This document shows positions 1 through 32,000 of a stretch of DNA of 32,000 nt, one piece after another (position 1 is the first letter of the stretch; the number at the start of each line of letters is the position of its first letter). Source of the stretch: an uncultured Alphaproteobacteria bacterium (lineage in GTDB: Bacteria; Pseudomonadota; Alphaproteobacteria; Rhizobiales; Aestuariivirgaceae); contig CAVVDT010000003.1 of assembly GCA_963747005.1 (NCBI GenBank), forward strand, positions 336,901 to 368,900. The letters run 5' to 3'. The position numbers were made by a program, and so were the translations under genes. Below the pieces are notes generated by a model. That model worked only from the letters and a program-made list of their open reading frames with translations. It was not told where the DNA came from and ran no database searches.

Positions 1-2118
1 CATGCCGCAATCGCGGCATCGGAGCCGGGGGCGCCCGATCTGCCTTCTCCGGCGGATTTGCCTGCCCCGGCCTTTACCGATGAGATCGGCGAAGTCCAGC
101 CGGTCGATGCCAGCGGCCTGAGCCGGGAAGCGGAGCCGATTGCACCGGACAGCCCATCGGCCGGCGTCCGGGAGGACGACCGCTTCATTGAACTGCTGCG
201 AGGCGTGCCCGATGAAGCCGAGAGCGAAACCGGTGATGAAGATCACTCTGTCAGCGCAGCGGAAGAACCGAAGGTACCGGGCCTCGCCGATGAATCAGAC
301 AATGTGTCATCCGAAGTTGCGGATGATGGTTTGCACGATGTCGATCCCGCAGCATCGGATCGTACCGGGGACGGCGACACGGCTGTCGCGCAATTGCCCG
401 AAACCGCCGGCAACGATGAAGTCGCAGTGTCGGTTGCGGCACCCGATGAGCTGCCGGCGGTCGCCGGGGTACCACCGGCGGCTGGCTCGTCCGACGACGA
501 TGAAGAAGCAAGTGGCCAGGAAGGCCGATCCGACGCGGACGCGTTGGAGGCGATCCGGGCATCTGTCTTTGATTCATTGGCGAGCGAAGCAGGGAAGGGC
601 GAACCCGTTGCGCCGCTAACAGACGATGGCGCAGCGGCACCCCTGCAGAACATACTGCGCCAGCTTGAAGCGCACTTCGGCAGTTCTGCCAGCGCCGATC
701 GGGATGATCTCGATGCAGCTTCCGTCCCGACCGACAATGCCGATGTGTCGGCCGGCGACCAGTGCTTCCCCAATCTCGATGCCATCGACGACGGCGAAGG
801 GCACCCGGCGTCCGGAGACGCAGAACCGCCGCCGCTCACGGTTCAGACTGAGGAGCCGCATGCAGGCGAGAGTGCCGTGGATGAAGGCCCTGCGCATGTC
901 GAGGCTTCCGCGCTACCGCGTGAAGATACGCCGGGCGATACAGATTTATCGGCAATGCCCGGCGATCCGGGCGATAGTCTGGCAACTGATGGTCAAGCCA
1001 TAGAGGCCGATGATATCCAGCTTCCTGGCAGTGCTGACGCCTTCGGGGGCATCGAGGCACTGGAAGCCTTCGATGCCGCGCTTCCGATTGATGAGGCCAG
1101 CGGCGAAACCGCCCGCATGTTGCTTGACATCATGTCGATGCCGGCGAGTGCCCTGCAGCCGCAGGAGCGCGGCCTGGCCGCCGACACATTGCTGCGCCTG
1201 ATCGCCCGCATGCCGGCCAAGGCGGTGATGGCGCTGGCAGAGCGGTTTTGTATGATGGATACGCCGCCGGGTCTTATCATCAAGGAACTCATCGGCCATC
1301 CCAACGAGGAGGTGGCTGCACTGGTCCTGGAGAAATGCGCCAATGTGACCGACCAGGATCTGCTTGATCTGATTGCCCATGCCAGCTTGAGCAAGTTGCG
1401 CATGGTGGCGCGGCGGCGAGAGGTGTCCAGTGCGCTGGTCGATGCGCTGATTTCCCGCGGCGATGCCTCGGTCTACCTGACAATCGTGCGCAATCCCGGT
1501 GCGGACATTTCTTACGATGCTTTCATCGAACTGTGCGAACTGGCGAAGAGCCAGCCCAATCTTCAGGCACCGCTCGCCACCCGTGCCAATACCCCGGCGC
1601 CTGTGGCGTTTGAGCTGTTCTGGTTCCTGCCCTCAGAACTTCGCCGCTATGTTCTTTCGCGTTTCCTCACCGATTCCGAAACCCTCACCAAGATATTGAA
1701 GATAACGCTGGCCGTGGACTCTGCCGCCGGCTGCGAAGTCACGGAAAGGCAGTTCCCTCCTCGCGCGCGCATCGAGGAACTTGTCGGTCTGATCGAGGAG
1801 GGGCTGACGCCCGAAGCTTCCCGCCTCATGGCCAGCCTGAGCGGCATATGCGAGGCTTGCGCCCGCCGTCTGATCGCCGACCCCGACGGGGAGCCGCTGA
1901 CCATCGTCATGAAGGCCATGGGAGCGACCCGAGCCTTGTTCGCGGCTGCAATGGAGCGCTGGCAGACCTCGACATCGGCCATGTTGCGGGCGGATCGAAA
2001 TCTCGATGAACTGCGCAATCTTTTCGATTCCTTGTCTTTCAACAAGGCGCGTGTACTTCTGACATATTGGGACTGGGCGGCCCGCAAGGCCGGCCCGTAC
2101 GCGCGCCGCGCCGCCTGA
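1..2118 (+). CDS. DUF2336 domain-containing protein with long acidic N-terminal extension; 5' end probably lies upstream of the window
   Basis: Frame 1 is open from base 1 to the TGA at 2116-2118. The track ORF starts at a TTG (58) and there is no in-frame ATG for about 300 codons. The C-terminal half (ARMLLDIMSMPASALQPQERGLAADTLLRLI ... FELFWFLPSELRRYVLSRFL ... LLTYWDW) fits my memory of the alphaproteobacterial DUF2336 family. The N-terminal half is D/E/A/P-rich low complexity. Confidence 0.7.
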   Translation, partial: HAAIAASEPGAPDLPSPADLPAPAFTDEIGEVQPVDASGLSREAEPIAPDSPSAGVREDDRFIELLRGVPDEAESETGDEDHSVSAAEEPKVPGLADESDNVSSEVADDGLHDVDPAASDRTGDGDTAVAQLPETAGNDEVAVSVAAPDELPAVAGVPPAAGSSDDDEEASGQEGRSDADALEAIRASVFDSLASEAGKGEPVAPLTDDGAAAPLQNILRQLEAHFGSSASADRDDLDAASVPTDNADVSAGDQCFPNLDAIDDGEGHPASGDAEPPPLTVQTEEPHAGESAVDEGPAHVEASALPREDTPGDTDLSAMPGDPGDSLATDGQAIEADDIQLPGSADAFGGIEALEAFDAALPIDEASGETARMLLDIMSMPASALQPQERGLAADTLLRLIARMPAKAVMALAERFCMMDTPPGLIIKELIGHPNEEVAALVLEKCANVTDQDLLDLIAHASLSKLRMVARRREVSSALVDALISRGDASVYLTIVRNPGADISYDAFIELCELAKSQPNLQAPLATRANTPAPVAFELFWFLPSELRRYVLSRFLTDSETLTKILKITLAVDSAAGCEVTERQFPPRARIEELVGLIEEGLTPEASRLMASLSGICEACARRLIADPDGEPLTIVMKAMGATRALFAAAMERWQTSTSAMLRADRNLDELRNLFDSLSFNKARVLLTYWDWAARKAGPYARRAA

Positions 2119-2435
2119 GCTATAGATGCGGCGGCTCAAGTCCAGGCCTTATTGGATAAGTTTCTGAAAGTTAATGTTGCCAGTCTAGCGCGGCGCATAT
2201 ACACTTGAATGAGTCATAATAAAGCAATAAAAGCACCCTCACTTTCTGCCACTGCCGTTCGCGAATCGTGAAAAAATATCGGGAACGTGTTGCTTGACAG
2301 AAAAGTTGACCCGCCCACTTTCATCGGGCCCTTCTAAACAGGGCGGCGTGACTGCCGCGGGTTATATACCATGTGCGACCGGCGGGGGGTGTGTGCTGCC
2401 GTCGCCAGTGCAAAATCAGCTTGGAAGGCAGAATA

Positions 2436-2840
2436 ATGGAAAACAAAACGGAAATCGTGGAATTGACGGCGGACATCGTAGCGGCCTACGTGGCCAACAA
2501 CGCTGTTCCTTCGGCGGATCTGTCGAGCTTGATCAATGACGTCTACAAGGCGCTCGCGGGTGCAGTCGAAGGCAGGGAAGAAAAGCCGCAGCAGGAACTC
2601 AAGCCTGTGGTGCCCGTCCGCCGTTCGGTGACGCCGGACTACATCATTTGTCTGGAAGACGGCAAGAAGTTCAAGTCACTCAAGCGTCATCTGCGGACCC
2701 ACTATGATCTCACGCCTGAGCAGTATCGGGAAAAGTGGGGTTTGGCGCCCGACTATCCGATGGTGGCGCCGCATTATGCCGAGGCACGCTCCAAGCTTGC
2801 CAAGCAAATGGGTCTGGGCCAGAAGCGCGGCCGCAAGTAA
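2436..2840 (+). CDS. mucR: MucR/Ros family zinc-finger transcriptional regulator
   Basis: ATG at 2436 ([10 protein letters not shown]...) lies 8 nt after GGAAGG. The sequence contains [12 protein letters not shown] and [67 protein letters not shown], which is diagnostic of the Ros/MucR family. The upstream extension of the track ORF to 2373 has no homology support. Confidence 0.93.
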
Positions 2841-2862
2841 CGCGCCTAAGACGACCTGTTCG

Positions 2863-2900
2863 ATGCCCCGGGGCCCGTATTGGGGCAACGGGGCATTTTT
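2863..2900 (+). terminator. Rho-independent terminator candidate downstream of mucR
   Basis: ATGCCCCG (2863-2870) pairs perfectly with CGGGGCAT (2889-2896). Inner GCCC/GGGC pairing is also possible. A T-run (TTTTGTTG, 2897-2904) follows immediately. Confidence 0.6.
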
Positions 2901-3068
2901 GTTGTGCGAGGCAGTCAGGGCAAGTTTTCCGGCGCGGTGCCGGGCATCACAACCGCGAAACGCATCGGATCGCGGGGAGATATATGCCCGCGACTCTTGC
3001 GCCGGTGATGGTGGCGATTCATAACGACAGCAGGTCGACAGGAGCCGATTCGCAAGCGGGGCAACGCT

Positions 3069-3596
3069 ATGGGACGTGAACCAGGATTTATCGCGTTCAG
3101 GGCTCAATTGGTGATACCCGAGCAACGCCAGTTGTTCGATTACTGGCTGGCGAGGAGCGGTCCGAACGGTCTCCCCGGTCGCCAGGACATATCGCCTGCC
3201 GACATTCCCCGACTGCTGCCGCATATCTCCCTGCTCGATGTGCTGCCGGACGTCAGCGGCTTTCGCTACCGTCTGGCGGGTTCCCGCCTCAGAGATGTCT
3301 TCGACCGCGAAGTAACGGGCATGTGCATCCGTGCCGCAGACGAGACCGGCAAGCCCGACCATTGGTTCAAGGCCCACGAACGGGTGGTGACATCGGCTCG
3401 CCCCGTGAATGGTGCCATGCGCGGCGCCAGGCAGTCCAGAGAGCATCTCGTTCAGTTCTGGCTGCGCTTGCCGCTATCCTGCCACGGCAATGGTGTGGAC
3501 ATGATCCTTGGACACGATGTCTGCGTTCCCGTTGGAGCCGTCGATATGGCCGGCGGGCTGACGGGCGCCGGCATCTCGACTGCCGCCGTTGGTTAA
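3069..3596 (+). CDS. PAS domain-containing protein (PAS_5 / PF07310-like)
   Basis: QRQLFDYWLARSGPNGLPGRQDISPADIPRLLPHISLLDV...FRYRLAGSRLRDVFDREVTG resembles the small stand-alone PAS_5 proteins common in Rhizobiales. Confidence 0.7.
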   Translation: MGREPGFIAFRAQLVIPEQRQLFDYWLARSGPNGLPGRQDISPADIPRLLPHISLLDVLPDVSGFRYRLAGSRLRDVFDREVTGMCIRAADETGKPDHWFKAHERVVTSARPVNGAMRGARQSREHLVQFWLRLPLSCHGNGVDMILGHDVCVPVGAVDMAGGLTGAGISTAAVG

Positions 3597-3673
3597 TCAA
3601 AATTTGAGCCAGCTGTTCCCTCTTGAATCTTTTTTTGATAAGAACAAATAGAGAACAATCAGGGAGGAACGTC

Positions 3674-4618
3674 ATGTCCGAACAACCATATTCGCCTGCA
3701 CATCCGTGGGCCCTGGGCGCATCGCAAGCATCTCCGACAACCCCTGGCCGGAAATCCGGGCGCGCCGCCAAGCGCTTGTTGCAGCATCTGGCGGCTTCGT
3801 CCGGTTGGCTGGAACCTGTGGAGGGATCCGGCGCGGAGCCGGTCTGCTTTCGCTTCGTCGCCCTGGAGGGAGATCGGGACAAGAGCCACCCCAGTCTCGA
3901 CCGACGAACGGTGGAAGCCTGGCGGTCGCGAGGTTGGGTTGCCGCCACATCTTCAGGGATGTTCAAGCTGACGGCGTCCGGCTATGCAGCCGCCGCATCC
4001 GCACAGATCGCCGCTGTCGAGGATCCCGTCTCGCCTTTTCGGCGCCAGCACGGCTCGATCGGTCCCGAAATGCGCATCGTTGACGGCACAAGCCGACAGG
4101 TGACGGCGGATGCAGCGGAATCGCCCCTTGGGTGGCTGGCGCGCCGTCGCGACCGGCAAGGGCGTCCACTCATCGAGGAAAGTGAATTTGCCGCCGGCGA
4201 ACGGCTGCGTGCCGATTTCACCATCGCGGGCCTGTCGCAGCGCGTAACAGCCAGTTGGGAACAGTCGATTGCGTCAGGTTCGAGCGGTCGGAGCGGCGGG
4301 CCCGGCGACAACCTGGTGATGGGTGAGCGCGCCATGGATGCCCGTCGGCGGGTCAACCGGGCATTGGCCGCGGTTGGACCCGGCCTCGCCGGCATCCTGC
4401 TTGAGGTCTGCTGCCTGACCAGCGGTCTGGAGGCCGCCGAACGCCGCTTGGGGCTGCCGCAGCGGGCCGGCAAGGTGGTGTTGCAGATCGCTCTTTCGCG
4501 CCTGGCCGAGCATTATGGTCTCGCTCGCCAGGCGCCGGGCGAAACGGGGCCGGTCCGCATACGCAGTTGGGGGTCGCAGTCCTACAGGCCAACCCTCTTC
4601 GGCTCGGACCGGGAATAG
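3674..4618 (+). CDS. DUF6456-like domain protein (hypothetical)
   Basis: ATG at 3674 is preceded by GGGAGG. The segment ESPLGWLARRRDRQGRPLIEESEFAAGERLRADF ... MDARRRVNRALAAVGPGLAGILLEVCC fits my memory of DUF6456-containing proteins. The assignment is from recall only. Confidence 0.55.
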   Translation: MSEQPYSPAHPWALGASQASPTTPGRKSGRAAKRLLQHLAASSGWLEPVEGSGAEPVCFRFVALEGDRDKSHPSLDRRTVEAWRSRGWVAATSSGMFKLTASGYAAAASAQIAAVEDPVSPFRRQHGSIGPEMRIVDGTSRQVTADAAESPLGWLARRRDRQGRPLIEESEFAAGERLRADFTIAGLSQRVTASWEQSIASGSSGRSGGPGDNLVMGERAMDARRRVNRALAAVGPGLAGILLEVCCLTSGLEAAERRLGLPQRAGKVVLQIALSRLAEHYGLARQAPGETGPVRIRSWGSQSYRPTLFGSDRE

Positions 4619-4621
4619 ATT

Positions 4622-5050
4622 TCAGGCCGCCAGCGCCGCCGTGGCATCGGCCCTGATCCGCCGCACCATGGCGGCCAGTCCGTTCGAGCGTTGCGGTGTC
4701 AGGTGTTCGTCAAGGCCCAGCCTGGCGAGTTTGGCGGCTGCATCGATTTGAAGGACTTCGCCGACTTCCCTGCCATTGAGGAGGATGCGCAGGATGGCGA
4801 TCAGGCCGCGAACGATGAGCGCATCGCTGTCGCCGACGAAATGCAGGATCGCCTTGCCGTCGGTGTGGTCGAGACGAGAGGTGATCCACACCTGGCTGAC
4901 GCAGCCCTGCACCTTGGTCTTGTCACTGCGGTCACGATCGGCGAACGGCGGCAGGGTCCGCCCCAGTTCGATGACGTAGCGGTAGCGATCCTCCCAATCG
5001 TCGAGAAGGTTGAAGTCGGCTTCGAGTTCGTTGAATGTGTGGGCGCTCAC
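4622..5050 (-). CDS. sufE: SufE family cysteine desulfuration (sulfur acceptor) protein
   Basis: GTG start. The sequence FNLLDDWEDRYRYVIELGRTLP...KVQGCVSQVWI...FVGDSDALIVRGLIAIL...LTPQRSNGLAAMVRRI is classic SufE, including the conserved Cys in QGCVSQVW. Confidence 0.9.
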   Translation of the reverse strand: MSAHTFNELEADFNLLDDWEDRYRYVIELGRTLPPFADRDRSDKTKVQGCVSQVWITSRLDHTDGKAILHFVGDSDALIVRGLIAILRILLNGREVGEVLQIDAAAKLARLGLDEHLTPQRSNGLAAMVRRIRADATAALAA

Positions 5051-5218
5051 GCTTCTGCCTCTATGGTGTCTGAATCAGACATAGGCGCGCTGCCGGGCGA
5101 ACTCAAGGCGCGAGGCGGACACCGGGCCTGTCGGCTGGCGGTGTTGAAAGGTGCCGCGGGACATCGAAAGGGCAGGGATGCCCCGCGGCAAGTGACCCGG
5201 TGAGTGCCGGGGGGGAAG

Positions 5219-5671
5219 TCAGGAAGCCTGCTTGGTGCGCGGGCCGTGCCAGGCGGGTATCAGATCCTGGAGCTTCAGGGTGTTTTGCGATGGTGCCTTC
5301 ACATCATTGCTGGCGAACATGCGCGTGCTGCCGGTGGTCAGGGGGTCGACGACGACGGCCTGATTGGCATAGCCGGGCGGCAGGTCGCTGGCGACCGGGC
5401 TCTGGTTGGCCCATTCATAGATGAGCTTGACACCGTATTTGGCCTTGGCCTCGAATTTCCACATGAGATAGCTGGCGGTCTGGCAAACGCCCGGTTGGCG
5501 CTGGCAGAACGCATGCATGTCGGCCACCGTGTCACCGGCAGCAGAAACCAGGTTCACCTGCGGCGGCGCATCCTGTTGCCCCTGCATACCCGGTAGTTGC
5601 CCCTTGTCCGGTGGGCTCGGCATCAGAAATACAACGAGCGCCATCACGAAGCTGGTTTTGATGATTGACAT
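5219..5671 (-). CDS. Secreted/membrane protein, DUF5330-like
   Basis: N-terminal hydrophobic signal (MSIIKTSFVMALVVFLMPSPP). The motif ADMHAFCQRQPGVCQTASYLMWKFEAKAKYGVKLIYEW resembles DUF5330 proteins that sit next to sufE in Rhizobiales. Confidence 0.55.
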   Translation of the reverse strand: MSIIKTSFVMALVVFLMPSPPDKGQLPGMQGQQDAPPQVNLVSAAGDTVADMHAFCQRQPGVCQTASYLMWKFEAKAKYGVKLIYEWANQSPVASDLPPGYANQAVVVDPLTTGSTRMFASNDVKAPSQNTLKLQDLIPAWHGPRTKQAS

Positions 5672-5689
5672 ATGCTTGCCCTTTCAGTT

Positions 5690-5815
5690 CAAGGGCAAGC
5701 TAGCAGGCGGCGATTGATTTCAGTATAAGTTCAATTTGCAGATATTATACTTATTTTATTATAAGTTGAATTGAATTGTACCTAATCTTGATTCAAATTT
5801 TAATGATGCCGTTGC
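5690..5815. promoter_or_regulatory. Strongly AT-rich divergent intergenic region with a 13-bp direct repeat
   Basis: TATAAGTTCAATT (5724-5736) and TATAAGTTGAATT (5760-5772) differ at one position. They are embedded in a run of A/T unlike the GC-rich flanks and lie between divergently transcribed genes (5671 minus, 5928 plus). Confidence 0.5.
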
Positions 5816-5927
5816 CGCTGCCGGCAGGAAACGGGCTGTTAAGCCTCTTGCGGCACGATGGCTGCGTCCCGGGATCCCGTGCCGGGGATGGTGAGTAGCG
5901 TTTCGTTGAGTCCAAGAACAAGGCGTC

Positions 5928-6605
5928 ATGAGCACAATCAACGGTCGCCGGATGACCGCATCTCGAATGGCCCGCTTCAGCGTGGGAATGCTGACGGTGG
6001 CATGCTGCATTGCGATTGTCTTCAACGCATTGTACCGGCAGCCGTCGACCTCCCGGCAGGCCGCAAACGACCGCGGCAGACTGGTCAGCGATGTTGCCAG
6101 CCGACACAGCAGCGTTAATCTGGTGAGCGAGATCAGGGTTTCCCCCGAAGATCCGATCGCCCGTCTGGTCGCCCAGGGCGACCCGATGGTGAATCAGATC
6201 CAGACCGAGTTGATCCGCCTGGGCTATTATTCCGGCACTGCCAACGGTGTGGCCGACGCCCTGACCAAGGCCGCGATCATCGCCTACGAACAGGCCAGCG
6301 GACTGCCCCCAACCGGCGATGCCTCGCGCCAGTTGCTCGATCATATACTCTATGCCAGGCAACTCGCCGCCGCGGCCAGCTATACTGCCAGTTTGAAGCC
6401 GTCGGCTCCCAGCGAGGACGTGCGCAAGGTGCAGGCAGCTCTGGCAGCCTTGGGTTTCGATGCAGGGGTGGCCGATGGCGTGCTGGGCGACAAGACCCGC
6501 AAGGCCATTCGCGCCTTCCAGACCTACCGGGGCTTGCCGGCGACGGGACAAATCGACGCCAACCTGGCGCGCGAGCTTGGAATTGTGCTTGCCGCCGAAG
6601 GTTGA
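5928..6605 (+). CDS. Peptidoglycan-binding domain protein (two PG_binding_1 repeats, N-terminal membrane anchor)
   Basis: N-terminal TM segment (FSVGMLTVACCIAIVFNALY). Two PG_binding_1-like repeats are present: IQTELIRLGYYSGTANGVADALTKAAIIAYEQASGLPPTG and VRKVQAALAALGFDAGVADGVLGDKTRKAIRAFQTYRGLPATG. Confidence 0.8.
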   Translation: MSTINGRRMTASRMARFSVGMLTVACCIAIVFNALYRQPSTSRQAANDRGRLVSDVASRHSSVNLVSEIRVSPEDPIARLVAQGDPMVNQIQTELIRLGYYSGTANGVADALTKAAIIAYEQASGLPPTGDASRQLLDHILYARQLAAAASYTASLKPSAPSEDVRKVQAALAALGFDAGVADGVLGDKTRKAIRAFQTYRGLPATGQIDANLARELGIVLAAEG

Positions 6606-6622
6606 CGGGACCGGGCTTTTGA

Positions 6623-6949
6623 ATGTCGGTCAAGAGCGAAATCTGGGTCAAGGGACATCTGCGCGCCTGCTTCGCGGCGGGCCTGACCGGTGTGGTGGCC
6701 AGACGCGGCGCCGCCGAGGCCGGCGCCGTCTATGTCCAGGTCTTCAAGCACCATGATCAGGTCATTCTGCATGCCCCGGCCCCCGGCACCGCCTATGATG
6801 ACGCCGGGCGGCGGCAATGGTCCTATCCCCTCGGCGAAGCTCCCGTTTCGCGGCAACAGGCACAGAACTACCTTGATCGCCAGATCACCTTCGATCCCGA
6901 TATCTGGATCCTCGACATTGAAGATCCCGTCGGGAACGGCCTGCTATAG
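6623..6949 (+). CDS. DUF1491 family protein
   Basis: MSVKSEIWVKGHLRACFAAGLTGVVARRGAAEAGAVYVQV resembles the conserved N-terminus of DUF1491 proteins, and the size is about 108 aa. Confidence 0.7.
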   Translation: MSVKSEIWVKGHLRACFAAGLTGVVARRGAAEAGAVYVQVFKHHDQVILHAPAPGTAYDDAGRRQWSYPLGEAPVSRQQAQNYLDRQITFDPDIWILDIEDPVGNGLL

Positions 6950-7022
6950 GGAAACATTAACCAATTGCGCAATTTAATGGTCCCTGCACAGCGACATCGT
7001 TCGCAAAGTCGGGGCTGAGGTA

Positions 7023-7214
7023 ATGGCCGATATCTATCAATTTACACCGCACCACGCGCAACAGAGCACCACACAGGTGCAGGGATCAGCAGAGGTCGTT
7101 ATCTTCCCTGGCGTGCGCATCGAACGAGGCAGCTGTCCAGATGGGAATCGGATGGCGACGAACGGCGATGTATTCCAGCGCATCGCCAATAGGGCAATCT
7201 GGACCGACGACTGA
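7023..7214 (+). CDS. Small hypothetical protein (63 aa)
   Basis: ATG lies 4 nt after GAGGT. The ORF fills an otherwise empty gap. The AEVVIFPGVRIER motif resembles small conserved alphaproteobacterial hypothetical proteins. No function is assignable. Confidence 0.45.
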   Translation: MADIYQFTPHHAQQSTTQVQGSAEVVIFPGVRIERGSCPDGNRMATNGDVFQRIANRAIWTDD

Positions 7215-7244
7215 GCGCGCAGCCAGCGGGGACCGTTCCGGCGA

Positions 7245-7793
7245 TCAGGTCGCGGGCACGCACTGCGATGCCGCCAGATCGGCCCGGACCCTGGCAAGCA
7301 TGGCGGGAGTGGCGATCCGCGCACGCAACACAACCAGCCCCTTCAGGGACGGCGATCTCACGGTGATCTGATTGTCGGCGCCGGCTTGCGCTTCGGCAGC
7401 CGTATCGCTGCTGCTTGCGTCAGATTTGCGGATGACCACCAGGTCGAGGTTGCGGACGTCGGCCTGCCGGTTGTTGAGCGAATAAAAGCCGTCGCCATTG
7501 GGGGCATAGAAGCTGATGAGCCAGTAACCGATCGGAACCTTGGCCTTCACCACGATCGGGCCGGCCGACAGGTCGAACACGCACACGGCGTGAACCAGCG
7601 AGGGGTCGGCCTCGGGCAGGACGGACTCCAGTGCGTCCTGCTGCACCACCACCAGATGATTGGTCCCCGCAAGCCTGGTGAACTCGCTCATCTTGGCGTC
7701 CATCTGGACGCGCGGCACGAACAGGACATAGGAGATATGCACGGCGATGCCGAGCAGCGCTGCCACCGTGAGCCAGAACAACCGCCCGCTCAT
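7245..7793 (-). CDS. DUF1254-like membrane-anchored protein
   Basis: N-terminal TM segment (LFWLTVAALLGIAVHISYVLF). FDLSAGPIVVKAKVPIGYWLISFYAPNGDGF resembles the DUF1254 core. Its ATG overlaps the stop of the upstream gene (ATGA at 7790-7793). Confidence 0.6.
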   Translation of the reverse strand: MSGRLFWLTVAALLGIAVHISYVLFVPRVQMDAKMSEFTRLAGTNHLVVVQQDALESVLPEADPSLVHAVCVFDLSAGPIVVKAKVPIGYWLISFYAPNGDGFYSLNNRQADVRNLDLVVIRKSDASSSDTAAEAQAGADNQITVRSPSLKGLVVLRARIATPAMLARVRADLAASQCVPAT

Positions 7794-8365
7794 CGGCAGG
7801 TTTCCCTTGTGATCTGCGGTAATGTCATCGTGTTGGGACGGGCGCGCGATACCGGGGCGGGATCATAGAACCGCAGCACCAGGCCGACATTGCCGCTGGA
7901 GGGCATGGCGAGCCAATTCCCTGTATGCGGCTGCGATGACAGGTAGATGTCTGCGGTGCCATCAGCTTCATAGATCATCTCACCTGAATGCAGACTGGCA
8001 AACCTGGTCTTCGTGTTGGCCTCAACGACGCCTTTCTGACTGACACTGATGCTCCACCACCGCGCCCAGTCAAGCCGTCCGGCGATTGAATAGCTGCAAG
8101 CCGTATCGAGCGGGCTACCCGCGCTGTCGGCCCGGGCCTCGTATTCGACAATCTCGCGGCGATTGTCGGCAAGGCGTCCGGCGGCAAGGAAGTGTGCCTT
8201 GGTATAGGGATCCATGGTGATGAGACCGGCGCTTGTCCAGGTCCGCCACGGTCCTTGCGACAGGGTGACCAGATCAAACCCGCCATTGGCCACATAGCGC
8301 GCCGAAAACAGACCGACGGCAATGCCGATCAGGCAGGTGATGGCGAGCTTGATGCGGCCGAACAC
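7790..8365 (-). CDS. DUF1214-like membrane-anchored protein
   Basis: GTG start with an N-terminal TM segment. The C-terminal NWLAMPSSGNVGLVLRFYDP matches the DUF1214 signature (NWLP...lRlY.P). The gene starts 17 nt downstream of the PBP stop. Confidence 0.65.
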   Translation of the reverse strand: MFGRIKLAITCLIGIAVGLFSARYVANGGFDLVTLSQGPWRTWTSAGLITMDPYTKAHFLAAGRLADNRREIVEYEARADSAGSPLDTACSYSIAGRLDWARWWSISVSQKGVVEANTKTRFASLHSGEMIYEADGTADIYLSSQPHTGNWLAMPSSGNVGLVLRFYDPAPVSRARPNTMTLPQITRETCR

Positions 8366-8382
8366 GCCTTTTCAGCCTTCCC

Positions 8383-10641
8383 TCAGCGGCTTTGCAGAAG
8401 CCGTCTCAGGCGCAGGTGATTTTCTTCTGCGCGACTGGAACGCTGAATGTTCTGATTGGCACCGGAATTGAACAACGATGCGGCCGATTGGACATTGCTG
8501 GTCGAGCGCTGGCTGGAGAGCGAAAATACGTCCTTGAAAACCGAAGCGACCGCGTCATTGCCCGGCGCCGGCTGGGCGACCGGCAATTGGGCGGTAACGC
8601 TGCTGCGCAACGCGCCGTCGCCAAACGCGGGAATTGACAGCTCCACATTGTTGTCGCCGCGGGCCGCGACATATTTGGCGTAGGTGTCGTCGAGCGGGAT
8701 GCCATCGAGGGCCTTGGGCGGGGCGCCGGCCAGGGCCACCTCCATGAAGGCCTTCCAGGTCATGGCCGGCAACGAACCTCCGGTCACATGCCGCATCTCG
8801 CGCATGTCGTCGTTGCCGAACCATACCCCGGTCACCAGCTGAGCGGTGAAACCCATGAACCAGGCATCGCGGAAATTCTGTGTGGTGCCGGTCTTGCCGG
8901 CCTGTGGCGTGAACCCCAGACGGGCGCGCCGGCCGGTACCGGCCACCACCACCTGGCCGAGCATGTGGTTGAGCTCGCCGATGGTCGCAGCATCGATCAC
9001 CTGCGGCGCTTCCGGCGCATTGCGGGCGCGCGAATAGATCAGTTCGCCGGTCGGCCGGCGAATTTCAAGGACCGAGTAGGCCCGCGCCAGCTTGCCGCCA
9101 TTGGCAAATGTGGCATAGGCCGTCGTCATGTCCATGACCGTCACCTCGTTGGTGCCGAGCGGCAGCGATGGCACGGCCAGCAGATTGGACTTCAGGCCGA
9201 CACGGTGCGCCGTCTCGATGATGGCGGCCCGGCCGATGTCCTGCATCAGGTGAACCGGCACCGAATTATAGGAATGGGCGAGTGCCGTGGTCAGGGTGAT
9301 CCGCCCATGAAAGCGGTGGGAGTAATTCTGCGGTGACCAGTTGCCGATGGTGATGGGCGAGTCGTTGACGATCGTGTCGGGTTTGTAGCCGGCACGCAGC
9401 GCGGCGAGGTAGACAAAGGGCTTGAACGAGGAACCCGGCTGCCGCTTGGCATTGGTGGCACGGTTGAACTGGCTTTCCTCGTAACTGCGCCCGCCGACGA
9501 TGGCTTTCAGGGCGCCATCGGGCTGCATCGAGACCAGCGCCGCCTGGCCGACATCAAATTGCGGGCCTTGTGTATCGAGCATGTCGCTGACGGTCTTCTG
9601 GGCCGCCTTTTGCATGGCACTGTCGAGGGTCGTCTTGACCTCAAGCACATAGTCGCTCTGCAACCCTTGCGAGTCGATCAGATCGAGGGTCTCGCGATAG
9701 GCATAATCGAGGAAATAGTCGGGGCTGTAATAGTCGGCCTGGCTGATCACCTGTGCCGGGTGACGGCGCGCCTCATACAGTTCGCCCTGCGAGATGAAGC
9801 CCACATCGAGCATGCGGTACAAGACGACATTGGCGCGCGCCCGGGCATTGTCGATATTCACCGAGGGAGCGAACTTCGAAGGCGCCTTGAACAGGCCGGC
9901 CAGCATCGCCGCTTCCGACAGGTTTACGTCGCGGATCGACTTGCCGAAATAATACTGCGCCGCCGCCTCGACCCCGTAGGTGCCGCCGCCCAGATAGGAG
10001 CGGTCGAGATACATCTTGAGGATCTCGTCCTTGCTCAGCCGCGCCTCGATCCACAAGGCGAGGAAGGCCTCATGGACCTTGCGTCGCATGGTACGCTCGG
10101 GGCTGAGGAAGAGGTTCTTGGCCAGTTGCTGGGTGAGCGTCGATCCACCCTGCACCACCCCGTCCGCCCGGGCATTGGCCACCATCGCCCTGAAGGTTCC
10201 CTGGATGTCGACGCCGAAATGGCTGTAGAAGCGCGAATCCTCCGTCGCCAGCACCGCCCGGACCACATAGGGCGGGATCTCGGCGAGCGGTATGGCGTCA
10301 TTCTGGCGAATCCCGCGCCGCCCGATGATTTGGCCGTTGATGTCGGTGAAGGTGATGGCGTATTGCCGGCCGCGATTCCACACATCGTCGGTCTCGTGCA
10401 GCGTCGGCAGCGCGTAGGTGACCAGCGCGAAGGCGAACACCAGTCCGAATGTCAGGCCGTCGTCCAGCAGGTCGATGACAACCCGCTTCACGCCCCAGAT
10501 GCGAAAGCGCTCCAGCCACGAAGTATAGCTCGCCCAGCCATCGCGCAGTGCAGCCCCCGCCTCGAAGACGCTCGAACTGATAAGCGAATCGAGCCGCATG
10601 AACCATCGAAGCAAGGGATGTGGTCGCTTGAACTCTGACAC
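8383..10641 (-). CDS. Class A (bifunctional) penicillin-binding protein, PBP1A family
   Basis: GT51 motifs are ATEDSRFYSHFGVD, GGSTLTQQLAKN and RKVHEAF. Transpeptidase motifs are SSFK (GSSFKPFVYLAAL), SYN and KTGTT. The start is uncertain: GTG at 10641 or the in-frame ATG about 14 codons downstream (MRLDS). Confidence 0.92.
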   Translation of the reverse strand: MSEFKRPHPLLRWFMRLDSLISSSVFEAGAALRDGWASYTSWLERFRIWGVKRVVIDLLDDGLTFGLVFAFALVTYALPTLHETDDVWNRGRQYAITFTDINGQIIGRRGIRQNDAIPLAEIPPYVVRAVLATEDSRFYSHFGVDIQGTFRAMVANARADGVVQGGSTLTQQLAKNLFLSPERTMRRKVHEAFLALWIEARLSKDEILKMYLDRSYLGGGTYGVEAAAQYYFGKSIRDVNLSEAAMLAGLFKAPSKFAPSVNIDNARARANVVLYRMLDVGFISQGELYEARRHPAQVISQADYYSPDYFLDYAYRETLDLIDSQGLQSDYVLEVKTTLDSAMQKAAQKTVSDMLDTQGPQFDVGQAALVSMQPDGALKAIVGGRSYEESQFNRATNAKRQPGSSFKPFVYLAALRAGYKPDTIVNDSPITIGNWSPQNYSHRFHGRITLTTALAHSYNSVPVHLMQDIGRAAIIETAHRVGLKSNLLAVPSLPLGTNEVTVMDMTTAYATFANGGKLARAYSVLEIRRPTGELIYSRARNAPEAPQVIDAATIGELNHMLGQVVVAGTGRRARLGFTPQAGKTGTTQNFRDAWFMGFTAQLVTGVWFGNDDMREMRHVTGGSLPAMTWKAFMEVALAGAPPKALDGIPLDDTYAKYVAARGDNNVELSIPAFGDGALRSSVTAQLPVAQPAPGNDAVASVFKDVFSLSSQRSTSNVQSAASLFNSGANQNIQRSSRAEENHLRLRRLLQSR

Positions 10642-10858
10642 CTTGAACTGGCCTGTTTTCCGTGGCTTTCACGGTCAACCCGCTGACCGCATCCGGCTTG
10701 AGCAAAACCATCGGCATCGTGCCGCACCCTCAAAAAGGTGCGCGAACCACAATCCCGGCGACCGGCCATCCTTGCCGCCACACCGGCCCGGTCGTCATGC
10801 TATATATCGCAAATGCCCATGAGTTCCACAACAAAGACCCTGATACAGGTTAACGGCG

Positions 10859-11296
10859 ATGCCTGCTGACGAACGCTTCTGGGAAAAAAAGACGCTTCTC
10901 GAAATGACGTCCGAGGAGTGGGAAGCCCTGTGCGACGGCTGCGGCCAGTGCTGCCGGGTGAAGCTGGAGGACGAGGATACCGGCCGCATTCACCAGACCT
11001 CGGTGGTCTGCCGGCTGCTCGATGCCGGCACCTGCCGCTGCCGCGACTACCCCAACCGGCAGAACCTGGTGCCCGATTGCGTGCGGCTCGAACCGCAGAA
11101 CGTGGCAGAAATCGCGTGGCTTCCCGCAACCTGCGCCTACCGCGTGCTGGCCGAGGGGCGTGAACTGGCCTGGTGGCACCCGCTCATCTCCGGCGAACAG
11201 GCCAGCGTCGCGGCCGCCGGGATATCGGTCAGCGGGCAGGTGGTCTCGGAAAGCGAGGTTGACGAGAAGGAACTGGGTTACTATCTCATCGACTAG
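10859..11296 (+). CDS. ycgN: YcgN family cysteine-cluster protein (UPF0260)
   Basis: FWEKKTLLEMTSEEWEALCDGCGQCCRVKLEDEDTG...VVCRLLDAGTCRCRDYPNR...CVRL...WLPATCAYRVLAEGRELAWWHPLISG is the YcgN/UPF0260 pattern. Confidence 0.88.
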   Translation: MPADERFWEKKTLLEMTSEEWEALCDGCGQCCRVKLEDEDTGRIHQTSVVCRLLDAGTCRCRDYPNRQNLVPDCVRLEPQNVAEIAWLPATCAYRVLAEGRELAWWHPLISGEQASVAAAGISVSGQVVSESEVDEKELGYYLID

Positions 11297-11356
11297 ATCC
11301 TTGAAAGGATTAAAACGCGCAAAGTTTATTTTTTTTCACAGAAATGCAATTTTTTC

Positions 11357-11386
11357 CTTGACATCGTTGCGCTCTTCGGCTATGAA
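11357..11386 (+). promoter_or_regulatory. Sigma70-type promoter candidate upstream of the GTA cluster
   Basis: CTTGACA (-35, 11357-11363), a 17-nt spacer and TATGAA (-10, 11381-11386), preceded by an A/T-rich UP-like tract (11321-11355). It is close to the rhizobial CTTGAC-N17-CTATAT consensus. It would give a leader of about 160 nt before the ATG at 11553. Confidence 0.45.
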
Positions 11387-11552
11387 TTTGCCACGCTCCG
11401 GAAATGGGCCTTGGGGACGCAACCGCCGCACGGCGGGCGCGCCGGGCAAGCACCAGCCGGACACCTTCATCGCATCATCCAGCCATGACCGCGTCCCGTC
11501 GCCGCTTCGGTGCTGGCCGCCTCGTGCTGCCCTATCGGAAAACGGAACATCC

Positions 11553-12086
11553 ATGGACGACGACCGCGGCGCCGGGAGCGGAGTTGCTTGCACGCCGCCG
11601 GCAGTTGACGACGACAGGACGTCGGCGATTGCCTGCGACTACCTCGAAAGGCGACTGCCGATCGACGAGATCCTGAAGCGCCATCACATCTCTTACCGCT
11701 GCTTTTATCGCCTGATCGACAATGAGGGTTGGGCAAGACGGAGACCGCAGCGATCAAAGAAGGCGGAAGTGAGGATGCACAGCCCCGCTGCGCTGCTTGC
11801 CCGCTTGCGCAAACTGGCGCGGCGGCGCATCGCCGCGCTGGAAAAGGCGGCGAACACCGATGCAACAGACTTTGCCGGCCATGAGCGCCAGGTCAGGACG
11901 CTCACTGCCCTTGTCTCGCTGGTCAGGCACATCGAAGAACTCGAAGCCGCGAGCAGGTCGGACAGCGCGGCCGCACCTCGGGTCATGACGCCGGAAGAGG
12001 CCGATGAGCGACGCCAGAAGCTTGCGCAAATGCTTGTTGCAATGCTCGAGCAGGCAGGCGGTCGACGACTTCCTGACAGCGGTTGA
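11553..12086 (+). CDS. g1-position protein: putative HTH / small-terminase-like protein
   Basis: The ATG at 11553 lies within track ORF 11022..12086, whose upstream part overlaps ycgN and the promoter region. There is a possible HTH (LPIDEILKRHHISYRCFYRLI) followed by a predicted coiled coil (LARLRKLARRRIAALEKAA...IEELEAA). It sits immediately upstream of TerL and overlaps it. The function is inferred from position only. Confidence 0.5.
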   Translation: MDDDRGAGSGVACTPPAVDDDRTSAIACDYLERRLPIDEILKRHHISYRCFYRLIDNEGWARRRPQRSKKAEVRMHSPAALLARLRKLARRRIAALEKAANTDATDFAGHERQVRTLTALVSLVRHIEELEAASRSDSAAAPRVMTPEEADERRQKLAQMLVAMLEQAGGRRLPDSG

Positions 12087-13359
12087 CGGCGAGGATCTGG
12101 GCTTTCTGCAAGCTGACTGGGCAACGCTTGCCCGTGACGATCAATGGCCGGCGCTGGCGCCTGCAGGCGAAAGCGGACCGGCCACGTGGCTGTTCATCGG
12201 CGGGCGCGGTGCCGGCAAGACTCGCGCGGGTGCTGAGTGGGTGCGCCGCATGGCCATCGACCGCCGGCTGCGACCGCCGGGCGAGGACCTGGTGCGCATC
12301 GCCCTGGTGGGCCCCACCCTGAGCGAGGTACGCCAGGTGATGGTGGAGGGGCAATCGGGGTTGTTGGCCGTTCATGGGGATCGTGACGTCCGCCCGCTGT
12401 TTGAACCCTCGCGCCGGCAACTGACCTGGCCCGATCTGGCCATCGCCCAGATGTTTTCCGCCGAGGAGCCGGACAGCCTGCGCGGCTTCCAGTTCCACGC
12501 CGCCTGGTGCGACGAACTGGCCAAATGGCGCCAGTCCCGCGCCACCTGGGACATGCTCGAATTCGGCATGCGCCTGGGCGACAATCCGCAGCGCGTAGTG
12601 ACCACGACGCCGCGGCCGATACCGCTTCTGAAGGCGCTGATGGCCGATCCGGCGACCCTCGTTACGCGGGCAAGGACGGCTGACAACGCCGGCTTTCTGG
12701 CCCGCACCTTTCTCGATCACGTGACGGCGCGCTATGGCGGTACCGTCCTCGGCCGCCAGGAACTGGATGCCGAGATCATCGAGGAAGTTCAGGGCGCGCT
12801 GTTCTCGCGCCGCCTGATCGAGGCGGGACGTATCACTGCTGCGCCGGACCTTGTGCGCATCGTCGTTGCCGTCGATCCACCGGTGAGCCGCGGCCCCAAG
12901 GCGGCGGCCTGCGGCATCGTCTGCGCCGGGCGCGGGGCCGACGGGCGCGGCTATGTGCTCGACGACATGACCATCGAGGGCGCAAGCCCCATGGGCTGGG
13001 TGGCGCGTGCCGCTGGCCTCTATCACGCCCGCACCGCCGACCGGCTGGTGGCCGAGGTCAACCAGGGGGGCGATCTCGTAGCCAGCCTCTTGCGCGAAGT
13101 CGATCCGACGGTCGCCTATCGCGCCGTCCATGCCCGCCAGGGCAAGCGCTTGCGGGCCGAACCGGTCGCCGCGCTCTACGAACAGGGCCGGGTCTCCCAC
13201 GTCGGGGCATTTCCCGAACTCGAAGACGAAATGTGCAGTTTCATCGGGGCGGGCGACAGACCTGAGCGCAGTCCCGACCGCCTCGATGCCCTGGTGTGGG
13301 CCTTGAGCGACCTCTTGCTCGCCCGGCCGCGCACCGTGCCGCGCATCCGCCAACTGTAG
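12004..13359 (+). CDS. GTA/phage terminase large subunit (g2, TerL)
   Basis: The N-terminus is LGFLQADWATLARDDQWP followed by the Walker A segment WLFIGGRGAGKTRAGAEWVR, typical of RcGTA g2-type DNA-packaging proteins. The start is uncertain: ATG at 12004 gives an 83-nt overlap with the g1-like ORF, and in-frame TTG codons at 12034/12037 are alternatives. Confidence 0.9.
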   Translation: MSDARSLRKCLLQCSSRQAVDDFLTAVDGEDLGFLQADWATLARDDQWPALAPAGESGPATWLFIGGRGAGKTRAGAEWVRRMAIDRRLRPPGEDLVRIALVGPTLSEVRQVMVEGQSGLLAVHGDRDVRPLFEPSRRQLTWPDLAIAQMFSAEEPDSLRGFQFHAAWCDELAKWRQSRATWDMLEFGMRLGDNPQRVVTTTPRPIPLLKALMADPATLVTRARTADNAGFLARTFLDHVTARYGGTVLGRQELDAEIIEEVQGALFSRRLIEAGRITAAPDLVRIVVAVDPPVSRGPKAAACGIVCAGRGADGRGYVLDDMTIEGASPMGWVARAAGLYHARTADRLVAEVNQGGDLVASLLREVDPTVAYRAVHARQGKRLRAEPVAALYEQGRVSHVGAFPELEDEMCSFIGAGDRPERSPDRLDALVWALSDLLLARPRTVPRIRQL

Positions 13360-13377
13360 GAAAAGCCCGGAGGCTCA

Positions 13378-14601
13378 ATGCCAAACTGGTTCTCTTTGCT
13401 CGCCCGCCTCGTGGGCGCGGCACCCGCTTCGCCACCCGAGGCCAAGCGCAGCCGTACCGGTCCCCTGATTGCCCTGCAGACCGGCCACCAGCCGGTATGG
13501 ACGCCACGCAACTACCAGGCCCTGGCGAAGGAAGGCTTTGCCACCAATGCCGTGGGCTATCGCTGCGTGCGCATGATCTCCGAGGCCGCAGCGTCCGTCG
13601 AATGGCTGCTCTATGAGGACCAGCGCGAGCTTACCCGCCACCCTCTGCTCGACCTGCTGGCCCGGCCCAATCCGGTCGAGGACGGCCGTTCGCTGATGGA
13701 AGCTTTCTACGGCCACCTCTACATCGCCGGAAGCGCCTATCTGGAGGCTGCCAGCATCGATGGCGAGGTGCGCGAGTTGCATGCGCTGCGTCCCGACCGC
13801 ATGCGCGTGGTGGCCGGCGAGGACGGCTGGCCGGAAGCTTATGATTATACCATCGCCGGCCGCTCGGTGCGCTTTGCCCAGGACGGCAACGGCCCGGTAC
13901 CGCCGATCATGCACCTGCGCCTGTTCAATCCGACCGACGACCATTACGGCCTGTCGCCGCTGGAGGCCGCCGCCCGTGCCATCGACATCCACAACGCCGC
14001 CGGCGCCTGGAACAAGGCCCTGCTCGACAATTCCGCCCGGCCCTCGGGCGCTCTCATCTACAATGGCGGCGAAGCGGGCGGCCTCACCGAGGAACAGTTC
14101 GATCGCCTGAAGCAGGAGCTGGAGACCTCCTATCAGGGCGCCGTCAATGCCGGACGCCCGCTGGTGCTGGAAGGCGGCCTCGACTGGAAACCGCTGTCGC
14201 TCACCCCGCGCGACATGCAGCATATCGAGCTCCGATACGTGGCGGCGCGCGATATCGCACTGGCTTTCGGCGTGCCCCCCATGCTGCTCGGCATCCCCGG
14301 CGACAACACCTTTTCCAATTATGCCGAGGCCAACCGCACCTTTTGGCGCCAGACGGTGTTGCCGCTGGTCGCCCGCACCGCCGGTGCGCTCAGCCACTGG
14401 CTGAGACCGGTGTGGGGCGGCGGATTGAGCCTCGGCTACGACGCCGACAAGATCGAGGCCCTGGCGGGCGATCGCCAGGCCCTGTGGTCGAGCCTTGAGC
14501 AGGCCAGGTTCCTGACCGTCAACGAAAAGCGCATGGCCGTGGGTTACGGCGCGTTGGCAGACGGTGATCGCCTCCCGAGTAGTGCGACGGGGGCGGCCTG
14601 A
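13378..14601 (+). CDS. Phage portal protein, HK97 family (g3)
   Basis: The size (407 aa), the position between TerL and the protease, and motifs such as NAVGYRCVRMISEAAASV, PLLDLLARPNP and MLLGIPGDNTFSNYAEANRTFWRQTV fit HK97-type portals. Confidence 0.9.
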   Translation: MPNWFSLLARLVGAAPASPPEAKRSRTGPLIALQTGHQPVWTPRNYQALAKEGFATNAVGYRCVRMISEAAASVEWLLYEDQRELTRHPLLDLLARPNPVEDGRSLMEAFYGHLYIAGSAYLEAASIDGEVRELHALRPDRMRVVAGEDGWPEAYDYTIAGRSVRFAQDGNGPVPPIMHLRLFNPTDDHYGLSPLEAAARAIDIHNAAGAWNKALLDNSARPSGALIYNGGEAGGLTEEQFDRLKQELETSYQGAVNAGRPLVLEGGLDWKPLSLTPRDMQHIELRYVAARDIALAFGVPPMLLGIPGDNTFSNYAEANRTFWRQTVLPLVARTAGALSHWLRPVWGGGLSLGYDADKIEALAGDRQALWSSLEQARFLTVNEKRMAVGYGALADGDRLPSSATGAA

Positions 14602-14603
14602 TC

Positions 14604-15146
14604 ATGGCGACCGCAGCGCATTCCTTCAATACTTCTGGTCCAGTCGATGCAGGCGCGGTCGTCTCCGGCTATGCCAGCCTGTTCAACCTGCCCGACTCAA
14701 GCGGCGATGTGGTCCTGCCGGGCGCCTTTGCCAGGACCCTGGCGCGGCGCGGGCCAGACGGTGTCCGCATGCTCTGGCAGCACGATCCGGCTCAGCCTAT
14801 CGGGCGCTGGACCAGCCTCGTGGAGGACCGCCTGGGCCTCAAGGTCACGGGCCGGCTGACGGCAGGTGTCGCGACTGCCGACGACCTCGCCCGGCTGGTT
14901 GCCGATGCGGCCGTCGATGGCCTGTCCATAGGGTTCCGCACCGTGCGTGCCACATCGGACCCCAAGCGCGGCATCCGCCTGATCCGCGAGATCGATCTGT
15001 GGGAGGTGTCGCTTGTCACCTTCCCCATGCATCCCCGCGCCCGTCTCGTCCCGAGCGGTCCGCAAGGGATGAACGGCGGCGATCGCGCCGCCCTGGTCCG
15101 GCGTCTCGATGAGGCGAGGCGGACGATGCATTTGTCCATGTCATGA
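14604..15146 (+). CDS. HK97 family prohead protease (g4)
   Basis: VSGYASLFNLPDSSGDVVLPGAFARTL...MLWQHDPAQPIGRW...GLSIGF...EIDLWEVSLVTFPM is the HK97 prohead protease pattern. The gene starts 3 nt after the portal stop. Confidence 0.9.
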   Translation: MATAAHSFNTSGPVDAGAVVSGYASLFNLPDSSGDVVLPGAFARTLARRGPDGVRMLWQHDPAQPIGRWTSLVEDRLGLKVTGRLTAGVATADDLARLVADAAVDGLSIGFRTVRATSDPKRGIRLIREIDLWEVSLVTFPMHPRARLVPSGPQGMNGGDRAALVRRLDEARRTMHLSMS

Positions 15147-16420
15147 GGAGCATTGAAGAAGAGATGGATAGGGTTCCGCAGTATGAAACCAAGGTCGAGC
15201 CAGCCCCGCGCGACGTCAATGACGCCTTCGACGGCTTCATGACGACGTTCGAGGCTTTCCGCCAGGCCAACGATCGCCGGCTTGACGAGATCGAGCAGCG
15301 CATGAGCGCCGATGTCGTAACCCGCGACAAGGTCGAGCGCCTCAACAGCGCCCTCGACGAACACAAGGCCAAGCTCGACACCCTGACCCTGAAGGGCGCC
15401 CGTCCGCGCCTCGGCCGCGATGGCGACGAAGGGCGCGTCAGCCGGCCGAGCGAGCACAAGGCCGCCTTCGAGCGCTATGTGCGTCGCGGCGAAACCTCCG
15501 CGCTGGCCAATCTGGAAGCCAAGAGCCTGTCGGTGGGCAGCGACCCCGACGGCGGCTATCTGGTGCCGGACGAGACCGAAACGGAAATCGGCCGCCTGCT
15601 TGCCGCTGCCTCGCCGATCCGCGCCATCGCTGGCGTCCGGCAGGTTTCGGCCTCGGTCTACAAGAAGCCCTTTGCCATCACGGGTGCGGCGACCGGCTGG
15701 GTGGGCGAGACGGCGGCGCGGACCGAGACCGCCTCGCCGACGCTGGCCGAACTGCAGTTCCCGACCATGGAACTCTATGCCATGCCGGCCGCCACCCAGA
15801 GCCTGCTGGATGATGCCGCGGTCAATGTCGACCAGTGGATCGCCGAGGAGGTGCAGACGGTATTCGCCGAACAGGAAGGCGCTGCCTTCGTCACCGGCGA
15901 TGGCACCAACAAGCCGCGCGGCTTCCTCGACTACACCAGCGTCGATGATGCTTCGTGGAGCTGGGGCAACATCGGCTATGTGCCGACCGGCGTCGCTGGC
16001 GATTTTCCCGCAAGCGATGCCTCCGATGTGCTGGTCGATCTGGTCTACAGCCTGAAGAGCGGCTACCGCCAGGGTGCCTACTGGGTGATGAACCGCAAGA
16101 CCCAGGCCGAAATCAGGAAGCTCAAGGATGCCAACGGCCACTACCTCTGGCAGCCGGCGGCCACCGCCGACGGGCGCGCCAGCCTGATGAGCTTTCCCAT
16201 CGCCGAGGCCGAGGACATGCCCGACATCGCCGCCGATTCCACCGCGATCGCCTTCGGCGATTTCCGCCGCGGTTATCTGATCGTCGACCGGCTGGGGGTC
16301 AGGGTGCTGCGCGATCCCTATTCCTCCAAGCCCTACGTGCTGTTCTACACCACCAAGCGTGTTGGCGGCGGCGTGCAGAATTTCGAAGCGATCAAGCTGT
16401 TGAAGTTTGCTGTGTCGTAG
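15143..16420 (+). CDS. HK97 family major capsid protein (g5)
   Basis: The ATG overlaps the protease stop (ATGA at 15143-15146). An N-terminal coiled-coil delta-like region is followed by an HK97-fold core (LQFPTMELYAMPAATQSLLDDAAVNVDQWIAEEV...GDGTNKPRGFL). Confidence 0.92.
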   Translation: MRSIEEEMDRVPQYETKVEPAPRDVNDAFDGFMTTFEAFRQANDRRLDEIEQRMSADVVTRDKVERLNSALDEHKAKLDTLTLKGARPRLGRDGDEGRVSRPSEHKAAFERYVRRGETSALANLEAKSLSVGSDPDGGYLVPDETETEIGRLLAAASPIRAIAGVRQVSASVYKKPFAITGAATGWVGETAARTETASPTLAELQFPTMELYAMPAATQSLLDDAAVNVDQWIAEEVQTVFAEQEGAAFVTGDGTNKPRGFLDYTSVDDASWSWGNIGYVPTGVAGDFPASDASDVLVDLVYSLKSGYRQGAYWVMNRKTQAEIRKLKDANGHYLWQPAATADGRASLMSFPIAEAEDMPDIAADSTAIAFGDFRRGYLIVDRLGVRVLRDPYSSKPYVLFYTTKRVGGGVQNFEAIKLLKFAVS

Positions 16421-16435
16421 TCTGCCTTCCGCCCG

Positions 16436-16471
16436 CTCCGCCGCTTCCTGAGACAGGGGGGGGCGGCGGAG
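16436..16471 (+). promoter_or_regulatory. GC-rich stem-loop in the capsid/g6 intergenic gap
   Basis: CTCCGCCGC (16436-16444) is the exact reverse complement of GCGGCGGAG (16463-16471), with an 18-nt G-rich loop and no following T-run. It lies in the only sizeable gap (91 nt) of the head module. Confidence 0.45.
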
Positions 16472-16511
16472 ACCGCCTGCCCCGACCCAATCCAAAGAGA
16501 TCGGCATTTCC

Positions 16512-17090
16512 ATGCCCTTGATGCTCGTGACGCCCCCTCAGGGCGAACCCTTGAGCCTTGCCGAGGCCAAGACGTTTCTGCGGCTCGACACAACCGACGA
16601 CGACGTGGTGGTGAGCGATCTGATTGCCGCTGCCCGCCAGCGCATCGAGACCGGTGCCGGCCTGGCGCTGCTCACCCAGAACTGGCGCCTGGTGCTCGAC
16701 GATTGGCCCTCAAGTCGCGAAGTGGGGCTGATACCCGTGCCTGTCGCCAATGTCGATGCGGTACGGGTCCTCGATGCCGACGGCGTCGCCGAGGTCATCG
16801 ATCCGGTCGATTACCTGGCCGAGACGACGTCGCGCCCGGCCCGCCTGGTCCTGCTTTCATCGCGCCAATGGGGGAAGCCCGGACGCGCGGCCGGTGGTAT
16901 CGAGATCGATTTCACCGCCGGCTACGGCAGCGATGCCTCGAGCGTCCCGCTCCCCCTGCGCCAGGCCGTCATGCATCTGGTGACCGAGGCCTACGAGAAC
17001 CGCGAAGGCGGCAGGCCGCAATCACAGCCCGGACGCCTTTCCCCCATCGTGGCGCAACTCATCGGACCCTACCGGAGGGCGCGCCTGTGA
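16512..17090 (+). CDS. Head-tail connector protein, gp6-like (g6)
   Basis: PLSLAEAKTFLRLDTTDDDVVVSDLIAAARQRIETGAGLALLTQNWRLVLDDWP is the phage gp6-like connector motif. Confidence 0.85.
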   Translation: MPLMLVTPPQGEPLSLAEAKTFLRLDTTDDDVVVSDLIAAARQRIETGAGLALLTQNWRLVLDDWPSSREVGLIPVPVANVDAVRVLDADGVAEVIDPVDYLAETTSRPARLVLLSSRQWGKPGRAAGGIEIDFTAGYGSDASSVPLPLRQAVMHLVTEAYENREGGRPQSQPGRLSPIVAQLIGPYRRARL

Positions 17091-17410
17091 AGCTGGTTGC
17101 CGAACTGCGCCACCGGGTGAGCCTGCTCGAACCGGTGGAGACCGACGATGGGGCCGGCGGGCGGACCGTCACCTGGTCGGAACGCGATACCGTGTGGGCC
17201 CAGGTCGTTTCGCTGCGCGGCAAGGAGCGGCAATGGGCCGAGGCCCTCACTGCCGAGAGCCCCTACAGCGTCACTTTGCGCTACAGCCCCGACGTCACCG
17301 TCGAAATGCGCATCGGGTTCGATAACCGTTTGCTCGACATCAAGTCCGTCGCCGATCCGGACGGGCGCCGCCGCTGGCTCGTCTGCTACTGCGTCGAAAG
17401 GCCGGTGTGA
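17087..17410 (+). CDS. Phage head closure / head-tail adaptor protein (g7)
   Basis: The GTG at 17087 overlaps the g6 stop (GTGA). LRHRVSLLEPVETDDGAGGRTVTWSERDTVWAQVVSLRGKERQWAEA...YSVTLRY is the SPP1 gp16 / Phage_H_T_join pattern. The track ORF extension to 16703 lies inside g6 in another frame. Confidence 0.85.
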   Translation: MKLVAELRHRVSLLEPVETDDGAGGRTVTWSERDTVWAQVVSLRGKERQWAEALTAESPYSVTLRYSPDVTVEMRIGFDNRLLDIKSVADPDGRRRWLVCYCVERPV

Positions 17411-17715
17411 TGGCGGTCACGTTCAGACTGAGGCGCCGGCAGGGCGGCGGCGATCCCTCCTTGCAGGCCGCCGCCGCCCTCGATCTTGCCGCCCCCCACA
17501 TTGCGCGCCTGGTGGAAGACGGCCTCATGCGCTCGAGCATGGGGCGCTCCGCCGTCAGGGCCGAGGTGGTGGGCGCCAGCCTGGTGCTGACCGCCCGCCA
17601 CAGCGAACTCGCCAGTGCCGTCCAGCAGGCAAAGGGACCGATCGCTGGCGTCCTGCGCGCTGCCTGGCAGGCAGCGGGCAGCGGCCGGCACTTCAGCGGA
17701 AGGACTGACCCGTGA
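17410..17715 (+). CDS. Hypothetical protein between g7 and g8 (not part of the canonical RcGTA gene list)
   Basis: The ATG at 17410 (or GTG at 17407) overlaps the g7 stop, and its own stop overlaps the g8 GTG (GTGA at 17712-17715). Third-codon positions are overwhelmingly G/C in this frame. No family was recognised. Its position matches HK97 gp10-type tail-completion genes in siphophages. Confidence 0.55.
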   Translation: MAVTFRLRRRQGGGDPSLQAAAALDLAAPHIARLVEDGLMRSSMGRSAVRAEVVGASLVLTARHSELASAVQQAKGPIAGVLRAAWQAAGSGRHFSGRTDP

Positions 17716-18119
17716 CCACCAATTCCTCCCTCGCCCTGCAAAAGGCGATCCATGCCGCGCTTGCCGCCGATGCCGGCCTTGCCGCGATCCTCGGACCCCG
17801 CGTCTACGACGACGTGCCGCAGGGCACCAGCTTTCCCTATGTGGTCATCGGCGACGTCACGACGCGCGACTGGAGCACCCAGACGCAGCAAGGCCACGAG
17901 CATATCGTGGTCATCCACGCCTGGTCGAACCAGCGCGGTCGGCGCGAGGTGCAGATGATCATCGAGCGCCTCGACGCCGTCCTCGATGGCGCGGCACTGA
18001 CCCTCGACGACCACCAGCTCATCAACCTGCGCGTCGTCTTCTGGACGGCGCTGCGCGATCTCGACGGCGCCACCTATCACGGCGTGGTGCGCCTGCGCGC
18101 CGTCACCGAACCGCTTTAG
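17712..18119 (+). CDS. DUF3168 domain protein, tail terminator-like (g8)
   Basis: LQKAIHAALAADAGLAAILGPRVYDDVPQGTSFPYVVIGDVTTRDWSTQ...HIVVIHAWS is the DUF3168 pattern. Confidence 0.85.
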   Translation: MTTNSSLALQKAIHAALAADAGLAAILGPRVYDDVPQGTSFPYVVIGDVTTRDWSTQTQQGHEHIVVIHAWSNQRGRREVQMIIERLDAVLDGAALTLDDHQLINLRVVFWTALRDLDGATYHGVVRLRAVTEPL

Positions 18120-18146
18120 CCCAACCAACAGCAGGGAAGAGAACCC

Positions 18147-18560
18147 ATGGCCGCCCAGAAGGGACGCGACTTGCTTCTGAAACTCGACAGCGACGGGGTC
18201 GGCAGCTTCGTCACCGTCGCCGGCTTGCGCACCCACAATCTGACCTTCAATGCCCAGACCGTGGATGCAACCGACCAGGAATCGGCCGGGGCGTGGCGCG
18301 AACTCCTGGCCGATGCCGGCATCAAGTCGGCGGGCATCCGCGGCAGTGGCATCTTCAAGGACGCCGCCTCCGATGCCACCATCCGCACCCTGTTCTTCGA
18401 CGGGACGATCCGCGCCTGGCAGGTGGCCATTCCCGATTTCGGCGTTGTGGAAGGTCCGTTCCAGATCTCGACCCTGGAATTCGCCGGACAGCACGACGGT
18501 GAGATGACGTTCGACCTGTCGCTGGAATCGGCCGGCGAACTGACCTTCACGGCGGTTTGA
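18147..18560 (+). CDS. Phage major tail protein, TP901-1 family (g9)
   Basis: KGRDLLLKLDSDGVGSFVTVAGLRTHNLTFNAQTVDATDQES..WRELL...SGIFKD...GPFQISTLEFAGQHDGEMTFDLSLESAGELTF is typical of GTA g9 / TP901-1 major tail proteins. Confidence 0.88.
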   Translation: MAAQKGRDLLLKLDSDGVGSFVTVAGLRTHNLTFNAQTVDATDQESAGAWRELLADAGIKSAGIRGSGIFKDAASDATIRTLFFDGTIRAWQVAIPDFGVVEGPFQISTLEFAGQHDGEMTFDLSLESAGELTFTAV

Positions 18561-18567
18561 GGCGGCG

Positions 18568-18906
18568 ATGGCGAACCTGCATCGCGGCGATATCGAGGCA
18601 ACCCTCGACGGCCGCAAATACCGCCTGCGCCTGACGCTCGGCGCGCTCGCCGAACTGGAACAGGCCTACGGCGACACGGATCTCCTGGCGCTGGCCGAGC
18701 GCTTCGAGACCGGCCGCATCGGGGCGATCGACGCCATCCGGCTGATCGGCGCCGGATTGCGCGGGGCGGGCAGCGACATTGCCGACGACGATGTCGCGCG
18801 CATGGCATCCACCTCAGGCGCCGCCGGCTATGTGGCGATCGTCGCCGAATTGCTCAGGGCGACGTTTTCGCCGCCTGAAGGGAGCAGCGAAACCCAGGGA
18901 AACTGA
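18568..18906 (+). CDS. Gene transfer agent family protein, tail assembly chaperone (g10)
   Basis: GDIEATLDGRKYRLRLTLGALAELEQAYGDTDLLALAERFETGRIGAIDAIRLIGAGLRGAG matches the GTA g10 family. Confidence 0.85.
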   Translation: MANLHRGDIEATLDGRKYRLRLTLGALAELEQAYGDTDLLALAERFETGRIGAIDAIRLIGAGLRGAGSDIADDDVARMASTSGAAGYVAIVAELLRATFSPPEGSSETQGN

Positions 18907-18938
18907 GGGGCGCCGGGGAGGGGGGCTTTCCCTGGCGC
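18897..18938 (+). promoter_or_regulatory. Candidate programmed -1 ribosomal frameshift signal (slippery heptamer plus hairpin) at the g10/g10.1 junction
   Basis: G GGA AAC (18897-18903) is in the correct phase with g10, just before its TGA. After a 6-nt spacer there is a 10-bp stem: GCGCCGGGGA (18910-18919) pairs with TCCCTGGCGC (18929-18938), with one G-U pair and a 9-nt loop. Confidence 0.6.
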
Positions 18939-18944
18939 GACATC

Positions 18945-19115
18945 ATGGCGGTCGGCCTCGGCCGGTTGTGCCTGGCCCCCGACGTCTTCTGGGCGATGAC
19001 GCCCAAGGAATATGGCGCCGCCGTCGACGCGCTCAATCGCCGCCGTGGCGGGCCGGCACCGAGCCGGGCAGCCTTCGAGGCGCTCATGGATGCGTTTCCC
19101 GACCGAAAGGAATGA
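18945..19115 (+). CDS. rcc01693 / g10.1 family tail assembly protein (below the ORF-track size cut-off); likely expressed as a -1 frameshift extension of g10
   Basis: The -1 frame relative to g10 is open from 18879 to the TGA at 19113-19115. It encodes ...GGFPWRDIMAVGLGRLCLAPDVFWAMTPKEYGAAVDALNRRRGGPAPSRAAFEALMDAFPDRKE, which matches my memory of g10.1 proteins (W..LMRAGL..LGL.P..FW.LTP.E). The only canonical start is the ATG at 18945, downstream of the FPW segment. Confidence 0.7.
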   Translation: MAVGLGRLCLAPDVFWAMTPKEYGAAVDALNRRRGGPAPSRAAFEALMDAFPDRKE

Positions 19116-19118
19116 ACA

Positions 19119-19685
19119 ATGGCCACCACAGGCGACGGCCTCTCCTTCAGCATCGATCTCGATACATCCGCCCTGCGCACCGGTCTCACCGACCTGGAAA
19201 GGCTGAGCCGCTCCTTCGGCAACACCCTGGTACGGTCCTTCGCCAGCGCTATAACCGGCGGGCGCAAGCTGTCGGACGTGTTGCGCTCGCTCGCCTTGTC
19301 GCTCTCCAATACGGTATTGCGGTCGGCGTTGAGCCCGCTGGGCAATCTGGTCGGTAGCGGCCTGGCCTCGATCCTCGGCAATGCCAGGGGCAATGCCTTT
19401 TCCGGCGGCCGCATCACGCCGTTCGCGCAGGGCGGCATCGTCAACAGCCCGACGCTGTTCGCCATGCGCGGCGGCGCCGGACTGATGGGCGAGGCGGGCC
19501 CGGAAGCCGTCCTGCCGCTGGCGCGCGGTCCCGACGGTCGCCTTGGCGTCAAGGCGCAAGGCGGTCGCGTGGTGACCGTCAACATGAACATATCGACACC
19601 GGATGTTGCCGGTTTCCAGCGCTCACAGACCCAGGTCGCGGCGATGATGGTGCGCGCCCTCGAACGCGGCCAGCGCAACCTTTAG
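19119..19685 (+). CDS. Phage tail tape measure protein, short GTA type (g11)
   Basis: The C-terminal motif is ITPFAQGGIVNSPTLFAMRGGAGLMGEAGPEAVLPLARGPDGRLGV. At 188 aa it is GTA-like short. Confidence 0.85.
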   Translation: MATTGDGLSFSIDLDTSALRTGLTDLERLSRSFGNTLVRSFASAITGGRKLSDVLRSLALSLSNTVLRSALSPLGNLVGSGLASILGNARGNAFSGGRITPFAQGGIVNSPTLFAMRGGAGLMGEAGPEAVLPLARGPDGRLGVKAQGGRVVTVNMNISTPDVAGFQRSQTQVAAMMVRALERGQRNL

Positions 19686-19700
19686 AAAAGGGCAACGGGC

Positions 19701-20339
19701 ATGAGCTTTCACGATGTGCGCTTTCCCGTCGCCATCGCGCGCGGCGCTTCCGGCGGACCCGAGCGGCGCACCGAAATCGTCGTCACCGGATCGGGTGCCG
19801 AACAGCGCAACACCCGCTGGTACGCCTCGAGGCGGCGCTACAATGCCGGCTACGGCGTGAAAAGCCTCGCCGACATCCATGACGTGATTGCTTTCTTCGA
19901 GGCACGGCGCGGCCGCCTTCACGCTTTTCGCTGGAAGGACCATGCCGACTGGAAGTCCTGCGCCCCCGACCAGACGCCCGATCCGGGCGATCAGGCGATT
20001 GGTTCAGGCGATGGAACGACGGCGGCCATCCAACTCGTCAAGTCATATGGCACCGGGGCCGAAGCCTATCTGCGCGCCATCACCAAGCCGGTCGATGCCA
20101 GCGTGCGCATCGCCGTCGACGGCACCGAACTTGCCTCGCCCGCCGACTTCACCGTCGATACCCTGACCGGCATCGTCACGTTCGATGCAAGTGCCATTCC
20201 AGCGCCCGGCACGGCGATCACCGCCGGCTACGCGTTCGACGTGCCGGTGCGCTTCGATGCCGATCTTCTGGAAGTCAACCTGGCGGCCTTCGGGGCCGGC
20301 CAGATTCCCGACATCAGGCTCGTCGAGGTGATCGAATGA
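19701..20339 (+). CDS. DUF2460 / TIGR02217 family distal tail protein (g12)
   Basis: MSFHDVRFPVAIARGASGGPERRTEIVVTGSGAEQRNTRWYASRRRYNAGYG...FFEARRGRLHAFRWKDHADW is the DUF2460 signature. Confidence 0.88.
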   Translation: MSFHDVRFPVAIARGASGGPERRTEIVVTGSGAEQRNTRWYASRRRYNAGYGVKSLADIHDVIAFFEARRGRLHAFRWKDHADWKSCAPDQTPDPGDQAIGSGDGTTAAIQLVKSYGTGAEAYLRAITKPVDASVRIAVDGTELASPADFTVDTLTGIVTFDASAIPAPGTAITAGYAFDVPVRFDADLLEVNLAAFGAGQIPDIRLVEVIE

Positions 20340-21235
20340 GACAGCTTCCCGCCGCGCTGCAGAGCACCCTCGACAGCGGCACCACCAGCTTGTGCTGGTG
20401 CTGGAAGCTGACGACCCGCGATGGCACAGCGCTCGGTTTTACCGATCACGATCGCGACCTCGACTTCGATGGGGTCACCTATCGCGCCACCACCGGCTTC
20501 ACGGCGAGCGACATGCAGTCGAGCCTCGGGCTCAGCGTCGACAACCTCGAGGTGGCCGGCGCCTTGTCGTCGCTGGCCCTGACCGAAGCCGACCTGCTGG
20601 CCGGCCGCTATGACGATGCCGCCATGCAGGTGTGGGTCGTCGACTGGTCCGACCCCGCCCAGCGGGCCCTGCTGCGCAGCGGCAATCTGGGCGAGGTGAG
20701 GCGCGGCGATGTCGGCTTCACCGCCGAGATCCGGGGACTGGCCAACCGGCTGAATGTGACCAGGGGTCGCAATTTCCAGTACGGCTGCGACGCCATCCTT
20801 GGCGATGCCCGTTGCGGTGTTGACCTGGCCGACCCGGCCTATGCCGGGACCGGGGCGGTGGTTGCCGCTGACGATGCCTGGCGGCTGCGTGTCAGCGGGC
20901 TGGACGCATTTCAGGCCGGCTGGTTCCGCGGCGGGCTCATCACCTGGTCGAGCGGCGCCAATGCCGGGCGCCTGAGCGAGGTGAAGTCGCATCGCATCGA
21001 TGCAGCCGGCGTGGTGATCGAACTGACAGCGCTGCTCCCGGCAGATGTGGCCGTCGGCGACGGGTTCGACATCGCCGCCGGCTGCGACAAGCAGTTTTCC
21101 ACCTGCCGCGCCAAGTTCGCCAACAACGTCAACTTCCGCGGCTTTCCCCACATGCCCGGCAACGATTTCGTGGTGCGCTATCCCAACACCAGCGACGCCA
21201 GCAATAGCGGCGGCAGCCTGAACGGTGCGGGATGA
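20336..21235 (+). CDS. DUF2163 / phage BR0599 family hub protein (g13)
   Basis: The start overlaps the g12 stop (ATGA). The N-terminus is TTSLCWCWKLTTRDGTALGFTDHDRDLDFDGVTYRA and the C-terminus is FSTCRAKFANNVNFRGFPHMPGNDF. Confidence 0.88.
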   Translation: MRQLPAALQSTLDSGTTSLCWCWKLTTRDGTALGFTDHDRDLDFDGVTYRATTGFTASDMQSSLGLSVDNLEVAGALSSLALTEADLLAGRYDDAAMQVWVVDWSDPAQRALLRSGNLGEVRRGDVGFTAEIRGLANRLNVTRGRNFQYGCDAILGDARCGVDLADPAYAGTGAVVAADDAWRLRVSGLDAFQAGWFRGGLITWSSGANAGRLSEVKSHRIDAAGVVIELTALLPADVAVGDGFDIAAGCDKQFSTCRAKFANNVNFRGFPHMPGNDFVVRYPNTSDASNSGGSLNGAG

Positions 21236-21681
21236 GTGGGACCGACGAGTTTGCGCCCCGTGTCGTTGCCCTGGCGCGCGGCTGGATCGGCACACCTTAC
21301 CGGCACCAGGCGAGCCGGCGGGGTATCGGCTGCGACTGCCTCGGGTTGGTGCGCGGGGTGTGGCGCGATCTCTATGGTAACGAACCGGAGGCGGTTCCCG
21401 CCTATTCGGGCGGCTGGGCCGAAACGCCGGCCGCATCGAATGAGCCGCTGGCCTCGGCCGCCCGCCGCCACATGAGCGAGGTCGAGCCATCAGCCTTTGC
21501 CGGCGGCGATCTTCTGGTGTTCCGCTGGCGCCGGCACCTGCCGGCCAAGCATCTGGGCATCGCGGTCAGTCCCACCCGCATGATCCATGCCCAGGAGGGT
21601 GCGGCGGTGTGCGAGGTGACCCTCAATTCCTGGTGGCGGCGGCATCTCGCCTTCGCCTTCTGTTTTCCCCGCAATCGATAG
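21232..21681 (+). CDS. NlpC/P60 family cell-wall peptidase (g14)
   Basis: The start overlaps the g13 stop (ATGA). WIGTPYRHQASRRGIGCDCLGLVRGVWRDLYG (catalytic Cys) and AKHLGI...IHA fit the phage NlpC/P60 peptidase family. Confidence 0.88.
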   Translation: MSGTDEFAPRVVALARGWIGTPYRHQASRRGIGCDCLGLVRGVWRDLYGNEPEAVPAYSGGWAETPAASNEPLASAARRHMSEVEPSAFAGGDLLVFRWRRHLPAKHLGIAVSPTRMIHAQEGAAVCEVTLNSWWRRHLAFAFCFPRNR

Positions 21682-21690
21682 CGAGCAACG

Positions 21691-24600
21691 ATGGCAACTC
21701 TGGTCCTGCAGACGGCCGGTCAGGCGCTCGGCGGCCTGTTCGGCCCGTTGGGCGGCATCATCGGCCGCGCCGCCGGCGCAATCGCCGGCAATGTCATCGA
21801 CCAGGCCCTCTTCGGCCCACCCACCAGCCACCGCGATGGCCCGCGCCTCAGCGATCTCTACGTGCTGTCGTCGAGCGAGGGCGCTCCGGTGCCGCGCGTG
21901 TGGGGACGCATGCGGGTCTCGGGTCAGATCATCTGGGCGACCCGGCTGGAAGAAGTGGTGACCACCAGCAAGCAGGGATCAGGCGGCAAGGGCGGCTTGT
22001 TGCGGCCCTCCTCGACCCTCACCGAATACGAATATTTCGCCAATCTCGCCATCGGCCTCGCCGAAGGTCCGATTGCCCGCATCGGCCGTGTCTGGGCCGA
22101 CGGCAAGGAGATCGAACTGGACGCCTTTGCCTGGCGCTTTTATCCAGGCGACGAGACCCAGGAGCCCGACAGCCTCATCCTCGCCAAGGAAGGCGCCGAT
22201 GCAGCACCTGCCTATCGCGGTCTTGCCTATGTGGTGCTGGAGCGCTTGCCGCTCGCCCAGTTCGGCAACCGGGTGCCGCAGTTCTCCTTCGAGATATTCC
22301 ACCCGCTGGAATCGATGGAAGACGCTTTGCGCGCCGTGTGCATCATTCCCGGCTCGACCGAATTCGGCTATGAGCCGGCGATCGTTACACGCCAGATCGG
22401 ATGGGGCGAGACCGAGAGCGAGAACGCCCATGCCTCGGCGCTCAAGTCCGACTGGACCGTCTCGCTCGACCAGCTCGCCGGCACCTGTCCGAACGTGGCC
22501 GCCGCATCGCTGGTGGTCGCCTGGTTCGGCGACGACCTGCGCTGCGGTTCGACCACTCTGAAACCCGGCGTCGAGAACACCAACAAGCAAACGTCACCGA
22601 TGAGCTGGGGCGTGGCCGGCCTCGGGCGTGGCGATGCCCATGTCGTATCCGAGATCGACGGTGGTCCGGCCTTCGGCGGCACACCGAGCGACAATTCCGT
22701 TCTCGACGCCATCGCCGATCTCAAGGTGCGCGGGCTCGATGTGGTGTTCTACCCCTTCATCCTGATGGACATTCCCACCGGCAAAGGCCTTGCCGATCCG
22801 TACGGCGTCGGTGCCGAACAGGCGGTTTATCCCTGGCGCGGGCGCATCACCTGCGACCCGGCGCCGGGCGTTGCCGGATCGCCCGACAAGACCGCCGCGC
22901 TGACGGCCGATGTGGATCATTTCTTCGGTGTGGCGCAGGTTTCCGATTTCTCCATCGCCAGCGGCGAGCTGGTCTATTCCGGACCGGACGATTGGGGCCT
23001 CAGGCGCATGGTGTTGCACTATGCCCATCTGTGTTCGCTGGCTGGCGGCGTCGATGCCTTCATTATCGCCAGTGAACTGCGCGGACTGACGACATTGCGC
23101 GATGGCGCGGCGAGCTTTCCCGCCGTCGAGCGGCTGAAGACGCTGGCCGCGGACGTGGCGGGTGTGTTGCCGGGCGCCAAGGTCTCCTATGCCGCGGACT
23201 GGTCGGAATATTTCGGCTATCAGCCGAACGATGCCTCGGGCGATGTGTTCTTTCACCTTGACCCCTTGTGGGCCGCGCCCGCCGTCGCCTTCATCGGCAT
23301 CGACAACTACCTGCCCTTGAGCGACTGGCGCCCCGGCATCGCCCACGCCGATGCCGCGGTCGGTTGGTCCGCGGTCTACGATGCGGACTATCTAAAGTCC
23401 AACATCGCCGGCGGTGAATATTTCGACTGGTATTATGCCAACGATGCCGACCGCGCACTGCAGCAGCGCACCGCTATCAGCGACGGTGCCTATGGCAAGC
23501 CCTGGGTGTTCCGACCCAAGGATCTGGTGAACTGGTGGTCCAACCAGCATTTCAATCGCCCCGACGGCACCGAGGACACCACGCCGACCGGCTGGGTGCC
23601 ACAATCCAAGCCCATCTGGTTCACGGAATTGGGGGTCCCGGCGGTCGATCTCGGCACCAACCAGCCCAACGTCTTCTACGACCCGAAATCTTCCGAAAGC
23701 GCGTTGCCGTATTTCTCCAGCGGGGTGCGCGACGACCTGATCCAGCGGCGGGCGCTGCTGGCTGTCAGCGACTACTGGCGCGCAAGCTCCGGCAATCCGG
23801 TCTCGACGATCTATGGCGGCCCCATGATCGATGCCGACCGTCTTTTCGTGTGGTGCTGGGACGCGCGGCCGTTTCCCGCCTTCCCGGGGCGCAGCGATGT
23901 GTGGGCCGACGCCCCCAACCACCAGCGCGGACATTGGCTCAACGGCCGCCTGGGCGCGGTCGCGCTCGACGATCTCGTTGCCGACATTTGCCACGTCTAC
24001 GGCTTCGACGGTGCGCAAAGTGGTGAGCTGAACGCCGTCATCGACGGTTTTCTCATCGACCGGCCCATGTCGGCGCGAGATGCCATCGAGCCGCTGGCGC
24101 GTCTCTATGCCTTCGACGGCATCGAAACCGGCGGCAACATCATCTTCCGTTCAAGGCTGCAACGTGACGCCGTGGCCATGGCCCATGACGACCTTGTCGA
24201 AACCGATGCCGCAAAGCCGTTGATTGATCTGACGCGCGCCCAGGAAAGCGAACTGCCGACGTCGATCAGGATCGCCTATACCGAAAGCTCGGGCGATTAC
24301 CTTCGCGCCATGGTGGAGGCCCGGCGCTCATCGGCCTCCACCATCCAGGACGTCGCCCTCGATGCCCCTTGCGTACTGCCCCAGTCGAATGCGGCATCGC
24401 GCGCCGCGGTGCTGCTGGCCGAAGCCTGGGTGGGGCGCGAGACGGCCCGCTTCGTGTTGCCACCCGACCGGCTGGCGATCGAGCCGGGCGATTCCATCCT
24501 GCTGGCGGAATCGGGCGTCACCCGGCGCTACCGCATAGAGGAAGTCTCGGATGGCACGGCCCGCGAGGTGCTGGCCAGAAGCCTCGATCCGCATGTCTAC

Positions 24601-25590
24601 GAGCCGCCCGAGGCCCCGGTGCGCGGTGCCGTGGTCTATCAACCGGCGGTATTCGGTGCCCCGGCTGTGGCGGCACTGGATTTGCCCCTGATCGCCGACG
24701 ACGCCAATCCCTATGCACCGTGGATGGCGGCCGCCGCGCTGCCCTGGCCCGGCGAAATCGCCGTGGTGCGCGTCACCGCTACCGGTTATGCGCTCGATAC
24801 GCTGCTGACCCGCCCCGCCGCCATCGGCCTGCTGACAACGGATTTGCCGACCGGACCGCTCGGCCGCTACGACCGGCATGCGAGCTTCGAGGTCAAGCTG
24901 GTCAACGGCACGCTGCAGTCGATCTCAACGCTCGAATTGCTCGCCGGTGGCAATGCCGCGGCAGTTGAGACGGCGCCAGGCCAATGGGAAGTGCTGCAAT
25001 TCGGTACTGCCGAACTGGTGGCCGATCGTACCTACAGGCTGTCGACGCTGTTGCGCGGACAGGCGGGTTCGGATGCCGAAATGGTTGCCGAGGTGGCCGC
25101 CGGCGCAAGCTTTGTGCTTCTCGATGAAGCCGTGCGCCAACTCGATGCCACCAGTGCCGATCTCGGTCTGCCGCTCGACCTGGCCGCCGGGCCGGCCTCC
25201 CGCGATCCCGCCGATGCCGCCTATGTGTCCTTCACCCTCACGCCATCAGGGCTGGGGCTCAGGCCGTTGCGACCCGTACACCTTAACGCCCGCAATGAGG
25301 GCGGCGATATCGTCCTGAGCTGGATCAGGCGCTCGCGCATCGGCGCCGACAGCTGGCAGAGCGTCGAGATTCCCCTTGGCGAGGAGGTGGAGAATTACAT
25401 CCTCGAACTCCTGGACGGCGCCAGCGTCGTGCGCACCATCGATCTCGCGGCTTCGACCTATCGTTACACAGCGGTCGACCGGCTGGCCGACTTCGGAACG
25501 CCGTTGCCGACAACTCTTCACGTCCGGGTAGCCCAGAAAAGCACGGTCTATGGTCCCGGCCCCTACGCGGAGAATACCTTCAATGTCTGA
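21691..25590 (+). CDS. GTA baseplate multidomain protein megatron / host-specificity protein (g15)
   Basis: A 1299-aa protein directly after g14. The N-terminus is MATLVLQTAGQALGGLFGPLGGIIGRAAGAIAGNVIDQALFG...GPRLSDL. It has a central TIM-barrel-like region (VFYPFILMDIP...IWFTELGVPAVDLGTNQPNVFYDPKSSES) and a C-terminal fibronectin-like tail, as in RcGTA g15. Confidence 0.9.
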   Translation: MATLVLQTAGQALGGLFGPLGGIIGRAAGAIAGNVIDQALFGPPTSHRDGPRLSDLYVLSSSEGAPVPRVWGRMRVSGQIIWATRLEEVVTTSKQGSGGKGGLLRPSSTLTEYEYFANLAIGLAEGPIARIGRVWADGKEIELDAFAWRFYPGDETQEPDSLILAKEGADAAPAYRGLAYVVLERLPLAQFGNRVPQFSFEIFHPLESMEDALRAVCIIPGSTEFGYEPAIVTRQIGWGETESENAHASALKSDWTVSLDQLAGTCPNVAAASLVVAWFGDDLRCGSTTLKPGVENTNKQTSPMSWGVAGLGRGDAHVVSEIDGGPAFGGTPSDNSVLDAIADLKVRGLDVVFYPFILMDIPTGKGLADPYGVGAEQAVYPWRGRITCDPAPGVAGSPDKTAALTADVDHFFGVAQVSDFSIASGELVYSGPDDWGLRRMVLHYAHLCSLAGGVDAFIIASELRGLTTLRDGAASFPAVERLKTLAADVAGVLPGAKVSYAADWSEYFGYQPNDASGDVFFHLDPLWAAPAVAFIGIDNYLPLSDWRPGIAHADAAVGWSAVYDADYLKSNIAGGEYFDWYYANDADRALQQRTAISDGAYGKPWVFRPKDLVNWWSNQHFNRPDGTEDTTPTGWVPQSKPIWFTELGVPAVDLGTNQPNVFYDPKSSESALPYFSSGVRDDLIQRRALLAVSDYWRASSGNPVSTIYGGPMIDADRLFVWCWDARPFPAFPGRSDVWADAPNHQRGHWLNGRLGAVALDDLVADICHVYGFDGAQSGELNAVIDGFLIDRPMSARDAIEPLARLYAFDGIETGGNIIFRSRLQRDAVAMAHDDLVETDAAKPLIDLTRAQESELPTSIRIAYTESSGDYLRAMVEARRSSASTIQDVALDAPCVLPQSNAASRAAVLLAEAWVGRETARFVLPPDRLAIEPGDSILLAESGVTRRYRIEEVSDGTAREVLARSLDPHVYEPPEAPVRGAVVYQPAVFGAPAVAALDLPLIADDANPYAPWMAAAALPWPGEIAVVRVTATGYALDTLLTRPAAIGLLTTDLPTGPLGRYDRHASFEVKLVNGTLQSISTLELLAGGNAAAVETAPGQWEVLQFGTAELVADRTYRLSTLLRGQAGSDAEMVAEVAAGASFVLLDEAVRQLDATSADLGLPLDLAAGPASRDPADAAYVSFTLTPSGLGLRPLRPVHLNARNEGGDIVLSWIRRSRIGADSWQSVEIPLGEEVENYILELLDGASVVRTIDLAASTYRYTAVDRLADFGTPLPTTLHVRVAQKSTVYGPGPYAENTFNV

Positions 25591-26663
25591 AACGACCCCG
25601 CTTCTGAACCTGCCCTTCATCATGGCGGCGCAGGCGCAAAAGCACGTCACGCCACAACGACGCCCTGCTCGGGCTCGATGCGCTGGTGCAGCTTTCGGTG
25701 CTGAGCCGCACCGTGGCCGATCCGCCCGGCTCCCCGCAGGAAGGCGACCGCTATATCGTCGCCGCACCGGCTACGGGCGACTGGACCGGGATGGAAGCTG
25801 CCGTCGCGGCCTTTCAGGATGGCATCTGGCGCTTTTATTCGCCGATGCCGGGCTGGCGTGTGTGGATCAGCGATGAGGCACGCTTTCTCGTGCATGATGC
25901 CACGCAATGGCGCGGGGTTATCGCCGATGCCGATCTGCAGGACGTCGCCGAACTGGGGATCAACGCCACGGCGGACGCCACCAACAAGCTGGCGGTGAAG
26001 TCGCCCGGCGTGCTGTTCGACAACATCGGCAACGACAGCCAGGTCAAGGTCAACAAGGCGGCCGCCGGCGACACCGCTTCGCATCTCTTTCAGACCGGCT
26101 ATTCCGGCCGCGCCGAGTTCGGCCTGACCGGCGACGACGATTTCCACGCCAAGGTCTCGCCCGACGGCGCCGCCTGGAACGATGGCTTGCTCATCGACAA
26201 GTCCAGTGGCCGCGTCACCTTCCCCAGCGGGATCGGTGAACAGGGCACGTGGACCCCGACCGTCACGTTCTCGACACCTGGGGATTTCTCGCCGACCTAT
26301 AGCGCTCAGCAGGCCGATTACATCGGGCTCGGGGATTGGGCTTATGTGAGCTTCTATGTCAAATTCGACACCAACGCCTACACGACCGCGGGCGGCTACC
26401 TTCGTCTCGACGGCCTGCCCTTCGCGAGCCGCGTCGAAGGCACCTTACAGTTCTTCCCTTGCGGCAACGCGATTACCACAAAGGTGGTCTTTCTGACCGC
26501 CTACAAGCAGGTCATGTGGGTGACCCGCACCGGCTTTACCTGGTTGACCTTGATGTCTGTGAACAGTGGCGGCGGCACGTCGTCTCTGGGCGTCCCGACC
26601 CAGTTCCCGGCCTCGACCGCAGGCTTCGAGCTGTGGGGATCATTCTGGTACCGGAGGTCTTAG
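25583..26663 (+). pseudogene. DUF2793 domain tail-fibre-like protein interrupted by a 1-nt frameshift near codon 23
   Basis: The ATG at 25583 overlaps the g15 stop by 8 nt (ATGTCTGA). Frame 2 reads MSETTPLLNLPFIMAAQAQKHVT and then turns into Arg/Pro-rich nonsense. Frame 0 continues from 25653 as HNDALLGLDALVQLSVLSRTVADPPGSPQEGDRYIV..., the expected DUF2793 continuation (QAQKHVTHNEAL.. motif). One extra base lies within ACGCCAC (25649-25655). Confidence 0.75.
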
Positions 26664-26665
26664 CC

Positions 26666-27142
26666 ATGCAGTTCATCGCCCTCGACTTCAATCCCGCCGC
26701 CGTTCCGGTGGGTCTGCTCTTTCGCAAGCAAGACGGTGGCAATCATCGCCGTTGCGTAACGCCCGGCGCGGATATGTCTGATCTGCCGGCCAAAGCACAG
26801 GAGCGAATTGCCGTCCACTGGGAGAGCCTTGGCGGCGATGCGGCATGGCAGGCCATCGCCTATCCGCCGCCGGCGCCGGCCACCGCCGCCGATATCAAGG
26901 CCGAGGCGGAGCGGCGCATCCTCGCAGTGCTGCCGGAATGGAAGCAGAGGAACCTGACGGCGCGCGGGATCGAGCTCTTGCTGGCGCTGGTGAAGAACAG
27001 GGGTTGGACAGCGGCGGAAACAGCCGAAGCCACCGCCATCCAGGCGGACTGGGACAAGGTAAAGGCCATCCGCGCGCGCTCTGACGACCTCGAGCAAGAA
27101 CTGCCGGCAGATTGCATGGCCAACAGGAACTGGCCGGCCTGA
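26666..27142 (+). CDS. Hypothetical protein, tail-fibre-assembly/chaperone-like (DUF4376-like C-terminal motif)
   Basis: The ATG at 26666 lies 3 nt after the DUF2793 stop. IKAEAERRILAVLPEWKQRNLTARGIELL...ADWDKVKAIRARSDDLEQEL resembles phage tail fibre assembly/chaperone domains. The track ORF extension to 26336 overlaps the DUF2793 gene in another frame. Confidence 0.5.
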   Translation: MQFIALDFNPAAVPVGLLFRKQDGGNHRRCVTPGADMSDLPAKAQERIAVHWESLGGDAAWQAIAYPPPAPATAADIKAEAERRILAVLPEWKQRNLTARGIELLLALVKNRGWTAAETAEATAIQADWDKVKAIRARSDDLEQELPADCMANRNWPA

Positions 27143-27317
27143 CCCGCATCGGACGGCCTGGCGGTCTTGTTCTCCCGGTAGCGGCCAGGACCGCCGCTTC
27201 CCGCCGGCCAGGGCGGCATCCCCGGCGGCGATATCGCCCGCCAGTACAACCAGGTGATCGCCACGGTACTCGGCCTGCCGACCAGTCGATCGTAGTCCTG
27301 GCAGGAAAGAGCAGCCA

Positions 27318-27533
27318 ATGGATGAAAGCCTGCATCGCGACATGGGCGAACTGCAAGCCCGTGTGGCGGCCGTCGAGAGCGGCCTGCGCGAACTCAAGAC
27401 CGATGTGCGCGAGGTTCGCGACACCCTCGCCACCTTCCGCGGTGGCTGGCGGGCACTTGCGTTGATCGTCGCGGCGTCGGCGTCGCTCGGTGCCGTCGTG
27501 AGCAAGCTGGCGCCGCTGTTTCTCGGGCGCTGA
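27318..27533 (+). CDS. Small coiled-coil protein with C-terminal TM anchor (XhlA / DUF1515-like lysis-associated architecture)
   Basis: A 71-aa protein with an N-terminal coiled coil (GELQARVAAVESGLRELKTDVREVRDTL) and then a single TM segment (WRALALIVAASASLGAVVSKLAPLF). It is the first gene of the cassette that ends in endolysin and holin. Confidence 0.55.
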   Translation: MDESLHRDMGELQARVAAVESGLRELKTDVREVRDTLATFRGGWRALALIVAASASLGAVVSKLAPLFLGR

Positions 27534-27586
27534 CCGCGTCCTGCCCGCTCGCCAGCCAAAGCCAAATCAACGGAGAGGTTCCTGCC

Positions 27587-27991
27587 ATGCGCGCCATGCC
27601 GGGACTCATGGTGCTGCTTTTGGCGGCATCGCTTGCCATCGATGCGGCGGCTTCGTCGGCCATGCCCCGAACCGGCCCGGTTCTGCCGTCCGGTCCGGTT
27701 GTTGCCTGCCCGCACCTCGCTCGGTTGCTCGACATGGTGAGCCACAATTCCCACCGGCTCACGGCGACCCGGATAAGCAGCGGCAAGATTGCCAAGCTGT
27801 TCGACAATCTACCCGTCGACCTGCCATCGCGTCTTGCCCGTGCCGATACGGCCCTCATCATCCGCGCCGCCAGCGGCAAGGGGCAGGCGATCATCGTGCT
27901 GTTCTTCAACGGTTGCGCGCTCGCTGCCTTGCGCCTGCCCGCCACCGCGGTGGTGCTTGCCATCAGAATAGTCCTTGGACAGGAGATCTGA
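27587..27991 (+). CDS. Hypothetical exported/membrane protein inside the lysis cassette
   Basis: The ATG lies 9 nt after GGAGAGG. It has an N-terminal signal-like segment (MRAMPGLMVLLLAASLAIDAAASSA) and a C-terminal hydrophobic region (AIIVLFFNGCALAALRLPATAVVLAIRIVLG). No family was recognised. Confidence 0.5.
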   Translation: MRAMPGLMVLLLAASLAIDAAASSAMPRTGPVLPSGPVVACPHLARLLDMVSHNSHRLTATRISSGKIAKLFDNLPVDLPSRLARADTALIIRAASGKGQAIIVLFFNGCALAALRLPATAVVLAIRIVLGQEI

Positions 27992-27995
27992 ACCC

Positions 27996-28697
27996 ATGGA
28001 ATTGTGTGAAGATGGCCTTGATCTCATCAAGGCGCAGGAAGGCTTCAGGGCGAGAGCCTATCGGGATGCGACCGGCGTGTGGACCATCGGCTATGGTCAC
28101 ACTTCCATGGCCGGGCCGCCGCATGTGACACCAAGGATGGAAATCTCCGCCCGGCAAGGCGAGGACATCTTCCACCGCGACGTAACGCGCTTTGCCGAGG
28201 GGGTTCGCAAGTCCCTCGAGCGCGACCTTACCGACCGGCAGTTCACCGCCCTGGTGAGCTTTGCCTACAATGTCGGGCTTGCCAATTTCCGCGGGTCTTC
28301 AGTCCTCCGTGCTGTCAATGACGGCGACTTCGAGGCCGTGCCGCGCCGTCTGTCACTATGGGTGAAGGCGGGCGGACGGACCCTGCCTGGCCTCATCAAG
28401 CGTCGGGCGGCCGAAGCCGCCCTGTTCGCGGGTGAAACCGAAGCTTCTGTCGACGGCGGTGCAAGGCACCTGCCCGAGTCGCCCCGCGGCAAGCCCACGC
28501 ACCGCTCGACGACGACGCTCGCCGCCATCGTTTCGGCATTGGCGGCGGCGGCCTCCACCCTCGCTTCAGGGGTGCGCGACCTCGCCGGTGCCCTGCCGGC
28601 GGTGCGCCCATCGATGATCGCTGCGATCATCGTGGCGGGGGCGGCGGCCTGGATCATCCGCGAACGCTGGCTGAAATCGCGCGACGAGGGCGTTTGA
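27996..28697 (+). CDS. GH24 phage-type lysozyme (endolysin) with C-terminal hydrophobic/TM tail
   Basis: MELCEDGLDLIKAQEGFRARAYRDATGVWTIGYGHT carries the E/D/T catalytic triad spacing of T4/lambda-type lysozymes, and FTALVSFAYNVG and LPGLIKRRAAEAALF also fit. The C-terminal 80 aa contains two hydrophobic stretches (TLAAIVSALAAAASTLASGV and MIAAIIVAGAAAWII). Confidence 0.88.
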   Translation: MELCEDGLDLIKAQEGFRARAYRDATGVWTIGYGHTSMAGPPHVTPRMEISARQGEDIFHRDVTRFAEGVRKSLERDLTDRQFTALVSFAYNVGLANFRGSSVLRAVNDGDFEAVPRRLSLWVKAGGRTLPGLIKRRAAEAALFAGETEASVDGGARHLPESPRGKPTHRSTTTLAAIVSALAAAASTLASGVRDLAGALPAVRPSMIAAIIVAGAAAWIIRERWLKSRDEGV

Positions 28698-28698
28698 G

Positions 28699-29187
28699 AT
28701 GCTGCCCATCATCGGCATTCTCGGGCCCCTCTTCAGTTTTGTGCGTGGACCCGTCTTCAGCATCATCGACAAGCTGGTTGTCGATGCAAATCTGAAAGAG
28801 CGCCTGAAGGCGGAACTCGAGCAGCACGTCCTCGACAACCAGTCCGAACTGGCCAAGGTCCAGCGCGACGTCGTGCTCGCCGAGATCGGTTCCGACTCCT
28901 GGATGACCAGCCACTGGCGCCCGTGTCTCATGTTCATCATCATGGGCTTCCTTGTTCTCTACGGCCTGTTCCTGCCGCTCGCCGACCTGATGGCCGGCCG
29001 GCCTGTCGCCTTCTCCCCGCGCTGGACCGACATTCCGGACGGCATGTGGAACCTCCTGAGCCTCGGCGTTGGCGGCTATGTGGGCGGCCGCTCCCTGGAA
29101 AAGCTCGTGTCCACATGGGTCGGAAGGGCAGGCGATCAGGCCGCGCCGCCTACCGGCAAGCGCGGGAATTGGAAGGGGAGCAGGTAA
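28699..29187 (+). CDS. Holin, GTA_holin_3TM (PF11351-like)
   Basis: The ATG lies 2 nt after the lysozyme stop. It has three hydrophobic segments and the AEIGSDSWMTSHWRPCLMFIIMGFLVLYGL motif, which I associate with the holin of 3TMs for gene-transfer release. The endolysin-then-holin order matches the R. capsulatus lysis locus. Confidence 0.75.
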   Translation: MLPIIGILGPLFSFVRGPVFSIIDKLVVDANLKERLKAELEQHVLDNQSELAKVQRDVVLAEIGSDSWMTSHWRPCLMFIIMGFLVLYGLFLPLADLMAGRPVAFSPRWTDIPDGMWNLLSLGVGGYVGGRSLEKLVSTWVGRAGDQAAPPTGKRGNWKGSR

Positions 29188-29253
29188 GCCCCCGCTGGCA
29201 ATCGCGCCTTGATCTGCTAGACAGGCCCCGCCAACAACGAGCGGAGTGAACGA

Positions 29254-29925
29254 ATGCAGGTCAGCGAGGCGGTTCTTTCGCGCATCAGTTGCCGCGGCTT
29301 TCGCAGTGATCCGGTGCCCGGCGATGTCGTGCGTGACATCCTGCGCCTTGCCCGTCACGCCCCGTCGGGTGGCAATCTGCAACCCTGGCACGTCTATGCG
29401 CTCGGGGGCGAGGCGCTGCAGGCAATCATTGCCGACGTCACCGCCAAATTCCCTGAAATGCCCCATGGCGAAGGCGGCGAATACCGTGTCTATCCCGAAA
29501 ATCTGAAGGAGCCCTATCGCTCGCGCCGCTTCAAGTGCGGCGAGGACCTCTATGCCCTGCTCAATATCGAGCGCGCCGACAGGCCCGGCCGGCGCCGGCA
29601 ATTCTGCAATAATTTCCGCTTTTTCGACGCCCCCCTCGGGCTCTTCATTTATATCGATCGCCAGATGCAGCCCGGCCAGTGGGCCGATGTCGGCATGTTC
29701 TTGCAGACCATCATGCTGCTGGCGCGCCAGCACGGCCTTCATACCTGTCCCCAGGAAGCCTGGGCCGCCTGGCATAAGACCATCGCCGCCCACCTCGCAC
29801 CTCCCCCCGAACTGATGCTTTTCTGTGGTCTGGCCATGGGATACATGGATCCGGACCATCCCCTCAACGGGTTGCGAACCGAACGCGCCGCGATAGAGGA
29901 ATTCTGCACGTTCATCGGCACTTGA
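29254..29925 (+). CDS. Nitroreductase family protein
   Basis: AVLSRISCRGFRSDPVPGDVVRDILRLARHAPSGGNLQPWHVY is the nitroreductase N-terminal signature. GGAG lies 7 nt upstream of the ATG. Confidence 0.88.
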   Translation: MQVSEAVLSRISCRGFRSDPVPGDVVRDILRLARHAPSGGNLQPWHVYALGGEALQAIIADVTAKFPEMPHGEGGEYRVYPENLKEPYRSRRFKCGEDLYALLNIERADRPGRRRQFCNNFRFFDAPLGLFIYIDRQMQPGQWADVGMFLQTIMLLARQHGLHTCPQEAWAAWHKTIAAHLAPPPELMLFCGLAMGYMDPDHPLNGLRTERAAIEEFCTFIGT

Positions 29926-29985
29926 GGGCCGGTGCCATTCATGTCGGGTTCATCTGTTTCCCCCTATTTTAGCCCCGGTCGTGGA

Positions 29986-30366
29986 ATGCATGTGATGAAC
30001 CGAGCACCTGTCCATATTGCCATATTGCTGGCAGCAAGCCTTGGCTTCGCCGCCGGGGCGCAAGCCTTTACGCCTGATGCACCGGACTATGGCGCCCAGG
30101 AATATGCTGTTGCACAGCAGGTTCCGATCTATGCGCAATCCTACAACAGCTATCAAAACGGGGCGAAGAAGCCCGGCAACGGCAATCAGATGATAACGCC
30201 GTCTGCGGCCCTGCAGGCGGCGTTGGGCTATGCGCCCGGTAGCCAGGGGCTCGGCGTGCGGCTTTTACAGGGCTCGCGTCTCGTATACGCTGTAAAGCTC
30301 AAGTCCGGTAACCGGATTCGCCGTGTGCTGGTCGACGCTCAAACCGGCCGCGTTCTCGGCGAGTAG
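29986..30366 (+). CDS. PepSY domain-containing periplasmic protein
   Basis: It has a signal peptide (MHVMNRAPVHIAILLAASLGFAAGAQA) and a C-terminal PepSY fold motif (ITPSAALQAALGYAPGSQGLGVRLLQGSRLVYAVKLKSGNRIRRVLVDAQTGRVLG). The start is uncertain (29932, 29986 or 29995). In position and size it resembles FeuN-type modulators upstream of FeuPQ-like systems; this is tentative. Confidence 0.7.
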   Translation: MHVMNRAPVHIAILLAASLGFAAGAQAFTPDAPDYGAQEYAVAQQVPIYAQSYNSYQNGAKKPGNGNQMITPSAALQAALGYAPGSQGLGVRLLQGSRLVYAVKLKSGNRIRRVLVDAQTGRVLGE

Positions 30367-30413
30367 ATCCCGCGGGCCGGTATCCGTGGCTTTCGGTCCT
30401 GGAGGTAGCGCAT

Positions 30414-31085
30414 ATGCGATTGCTCGTCGTCGAAGATGATCCAGACCTGAACCGCCAGCTCGTCACGGCACTGAGCGATGCTGGCTACGTGGTGGATGCG
30501 GCCAAGGATGGCGAAGAAGGGCATTTCCTGGGTGACACCGAGCCCTATGATGCCATCGTGCTCGATCTTGGTTTGCCGATCATGGATGGTGTGACGGTGC
30601 TTGAGCAGTGGCGCCGCGCCGGCCACAAGACGCCGGTGCTCATTCTCACTGCCCGTGATCGCTGGAGCGACAAGGTGGCTGGTTTCGACGCCGGTGCCGA
30701 CGATTACGTGTCGAAGCCGTTCCACATGGAAGAAGTGCTCGCCCGCATTCGCGCGCTGCTGCGGCGCAGTGCCGGTCATGCCACCAGCGAACTCCTGTGC
30801 GGCGCCTTGATGCTCGACACCAAGGGCGCGCGGGTGACGGTCGACGGGCAGGCGATCAAACTGACATCGCTCGAATTCCGTCTCCTGAGCTATCTGATGC
30901 ATCACAAGGGCAGGGTGGTTTCGCGCACCGAACTGGTGGAGCACCTGTACGATCAGGATTTCGATCGCGACTCCAATACCATCGAAGTGTTCGTCGGCCG
31001 CCTGCGCAAGAAACTCGGCATCGACATGCTGCGTACCGTGCGCGGTCTGGGATATTGCATCACCGATCCCGATGATGCGGACTAA
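30414..31085 (+). CDS. OmpR/PhoB-family response regulator (FeuP-like)
   Basis: GGAGG RBS. The receiver domain is MRLLVVEDDPDLNRQL...DAIVLDLGLPIMDG...VLILTARDRWSDKVAGFDAGADDYVSKPF. The winged-helix output is LTSLEFRLLSYLMHHKGRVVSRTELVEHLY...NTIEVFVGRLRKKLG...IRTVRGLGY. Confidence 0.92.
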   Translation: MRLLVVEDDPDLNRQLVTALSDAGYVVDAAKDGEEGHFLGDTEPYDAIVLDLGLPIMDGVTVLEQWRRAGHKTPVLILTARDRWSDKVAGFDAGADDYVSKPFHMEEVLARIRALLRRSAGHATSELLCGALMLDTKGARVTVDGQAIKLTSLEFRLLSYLMHHKGRVVSRTELVEHLYDQDFDRDSNTIEVFVGRLRKKLGIDMLRTVRGLGYCITDPDDAD

Positions 31086-32000
31086 CTCCCTAGCCTTCAG
31101 ACTGACGGCCTCTGCCGCCGCGGTCAGTCTGGTGCTTCTGGTCGTTGCCGGCCTGCTGCTGTCCAAATTGTTCCAGGATGCCGTCGAACGCAATTTCGAC
31201 GCACGCCTGCAATCCGTTCTCGATGGCTTGCTCAGTGCCGTGGAGATTGGCAGCGGCAACAAGGTCGTGCTGTCGGGCGCCATCGCCGACAGCCGCTTCA
31301 GGCTGCCGCTGTCGGGTTGGTATTGGCAAATCACCCCCATCAACGGCCCTGTGGACAAGGGACTGAAGTCGGACTCCCTGCTCGAACAACGCCTCAAGCC
31401 GAGCGCCGAGCAACTGGCAAATCGCGACGCCAACAACATCGCGCATTTCTATATATCGGACGTCAACGGCACCCGGCTCAGGGCCATCGGAACCGAATAC
31501 ACCCTGTTCGATGCCGGGCGCTATTCGCTCATCGTTGCCGGCAATTTCGATGAGCTCAAGAAGGAGGTCTCGGCCTTTCAGGGTGCGCTGTTCCTCGTCC
31601 TCGCCGTGCTCGGGGTCGGGTTGCTGATCGCCATCCTGCTGCAGGTGATATATGGCCTGAGACCCTTGCGGACGTTGGAAAGCGAACTATCGGGAATCCG
31701 CCAGGGCCAGCGTGAACTCCTGTCGGAGGAATATCCTTCCGAGATCGCCCCGGTCGCCGACGAGCTCAACCTGCTCATCCAGTCGAATGCCGAAATCGTC
31801 GATCGCGCCCGCACTCAGGTGGGCAATCTGGCCCATGCCTTGAAGACGCCGCTGAGCGTGCTGGCGAACGAGGCCCGCCTTTCGAAGAGCGAGCTTGCTG
31901 CGAAGGTCGATGAACAGACCGGCATCATGCGCGACCAGGTCTCCCTCTACCTCGATCGCGCCCGTCGTGCCGCCCGTGCCCAGACGCTCGGATCATCGAC
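31072..32000 (+). CDS. Sensor histidine kinase (FeuQ-like), 3' end beyond the window
   Basis: It is absent from the ORF track because the frame never closes. ATGATG at 31072 overlaps the regulator stop by 14 nt. It has TM1 (AAAVSLVLLVVAGLLLSKLF), a periplasmic domain, TM2 (ALFLVLAVLGVGLLIAILLQVIY), a HAMP-like linker and an H-box (QVGNLAHALKTPLSVLANE). Confidence 0.85.
   Translation, partial: MMRTNSLAFRLTASAAAVSLVLLVVAGLLLSKLFQDAVERNFDARLQSVLDGLLSAVEIGSGNKVVLSGAIADSRFRLPLSGWYWQITPINGPVDKGLKSDSLLEQRLKPSAEQLANRDANNIAHFYISDVNGTRLRAIGTEYTLFDAGRYSLIVAGNFDELKKEVSAFQGALFLVLAVLGVGLLIAILLQVIYGLRPLRTLESELSGIRQGQRELLSEEYPSEIAPVADELNLLIQSNAEIVDRARTQVGNLAHALKTPLSVLANEARLSKSELAAKVDEQTGIMRDQVSLYLDRARRAARAQTLGSS

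What the first reader, a model, noticed from the sequence alone, without database searches (positions are those of the whole stretch)
11553..29187. Complete RcGTA-type gene transfer agent with fibre-like and lysis genes consolidated into one ~17.6-kb locus
Gene order from the g1-like ORF to g15 is canonical and tightly packed. There is no integrase, repressor, replication module or tRNA/att signature, the flanks are housekeeping genes, and the tape measure is only 188 aa. All of this points to a domesticated GTA rather than a prophage. In the R. capsulatus paradigm, as I recall it, tail fibre, head spike and endolysin/holin genes lie at separate chromosomal loci. Here a DUF2793 fibre-like gene, a chaperone-like gene and a four-gene lysis cassette follow g15 directly on the same strand. 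This could be an ancestral, prophage-like organisation of the GTA genome or a secondary consolidation. Either way the locus should allow co-regulation of assembly and release.
Basis: partly seen in the sequence, partly recalled or inferred. Interest (0 to 1): 0.65.

Follow-up and report, generated by a model that had tools for sequence, protein, structure and literature searches.

The report
RcGTA-type gene transfer agent locus
This is a genuine domesticated-phage "gene transfer agent" cluster whose tail-fibre and cell-lysis genes sit directly behind the structural genes, a layout already reported and common in this bacterial order, and this copy has a broken tail-fibre gene.

Summary
Window 11553-29187 (+ strand) encodes an RcGTA-like head-tail cluster from g1 to g15, then a DUF2793 tail-fibre gene, a 158-aa unknown, two small membrane proteins, a GH24 endolysin and a GTA-type holin. 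There is no integrase, tRNA or att repeat, and the flanks are housekeeping genes.

"Complete" is not supported. The fibre gene carries a 1-base insertion at about 25652, in its most conserved N-terminal motif. A 2.45-kb deletion has also removed two genes (119 aa and about 685 aa) that the closest relatives carry between the 158-aa gene and the lysis cassette. "Chaperone-like" has no profile or fold support.

The consolidated layout is neither unique nor new:
- Shakya et al. 2017 reported rcc00171 and rcc00555 homologues at the 3' end of GTA clusters and proposed an ancestral single locus.
- In my survey of 66 species-level loci, 39 have the fibre gene abutting g15 and at least 16 also carry lysis genes. 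None of the 16 is from Rhodobacterales.
- Related true phages use the same order.

Side findings:
- A gafA-family activator gene lies 6.9 kb upstream and has a conserved LexA-box-like repeat in front of it.
- Endolysin catalytic domains are swapped on a conserved C-terminal membrane anchor.

Verdict: new member of a known kind, with modest interest.

The parts
3671..4618 (+). gafA-family (DUF6456) putative GTA activator gene, outside the finding's coordinates, 6.9 kb upstream of g1
   Evidence: Pfam DUF6456 at 1.6e-49. DUF6456 is the annotation of GafA homologues (PMC9638019, PMC9765227). Its linkage to the GTA cluster is conserved in L085, L086, L089 and L106.
3642..3656 (+). GAACAAATAGAGAAC, a GAAC-N7-GAAC direct repeat (alphaproteobacterial LexA-box consensus) 15 nt before the gafA-like ATG
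   Evidence: It is the only exact match in the window. The half-sites are conserved with varying spacers in all close relatives and in two distant ones.
11356..11388 (+). Promoter-like element TCCTTGACA-N17-TATGAAT in an AT-rich stretch upstream of g1
   Evidence: Read from the sequence. It is conserved in L085, and the -35 part also in L086. The consensus scanner did not call it.
11553..12086 (+). g1-like ORF (177 aa), putative small terminase or DNA-binding protein
   Evidence: Weak HTH_23 match and phrog_1303 DNA-binding protein at 5e-5. The same-size gene sits in the same position in L002 and L003.
12004..13359 (+). Large terminase (g2); the true start is probably about 12034
   Evidence: Terminase_6N at 6.8e-29 and Terminase_6C at 2.2e-21. 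Relatives are 440-441 aa.
13378..14601 (+). Portal (g3)
   Evidence: Phage_portal at 5.9e-91.
14604..15146 (+). Prohead protease (g4)
   Evidence: Peptidase_S78 at 2.4e-30.
15143..16420 (+). Major capsid protein (g5)
   Evidence: Phage_capsid at 5.8e-92. It matches RcGTA Rcc01687, PDB 6TB9, at 6.3e-96.
16512..17090 (+). Head-tail connector (g6)
   Evidence: Phage_connect_1 at 2e-10.
17087..17410 (+). Head completion protein (g7)
   Evidence: Phage_HCP at 8.6e-29.
17407..17715 (+). Conserved 102-aa ORF with no family match, extra relative to RcGTA
   Evidence: No Pfam, PHROG, NCBIfam or PDB match. A gene is called at this position in L002-L004. GC3 is 0.845.
17712..18119 (+). Tail completion/terminator protein (g8)
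   Evidence: Tail_completion_gp17 at 9.4e-36.
18147..18560 (+). Tail tube protein (g9)
   Evidence: Phage_tail_2 at 1.3e-43.
18568..18906 (+). Tail assembly chaperone (g10)
   Evidence: Phage_TAC_11 (GTA-gp10) at 7.1e-29.
18945..19115 (+). Tail assembly chaperone (g10.1)
   Evidence: Phage_TAC_6 at 5.1e-15.
19119..19685 (+). Short tape measure protein (g11, 188 aa)
   Evidence: NCBIfam RcGTA_tape at 2.3e-62, 210.6 bits against a cutoff of 220. PHROG tape-measure families also match.
19701..20339 (+). Distal tail protein (g12)
   Evidence: DUF2460 at 4.8e-83.
20336..21235 (+). Baseplate hub (g13)
   Evidence: Phage_phiJL001_Gp84_N at 2.8e-61 and Phage_BR0599 at 3.7e-30.
21232..21681 (+). Cell-wall peptidase (g14)
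   Evidence: NLPC_P60 at 3.5e-8.
21691..25590 (+). g15 'megatron' host-specificity/baseplate protein
   Evidence: GTA_TIM at 2.4e-145, Phage-tail_3 and Rcc01698_C. Full-length match to PDB 6TBA Rcc01698, 1103 bits.
25583..26663 (+). DUF2793 tail-fibre gene (Rcc00171 family), interrupted by a 1-base insertion at about 25651-25652; repaired product 359 aa
   Evidence: Its N-terminus matches the phage RcKvothe fibre. The C-terminal ~110 aa are diverged from relatives.
26666..27142 (+). 158-aa protein of unknown function; rare family with the conserved C-terminal motif PEWKQRNLTAR...WP
   Evidence: Only 20 homologues were found (alignment A3). The AF2 model has pLDDT 95. There is no fold match in PDB or BFVD.
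27206..27295 (+). Remnant (last ~28 codons plus stop) of the ~685-aa gene deleted from this genome; the deletion junction lies in 27143-27212
   Evidence: blastn against L002 and L003, translated remnant, and the identical junction in contig L001.
27318..27533 (+). 71-aa protein with an N-terminal coiled-coil-like region and a C-terminal TM; conserved partner just upstream of the endolysin
   Evidence: Hydropathy analysis. Homologues lie next to the endolysin in 10 other loci. dN/dS is 0.17-0.23.
27587..27991 (+). 134-aa membrane protein (N-terminal and C-terminal hydrophobic segments), fast-evolving, clade-restricted
   Evidence: Hydropathy analysis. Found in only 4 loci. dN/dS is 0.5-0.6.
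27996..28697 (+). GH24 endolysin with a C-terminal membrane anchor
   Evidence: Phage_lysozyme at 1.5e-41 and PDB GH24 lysozymes. BgtA profile 179.7 bits, below the cutoff of 315. TM segments at 175-193 and 203-221. The anchor is shared with the GH19 enzyme of L004.
28699..29187 (+). GTA-type 3-TM holin
   Evidence: GTA_holin_3TM at 4.6e-14, 53.4 bits against a cutoff of 24.8. phrog_3427 holin at 3e-23.

Best explanation
The locus is a vertically inherited, domesticated RcGTA-type gene transfer agent of an uncultured Hyphomicrobiales-like alphaproteobacterium. It keeps the phage-like late-operon order: packaging, head, tail, baseplate (g12-g15), DUF2793 tail fibre, a variable accessory slot, then a lysis cassette.

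Likely working (inferred): a gafA-family activator encoded 6.9 kb upstream turns on a promoter upstream of g1. The roughly 17.6 kb are read as one unit or a few coupled units. Small capsids with short tails are built and fitted with the DUF2793 fibre at the g15 baseplate. The 3-TM holin, together with the membrane-anchored GH24 endolysin and small membrane proteins, then lyses the producer cell.

In this particular genome the adsorption module is damaged. The fibre gene has a frameshift after codon 23, and a 2.45-kb deletion removed two neighbouring genes. If the frameshift is real, particles may still be made and released but would probably be poor at gene delivery.

Shown here: gene content, order, junctions, conservation, selection, the frameshift and the deletion. 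Inferred: transcription as one unit, the GafA dependence, the lysis mechanism and the functional consequence of the frameshift.
For: Identity with RcGTA:
- Profile matches cover every head-tail gene.
- g15 and capsid match the RcGTA cryo-EM chains.

Not a prophage:
- There is no integrase, repressor, replication gene, tRNA or att repeat.
- The tape measure is 188 aa and of RcGTA type, against 643 aa in the related phage RcKvothe.
- The locus has 66.4% GC against 61.8% outside, the direction reported for GTA large clusters (PMC5721377).

Vertical inheritance:
- Upstream flanks (MucR-PAS5-gafA-SufE-...-PBP1A-CxxCxxCC) are shared by relatives with g15 identity from about 84% (by gafA) and 79% down to 54%.
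- Downstream flanks (nitroreductase, then PepSY where present, then response regulator and histidine kinase) are shared by relatives at 79% and 58%.

Purifying selection: dN/dS is 0.10-0.27 for head-tail genes, 0.13 for the endolysin, 0.05-0.25 for the holin and 0.26 for the repaired fibre.

Coupling of the junctions:
- The fibre ATG overlaps the g15 stop.
- The fibre-p157 gap is 2 nt, p134-endolysin 4 nt and endolysin-holin 1 nt.
- No terminator-like site falls in an intergenic gap.

The phage-like order is seen in RcKvothe. Rcc00171 is essential for RcGTA transfer but not for particle production or binding (PMC5026251). DUF6456 is the GafA family.
Against: - No expression, particle or transfer data exist for this organism.
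- The RcGTA_tape and BgtA profiles score below their curated cut-offs.
- The fibre frameshift and the adjacent deletion could mean the element is decaying.
- g1 has only weak DNA-binding-type matches.
- Co-transcription of 17.6 kb is inferred only from gene packing. A 175-nt gap at the deletion scar (27143-27317) could hold a separate start site.
- The GTA-versus-prophage classifier (GTA-Hunter) could not be run.
Confidence: 0.85

Rival explanations
1. The element is a decaying, non-functional GTA or cryptic prophage remnant in this genome. The fibre frameshift and the 2.45-kb deletion would be the first steps of pseudogenisation, and no transfer-competent particles are made.
For: - The frameshift lies in the most conserved N-terminal fibre motif.
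- A deletion scar with a gene remnant lies next to it.
- Disruption of the R. capsulatus orthologue abolishes transfer (PMC5026251).
- The fibre is the only disrupted gene among about 38 compared with relatives. That argues against a generally error-prone assembly and so favours a real mutation.
Against: - All other 20+ genes are intact and under purifying selection.
- Pairwise dN/dS of the repaired fibre is 0.26, not about 1, so any inactivation is very recent.
- Other lineages (L008, L014, L043) have only the fibre between g15 and the lysis cassette, so the two deleted genes are dispensable in some GTAs.
Confidence: 0.3
2. The extra base in the fibre gene is a sequencing or assembly error, and the GTA is intact apart from lineage-specific loss of two accessory genes.
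For: - It is a single-base indel.
- The repaired reading frame gives a 359-aa protein collinear with the 357-358-aa orthologues.
- dN/dS is 0.26.
- The only independent contig of the same strain (L001) starts 28 nt after the site and cannot confirm it.
Against: - The insertion is not in a long homopolymer (GC to GCC).
- No other gene in the 32-kb window shows a frameshift relative to its orthologues.
Confidence: 0.35
3. The genes after g15 are an independent unit, such as a remnant of another prophage or a host autolysis cassette, that merely lies next to the GTA and is not part of it.
For: - p157, p71 and p134 have no functional annotation.
- The slot between fibre and lysis genes is variable in content, spanning 0-3.5 kb.
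- The endolysin type differs between lineages: GH24, GH19, Amidase_2 and Peptidase_M15.
Against: - The fibre ATG overlaps the g15 stop here and in the relatives.
- The holin belongs to the family defined by the RcGTA holin.
- All 16 surveyed loci with lysis genes also have the fibre abutting g15, on the same strand, between g15 and conserved host genes.
- Related phages have the same order.
- GC3 of the module (0.79) is close to that of the head-tail genes (0.81) and above the flanks (0.74).
Confidence: 0.07

Closest known systems
RcGTA of Rhodobacter capsulatus (head-tail cluster rcc01682-rcc01698 plus the dispersed loci rcc00171, rcc00555/556, rcc01079/1080 and rcc01865/1866)
   Same: - The head-tail genes are homologous and collinear, from g1-like to g15.
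- g15 and the capsid match the solved RcGTA chains over their full length.
- It has a short RcGTA-type tape measure, a DUF2793 fibre of the Rcc00171 family, a holin of the PF11351 family and a DUF6456 (GafA family) regulator.
   Different: - Fibre, endolysin and holin are contiguous with g15 here, whereas they are at separate loci in R. capsulatus.
- The regulator is only 6.9 kb away.
- There is no g3.5, and an extra 102-aa ORF lies between g7 and g8.
- No head-spike (ghsA/B) homologue was identified.
- The endolysin is a GH24 enzyme with a C-terminal membrane anchor. The family of Rcc00555 was not compared here.
- The fibre gene is frameshifted.
RcGTA-like 'large clusters' with rcc00171 and rcc00555 homologues at their 3' end (Shakya, Soucy & Zhaxybayeva 2017, Virus Evolution, PMC5721377)
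   Same: It is the same arrangement and the same evolutionary inference of an ancestral single locus that was later dispersed. That paper reports 22 large clusters with the fibre at the 3' end, 6 of them with the endolysin next.
   Different: - That report is brief, self-described as anecdotal, and does not mention the holin.
- Here the holin, two small membrane proteins and a variable slot are also mapped.
- In my sample the layout appears in at least 16 of 66 species-level loci, with four different endolysin families.
Siphophages carrying RcGTA-like tail modules (Rhodobacter phage RcKvothe and its relatives; RDJLphi1)
   Same: The order is g12-g13-peptidase-g15-DUF2793 fibre-accessory genes-holin/endolysin. 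g15 is 47% identical.
   Different: - The phages are 37-42 kb and have a 643-aa tape measure.
- They also carry further, mostly unannotated genes beyond the lysis cassette, including an antitermination protein and an HNH endonuclease.
- Their holin precedes the endolysin.
- The window has none of the non-structural phage modules and sits at a conserved chromosomal site.
Endolysins with a C-terminal transmembrane domain (LysAP of Acidovorax phage AP1, PMC8879335; M4Lys of phage BSPM4, PMC7143992)
   Same: Each has an N-terminal catalytic domain without a signal peptide and a C-terminal hydrophobic anchor. In AP1 the enzyme is encoded next to a holin.
   Different: - No sequence relationship was tested.
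- The catalytic domain here is GH24.
- The anchor appears to have two hydrophobic segments and is conserved while the catalytic domain is exchanged (GH24 against GH19).
BaGTA endolysin BgtA (NCBIfam NF058676)
   Same: It is the best NCBIfam match of the window's endolysin, at 5.8e-53 and covering profile positions 5-201 of 220.
   Different: The score of 179.7 bits is far below the equivalog cutoff of 315. BaGTA is an unrelated GTA in its structural genes (own knowledge).

Membership tests
RcGTA-type (alphaproteobacterial) GTA large cluster | At least 9 collinear homologues of the RcGTA head-tail genes g1-g15 | tested here: met
   16 of the 17 RcGTA head-tail gene positions are occupied, 15 of them with a family match (g1-like has only weak DNA-binding-type matches). 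They lie in RcGTA order. g15 and capsid match PDB 6TBA and 6TB9. g3.5 is absent.
RcGTA-type (alphaproteobacterial) GTA large cluster | Short RcGTA-type tape measure protein | tested here: inconclusive
   The protein is 188 aa. NCBIfam RcGTA_tape gives 2.3e-62 but 210.6 bits, just under the curated cutoff of 220.
RcGTA-type (alphaproteobacterial) GTA large cluster | No integrase, lysogeny or replication module and no att/tRNA boundary | tested here: met
   Established.
RcGTA-type (alphaproteobacterial) GTA large cluster | Stable chromosomal position with conserved host flanks (vertical inheritance) | tested here: met
   The same upstream flanks occur in relatives down to 54% g15 identity. The same downstream flanks occur in relatives at 79% and 58%.
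RcGTA-type (alphaproteobacterial) GTA large cluster | GC content above that of the host genome | tested here: met
   GC is 66.4% inside against 61.8% outside the locus within the window. Only 14 kb of host sequence was available for comparison.
RcGTA-type (alphaproteobacterial) GTA large cluster | Slow evolution and purifying selection on the structural genes | tested here: met
   dN/dS is 0.10-0.27 against relatives at 79-89% g15 identity.
RcGTA-type (alphaproteobacterial) GTA large cluster | Particles package random host DNA fragments shorter than the cluster and transfer them | not testable with these tools
   This needs culture, EM, DNase-protected DNA sizing and sequencing, and marker transfer.
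RcGTA-type (alphaproteobacterial) GTA large cluster | Classified as GTA by GTA-Hunter (composition-based SVM) | not tested
Rcc00171 / DUF2793 tail fibre | N-terminal DUF2793 domain with the motif TP.L.LP...QAQKHVTHN | tested here: met
   Pfam DUF2793 at 1.1e-25. The motif is split between two frames. It matches 8GTC chain S and the RcKvothe fibre.
Rcc00171 / DUF2793 tail fibre | Intact open reading frame | tested here: not met
   A 1-base insertion at about 25651-25652 relative to L002, L003 and L004.
GTA holin (Pfam PF11351, Rcc00556 family) | Match above the Pfam gathering score, with multiple TM segments | tested here: met
   53.4 bits against a cutoff of 24.8, phrog_3427 holin at 3e-23, and hydrophobic segments at 4-22 and 76-94 plus a weaker third.
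GH24 phage lysozyme | Pfam PF00959 match and the catalytic Glu/Asp/Thr motif | tested here: met
   1.5e-41 and PDB GH24 enzymes. The sequence QEGF...RDATG...WTIGYGH is present (alignment to T4 lysozyme E11/D20/T26 is by eye).
BaGTA endolysin BgtA (NCBIfam equivalog NF058676) | Score above the curated equivalog cutoff | tested here: not met
   179.7 bits against a cutoff of 315.
   No Pfam, PHROG or NCBIfam match. A confident AF2 model (pLDDT 95) has no Foldseek match at E<=0.001 in PDB or BFVD.
GafA-family GTA activator | DUF6456 domain | tested here: met
   1.6e-49. Activation of this cluster by the protein was not testable.
Functional temperate prophage | Integrase, repressor/antirepressor, replication genes and att sites | tested here: not met
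   None was found in the 32-kb window.

The most novel reading that the evidence does not exclude
In this Hyphomicrobiales clade nearly the whole GTA 'genome' sits in one ~26-kb chromosomal neighbourhood: activator, head-tail genes, fibre, a variable receptor-binding slot and a lysis cassette. The gafA-family activator would be directly repressed by LexA through the conserved GAAC-N7-GAAC box 15 nt before its start codon. GTA production would then be SOS-inducible in the manner of a prophage, which would give a direct molecular link between DNA damage and GTA release. A second element is that the lysis cassette evolves by swapping endolysin catalytic domains (GH24/GH19) onto a conserved C-terminal membrane anchor that works with the GTA holin.
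Probability: 0.3. Interest if true: 0.6.

Novelty: new member of a known kind. Interest (0 to 1): 0.3.

Why it matters
GTAs are a model for how bacteria domesticate viruses. A locus that still keeps fibre and lysis genes behind g15 documents the pre-dispersal state that Shakya et al. inferred, and it is a compact target for cloning or heterologous expression of a whole GTA.

That layout is already published and turns out to be common, so this instance adds little by itself. The side observations are the parts that could open experiments:
- a clade-wide conserved LexA-box-like operator at the gafA-family gene;
- gafA linked to the cluster;
- endolysin catalytic-domain swapping on a conserved membrane anchor;
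- a naturally frameshifted fibre gene.

These bear on GTA induction, lysis and host-range evolution outside Rhodobacterales.

Tried and rejected
1. Chaperone identity of the 158-aa ORF. Pfam (E up to 0.1), PHROGs and NCBIfam gave nothing. An AF2 model from a 20-sequence alignment was confident, but Foldseek against PDB and BFVD gave no match at E<=0.001. The label was dropped.

2. Identity of the 119-aa and 683-aa genes missing from the window. There was no Pfam or PDB match and only weak PHROG families of unknown function. They remain unresolved.

3. Spanins. Neither small membrane protein has the i-spanin or o-spanin layout. The VVAC at residue 41 of p134 is too far from the hydrophobic segment to be a convincing lipobox.

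4. CtrA box. One 1-mismatch TTAA-N7-TTAA lies upstream of the gafA-like gene, but chance expectation is 0.7 per window. It is not claimed.

5. Sigma-70 and terminator scans of the locus found no more than shuffled controls.

6. att-like direct repeats were not found.

7. Exact-sequence look-up of the endolysin from its TTG start failed. The true start is the ATG at 27996, as in the relatives.

8. Independent confirmation of the frameshift failed. The only other contig of this strain (L001) begins 28 nt downstream of the site.

9. The jackhmmer profiles for GH24 and GH19 endolysins merged. This was traced to the shared C-terminal anchor, so the 'GH24' and 'GH19' columns should be read simply as 'endolysin'.

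Full report
**What is there**

The window is 64% GC and has no tRNA. On the + strand from 11553 to 29187, profile searches identify a full RcGTA-like head-tail set:
- a g1-like 177-aa ORF with only weak HTH/DNA-binding matches;
- large terminase, portal, S78 protease and HK97-type capsid;
- gp6 connector and head completion protein;
- a conserved 102-aa ORF without any family match;
- tail completion protein and tail tube;
- the GTA-gp10 and Phage_TAC_6 chaperones;
- a 188-aa tape measure;
- DUF2460, the hub, an NlpC/P60 peptidase and a 1299-aa g15 with GTA_TIM, Phage-tail_3 and Rcc01698_C domains.

g15 aligns end to end with the solved RcGTA protein Rcc01698 (6TBA, 1103 bits). The capsid aligns with Rcc01687 (6TB9, 6e-96). 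The tape measure matches NCBIfam RcGTA_tape at 210.6 bits, just below the 220-bit cutoff. Downstream lie a DUF2793 gene, a 158-aa ORF, a 71-aa ORF, a 134-aa ORF, a GH24 lysozyme and a PF11351 GTA holin. The flanks are host genes. PBP1A and a CxxCxxCC protein lie upstream. A nitroreductase, PepSY and an OmpR-type regulator lie downstream. No integrase, repressor or replication gene and no att-like repeat is present.

The fibre gene starts at ATG 25583, overlapping the g15 stop (ATGTCTGA), and encodes MSETTPLLNLPFIMAAQAQKHVT. The conserved continuation HNDALLGLDALVQ... is in the next frame. A DNA alignment with three relatives shows a single inserted base in the window, GTCACGCCACAA against GTCAC-GCACAA. 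Removing it gives a 359-aa protein collinear with the 357-358-aa orthologues.

The interrupted motif is the part shared with the phage RcKvothe fibre and with chain S of the phage baseplate structure 8GTC. It is therefore presumably the baseplate-attachment end. The fibre is the only gene disrupted among about 38 in the window that I could compare with orthologues. That argues for a real mutation, but I could not confirm it. The one independent contig of the same strain (L001, 100% identical over 3.6 kb) begins 28 nt after the site.

Second, window 27143-27212 replaces 2452 bp of relative L002 that encode a 119-aa and a 683-aa protein. The window keeps only the last ~28 codons, GGIPGGDIARQYNQVIATVLGLPT. 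L001 has the same junction, so the deletion is not a mis-assembly. "Complete" is therefore not supported.

The 158-aa "chaperone-like" ORF belongs to a rare family of 20 homologues with a conserved PEWKQRNLTAR...WP C-terminus. It gives a confident AF2 model but no profile or fold match.

**GTA or prophage**

Relatives were found with g15 as query. The nearest are metagenomic, at 89% and 79% identity. There is then a gap to about 58% (Parvibaculaceae, Aestuariivirga, Kaustia and Hyphomicrobiales MAGs), so the host is an uncultured Hyphomicrobiales-like lineage.

In contigs L002, L003 and L004 the whole locus recurs from g1 to the holin. In L003 and L004 it lies in front of the same nitroreductase and response-regulator genes. 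The same MucR-PAS5-DUF6456-SufE-...-PBP1A-CxxCxxCC upstream neighbourhood is seen in L085, L086, L087 and L089.

Pairwise dN/dS against L003 and L002 gives these values:

| Gene set | dN/dS |
|---|---|
| Head-tail genes | 0.10-0.27 |
| Repaired fibre | 0.26 |
| p157 | 0.29 |
| p71 | 0.17-0.23 |
| Endolysin | 0.13 |
| Holin | 0.05-0.25 |
| p134 | 0.5-0.6 |
| Flanking host genes | 0.06-0.15 |

The locus is GC-richer than its surroundings, 66.4% against 61.8%. All of this fits a long-resident, selected GTA and not a recent prophage.

**Is the consolidated layout unusual?**

No. Hynes et al. 2016 showed that Rcc00171, the RcGTA tail fibre, is a DUF2793 protein. They also showed that in phage RDJLphi1 its homologue directly follows the g12-g15 homologues. 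Shakya et al. 2017 reported 22 large clusters in Rhizobiales and Rhodobacterales with an rcc00171 homologue at the 3' end. Six of these also had rcc00555 next to it. They proposed that the GTA genome was once one locus.

I scanned one genome per species with a g15 alignment and searched the 80 loci by iterative HMMs. Of 66 loci with at least 6 kb downstream:
- 39 have a DUF2793 ORF abutting g15, including several Rhodobacterales;
- 16 also have a lysis-type gene within 6.5 kb on the same strand. These include Aestuariivirga, Rhodobiaceae, Thermopetrobacter, Pseudolabrys, Xanthobacteraceae, Rhizomicrobium and Breoghania, and none is from Rhodobacterales.

The count of 16 is a lower bound, because only endolysin families I had seeds for were detectable. 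The endolysin family differs between lineages: GH24 here, GH19 in L004, Amidase_2+SH3 in L016/L017 and Peptidase_M15 in L019/L036. The space between fibre and lysis genes varies from 0 to about 3.5 kb. True phages with RcGTA-like tails, such as RcKvothe (47% g15 identity), have the same order of g15, DUF2793 fibre, two unknowns, holin and endolysin. The layout is thus the phage-like state retained in many non-Rhodobacterales lineages.

**Lysis cassette**

The endolysin has the GH24 E/D/T motif in residues 1-145 and two C-terminal hydrophobic segments. It shares only this ~70-aa anchor (46% identity) with the GH19 enzyme that occupies the same slot in L004, while the holins are orthologous at 32% identity. 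Endolysins with C-terminal TM domains are a known, uncommon type. Examples are LysAP of phage AP1 and M4Lys of BSPM4, where the TMD is required for lysis.

The 71-aa protein has a C-terminal TM and lies just upstream of the endolysin in 10 other loci. It is therefore likely part of the cassette. The 134-aa membrane protein is restricted to the closest relatives and evolves fast. Two of the four "lysis" genes therefore rest on homology and two on position and topology.

**Regulation (outside the finding's coordinates)**

Window 3671-4618 encodes a DUF6456 protein, the family of the RcGTA activator GafA, 6.9 kb upstream of g1. This linkage is conserved, with TerL lying 6.8-8.3 kb after the gafA-like gene in L085, L086, L089 and L106. 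The same gafA-SufE-...-PBP1A stretch appears in about 15 further metagenomic loci.

Fifteen nucleotides before its ATG lies GAACAAATAGAGAAC. This is the GAAC-N7-GAAC form of the alphaproteobacterial LexA box (own knowledge; the GAAC/GTTC consensus is mentioned in PMC6473078). It is the only exact match in the window. The half-sites are conserved with different spacers in every close relative that has upstream DNA (L085, L089-L095) and in two distant ones (L086, L148). They are absent from about 55 more distant loci. The background rate is 1.5e-5 per nt.

In R. capsulatus, LexA affects RcGTA through cckA, with the mechanism described as unknown. I found no report of an SOS box at gafA in the papers read. 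The relatives are not independent, and another regulator, for example GafA itself, could bind the repeat. This is a hypothesis, not a finding.

A promoter-like TCCTTGACA-N17-TATGAAT upstream of g1 is conserved in L085, and partly in L086.

**Verdict**

"Complete" and "chaperone-like" are not supported, and the consolidated layout is already described and common. This is a new member of a known kind with modest interest. The LexA-box/gafA linkage and the anchor-conserving endolysin swaps are the leads most worth following.

Noticed in passing
window 3671-4618 (+): A DUF6456 (GafA-family) gene lies 6.9 kb upstream of g1, preceded by a PAS_5/MopJ-like gene (3069-3596) and a Ros/MucR regulator (2373-2840). 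The neighbourhood MucR-PAS5-gafA-SufE-...-PBP1A-CxxCxxCC-g1 is conserved in many related contigs.
   Followed up: yes
window 3642-3656 (+): GAACAAATAGAGAAC (LexA-box consensus GAAC-N7-GAAC) lies 15 nt before the gafA-like ATG. The half-sites are invariant with variable spacers in L085, L089-L095, L086 and L148, and L087 has an N8 variant. This suggests direct SOS control of the GTA activator in this clade.
   Followed up: partly
window 27996-28697 against L004 17394-18224: The GH24 endolysin here and the GH19 endolysin in the same slot of a 58% relative share only a ~70-aa C-terminal membrane anchor (46% identity). This looks like a catalytic-domain swap on a conserved anchor. Other lineages carry Amidase_2+SH3 or Peptidase_M15 there.
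   Followed up: partly
window 11356-11388 (+): A conserved promoter-like TCCTTGACA-N17-TATGAAT sits behind an AT-rich tract about 165 nt upstream of the g1-like ATG. The long leader is partly conserved with L085.
   Followed up: partly
window 17407-17715 (+): A 102-aa ORF between g7 and g8, with overlapping start and stop, is conserved in relatives (101-107 aa). It has no match in Pfam, PHROGs, NCBIfam or PDB and has no counterpart in the RcGTA gene list.
   Followed up: partly
window 26350-26663 (fibre C-terminus): The last ~110 residues of the fibre are 25-53% identical to the orthologues, against 70-93% for the rest. This is the usual pattern of a diversifying receptor-binding tip.
   Followed up: partly
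L002 8195-9545 and L003 18843-19544: Relatives' contigs contain split genes: DUF2460 and the hub in L002, and the endolysin in L003. These are probably assembly indels, and they are a reminder that single-base frameshifts in such data need read-level confirmation.
   Followed up: no
L017 13924-15915: In a Xanthobacteraceae MAG the fibre after g15 is 663 aa and carries an F5/8 type C (discoidin/lectin) domain after the DUF2793 N-terminus. This is an example of receptor-binding domain exchange on the conserved attachment domain.
   Followed up: no
window 3593-3607 (+): TTAATCAAAATTTGA, one mismatch from the CtrA box TTAA-N7-TTAA, lies upstream of the gafA-like gene. It is not above chance (0.7 expected per window).
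   Followed up: partly

What the first reader, a model, noticed from the sequence alone, without database searches (positions are those of the whole stretch)
18879..19115. Textbook -1 programmed frameshift cassette linking g10 to g10.1 (lambda G/GT analogue in a GTA)
g10 ends ...CAG GGA AAC TGA.
- Slippery site: the heptamer G GGA AAC (18897-18903) obeys the X XXY YYZ rule in the correct phase and is one base different from the lambda G/GT site G GGA AAG.
- Stimulatory structure: exactly 6 nt downstream a 10-bp GC-rich hairpin begins (18910-18919 GCGCCGGGGA with 18929-18938 TCCCTGGCGC, one G-U pair, 9-nt loop). This is the classic spacing for a stimulatory structure.
- Open -1 frame: it runs from 18879 to 19115 and encodes a g10.1/rcc01693-like sequence. 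Its conserved-looking FPWRDIM segment lies upstream of the only canonical start codon (ATG 18945). That frame has no ATG, GTG or TTG between 18879 and 18944.
- Predicted product: slippage would give ...SSETQGN-LRGAGEGGFPWRDIMAVGL...
Frameshifted tail assembly chaperones are established for dsDNA phages. In GTA clusters, however, g10.1 is usually treated as a separate small ORF.
Basis: partly seen in the sequence, partly recalled or inferred. Interest (0 to 1): 0.7.

Follow-up and report, generated by a model that had tools for sequence, protein, structure and literature searches.

The report
Frameshift signal joining GTA tail chaperones
In this gene-transfer-agent gene cluster, a conserved slippery sequence followed by an RNA hairpin almost certainly makes some ribosomes slip back one base and fuse two small tail-assembly proteins, as phage lambda does, although databases list them as two separate genes.

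Summary

**In the window**
- g10 (18568-18906, Pfam Phage_TAC_11) ends ...CAG GGA AAC TGA.
- G_GGA_AAC (18897-18903) is in phase and is the only such heptamer in the 9-codon overlap with the open -1 frame (18879-19115).
- Six nt downstream lies a 13-bp hairpin (18910-18938; z = -4.1).
- The -1 frame encodes the rcc01693/Phage_TAC_6 domain. This domain starts at FPW (18927), six codons before the only start codon (ATG 18945).

**In relatives**
- The heptamer, the spacer and the hairpin are conserved while flanking codons vary. The hairpin shows compensatory changes at five positions.
- An AGGGAG-like element lies about 12 nt upstream, giving a dnaX-like three-part signal.
- Across 221 unique RcGTA-like junctions, g10.1 lies in the -1 frame in 205.
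- Where g10.1 has no start codon of its own, 94 of 105 junctions carry an in-phase X_XXY_YYZ. Where it has its own ATG, 6 of 40 do.
- The hairpin is found only with the heptamers ending in AAC or AAT, which I take to be the weaker slip sites.

**Verdict**
This is a programmed -1 frameshift producing a 182-aa g10-g10.1 fusion: a new, unannotated member of the well-known phage tail-chaperone frameshift class. There is no experimental proof. Interest is moderate.

The parts
18147..18560 (+). g9, major tail (tube) protein gene. It gives the upstream context.
   Evidence: Pfam PF06199 Phage_tail_2, E 1.3e-43
18568..18906 (+). g10, the 0-frame tail assembly chaperone (112 aa), analogous to lambda gpG
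   Evidence: Pfam PF11836 Phage_TAC_11, E 7e-29. The AlphaFold model (pLDDT 77) matches predicted phage proteins named tail assembly chaperone, TM 0.58-0.73.
18879..18884 (+). AGGGAG, a Shine-Dalgarno-like element 12 nt upstream of the heptamer. It is a possible upstream stimulator, as in dnaX.
   Evidence: An SD-like 4-5-mer lies in the same position in 9 of 10 loci with an AAC/AAT heptamer, against 13% of background positions in g10. Its function is inferred.
18897..18903 (+). Slippery heptamer G_GGA_AAC, in phase with g10
   Evidence: It is invariant in the relatives. It uses GGA, which is only 7% of Gly codons in this cluster.
18904..18906 (+). g10 stop codon TGA, immediately 3' of the heptamer. 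It forms the first half of the 6-nt spacer (18904-18909).
   Evidence: The stop is lost in relatives L085, P0004 and P0006 without loss of the heptamer.
18910..18938 (+). Stimulatory hairpin: 13-bp stem (18910-18922 with 18926-18938) and loop 18923-18925. Its 3' arm is made of the F-P-W-R codons of g10.1.
   Evidence: dG -26 kcal/mol, z = -4.09. It is conserved with compensatory changes at five 3'-arm positions. It is specific to loci with AAC/AAT heptamers: 9 of 9 have z < -2, against 0 of 29 loci where g10.1 has its own ATG.
18903..19115 (+). The -1 frame read after the shift: linker LRGAGEGG, then the g10.1 domain (18927-19112, FPWRDIM...FPD), then stop TGA at 19113-19115. Analogous to the T part of lambda gpGT.
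   Evidence: Pfam PF09550 Phage_TAC_6 E 8.7e-17 and TIGR02216 rcc01693 family, both aligning from FPW. Translation.
18945..18947 (+). ATG used by gene callers as the g10.1 start (56-aa product). It is a conserved internal Met of the domain.
   Evidence: The 56-aa form is on record for this contig. The Met is conserved even where a start lies upstream of FPW. There is no SD-like motif 4-16 nt upstream.
19119..19685 (+). g11, tail tape measure protein gene. It gives the downstream context.
   Evidence: NCBIfam NF058675 RcGTA-type tape measure, 210.6 bits (cut-off 220). PHROGs tape-measure families also match.

Best explanation
This is a programmed -1 ribosomal frameshift site in the tail-assembly-chaperone gene pair of an RcGTA-like head-tail cluster.

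Most ribosomes translate g10 to its TGA and release a 112-aa chaperone. A minority behave differently:
- With GGA in the P site and AAC in the A site, they are held up by the 13-bp hairpin that begins 6 nt downstream. An AGGGAG element pairing with 16S rRNA 12 nt upstream may help.
- The two tRNAs re-pair on GGG AAA.
- Translation continues in the -1 frame through a short linker into the g10.1 domain.
- The result is a 182-aa g10-g10.1 fusion.

By analogy with lambda gpG/gpGT, the g10 part would coat the tape measure protein g11. The g10.1 part would recruit the tail tube protein g9. The frameshift efficiency would set the ratio of the two products.

Shown here: the sequence elements, their phase, their conservation and covariation, and the family-wide link between a heptamer and the lack of a start codon.
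Inferred: that slippage occurs, how efficient it is, and the roles of the two products.
For: **In the window**
- The heptamer is in phase and is the only one in the 9-codon overlap.
- The hairpin starts 6 nt downstream, z = -4.1.
- There is no start codon in the -1 frame before the conserved FPW segment. That segment is needed to reach the TIGR02216 cut-off: 57.1 against 47.0 bits.

**In close relatives**
- GGGAAAC is invariant in 7 distinct junctions while neighbouring codons vary.
- GN is kept in P0004-P0007, P0146 and P0147, with or without the following stop.
- In L085 the -1 frame opens exactly at the heptamer.
- Indels between the heptamer and FPW are multiples of 3.

**Hairpin**
- It is present 5-6 nt downstream in all 10 loci with an AAC/AAT heptamer.
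- There are compensatory double changes at 3'-arm positions -1, 2, 5, 10 and 11.
- Mean z is -3.9 in that group and about 0 in all other classes.

**Upstream element**
- An SD-like motif is present in 9 of 10 of these loci, against a 13% background.

**Across the family**
- There are 221 unique junctions from three scans, and g10.1 is in the -1 frame in 205.
- An in-phase heptamer is present in 94 of 105 junctions without a start codon, against 6 of 40 with an upstream ATG (Fisher p = 1e-17, not corrected for phylogeny).
- In the first set there are 89 in-phase heptamers in the overlap zone, 11 out-of-phase ones, and 3 in-phase ones in the rest of g10.
- Three loci have no start codon at or before the conserved Met (the next possible start is an internal GTG 12 codons into the domain), and all three carry a heptamer.

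**Context and precedent**
- The pair lies between the tail tube and tape measure genes, and both proteins fall in Pfam TAC families.
- G_GGA_AAC is reported as the g-t shift site of haloarchaeal virus HCTV-1, and G_GGA_AAG as highly shift-prone in E. coli (PMC5009743).
Against: - There is no protein, Ribo-seq or reporter evidence.
- From my own knowledge, A_AAC is a weaker A-site slip codon than A_AAG in E. coli, so efficiency could be very low.
- Many related clusters make g10.1 from its own ATG overlapping the g10 stop. The domain can therefore work untethered, and initiation at ATG 18945 in this window cannot be excluded.
- Apparent in-frame g10-g10.1 fusions in databases look like 1-nt indels and give no independent support.
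- The statistics treat related loci as independent.
- The SD-like element lies in a purine-rich, Glu/Gly-coding tail and could be incidental.
Confidence: 0.85

Rival explanations
1. g10.1 is a free-standing 56-aa protein initiated at ATG 18945, either de novo or by ribosomes re-initiating after terminating at the g10 TGA 41 nt upstream. On this view the heptamer and hairpin are incidental.
For: - The ATG is conserved in most loci.
- Gene callers annotate exactly this ORF.
- In many related clusters g10.1 is clearly made as a separate protein from its own start.
- SD-less and coupled initiation is common at those starts.
Against: - The product would lack FPWRDI, which is part of the Pfam and TIGR models and is worth 10 bits.
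- Where g10.1 has its own start, that start always lies upstream of FPW.
- The Met is replaced by I, T or L in some loci that have no upstream start but do have a heptamer.
- This view does not explain the invariance of GGGAAAC, which uses a rare GGA codon.
- It does not explain the covarying hairpin restricted to AAC/AAT-heptamer loci.
- It does not explain the 94/105 against 6/40 association.
- There is no SD-like motif before the ATG.
Confidence: 0.08
2. The hairpin has another role, such as mRNA stability, a processing site, or damping translation of g10.1 and g11. The GN end of g10 would then be conserved for protein reasons.
For: The hairpin is stable and lies between two ORFs. Its 3' arm ends 6 nt before ATG 18945, so it could modulate initiation there.
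Against: - No T-run follows the hairpin and no terminator-like site is found on the + strand.
- The hairpin is absent from loci where g10.1 has its own ATG start and from loci with other heptamers. It is present in 9 of 9 loci with AAC/AAT heptamers, always 5-6 nt after the heptamer.
- The C-terminal tail of g10 is otherwise unconserved.
Confidence: 0.04
3. This is a decaying cluster: g10.1 has lost its start codon and is no longer expressed.
For: There is no start codon upstream of FPW.
Against: - The same arrangement occurs in several distinct lineages with an intact g10.1 domain.
- All neighbouring GTA genes are intact with strong Pfam matches.
Confidence: 0.03

Closest known systems
Phage lambda gpG/gpGT tail assembly chaperone frameshift, and the conserved frameshift in dsDNA phage tail assembly genes (Levin et al. 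1993 and Xu, Hendrix and Duda 2004, as cited in PMC5009743)
   Same: - Two small ORFs lie between the major tail gene and the tape measure gene.
- The second ORF is in the -1 frame, overlaps the end of the first and has no start of its own.
- The heptamer G_GGA_AAC differs by one base from what I recall as lambda's site, G_GGA_AAG.
- The expected products are an abundant short protein and a rare fusion.
   Different: - No sequence similarity to gpG or gpT was shown. The families here are Phage_TAC_11 and Phage_TAC_6.
- A strong, covarying downstream hairpin and an upstream SD-like element are present. From my own knowledge, lambda relies mainly on the heptamer.
- The host element is a GTA-type cluster flanked by cellular genes, not a phage.
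E. coli dnaX -1 frameshift signal (my own knowledge: upstream AGGGAG, A_AAA_AAG, downstream hairpin)
   Same: It has the same three-part layout: an SD-like AGGGAG about 10-12 nt upstream, a heptamer, and a stable hairpin 5-6 nt downstream.
   Different: - The heptamer differs and is weaker.
- The outcome is a C-terminal extension, whereas in dnaX the shift leads to early termination.
- The role of the SD-like element is only inferred here.
g-t frameshift of haloarchaeal tailed virus HCTV-1 (PMC5009743)
   Same: The identical shift heptamer G_GGA_AAC is used in a tail chaperone gene pair.
   Different: The host is archaeal, the proteins are unrelated, and no hairpin comparison was made.
RcGTA g10 / g10.1 (rcc01692 / rcc01693)
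   Same: - The proteins are homologous (PF11836; TIGR02216 'rcc01693 family').
- The position in the head-tail cluster is the same.
- They are called tail chaperone 1 and 2 in PMC11409702.
   Different: - In the literature I could reach they are listed as separate genes, with no frameshift mentioned.
- I could not read the RcGTA junction itself.
- The TIGR02216 model starts at the FPW segment, so its seed proteins probably have their own start upstream of it.

Membership tests
Phage tail assembly chaperone pair expressed by -1 frameshift (lambda G/GT type) | The gene pair lies between the major tail protein gene and the tape measure gene | tested here: met
   g9 Phage_tail_2 at 18147-18560, g10 and g10.1 at 18568-19115, g11 RcGTA-type tape measure at 19119-19685
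Phage tail assembly chaperone pair expressed by -1 frameshift (lambda G/GT type) | The second ORF is in the -1 frame, overlaps the 3' end of the first, and has no start codon of its own covering the conserved domain | tested here: met
   The -1 frame is open from 18879. There is no ATG, GTG or TTG before 18945. The domain starts at 18927.
Phage tail assembly chaperone pair expressed by -1 frameshift (lambda G/GT type) | An in-phase slippery heptamer in the overlap, conserved in relatives | tested here: met
   G_GGA_AAC at 18897-18903 is invariant in 7 distinct junctions. Family-wide association with the lack of a start codon.
Phage tail assembly chaperone pair expressed by -1 frameshift (lambda G/GT type) | The proteins belong to tail assembly chaperone families or share their fold | tested here: met
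   PF11836 Phage_TAC_11 (E 7e-29) and PF09550 Phage_TAC_6 (E 9e-17). The g10 model matches BFVD proteins named tail assembly chaperone, with E 3e-4 to 1e-2 and TM up to 0.73. No solved structure matches by sequence or by fold.
Phage tail assembly chaperone pair expressed by -1 frameshift (lambda G/GT type) | Both the short protein and the frameshift fusion are made, and both are needed for tail assembly | not testable with these tools
   Needs mass spectrometry, reporter assays or genetics
dnaX-type three-part -1 frameshift signal | A stable downstream hairpin 5-9 nt after the heptamer | tested here: met
   13 bp, 6-nt spacer, z = -4.1. Covariation. Specific to loci with AAC/AAT-ending heptamers.
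dnaX-type three-part -1 frameshift signal | An upstream Shine-Dalgarno-like element about 10-14 nt 5' of the heptamer that stimulates the shift | tested here: inconclusive
   AGGGAG at 18879-18884. A similar motif occurs in 9 of 10 related loci against a 13% background. However, the region is purine-rich coding sequence and the function is untested.
RcGTA-like gene transfer agent head-tail cluster | RcGTA gene order, with homologues of terminase, portal, capsid, g8, g9, g10, g10.1, g11, g12 and g15 | tested here: met
   Pfam hits in order from 12004 to 25590, including DUF2460 (g12) and GTA_TIM plus Rcc01698_C (g15). g11 scores 210.6 bits on NF058675, just under its cut-off of 220.
RcGTA-like gene transfer agent head-tail cluster | A cluster of about 15 kb embedded among cellular genes, without integrase, replication or lysogeny genes | tested here: inconclusive
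   The flanks hold a class A penicillin-binding protein and DUF2336, DUF6456 and DUF2793 proteins, with no phage-type genes recognised. Several flanking ORFs have no Pfam match.
RcGTA-like gene transfer agent head-tail cluster | The particles package random host DNA rather than their own genes | not testable with these tools
   This is a functional property

The most novel reading that the evidence does not exclude
RcGTA-like clusters have switched repeatedly between two ways of making the g10.1 (T-like) domain. It is either a free protein started at an ATGA overlap with g10, or a g10 fusion made by -1 frameshifting.

The frameshift has at least four separate solutions:
- G_GGA_AAC/T with a dnaX-like SD-plus-hairpin signal built from the FPW codons.
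- G_GGA_AAG.
- A_AAC_CCT next to the stop codon.
- C_CCT_TTC lying on the PFPW codons themselves.

If so, tethering of the T-like domain to the chaperone is evolutionarily optional. More than half of the GTA clusters sampled here would then encode an unannotated fusion protein.
Probability: 0.55. Interest if true: 0.55.

Novelty: new member of a known kind. Interest (0 to 1): 0.45.

Why it matters
- GTA head-tail clusters are annotated and counted gene by gene. g10.1 is often dropped as too short (PMC9765227) or called from an internal Met.
- Recognising the frameshift corrects the gene model, giving a 182-aa fusion instead of a truncated 56-aa ORF.
- It predicts a new GTA protein that sets the g10 : g10-g10.1 ratio for tail assembly.
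- It provides a compact, naturally varied set of bacterial -1 frameshift signals: heptamers that I take to be weak, paired with an SD-like element and a hairpin, versus other heptamers without either. These could be tested in alphaproteobacteria.
- It also shows that this domesticated element has kept a typical phage recoding device.

Tried and rejected
- **In-frame fusions as independent support.** A search with the predicted fusion found about 10 single-ORF g10+g10.1 proteins. Several go out of frame elsewhere. In the three I read at DNA level, two still read ...PFPGT(T/S)* in the +1 frame and one sits on an error-rich contig, which points to 1-nt indels. I do not use them as evidence.
- **SD motif before ATG 18945 compared with the true starts of free-standing g10.1.** This was uninformative, because SD-like motifs are rare before both.
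- **Solved structures.** Sequence searches with g10 and g10.1 profiles gave only chance-level hits. Foldseek against the PDB found nothing.
- **Rfam.** No family matched; there were two chance hits on the other strand.
- **Terminator or promoter reading of the hairpin.** No + strand sites were found.
- **Phage records.** Only two uncultured-phage records carry a g10 homologue, with no useful annotation.
- **Literature.** Xu et al. 2004 is not held. Searches found no GTA paper describing a g10/g10.1 frameshift. Subscription-journal GTA reviews could not be checked.
- **RcGTA itself.** I could not fetch the Rhodobacter capsulatus junction.
- **Transcriptional slippage.** Rejected, because the A-run is only 3 nt long.
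- **CTG 18903 as a start codon.** Rejected as unsupported.

Full report
**What is in the window.** The + strand from about 12.0 to 25.6 kb carries an RcGTA-like head-tail cluster. In order it contains the large terminase, portal, HK97-type capsid, tail completion protein g8, tail tube g9 (18147-18560), g10 (18568-18906, PF11836 Phage_TAC_11), a -1 frame ORF matching PF09550 Phage_TAC_6, g11, g12 (DUF2460) and g15 (GTA_TIM, Rcc01698_C). g11 (19119-19685) matches the NCBIfam model for the RcGTA-type tape measure, at 210.6 bits against a cut-off of 220, and also matches PHROGs tape-measure families. The flanks encode cellular proteins such as a class A penicillin-binding protein. No integrase or replication genes were recognised.

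**Checking the observation.** g10 ends CAG GGA AAC TGA. GGGAAAC (18897-18903) is in X_XXY_YYZ phase. The -1 frame has a stop at 18876-18878 and then runs open to the TGA at 19113-19115. It has no ATG, GTG or TTG before ATG 18945. A shift must therefore happen within nine codons, and G_GGA_AAC is the only in-phase heptamer there. The hairpin is real and longer than described. The arms are 18910-18922 and 18926-18938, giving 13 pairs around a GGG loop, 6 nt after the heptamer. For 18904-18945, dG is -26 kcal/mol, z = -4.09, and 0 of 200 dinucleotide shuffles fold as well. The FPWRDI segment upstream of the ATG belongs to the family. Pfam aligns from the F at 18927. TIGR02216 ('rcc01693 family') passes its cut-off only when these six residues are included: 57.1 against 47.0 bits, cut-off 56.1. 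The predicted fusion is 182 aa...ETQGN|LRGAGEGGFPWRDIM.... Gene callers have recorded the 56-aa ATG form for this very contig.

**Close relatives.** I fetched DNA for four g10 homologues that are 66-82% identical. In the alignment, GGGAAAC is invariant while the codons before it differ (SSETQ, SSDPS, GAEPE, AEGHE, EEESS). The 6-nt spacer length is kept, and the 5' arm GCGCC is invariant even though it lies in an unconserved linker. Further homologues also end ...GN, or continue ...GNR...FPGAT*, so the heptamer persists where the stop codon after it is lost. In L085 a -1 frame TGA sits directly before GGG, so the -1 frame opens exactly at the heptamer. The two indels between the heptamer and FPW are both 6 nt. 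GGA makes up only 7% of Gly codons in this cluster.

**The hairpin is under selection.** Ten loci carry a heptamer ending in AAC or AAT: the window, L081, L083, L091, L085, L087, L110, L007, L013 and L016. I folded each on its own. In all of them a stem starts 5-6 nt after the heptamer, and its 3' arm is the F-P-W-(R/Q) codons. I mapped the pairs onto homologous 3'-arm positions. This shows compensatory double changes at five positions. Examples are G-C to C-G at the third base of the Pro codon in L013, C-G to U-A in L016, A-U to G-C in L110, and matching 3-nt insertions in both arms in L087, L110 and L016. For the same 45-nt region, mean z is -3.9 in this group, with 9 of 9 below -2. The other groups give about 0: 0 of 29 loci where g10.1 has its own ATG, 3 of 54 loci with C_CCT_TTC, and 0 of 14 loci in other frames fall below -2. 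So the hairpin accompanies exactly the heptamers with what I take to be the weaker A-site slip codons. This is what a stimulatory element would do. It also argues against a general role in mRNA stability or termination, and no + strand terminator-like site is present.

**A third element.** AGGGAG lies at 18879-18884, 12 nt upstream of the heptamer. An SD-like 4-5-mer is found at a similar distance in 9 of the 10 loci. The exception, L007, also has its own ATG. The background is 13% of positions within g10. From my own knowledge, this layout resembles the E. coli dnaX signal. Because the region encodes a Glu/Gly-rich tail, I rate this element as suggestive only.

**Family-wide pattern.** Three scans gave 221 unique g10/g10.1 junctions: 80 GTDB genomes, two sets of 80 IMG/VR contigs, and the close relatives. 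I anchored each on the FPW motif. g10.1 is in the -1 frame of g10 in 205 of them. Among those 205:
- Where no start codon lies upstream of FPW, 94 of 105 have an in-phase X_XXY_YYZ within 90 nt.
- Where an ATG lies upstream, only 6 of 40 do (Fisher p = 1e-17, not corrected for phylogeny).

In the first set, the zone where both frames are open holds 89 in-phase heptamers and 11 out-of-phase ones, while the rest of g10 holds 3 in-phase ones. The second set alone reproduces the association: 42 of 44 against 3 of 17. In the 16 junctions where g10.1 is in the +1 or 0 frame, 15 have their own start. Three loci have no start codon at or before the conserved Met position, the next possible start being an internal GTG 12 codons into the domain, and all three carry a heptamer.

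**Other solutions seen in relatives.** There are several:
- C_CCT_TTC lies on the P-F codons of PFPW itself. In those loci g10 runs on to ...PFPGTT* and its TGA overlaps the GTGATG of g10.1.
- Other heptamers are A_AAC_CCT (often directly before the stop), G_GGA_AAG and C_CCT_TTG.
- Where g10.1 has its own start, it is typically an ATGA overlap 2-11 codons upstream of FPW.
- The free-standing protein therefore always includes FPW, which is a further argument that the 56-aa ATG form in this window is truncated.

**Mechanism.** The best-supported reading is a programmed -1 ribosomal frameshift. It would give a minority g10-g10.1 fusion alongside the 112-aa g10, the GTA counterpart of lambda gpG and gpGT. 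The review PMC5009743 describes a 30:1 ratio of those products and their binding to the tape measure and tail tube proteins. It also records G_GGA_AAG as highly shift-prone in E. coli and G_GGA_AAC as the g-t shift site of haloarchaeal virus HCTV-1. The AlphaFold model of g10 (pLDDT 77) resembles predicted phage proteins named tail assembly chaperone, with TM up to 0.73. The sequence anatomy and its conservation are shown. The slippage itself, its efficiency and the division of labour between the two products are inferred.

**Rivals.**
- Initiation at ATG 18945 as the sole route is unlikely for the reasons above, but it cannot be excluded as an additional route.
- A different role for the hairpin is contradicted by its restriction to loci with AAC/AAT-ending heptamers.
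- Gene decay is contradicted by conservation in several lineages.
- Transcriptional slippage is implausible on a run of three A.

**What did not help.** Apparent in-frame fusions in the protein database look like 1-nt indels. PDB and Rfam gave nothing. SD motifs do not separate true starts from the internal Met.

**Novelty.** The conserved tail-chaperone frameshift of tailed phages is textbook knowledge. Pfam already files both GTA proteins as chaperones. A 2024 paper calls them tail chaperone 1 and 2 without mentioning a frameshift (PMC11409702). Six literature searches found no GTA paper that describes a g10/g10.1 frameshift. GTA studies list g10.1 as a separate short gene (PMC9765227; PMC5026251). 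Subscription-only GTA reviews and Xu et al. 2004 could not be read. I therefore file this as a new, unannotated member of a known kind. Moderately interesting extras are the dnaX-like signal, whose hairpin is built from conserved codons, and the alternation between fused and free g10.1 across GTA clusters.

Noticed in passing
L001, L003-L006, L090 and about 60 other unique junctions (FPW anchor -3 to +18): In many relatives g10 runs on to ...PFPGTT*. Its TGA overlaps the GTGATG of g10.1, and an in-phase C_CCT_TTC lies on the Pro-Phe codons of the PFPW motif itself. CCC-TTT is invariant there, although CCT is 3% of Pro codons and TTT 24% of Phe codons in the window's cluster. No conserved hairpin follows.
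   Followed up: partly
L014, L021, L066, L164 and about 40 other junctions: In these loci g10.1 has its own ATG overlapping the g10 stop (ATGA), 0-11 codons upstream of FPW, and there is no slippery heptamer. The domain is apparently made as a free protein there. All but one of the junctions with g10.1 in the +1 or 0 frame also have their own start.
   Followed up: partly
L215, L223, L236, L246, L250 and similar loci (last codons of g10): In this group g10 ends ...PPDP* (G GAC CCT TGA), with no canonical heptamer and no ATG for g10.1. The -1 frame just after the stop reads a conserved GPL(S/N)AAAGEA. A single-tRNA slip at C_CCU next to the stop codon is possible.
   Followed up: no
window 18927-18929 and the same codon in most loci: The Phe of FPW is TTT in most loci of every class, including those where g10.1 has its own start. 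Yet TTC is 76% of Phe codons in the window's cluster. Only in the hairpin and C_CCT_TTC classes is there an obvious reason.
   Followed up: no
P0121-P0135; L169-L171: The protein database holds about ten single-ORF g10+g10.1 'fusions'. Of the three read at DNA level, two still read ...PFPGT(T/S)* in the +1 frame and one sits on a contig with other broken genes. They are probably assembly indels or recent mutations rather than natural fusions.
   Followed up: yes
window 3623-4618 (+) and 25686-26663 (+): A DUF6456 protein lies about 7 kb upstream of the cluster, and a DUF2793 protein lies directly after g15. Neither function was examined.
   Followed up: no
window 11022-12086 (+): A 354-aa ORF without any Pfam or NCBIfam match precedes the terminase ORF (12004-13359) and overlaps it by 83 nt. 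The true g1-like gene and its start were not worked out.
   Followed up: no

Follow-up and report, generated by a model that had tools for sequence, protein, structure and literature searches.

The RcGTA-type gene cluster in the stretch of DNA analysed here (the window, 32,000 nucleotides from an uncultured alphaproteobacterium) ends at its 3′ side in a four-gene lysis cassette (Table 1), as the initial annotation had claimed, and the families of its lysin and holin were both matched. All four open reading frames are real genes. Family membership identifies the core pair as a GH24 muramidase, predicted to be catalytically intact, and a PF11351 holin. Upstream of these lie ORF71, which we infer to assist the holin from within the inner membrane and which shares the architecture, though not demonstrably the ancestry, of XhlA and DUF1515 proteins, and ORF134, a dispensable and lineage-specific periplasmic accessory that is possibly an inhibitor of lysis. 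Neither ORF71 nor ORF134 is a spanin, and there is no spanin candidate in the cassette or in the window as a whole.

Table 1. Features of the lysis cassette and its upstream border, in window coordinates
Feature	Position	Strand	Basis
Last 26 codons left of a ~686-aa gene	27209..27286	+	tblastn with the 686-aa protein of L003: 73% identity, residues 661-686
ORF71, tail-anchored membrane protein, 71 aa	27318-27533	+	ORF listing, hydropathy, AlphaFold2
ORF71 coiled coil, aa 5-40	27330-27437	+	Heptad pattern
ORF71 Ala/Ser-rich membrane segment, aa 46-69	27453-27524	+	Hydropathy
Ribosome-binding site GGAGAGG, 8 nt upstream of the ORF134 ATG	27572..27578	+	Sequence read directly
ORF134, predicted secreted periplasmic accessory protein, 134 aa	27587-27991	+	Signal features, AlphaFold2
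ORF134 Sec-type signal peptide (predicted), ~aa 1-22	27587-27652	+	n/h/c-region features
ORF134 conserved globular core, C41 to I134	27707-27988	+	Invariant Cys41 and Cys110
Last ORF134 codons GGACAGGAGATCTGA (G-Q-E-I-stop), also the lysin ribosome-binding site	27977..27991	+	Sequence comparison
GH24 muramidase (BgtA-like), 233 aa	27996..28697	+	Pfam PF00959, NCBIfam
Lysin catalytic domain, aa 1-150	27996-28445	+	E15-x8-D24-x5-T30 motif
Lysin C-terminal membrane hairpin (predicted), segment 1, aa 172-193	28509-28574	+	73% Gly/Ala/Ser/Thr
Lysin C-terminal membrane hairpin (predicted), segment 2, aa 207-221	28614-28658	+	Hydropathy
PF11351 (GTA_holin_3TM) holin	28699..29187	+	Pfam, PHROGs

The cassette and its lysin and holin

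The four reading frames appear in the ORF listing at exactly the positions given beforehand, and their order is constant across more than 12 orthologous loci. ORF71 and ORF134 are both called as genes in more than 12 orthologous metagenome loci, both are preceded by GGAG-type ribosome-binding sites, and their third-codon-position GC (0.79 and 0.78, respectively) is similar to that of the flanking genes; together with the dN/dS values given below, these features exclude either as an artefact of high-GC DNA. Packing is tight, with 4 nt between the ORF134 stop and the lysin ATG and 1 nt between the lysin stop and the holin ATG. In all relatives a gene for a protein of ~686 aa lies directly upstream of ORF71, and blastn synteny breaks indicate that this gene, apart from its remnant, has been deleted at the present locus along with a 119-aa gene. 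Scans for sigma-70 promoters and terminators found none that was convincing within or after the cassette, the aligned spacers upstream of the 119-aa gene hold no conserved promoter motif, and Rfam and tRNA scans of the whole window were empty. A collection scan of genome contigs with the holin alignment, the patterns of which were very specific, returned only 3 loci.

The endolysin had been correctly assigned to GH24, as it matches PF00959 at E 1.5e-41 with E15, D24 and T30 intact. Its best solved relative is 6et6 (7.7e-30), and an identical 233-aa protein is present in the searched protein collection. The mechanical ORF spans 27975-28697, and the true start is the ATG at 27996, giving a length that agrees with gene calls in relatives. 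Against the NCBIfam BgtA model NF058676 the lysin scores 179.7 bits over residues 4-208 of 233, the cut-off being 315 bits; judged by its sequence it is BgtA-like and not an equivalog. Both C-terminal membrane segments are weakly hydrophobic, and the first is Ala/Ser-rich and nearly invariant. An N-terminal catalytic domain followed by a C-terminal membrane region, found in 21 of the 79 related viral GH24 lysins in this sample, is a layout shared with the endolysins of AP1 (LysAP), BSPM4 (M4Lys) and Enc34, in which the C-terminal membrane segment is required for lysis (PMC8879335, PMC7143992, PMC8943055). The present lysin differs from these in having two segments, a predicted hairpin, and the catalytic families of M4Lys and Enc34 are other than GH24.

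Assignment of the last gene to the GTA-type holins also stands at the level of the family, with a match to PF11351 above the gathering score (E 4.6e-14, 53.4 bits against a cut-off of 24.8) and one to phrog_3427 (holin) at 3e-23; its hydrophobic segments at residues 2-23 and 76-98 are clear, and that at 116-130 is Gly-rich and weak. The same holin family occurs in the RcGTA lysis pair rcc00555/rcc00556. GTA release in R. capsulatus follows a classical holin-endolysin mechanism (PMC13236601), and transposon insertion in Bartonella bgtA lowers transduction 36-fold (PMC5496983). The lysis genes of RcGTA and BaGTA and those of the present cassette are all GTA-associated; those of the present cassette are joined directly onto the structural cluster at its 3′ end. 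Our literature searches on GTA lysis turned up nothing equivalent to ORF71 or ORF134.

ORF71 and the XhlA/DUF1515 architecture

ORF71 had been described as a coiled coil of 71 aa with a C-terminal membrane anchor, and the evidence bears this out. Hydrophobic residues at positions 5, 9, 12, 16, 19, 23, 26, 30, 33, 37 and 40 form a perfect 3-4 heptad pattern, these five clean heptads are followed by the C-terminal membrane segment seen in the hydropathy profile, and AlphaFold2 models the protein as one helix over residues 2-69. An N-in topology is predicted because ORF71 has no signal sequence and carries 16 charged N-terminal residues; the charges flanking the membrane segment are balanced. Among relatives the RGGW motif and the membrane helix are nearly invariant, and dN/dS (0.10-0.37) falls in the same range as in the lysin and holin, indicating equally strong purifying selection.

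In its dimensions ORF71 conforms to the XhlA architecture, that is a protein of ~70-120 aa with an N-terminal coiled coil and a single C-terminal membrane helix. XhlA (PF10779) and SPP1 gp24.1, the 'second holin' of Bacillus PBSX and SPP1, are of similar size (83-89 aa against 71), and like ORF71 they have a Trp and a basic residue leading into a membrane helix in which small residues are abundant, with a short tail after it. For ORF71 and the XhlA proteins alike, the gene shares its lysis cassette with those of an endolysin and a distinct holin (multi-TM in the XhlA systems), and SPP1 genes 24.1-25-26 (XhlA-like, lysin, holin) follow the order found here. In SPP1 the XhlA-like protein and the holin are lethal only jointly (PMC6316719). 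The XhlA systems belong to Gram-positive Bacillus, whereas the host of ORF71 is a Gram-negative alphaproteobacterium. DUF1515 (PF07439) proteins likewise combine a coiled coil with a C-terminal membrane helix, but they are longer (~130 aa against 71) and are themselves without known function.

At the level of sequence the resemblance is slight. ORF71 has no Pfam match at E<=1, neither to PF10779 nor to PF07439, and its L019 and L020 relatives also gave none with the PF10779 model, on which SPP1 gp24.1, as the positive control, scores E 3.9e-14. Searches of Pfam, PHROGs, NCBIfam and PADLOC gave no meaningful match, tblastn of ORF71 and the L020 relative against 50,697 phage genomes yielded nothing useful, and a metagenome scan with ORF71 returned close relatives only. 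No hhalign comparison reached significance: the ORF71 family aligned to Bacillus XhlA with a probability of 7.9% in one comparison and of 50%, out of register, in another; with DUF1515 the probability was 14%, in register, with RWK opposite GGWR just before the membrane helix. Weak matches to phrog_1193 ('hemolysin') were obtained for the relatives in L020 (5.9e-6) and L088 (0.0059), gp24.1 itself scoring 2e-9.

In every ORF71-bearing GTA locus the next gene downstream is that of the lysin or, if the locus has it, ORF134, and this placement extends to the L019 and L033 loci, where identity is 55-59%. Matches to the ORF71 HMM also occur in phage lysis cassettes: L088 has the order lysin, PF11351 holin, ORF71-like protein (E 3.4e-14) and small terminase, and L068 the order TM-lysin, spanin-like pair (an N-terminal-TM protein and a lipoprotein) and ORF71-like protein (E 5.6e-7). 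In related phage cassettes the equivalent slot is filled by DUF1515 (E 9.6e-36) or by XhlA (E 1e-10, above the gathering score). In the L047 viral contig a true XhlA adjoins a GH24 lysin with a TM anchor, with a lipobox ORF following, and in L041 and L048 DUF1515 comes after a TM-anchored GH24 lysin and a spanin-like pair, the L041 protein, of 129 aa, being the one with the E-value above. The ORF71 HMM picks up DUF1515 proteins with weak E-values, about 4e-4 to 7e-4. With true XhlA and DUF1515 in the equivalent slot, the earlier phrase 'XhlA/DUF1515-like architecture' proved a good call. Separately, a weak ORF71 relative in L020, a 123-kb viral contig, follows a capsid gene, and no lysis cassette is recognisable there; a match of this relative in L036 was dropped as not a convincing ORF.

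ORF134, a predicted periplasmic accessory

For ORF134 the initial annotation had claimed an N-terminal signal-like segment, no canonical lipobox and a hydrophobic C-terminus. The signal-like segment is confirmed, as n-, h- and c-region features and an AxA-type site are kept in 8/8 orthologues, though the signal sequence drifts neutrally (dN/dS ~1), and neither ORF134 nor any of these orthologues contains a lipobox. The third claim stands in part: the C-terminal stretch has a Kyte-Doolittle 19-residue average of 1.6-2.1 in every orthologue, but it is not modelled as a membrane anchor, AlphaFold2 placing it inside the globular domain as a beta-hairpin (NG/RG/KG turn) and a helix with pLDDT >90. 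A variable Pro/Ala linker separates the signal peptide from the core, which is modelled as an alpha/beta fold (pLDDT >90), and the mature protein is basic (pI 9.8-11.2). Values of dN/dS, at 0.30-0.72 for the whole protein and 0.24-0.50 for its mature core, lie above those of the neighbouring genes, with the core under purifying selection.

Orthologues carry a GGAGG equivalent to the ORF134 ribosome-binding site. The C-terminus of ORF134 is invariant because its last codons double as the ribosome-binding site of the lysin, an arrangement that implies translational coupling of the two genes; loci without ORF134 still carry an almost unchanged GAGGAGA..TGA element ahead of their lysin gene. A proline-rich ORF embedded in ORF134 (27789-27971) was considered as an Rz1-like gene and rejected: its start codon is TTG, it encodes neither a signal peptide nor a lipobox, and it resembles the alternative-frame ORFs that are typical of high-GC DNA.

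ORF134 belongs to an orphan family of about 8 members. Nothing meaningful was found in Pfam, PHROGs, NCBIfam or PADLOC, and a PDB sequence search gave no match at E<=10. A word-indexed search of 5.8 billion proteins, by single sequence and by profile, returned only this small family, and scanning 1.84 billion representatives in full with an HMM added no more than a spurious repeat-protein match (P0022). Foldseek of the model against PDB and BFVD gave nothing below E 0.01; the best E was 0.014, and among the matches listed the query-normalised TM-score was <=0.40 and none was an inhibitor.

The distribution of ORF134 is narrow. A clean deletion of ~400 nt has removed it from a clade (L011, L012, L015, L022 and L024) nested among ORF134-positive lineages, in which ORF71, lysin and holin are intact, and it is absent from three more distant orthologous loci (L016, L019 and L033), all of which retain the lysin. 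ORF71 is retained in all ORF134-lacking loci examined except L016, where a TM-lysin and a 51%-identical holin occur with neither ORF71 nor ORF134; in L019 an ORF71-like protein and a TM-lysin occur with no PF11351 holin. A general co-occurrence of both genes with PF11351 holins, raised earlier as a check on the cassette, is therefore not found, with ORF134 confined to one lineage and L016 and L019 as exceptions. No obvious difference in the lysin goes with the presence of ORF134.

A model for lysis and GTA release

We propose that the four genes would act as the terminal, co-transcribed lysis module of the RcGTA-type cluster. The muramidase would be held at the inner membrane by its weakly hydrophobic C-terminal hairpin, which resembles a signal-anchor-release segment. 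ORF71 would be tail-anchored in the same membrane with its N-terminal coiled coil in the cytoplasm, where it would drive oligomerisation, and its small-residue membrane helix may pack against the holin, the lysin membrane hairpin or both. By analogy with XhlA/gp24.1 of PBSX/SPP1 and with the DUF1515 proteins, ORF71 would be a second membrane component that assists the holin, helping to trigger the lethal membrane lesion and so to free or activate the tethered lysin. ORF134 would be exported by Sec, lose its signal peptide and fold in the periplasm as a small, basic alpha/beta protein, probably disulfide-bonded. Its role, which we assign less firmly, is most plausibly that of a negative modulator of lysis, binding for example to prematurely exposed muramidase, and a lysis-timing or inhibitor function is a live option. 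For this explanation as a whole, with ORF71 as holin helper and ORF134 as lysis modulator, we see an even chance of being right.

Periplasmic lysozyme inhibitors (Ivy, PliC/MliC, PliG, PliI and T4 Spackle) are small, Sec-exported and cysteine-containing. ORF134 resembles them in its small size, Sec-type signal and cysteines, and it adjoins and is coupled with a muramidase gene; comparison through Pfam, PHROG, NCBIfam, PDB and Foldseek gave no sequence or fold similarity to known lysozyme inhibitors or antiholins. A bolder proposal would have ORF134 found a new family of periplasmic disulfide-bonded GH24 muramidase inhibitors, a built-in brake or immunity factor for the GTA endolysin, and would at the same time unite ORF71-like, DUF1515 and XhlA proteins in one ancient, widespread class of tail-anchored holin partners of Gram-negative and Gram-positive phages and GTAs; that both halves hold together is a long shot.

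It is unlikely, though worth keeping in mind, that ORF134 is unrelated cargo (a 'moron') that inserted between ORF71 and the lysin gene and plays no part in lysis, such as a periplasmic phage- or GTA-exclusion or envelope-modification protein. Its single gain and single loss as a clean insertion and deletion would suit such a gene, as would the small orphan family, a dN/dS above that of its neighbours and its absence from phage lysin loci (0/80 examined). However, the lysin ribosome-binding site is built into the end of ORF134, last codons and stop included, and no promoter of its own was found, so it would be made only in lysis-committed cells, which fits a lysis role better than exclusion, and its core is under purifying selection.

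A rather unlikely division of labour would make ORF71 itself the holin, or a 'releasin' that binds the lysin hairpin and governs how the lysin leaves the membrane, with the PF11351 protein as an auxiliary. The gene content of L019 would fit, as would the Ala/Ser-rich and nearly invariant character common to the ORF71 helix and lysin membrane segment 1, and where an endolysin has a C-terminal membrane domain, its action is known to require it (PMC8879335, PMC7143992). Yet the ORF71 homologue of L088 accompanies a PF11351 holin and a soluble lysin (143 aa, without a membrane segment), L016 has TM-lysin and holin with no ORF71, and the L019 holin may lie elsewhere or its module may be decaying. 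We prefer ORF71 as a helper of the holin.

Were ORF134 an antiholin of the T4 RI type, which we consider quite unlikely, its periplasmic domain would bind a periplasmic loop of the PF11351 holin and delay triggering, possibly while still anchored by an uncleaved N-terminal segment. A hydrophobic N-terminal segment with a periplasmic globular domain is consistent with this, and ORF134 is dispensable and fast-evolving, like accessory timing regulators, and within this sample occurs only in holin-carrying loci. But there is no similarity to RI or other antiholins in sequence or fold, the predicted periplasmic loops of the holin are short, translational coupling is to the lysin and not the holin, and the AxA-type site argues for signal-peptide cleavage. 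Modulation of the lysin by a processed, periplasmic ORF134 is the reading we retain.

That ORF71 and ORF134 jointly form a spanin equivalent, bridging the periplasm and disrupting the outer membrane after the wall is cut, as suggested by their position in the initial annotation, is very improbable and does not hold up once lipobox, topology, length and conservation are considered. In its favour, the cassette otherwise lacks a spanin, no ORF elsewhere in the window has a lipobox and, as in two-component spanins (Rz/Rz1), there is one coiled-coil partner and one that is predicted to be periplasmic. Unlike Rz/Rz1, however, the pair has no lipobox or outer-membrane anchor: when every ORF of the window, on either strand, was searched for the lipobox pattern, none matched, and ORF134 and its 8 orthologues have neither the lipobox Cys nor the anchor of an o-spanin, ORF134 being globular and neither proline-rich nor disordered. 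The missing lipobox also argues against a unimolecular spanin of the T1 gp11 type, as does the modelling of the hydrophobic end as a beta-hairpin and helix. Neither protein combines an N-terminal membrane segment with a long periplasmic coiled coil as an i-spanin does; ORF71 has the opposite polarity, its coiled coil being N-terminal and its membrane segment C-terminal, it lacks a signal sequence, and its soluble part, of 44 residues, is too short, being able to span only ~6-7 nm. ORF134 is not conserved jointly with lysin and holin, having been lost from a clade that keeps these and ORF71, and is absent from L016 and L019. Spanins lie downstream of the lysin in related phage cassettes, whereas ORF71 and ORF134 lie upstream, and the coexistence of an ORF71 homologue with a spanin-like pair in L068 marks it as a separate component and not a spanin substitute.

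How GTAs escape from Gram-negative cells is only partly understood, R. capsulatus relying on a holin-endolysin pair and Caulobacter on an unrelated immune-like system (PMC13236601). ORF71 and ORF134 do not account for breakage of the outer membrane. The present locus adds a third layout to those of R. capsulatus and Caulobacter, in which the structural cluster runs on into the lysis genes, the lysin is predicted to be membrane-tethered and an extra tail-anchored protein is present with no spanin. ORF134 is a tractable orphan with a confident new predicted fold, although, being dispensable and narrowly distributed, it is of limited general importance. Finally, the presence of ORF71-like, DUF1515 and XhlA proteins in one slot of many phage cassettes points to a broadly used, uncharacterised component of Gram-negative lysis.

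The lysis cassette and the surrounding cluster

The lysis cassette is the 3′ end of an RcGTA-type cluster (RcGTA, the Rhodobacter capsulatus gene transfer agent), which in the window comprises large terminase, portal, S78 protease, major capsid, tail tube, DUF2460, Gp84/BR0599 hub and NlpC/P60 proteins and a DUF2793 fibre, with a 1299-aa protein at the g15 position whose orthologues carry GTA_TIM (PF13547). The four open reading frames of the initial annotation are present exactly where it had placed them. Because GC-rich DNA yields long chance ORFs, the reality of the two unnamed small genes, ORF71 and ORF134, was checked. Their third-position GC (0.79 and 0.78, respectively) is similar to that of the neighbouring genes, GGAG-type ribosome-binding sites precede both, and both are called as genes in more than 12 orthologous metagenome loci. 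Pairwise dN/dS is 0.10-0.37 for ORF71 and 0.30-0.72 for ORF134, or 0.24-0.50 in the mature core of the latter. ORF71 and ORF134 are real genes.

Coordinates of the cassette genes and of other features in the window and in related loci (L-numbers)
Feature	Location	Strand	Length or remark
MucR/Ros regulator	2373-2840	+	
DUF6456-domain protein	3623-4618	+	331 aa
C-terminal part of DUF2793 protein	26427-26663		3′ end of gene
Interval lacking two genes	27143-27317		
Remnant of ~686-aa gene	27209-27286		last 26 codons
ORF71	27318-27533	+	71 aa
ORF134	27587-27991	+	134 aa
Lysin	27996-28697	+	233 aa; true start ATG 27996
Holin	28699-29187	+	162 aa
Nonsense lysin allele	L007:8675-9376		TGG to TGA, codon 122
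Locus with two multi-TM proteins	L016:5537-7933		
Locus with ORF71-like gene and TM-anchored lysin	L019:6001-7400		
Recurring phage cassettes	~3400-4900 each		L041, L045, L047, L048, L068, L083

The third gene encodes a GH24 lysin (PF00959, E 1.5e-41) and the fourth a GTA_holin_3TM holin (PF11351, E 4.6e-14), PHROGs concurring with Pfam on both. The catalytic triad of the lysin reads off its sequence as E15-x8-D24-x5-T30, and its nearest solved relatives are phage lysozymes (top 6et6, 7.7e-30). The NCBIfam model of BgtA, the endolysin of the Bartonella GTA (BaGTA), matches residues 4-208 at 179.7 bits, under the equivalog cut-off of 315. Two hydrophobic segments lie C-terminal of the catalytic domain (aa 172-193 and 207-221), the first being 73% Gly/Ala/Ser/Thr, a composition like that of signal-anchor-release segments. 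Of 79 related GH24 lysins encoded on viral contigs, 21 share this layout, with a C-terminal membrane segment; endolysins with such a domain are a known and little studied class (PMC8879335, PMC7143992, PMC8943055).

The lysin genes of L007-L010, four contigs that come from different metagenome samples, share one nonsense change (TGG to TGA, codon 122) within the catalytic domain, beside intact ORF71, ORF134 and holin genes, and this allele is either a natural lysin-null or dependent on read-through. The Caulobacter polarity factor SpmX shares the lysin's layout of a GH24 domain with two membrane segments C-terminal to it, and its NCBIfam model matches the lysin catalytic domain at 79.9 bits, far under the cut-off of that model. 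Tethered lysins of this kind, from GTAs or phages, may be similar to the ancestral protein that was recruited as SpmX.

Upstream of the cassette, the window lacks the 119-aa and ~686-aa genes that every orthologous locus has between the 158-aa gene and ORF71, with only a short remnant of the second left. The ~686-aa phrog_26223-like protein is probably a fibre or host-recognition protein, and adsorption by the GTA of the window may be changed or impaired. The fibre-like DUF2793 protein is 325 aa here versus about 357 aa in relatives, and as its C-terminal part has no nucleotide match to orthologues, a swapped or diverged receptor-binding end is suggested. About 7 kb 5′ of the cluster lies a gene for a DUF6456-domain protein (E 1.6e-49), DUF6456 being the annotation given to homologues of the direct GTA activator GafA (PMC9638019), and a MucR/Ros regulator gene adjoins it.

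ORF71 and its cassette position

The hydrophobic residues of ORF71 form a perfect 3-4 heptad from position 5 to 40, followed by an invariant RGGW motif and a hydrophobic, Ala/Ser-rich helix (residues 46-69), and AlphaFold2 models residues 2-69 as a single unbroken helix. As the protein has no signal sequence and carries 16 charged residues in its 44-residue N-terminal part, it is inferred to be tail-anchored with a cytoplasmic coiled coil. A word-indexed protein search returned only 12 close relatives (76-90% identity), more distant ones coming from targeted scans. In L019 and L033, relatives of 55-59% identity are encoded directly 5′ of a membrane-anchored lysin; L019 has no PF11351 holin between this lysin and the downstream response-regulator gene.

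The family HMM also matches in two phage cassettes. In the first (L088), genes for a soluble GH24 lysin and a PF11351 holin (Pfam 4.4e-18) precede that for the ORF71-like protein (E 3.4e-14), and a small terminase gene comes last. In the second (L068), the TM-lysin is followed by a 90-aa protein that bears a membrane segment at its N-terminus, then by an overlapping lipoprotein of 64 aa that matches the Rz-like spanin phrog_1275 (2.9e-4), and then by the ORF71-like protein (E 5.6e-7) and a small terminase. The family thus recurs as a component of lysis cassettes and, since its L068 member coexists with a spanin-like pair, is no spanin substitute.

In other loci the equivalent slot comes after a TM-anchored GH24 lysin, from which a lipobox ORF usually separates it, and is occupied by a DUF1515 protein in L041/L048 (PF07439, 9.6e-36), by a genuine XhlA in L047 (PF10779, 1e-10; 42.1 bits versus a gathering score of 34.7) and by an unclassified tail-anchored coiled-coil ORF in L045 and L083. 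In the recurring phage cassette the C-terminally TM-anchored lysin comes first, one or two spanin-like ORFs including a lipobox second (L041, L045, L048, L068 and L083; L047 yielded no lipobox ORF) and a tail-anchored coiled-coil protein third, be it XhlA, DUF1515, ORF71-like or unclassified. The presence of XhlA in these GH24-lysin cassettes means that the class is not confined to Gram-positive phages.

ORF71 itself has no Pfam match to XhlA or DUF1515. With hhalign its family scored 7.9% against XhlA, or 50% but out of register, and 14% in register against DUF1515, and the PHROG matches that its relatives share with the XhlA class are weak (e.g. phrog_1193 'hemolysin'). SPP1 gp24.1 and PBSX XhlA each have one C-terminal membrane helix and genes adjoining those of the endolysin and canonical holin, and an XhlA-type protein and holin are lethal in combination, each alone being harmless (PMC6316719; also PMC5589764). 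These known features of the XhlA class fit the cassette layout, and the SPP1 gene order 24.1-25-26 mirrors ORF71, lysin and holin here.

ORF134, a probably exported orphan

All eight members of the ORF134 family have an N-terminus with a positive start, hydrophobic core and AxA-type site, a signal-like part that is neutral (dN/dS about 1) yet keeps these features. All eight likewise share two invariant cysteines (motifs CPHL and GC) and a basic mature protein (pI 9.8-11.2). Residues 40-130 are modelled by AlphaFold2 at pLDDT >90 in the order helix, strand, helix, three strands, helix. The hydrophobic C-terminus described in the initial annotation is present by hydropathy in every orthologue, but in the model it forms a beta-hairpin, whose NG/RG/KG turn is invariant, and then a helix, and is therefore not taken for a membrane anchor.

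ORF134 belongs to an orphan family, with its eight members drawn from 5.8 billion proteins; scanning 1.84 billion representatives in full with an HMM added no relative (the sole extra was a spurious repeat protein), no PDB sequence matched, Foldseek with the model gave nothing below E 0.01, and ORF134 was not found in 80 phage lysin loci. The gene is coupled to that of the lysin, in that its C-terminal G-Q/E-E-I overlaps the lysin ribosome-binding site (GGACAGGAGATCTGA), which accounts for the invariance of this motif. A near-identical ribosome-binding element remains 5′ of the lysin in loci without ORF134.

A clean indel of ~400 nt removes ORF134 in five loci (L011, L012, L015, L022 and L024), and in a lysin neighbour-joining tree that took in all of these except L012, the four make up one clade, itself nested among lineages that carry ORF134. 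The simplest account of this distribution would be a single gain and a later single loss. ORF134 is also missing from L019, L033 and L016 and is therefore dispensable to whatever keeps ORF71, lysin and holin under purifying selection. In L016, a more distant orthologous locus (holin 51% identity), two multi-TM proteins of 123 aa (phrog_2359 holin, 1.9e-4) and 96 aa stand in place of ORF71 and ORF134, and a SleB-type cell-wall hydrolase (PF07486) follows the holin; the positions on either side of the lysin-holin core look like a hot spot of lysis-accessory swapping.

A model for the lysis cassette

Holin-endolysin lysis is known for RcGTA and the lysozyme BgtA for BaGTA (PMC13236601, PMC5496983, bioRxiv 10.1101/2024.11.20.624540), whereas the GTA lysis literature that we searched yielded no account of genes like ORF71 or ORF134. 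We propose a model in which ORF71 would oligomerise via its cytoplasmic coiled coil and, as an XhlA-like helper, work with the holin, the lysin hairpin or both in the inner membrane. ORF134 would act in the periplasm as a negative modulator, its most plausible target being the muramidase translationally coupled to it. Alternatively, ORF134 may be an RI-like antiholin or unrelated cargo, and ORF71 may itself be the primary holin or a 'releasin'. The spanin role raised by the initial annotation fails on every defining feature tested: there is no lipobox in ORF134 or elsewhere in the window, ORF71 is of the wrong polarity and length for a spanin partner, ORF134 is globular, and the two are not conserved together as a pair. 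Common descent of ORF71 with XhlA and DUF1515 is a candidate explanation of their likeness; the useful point is that tail-anchored coiled-coil proteins, whether ORF71-like, DUF1515 or XhlA, recur at one position of Gram-negative lysis cassettes.
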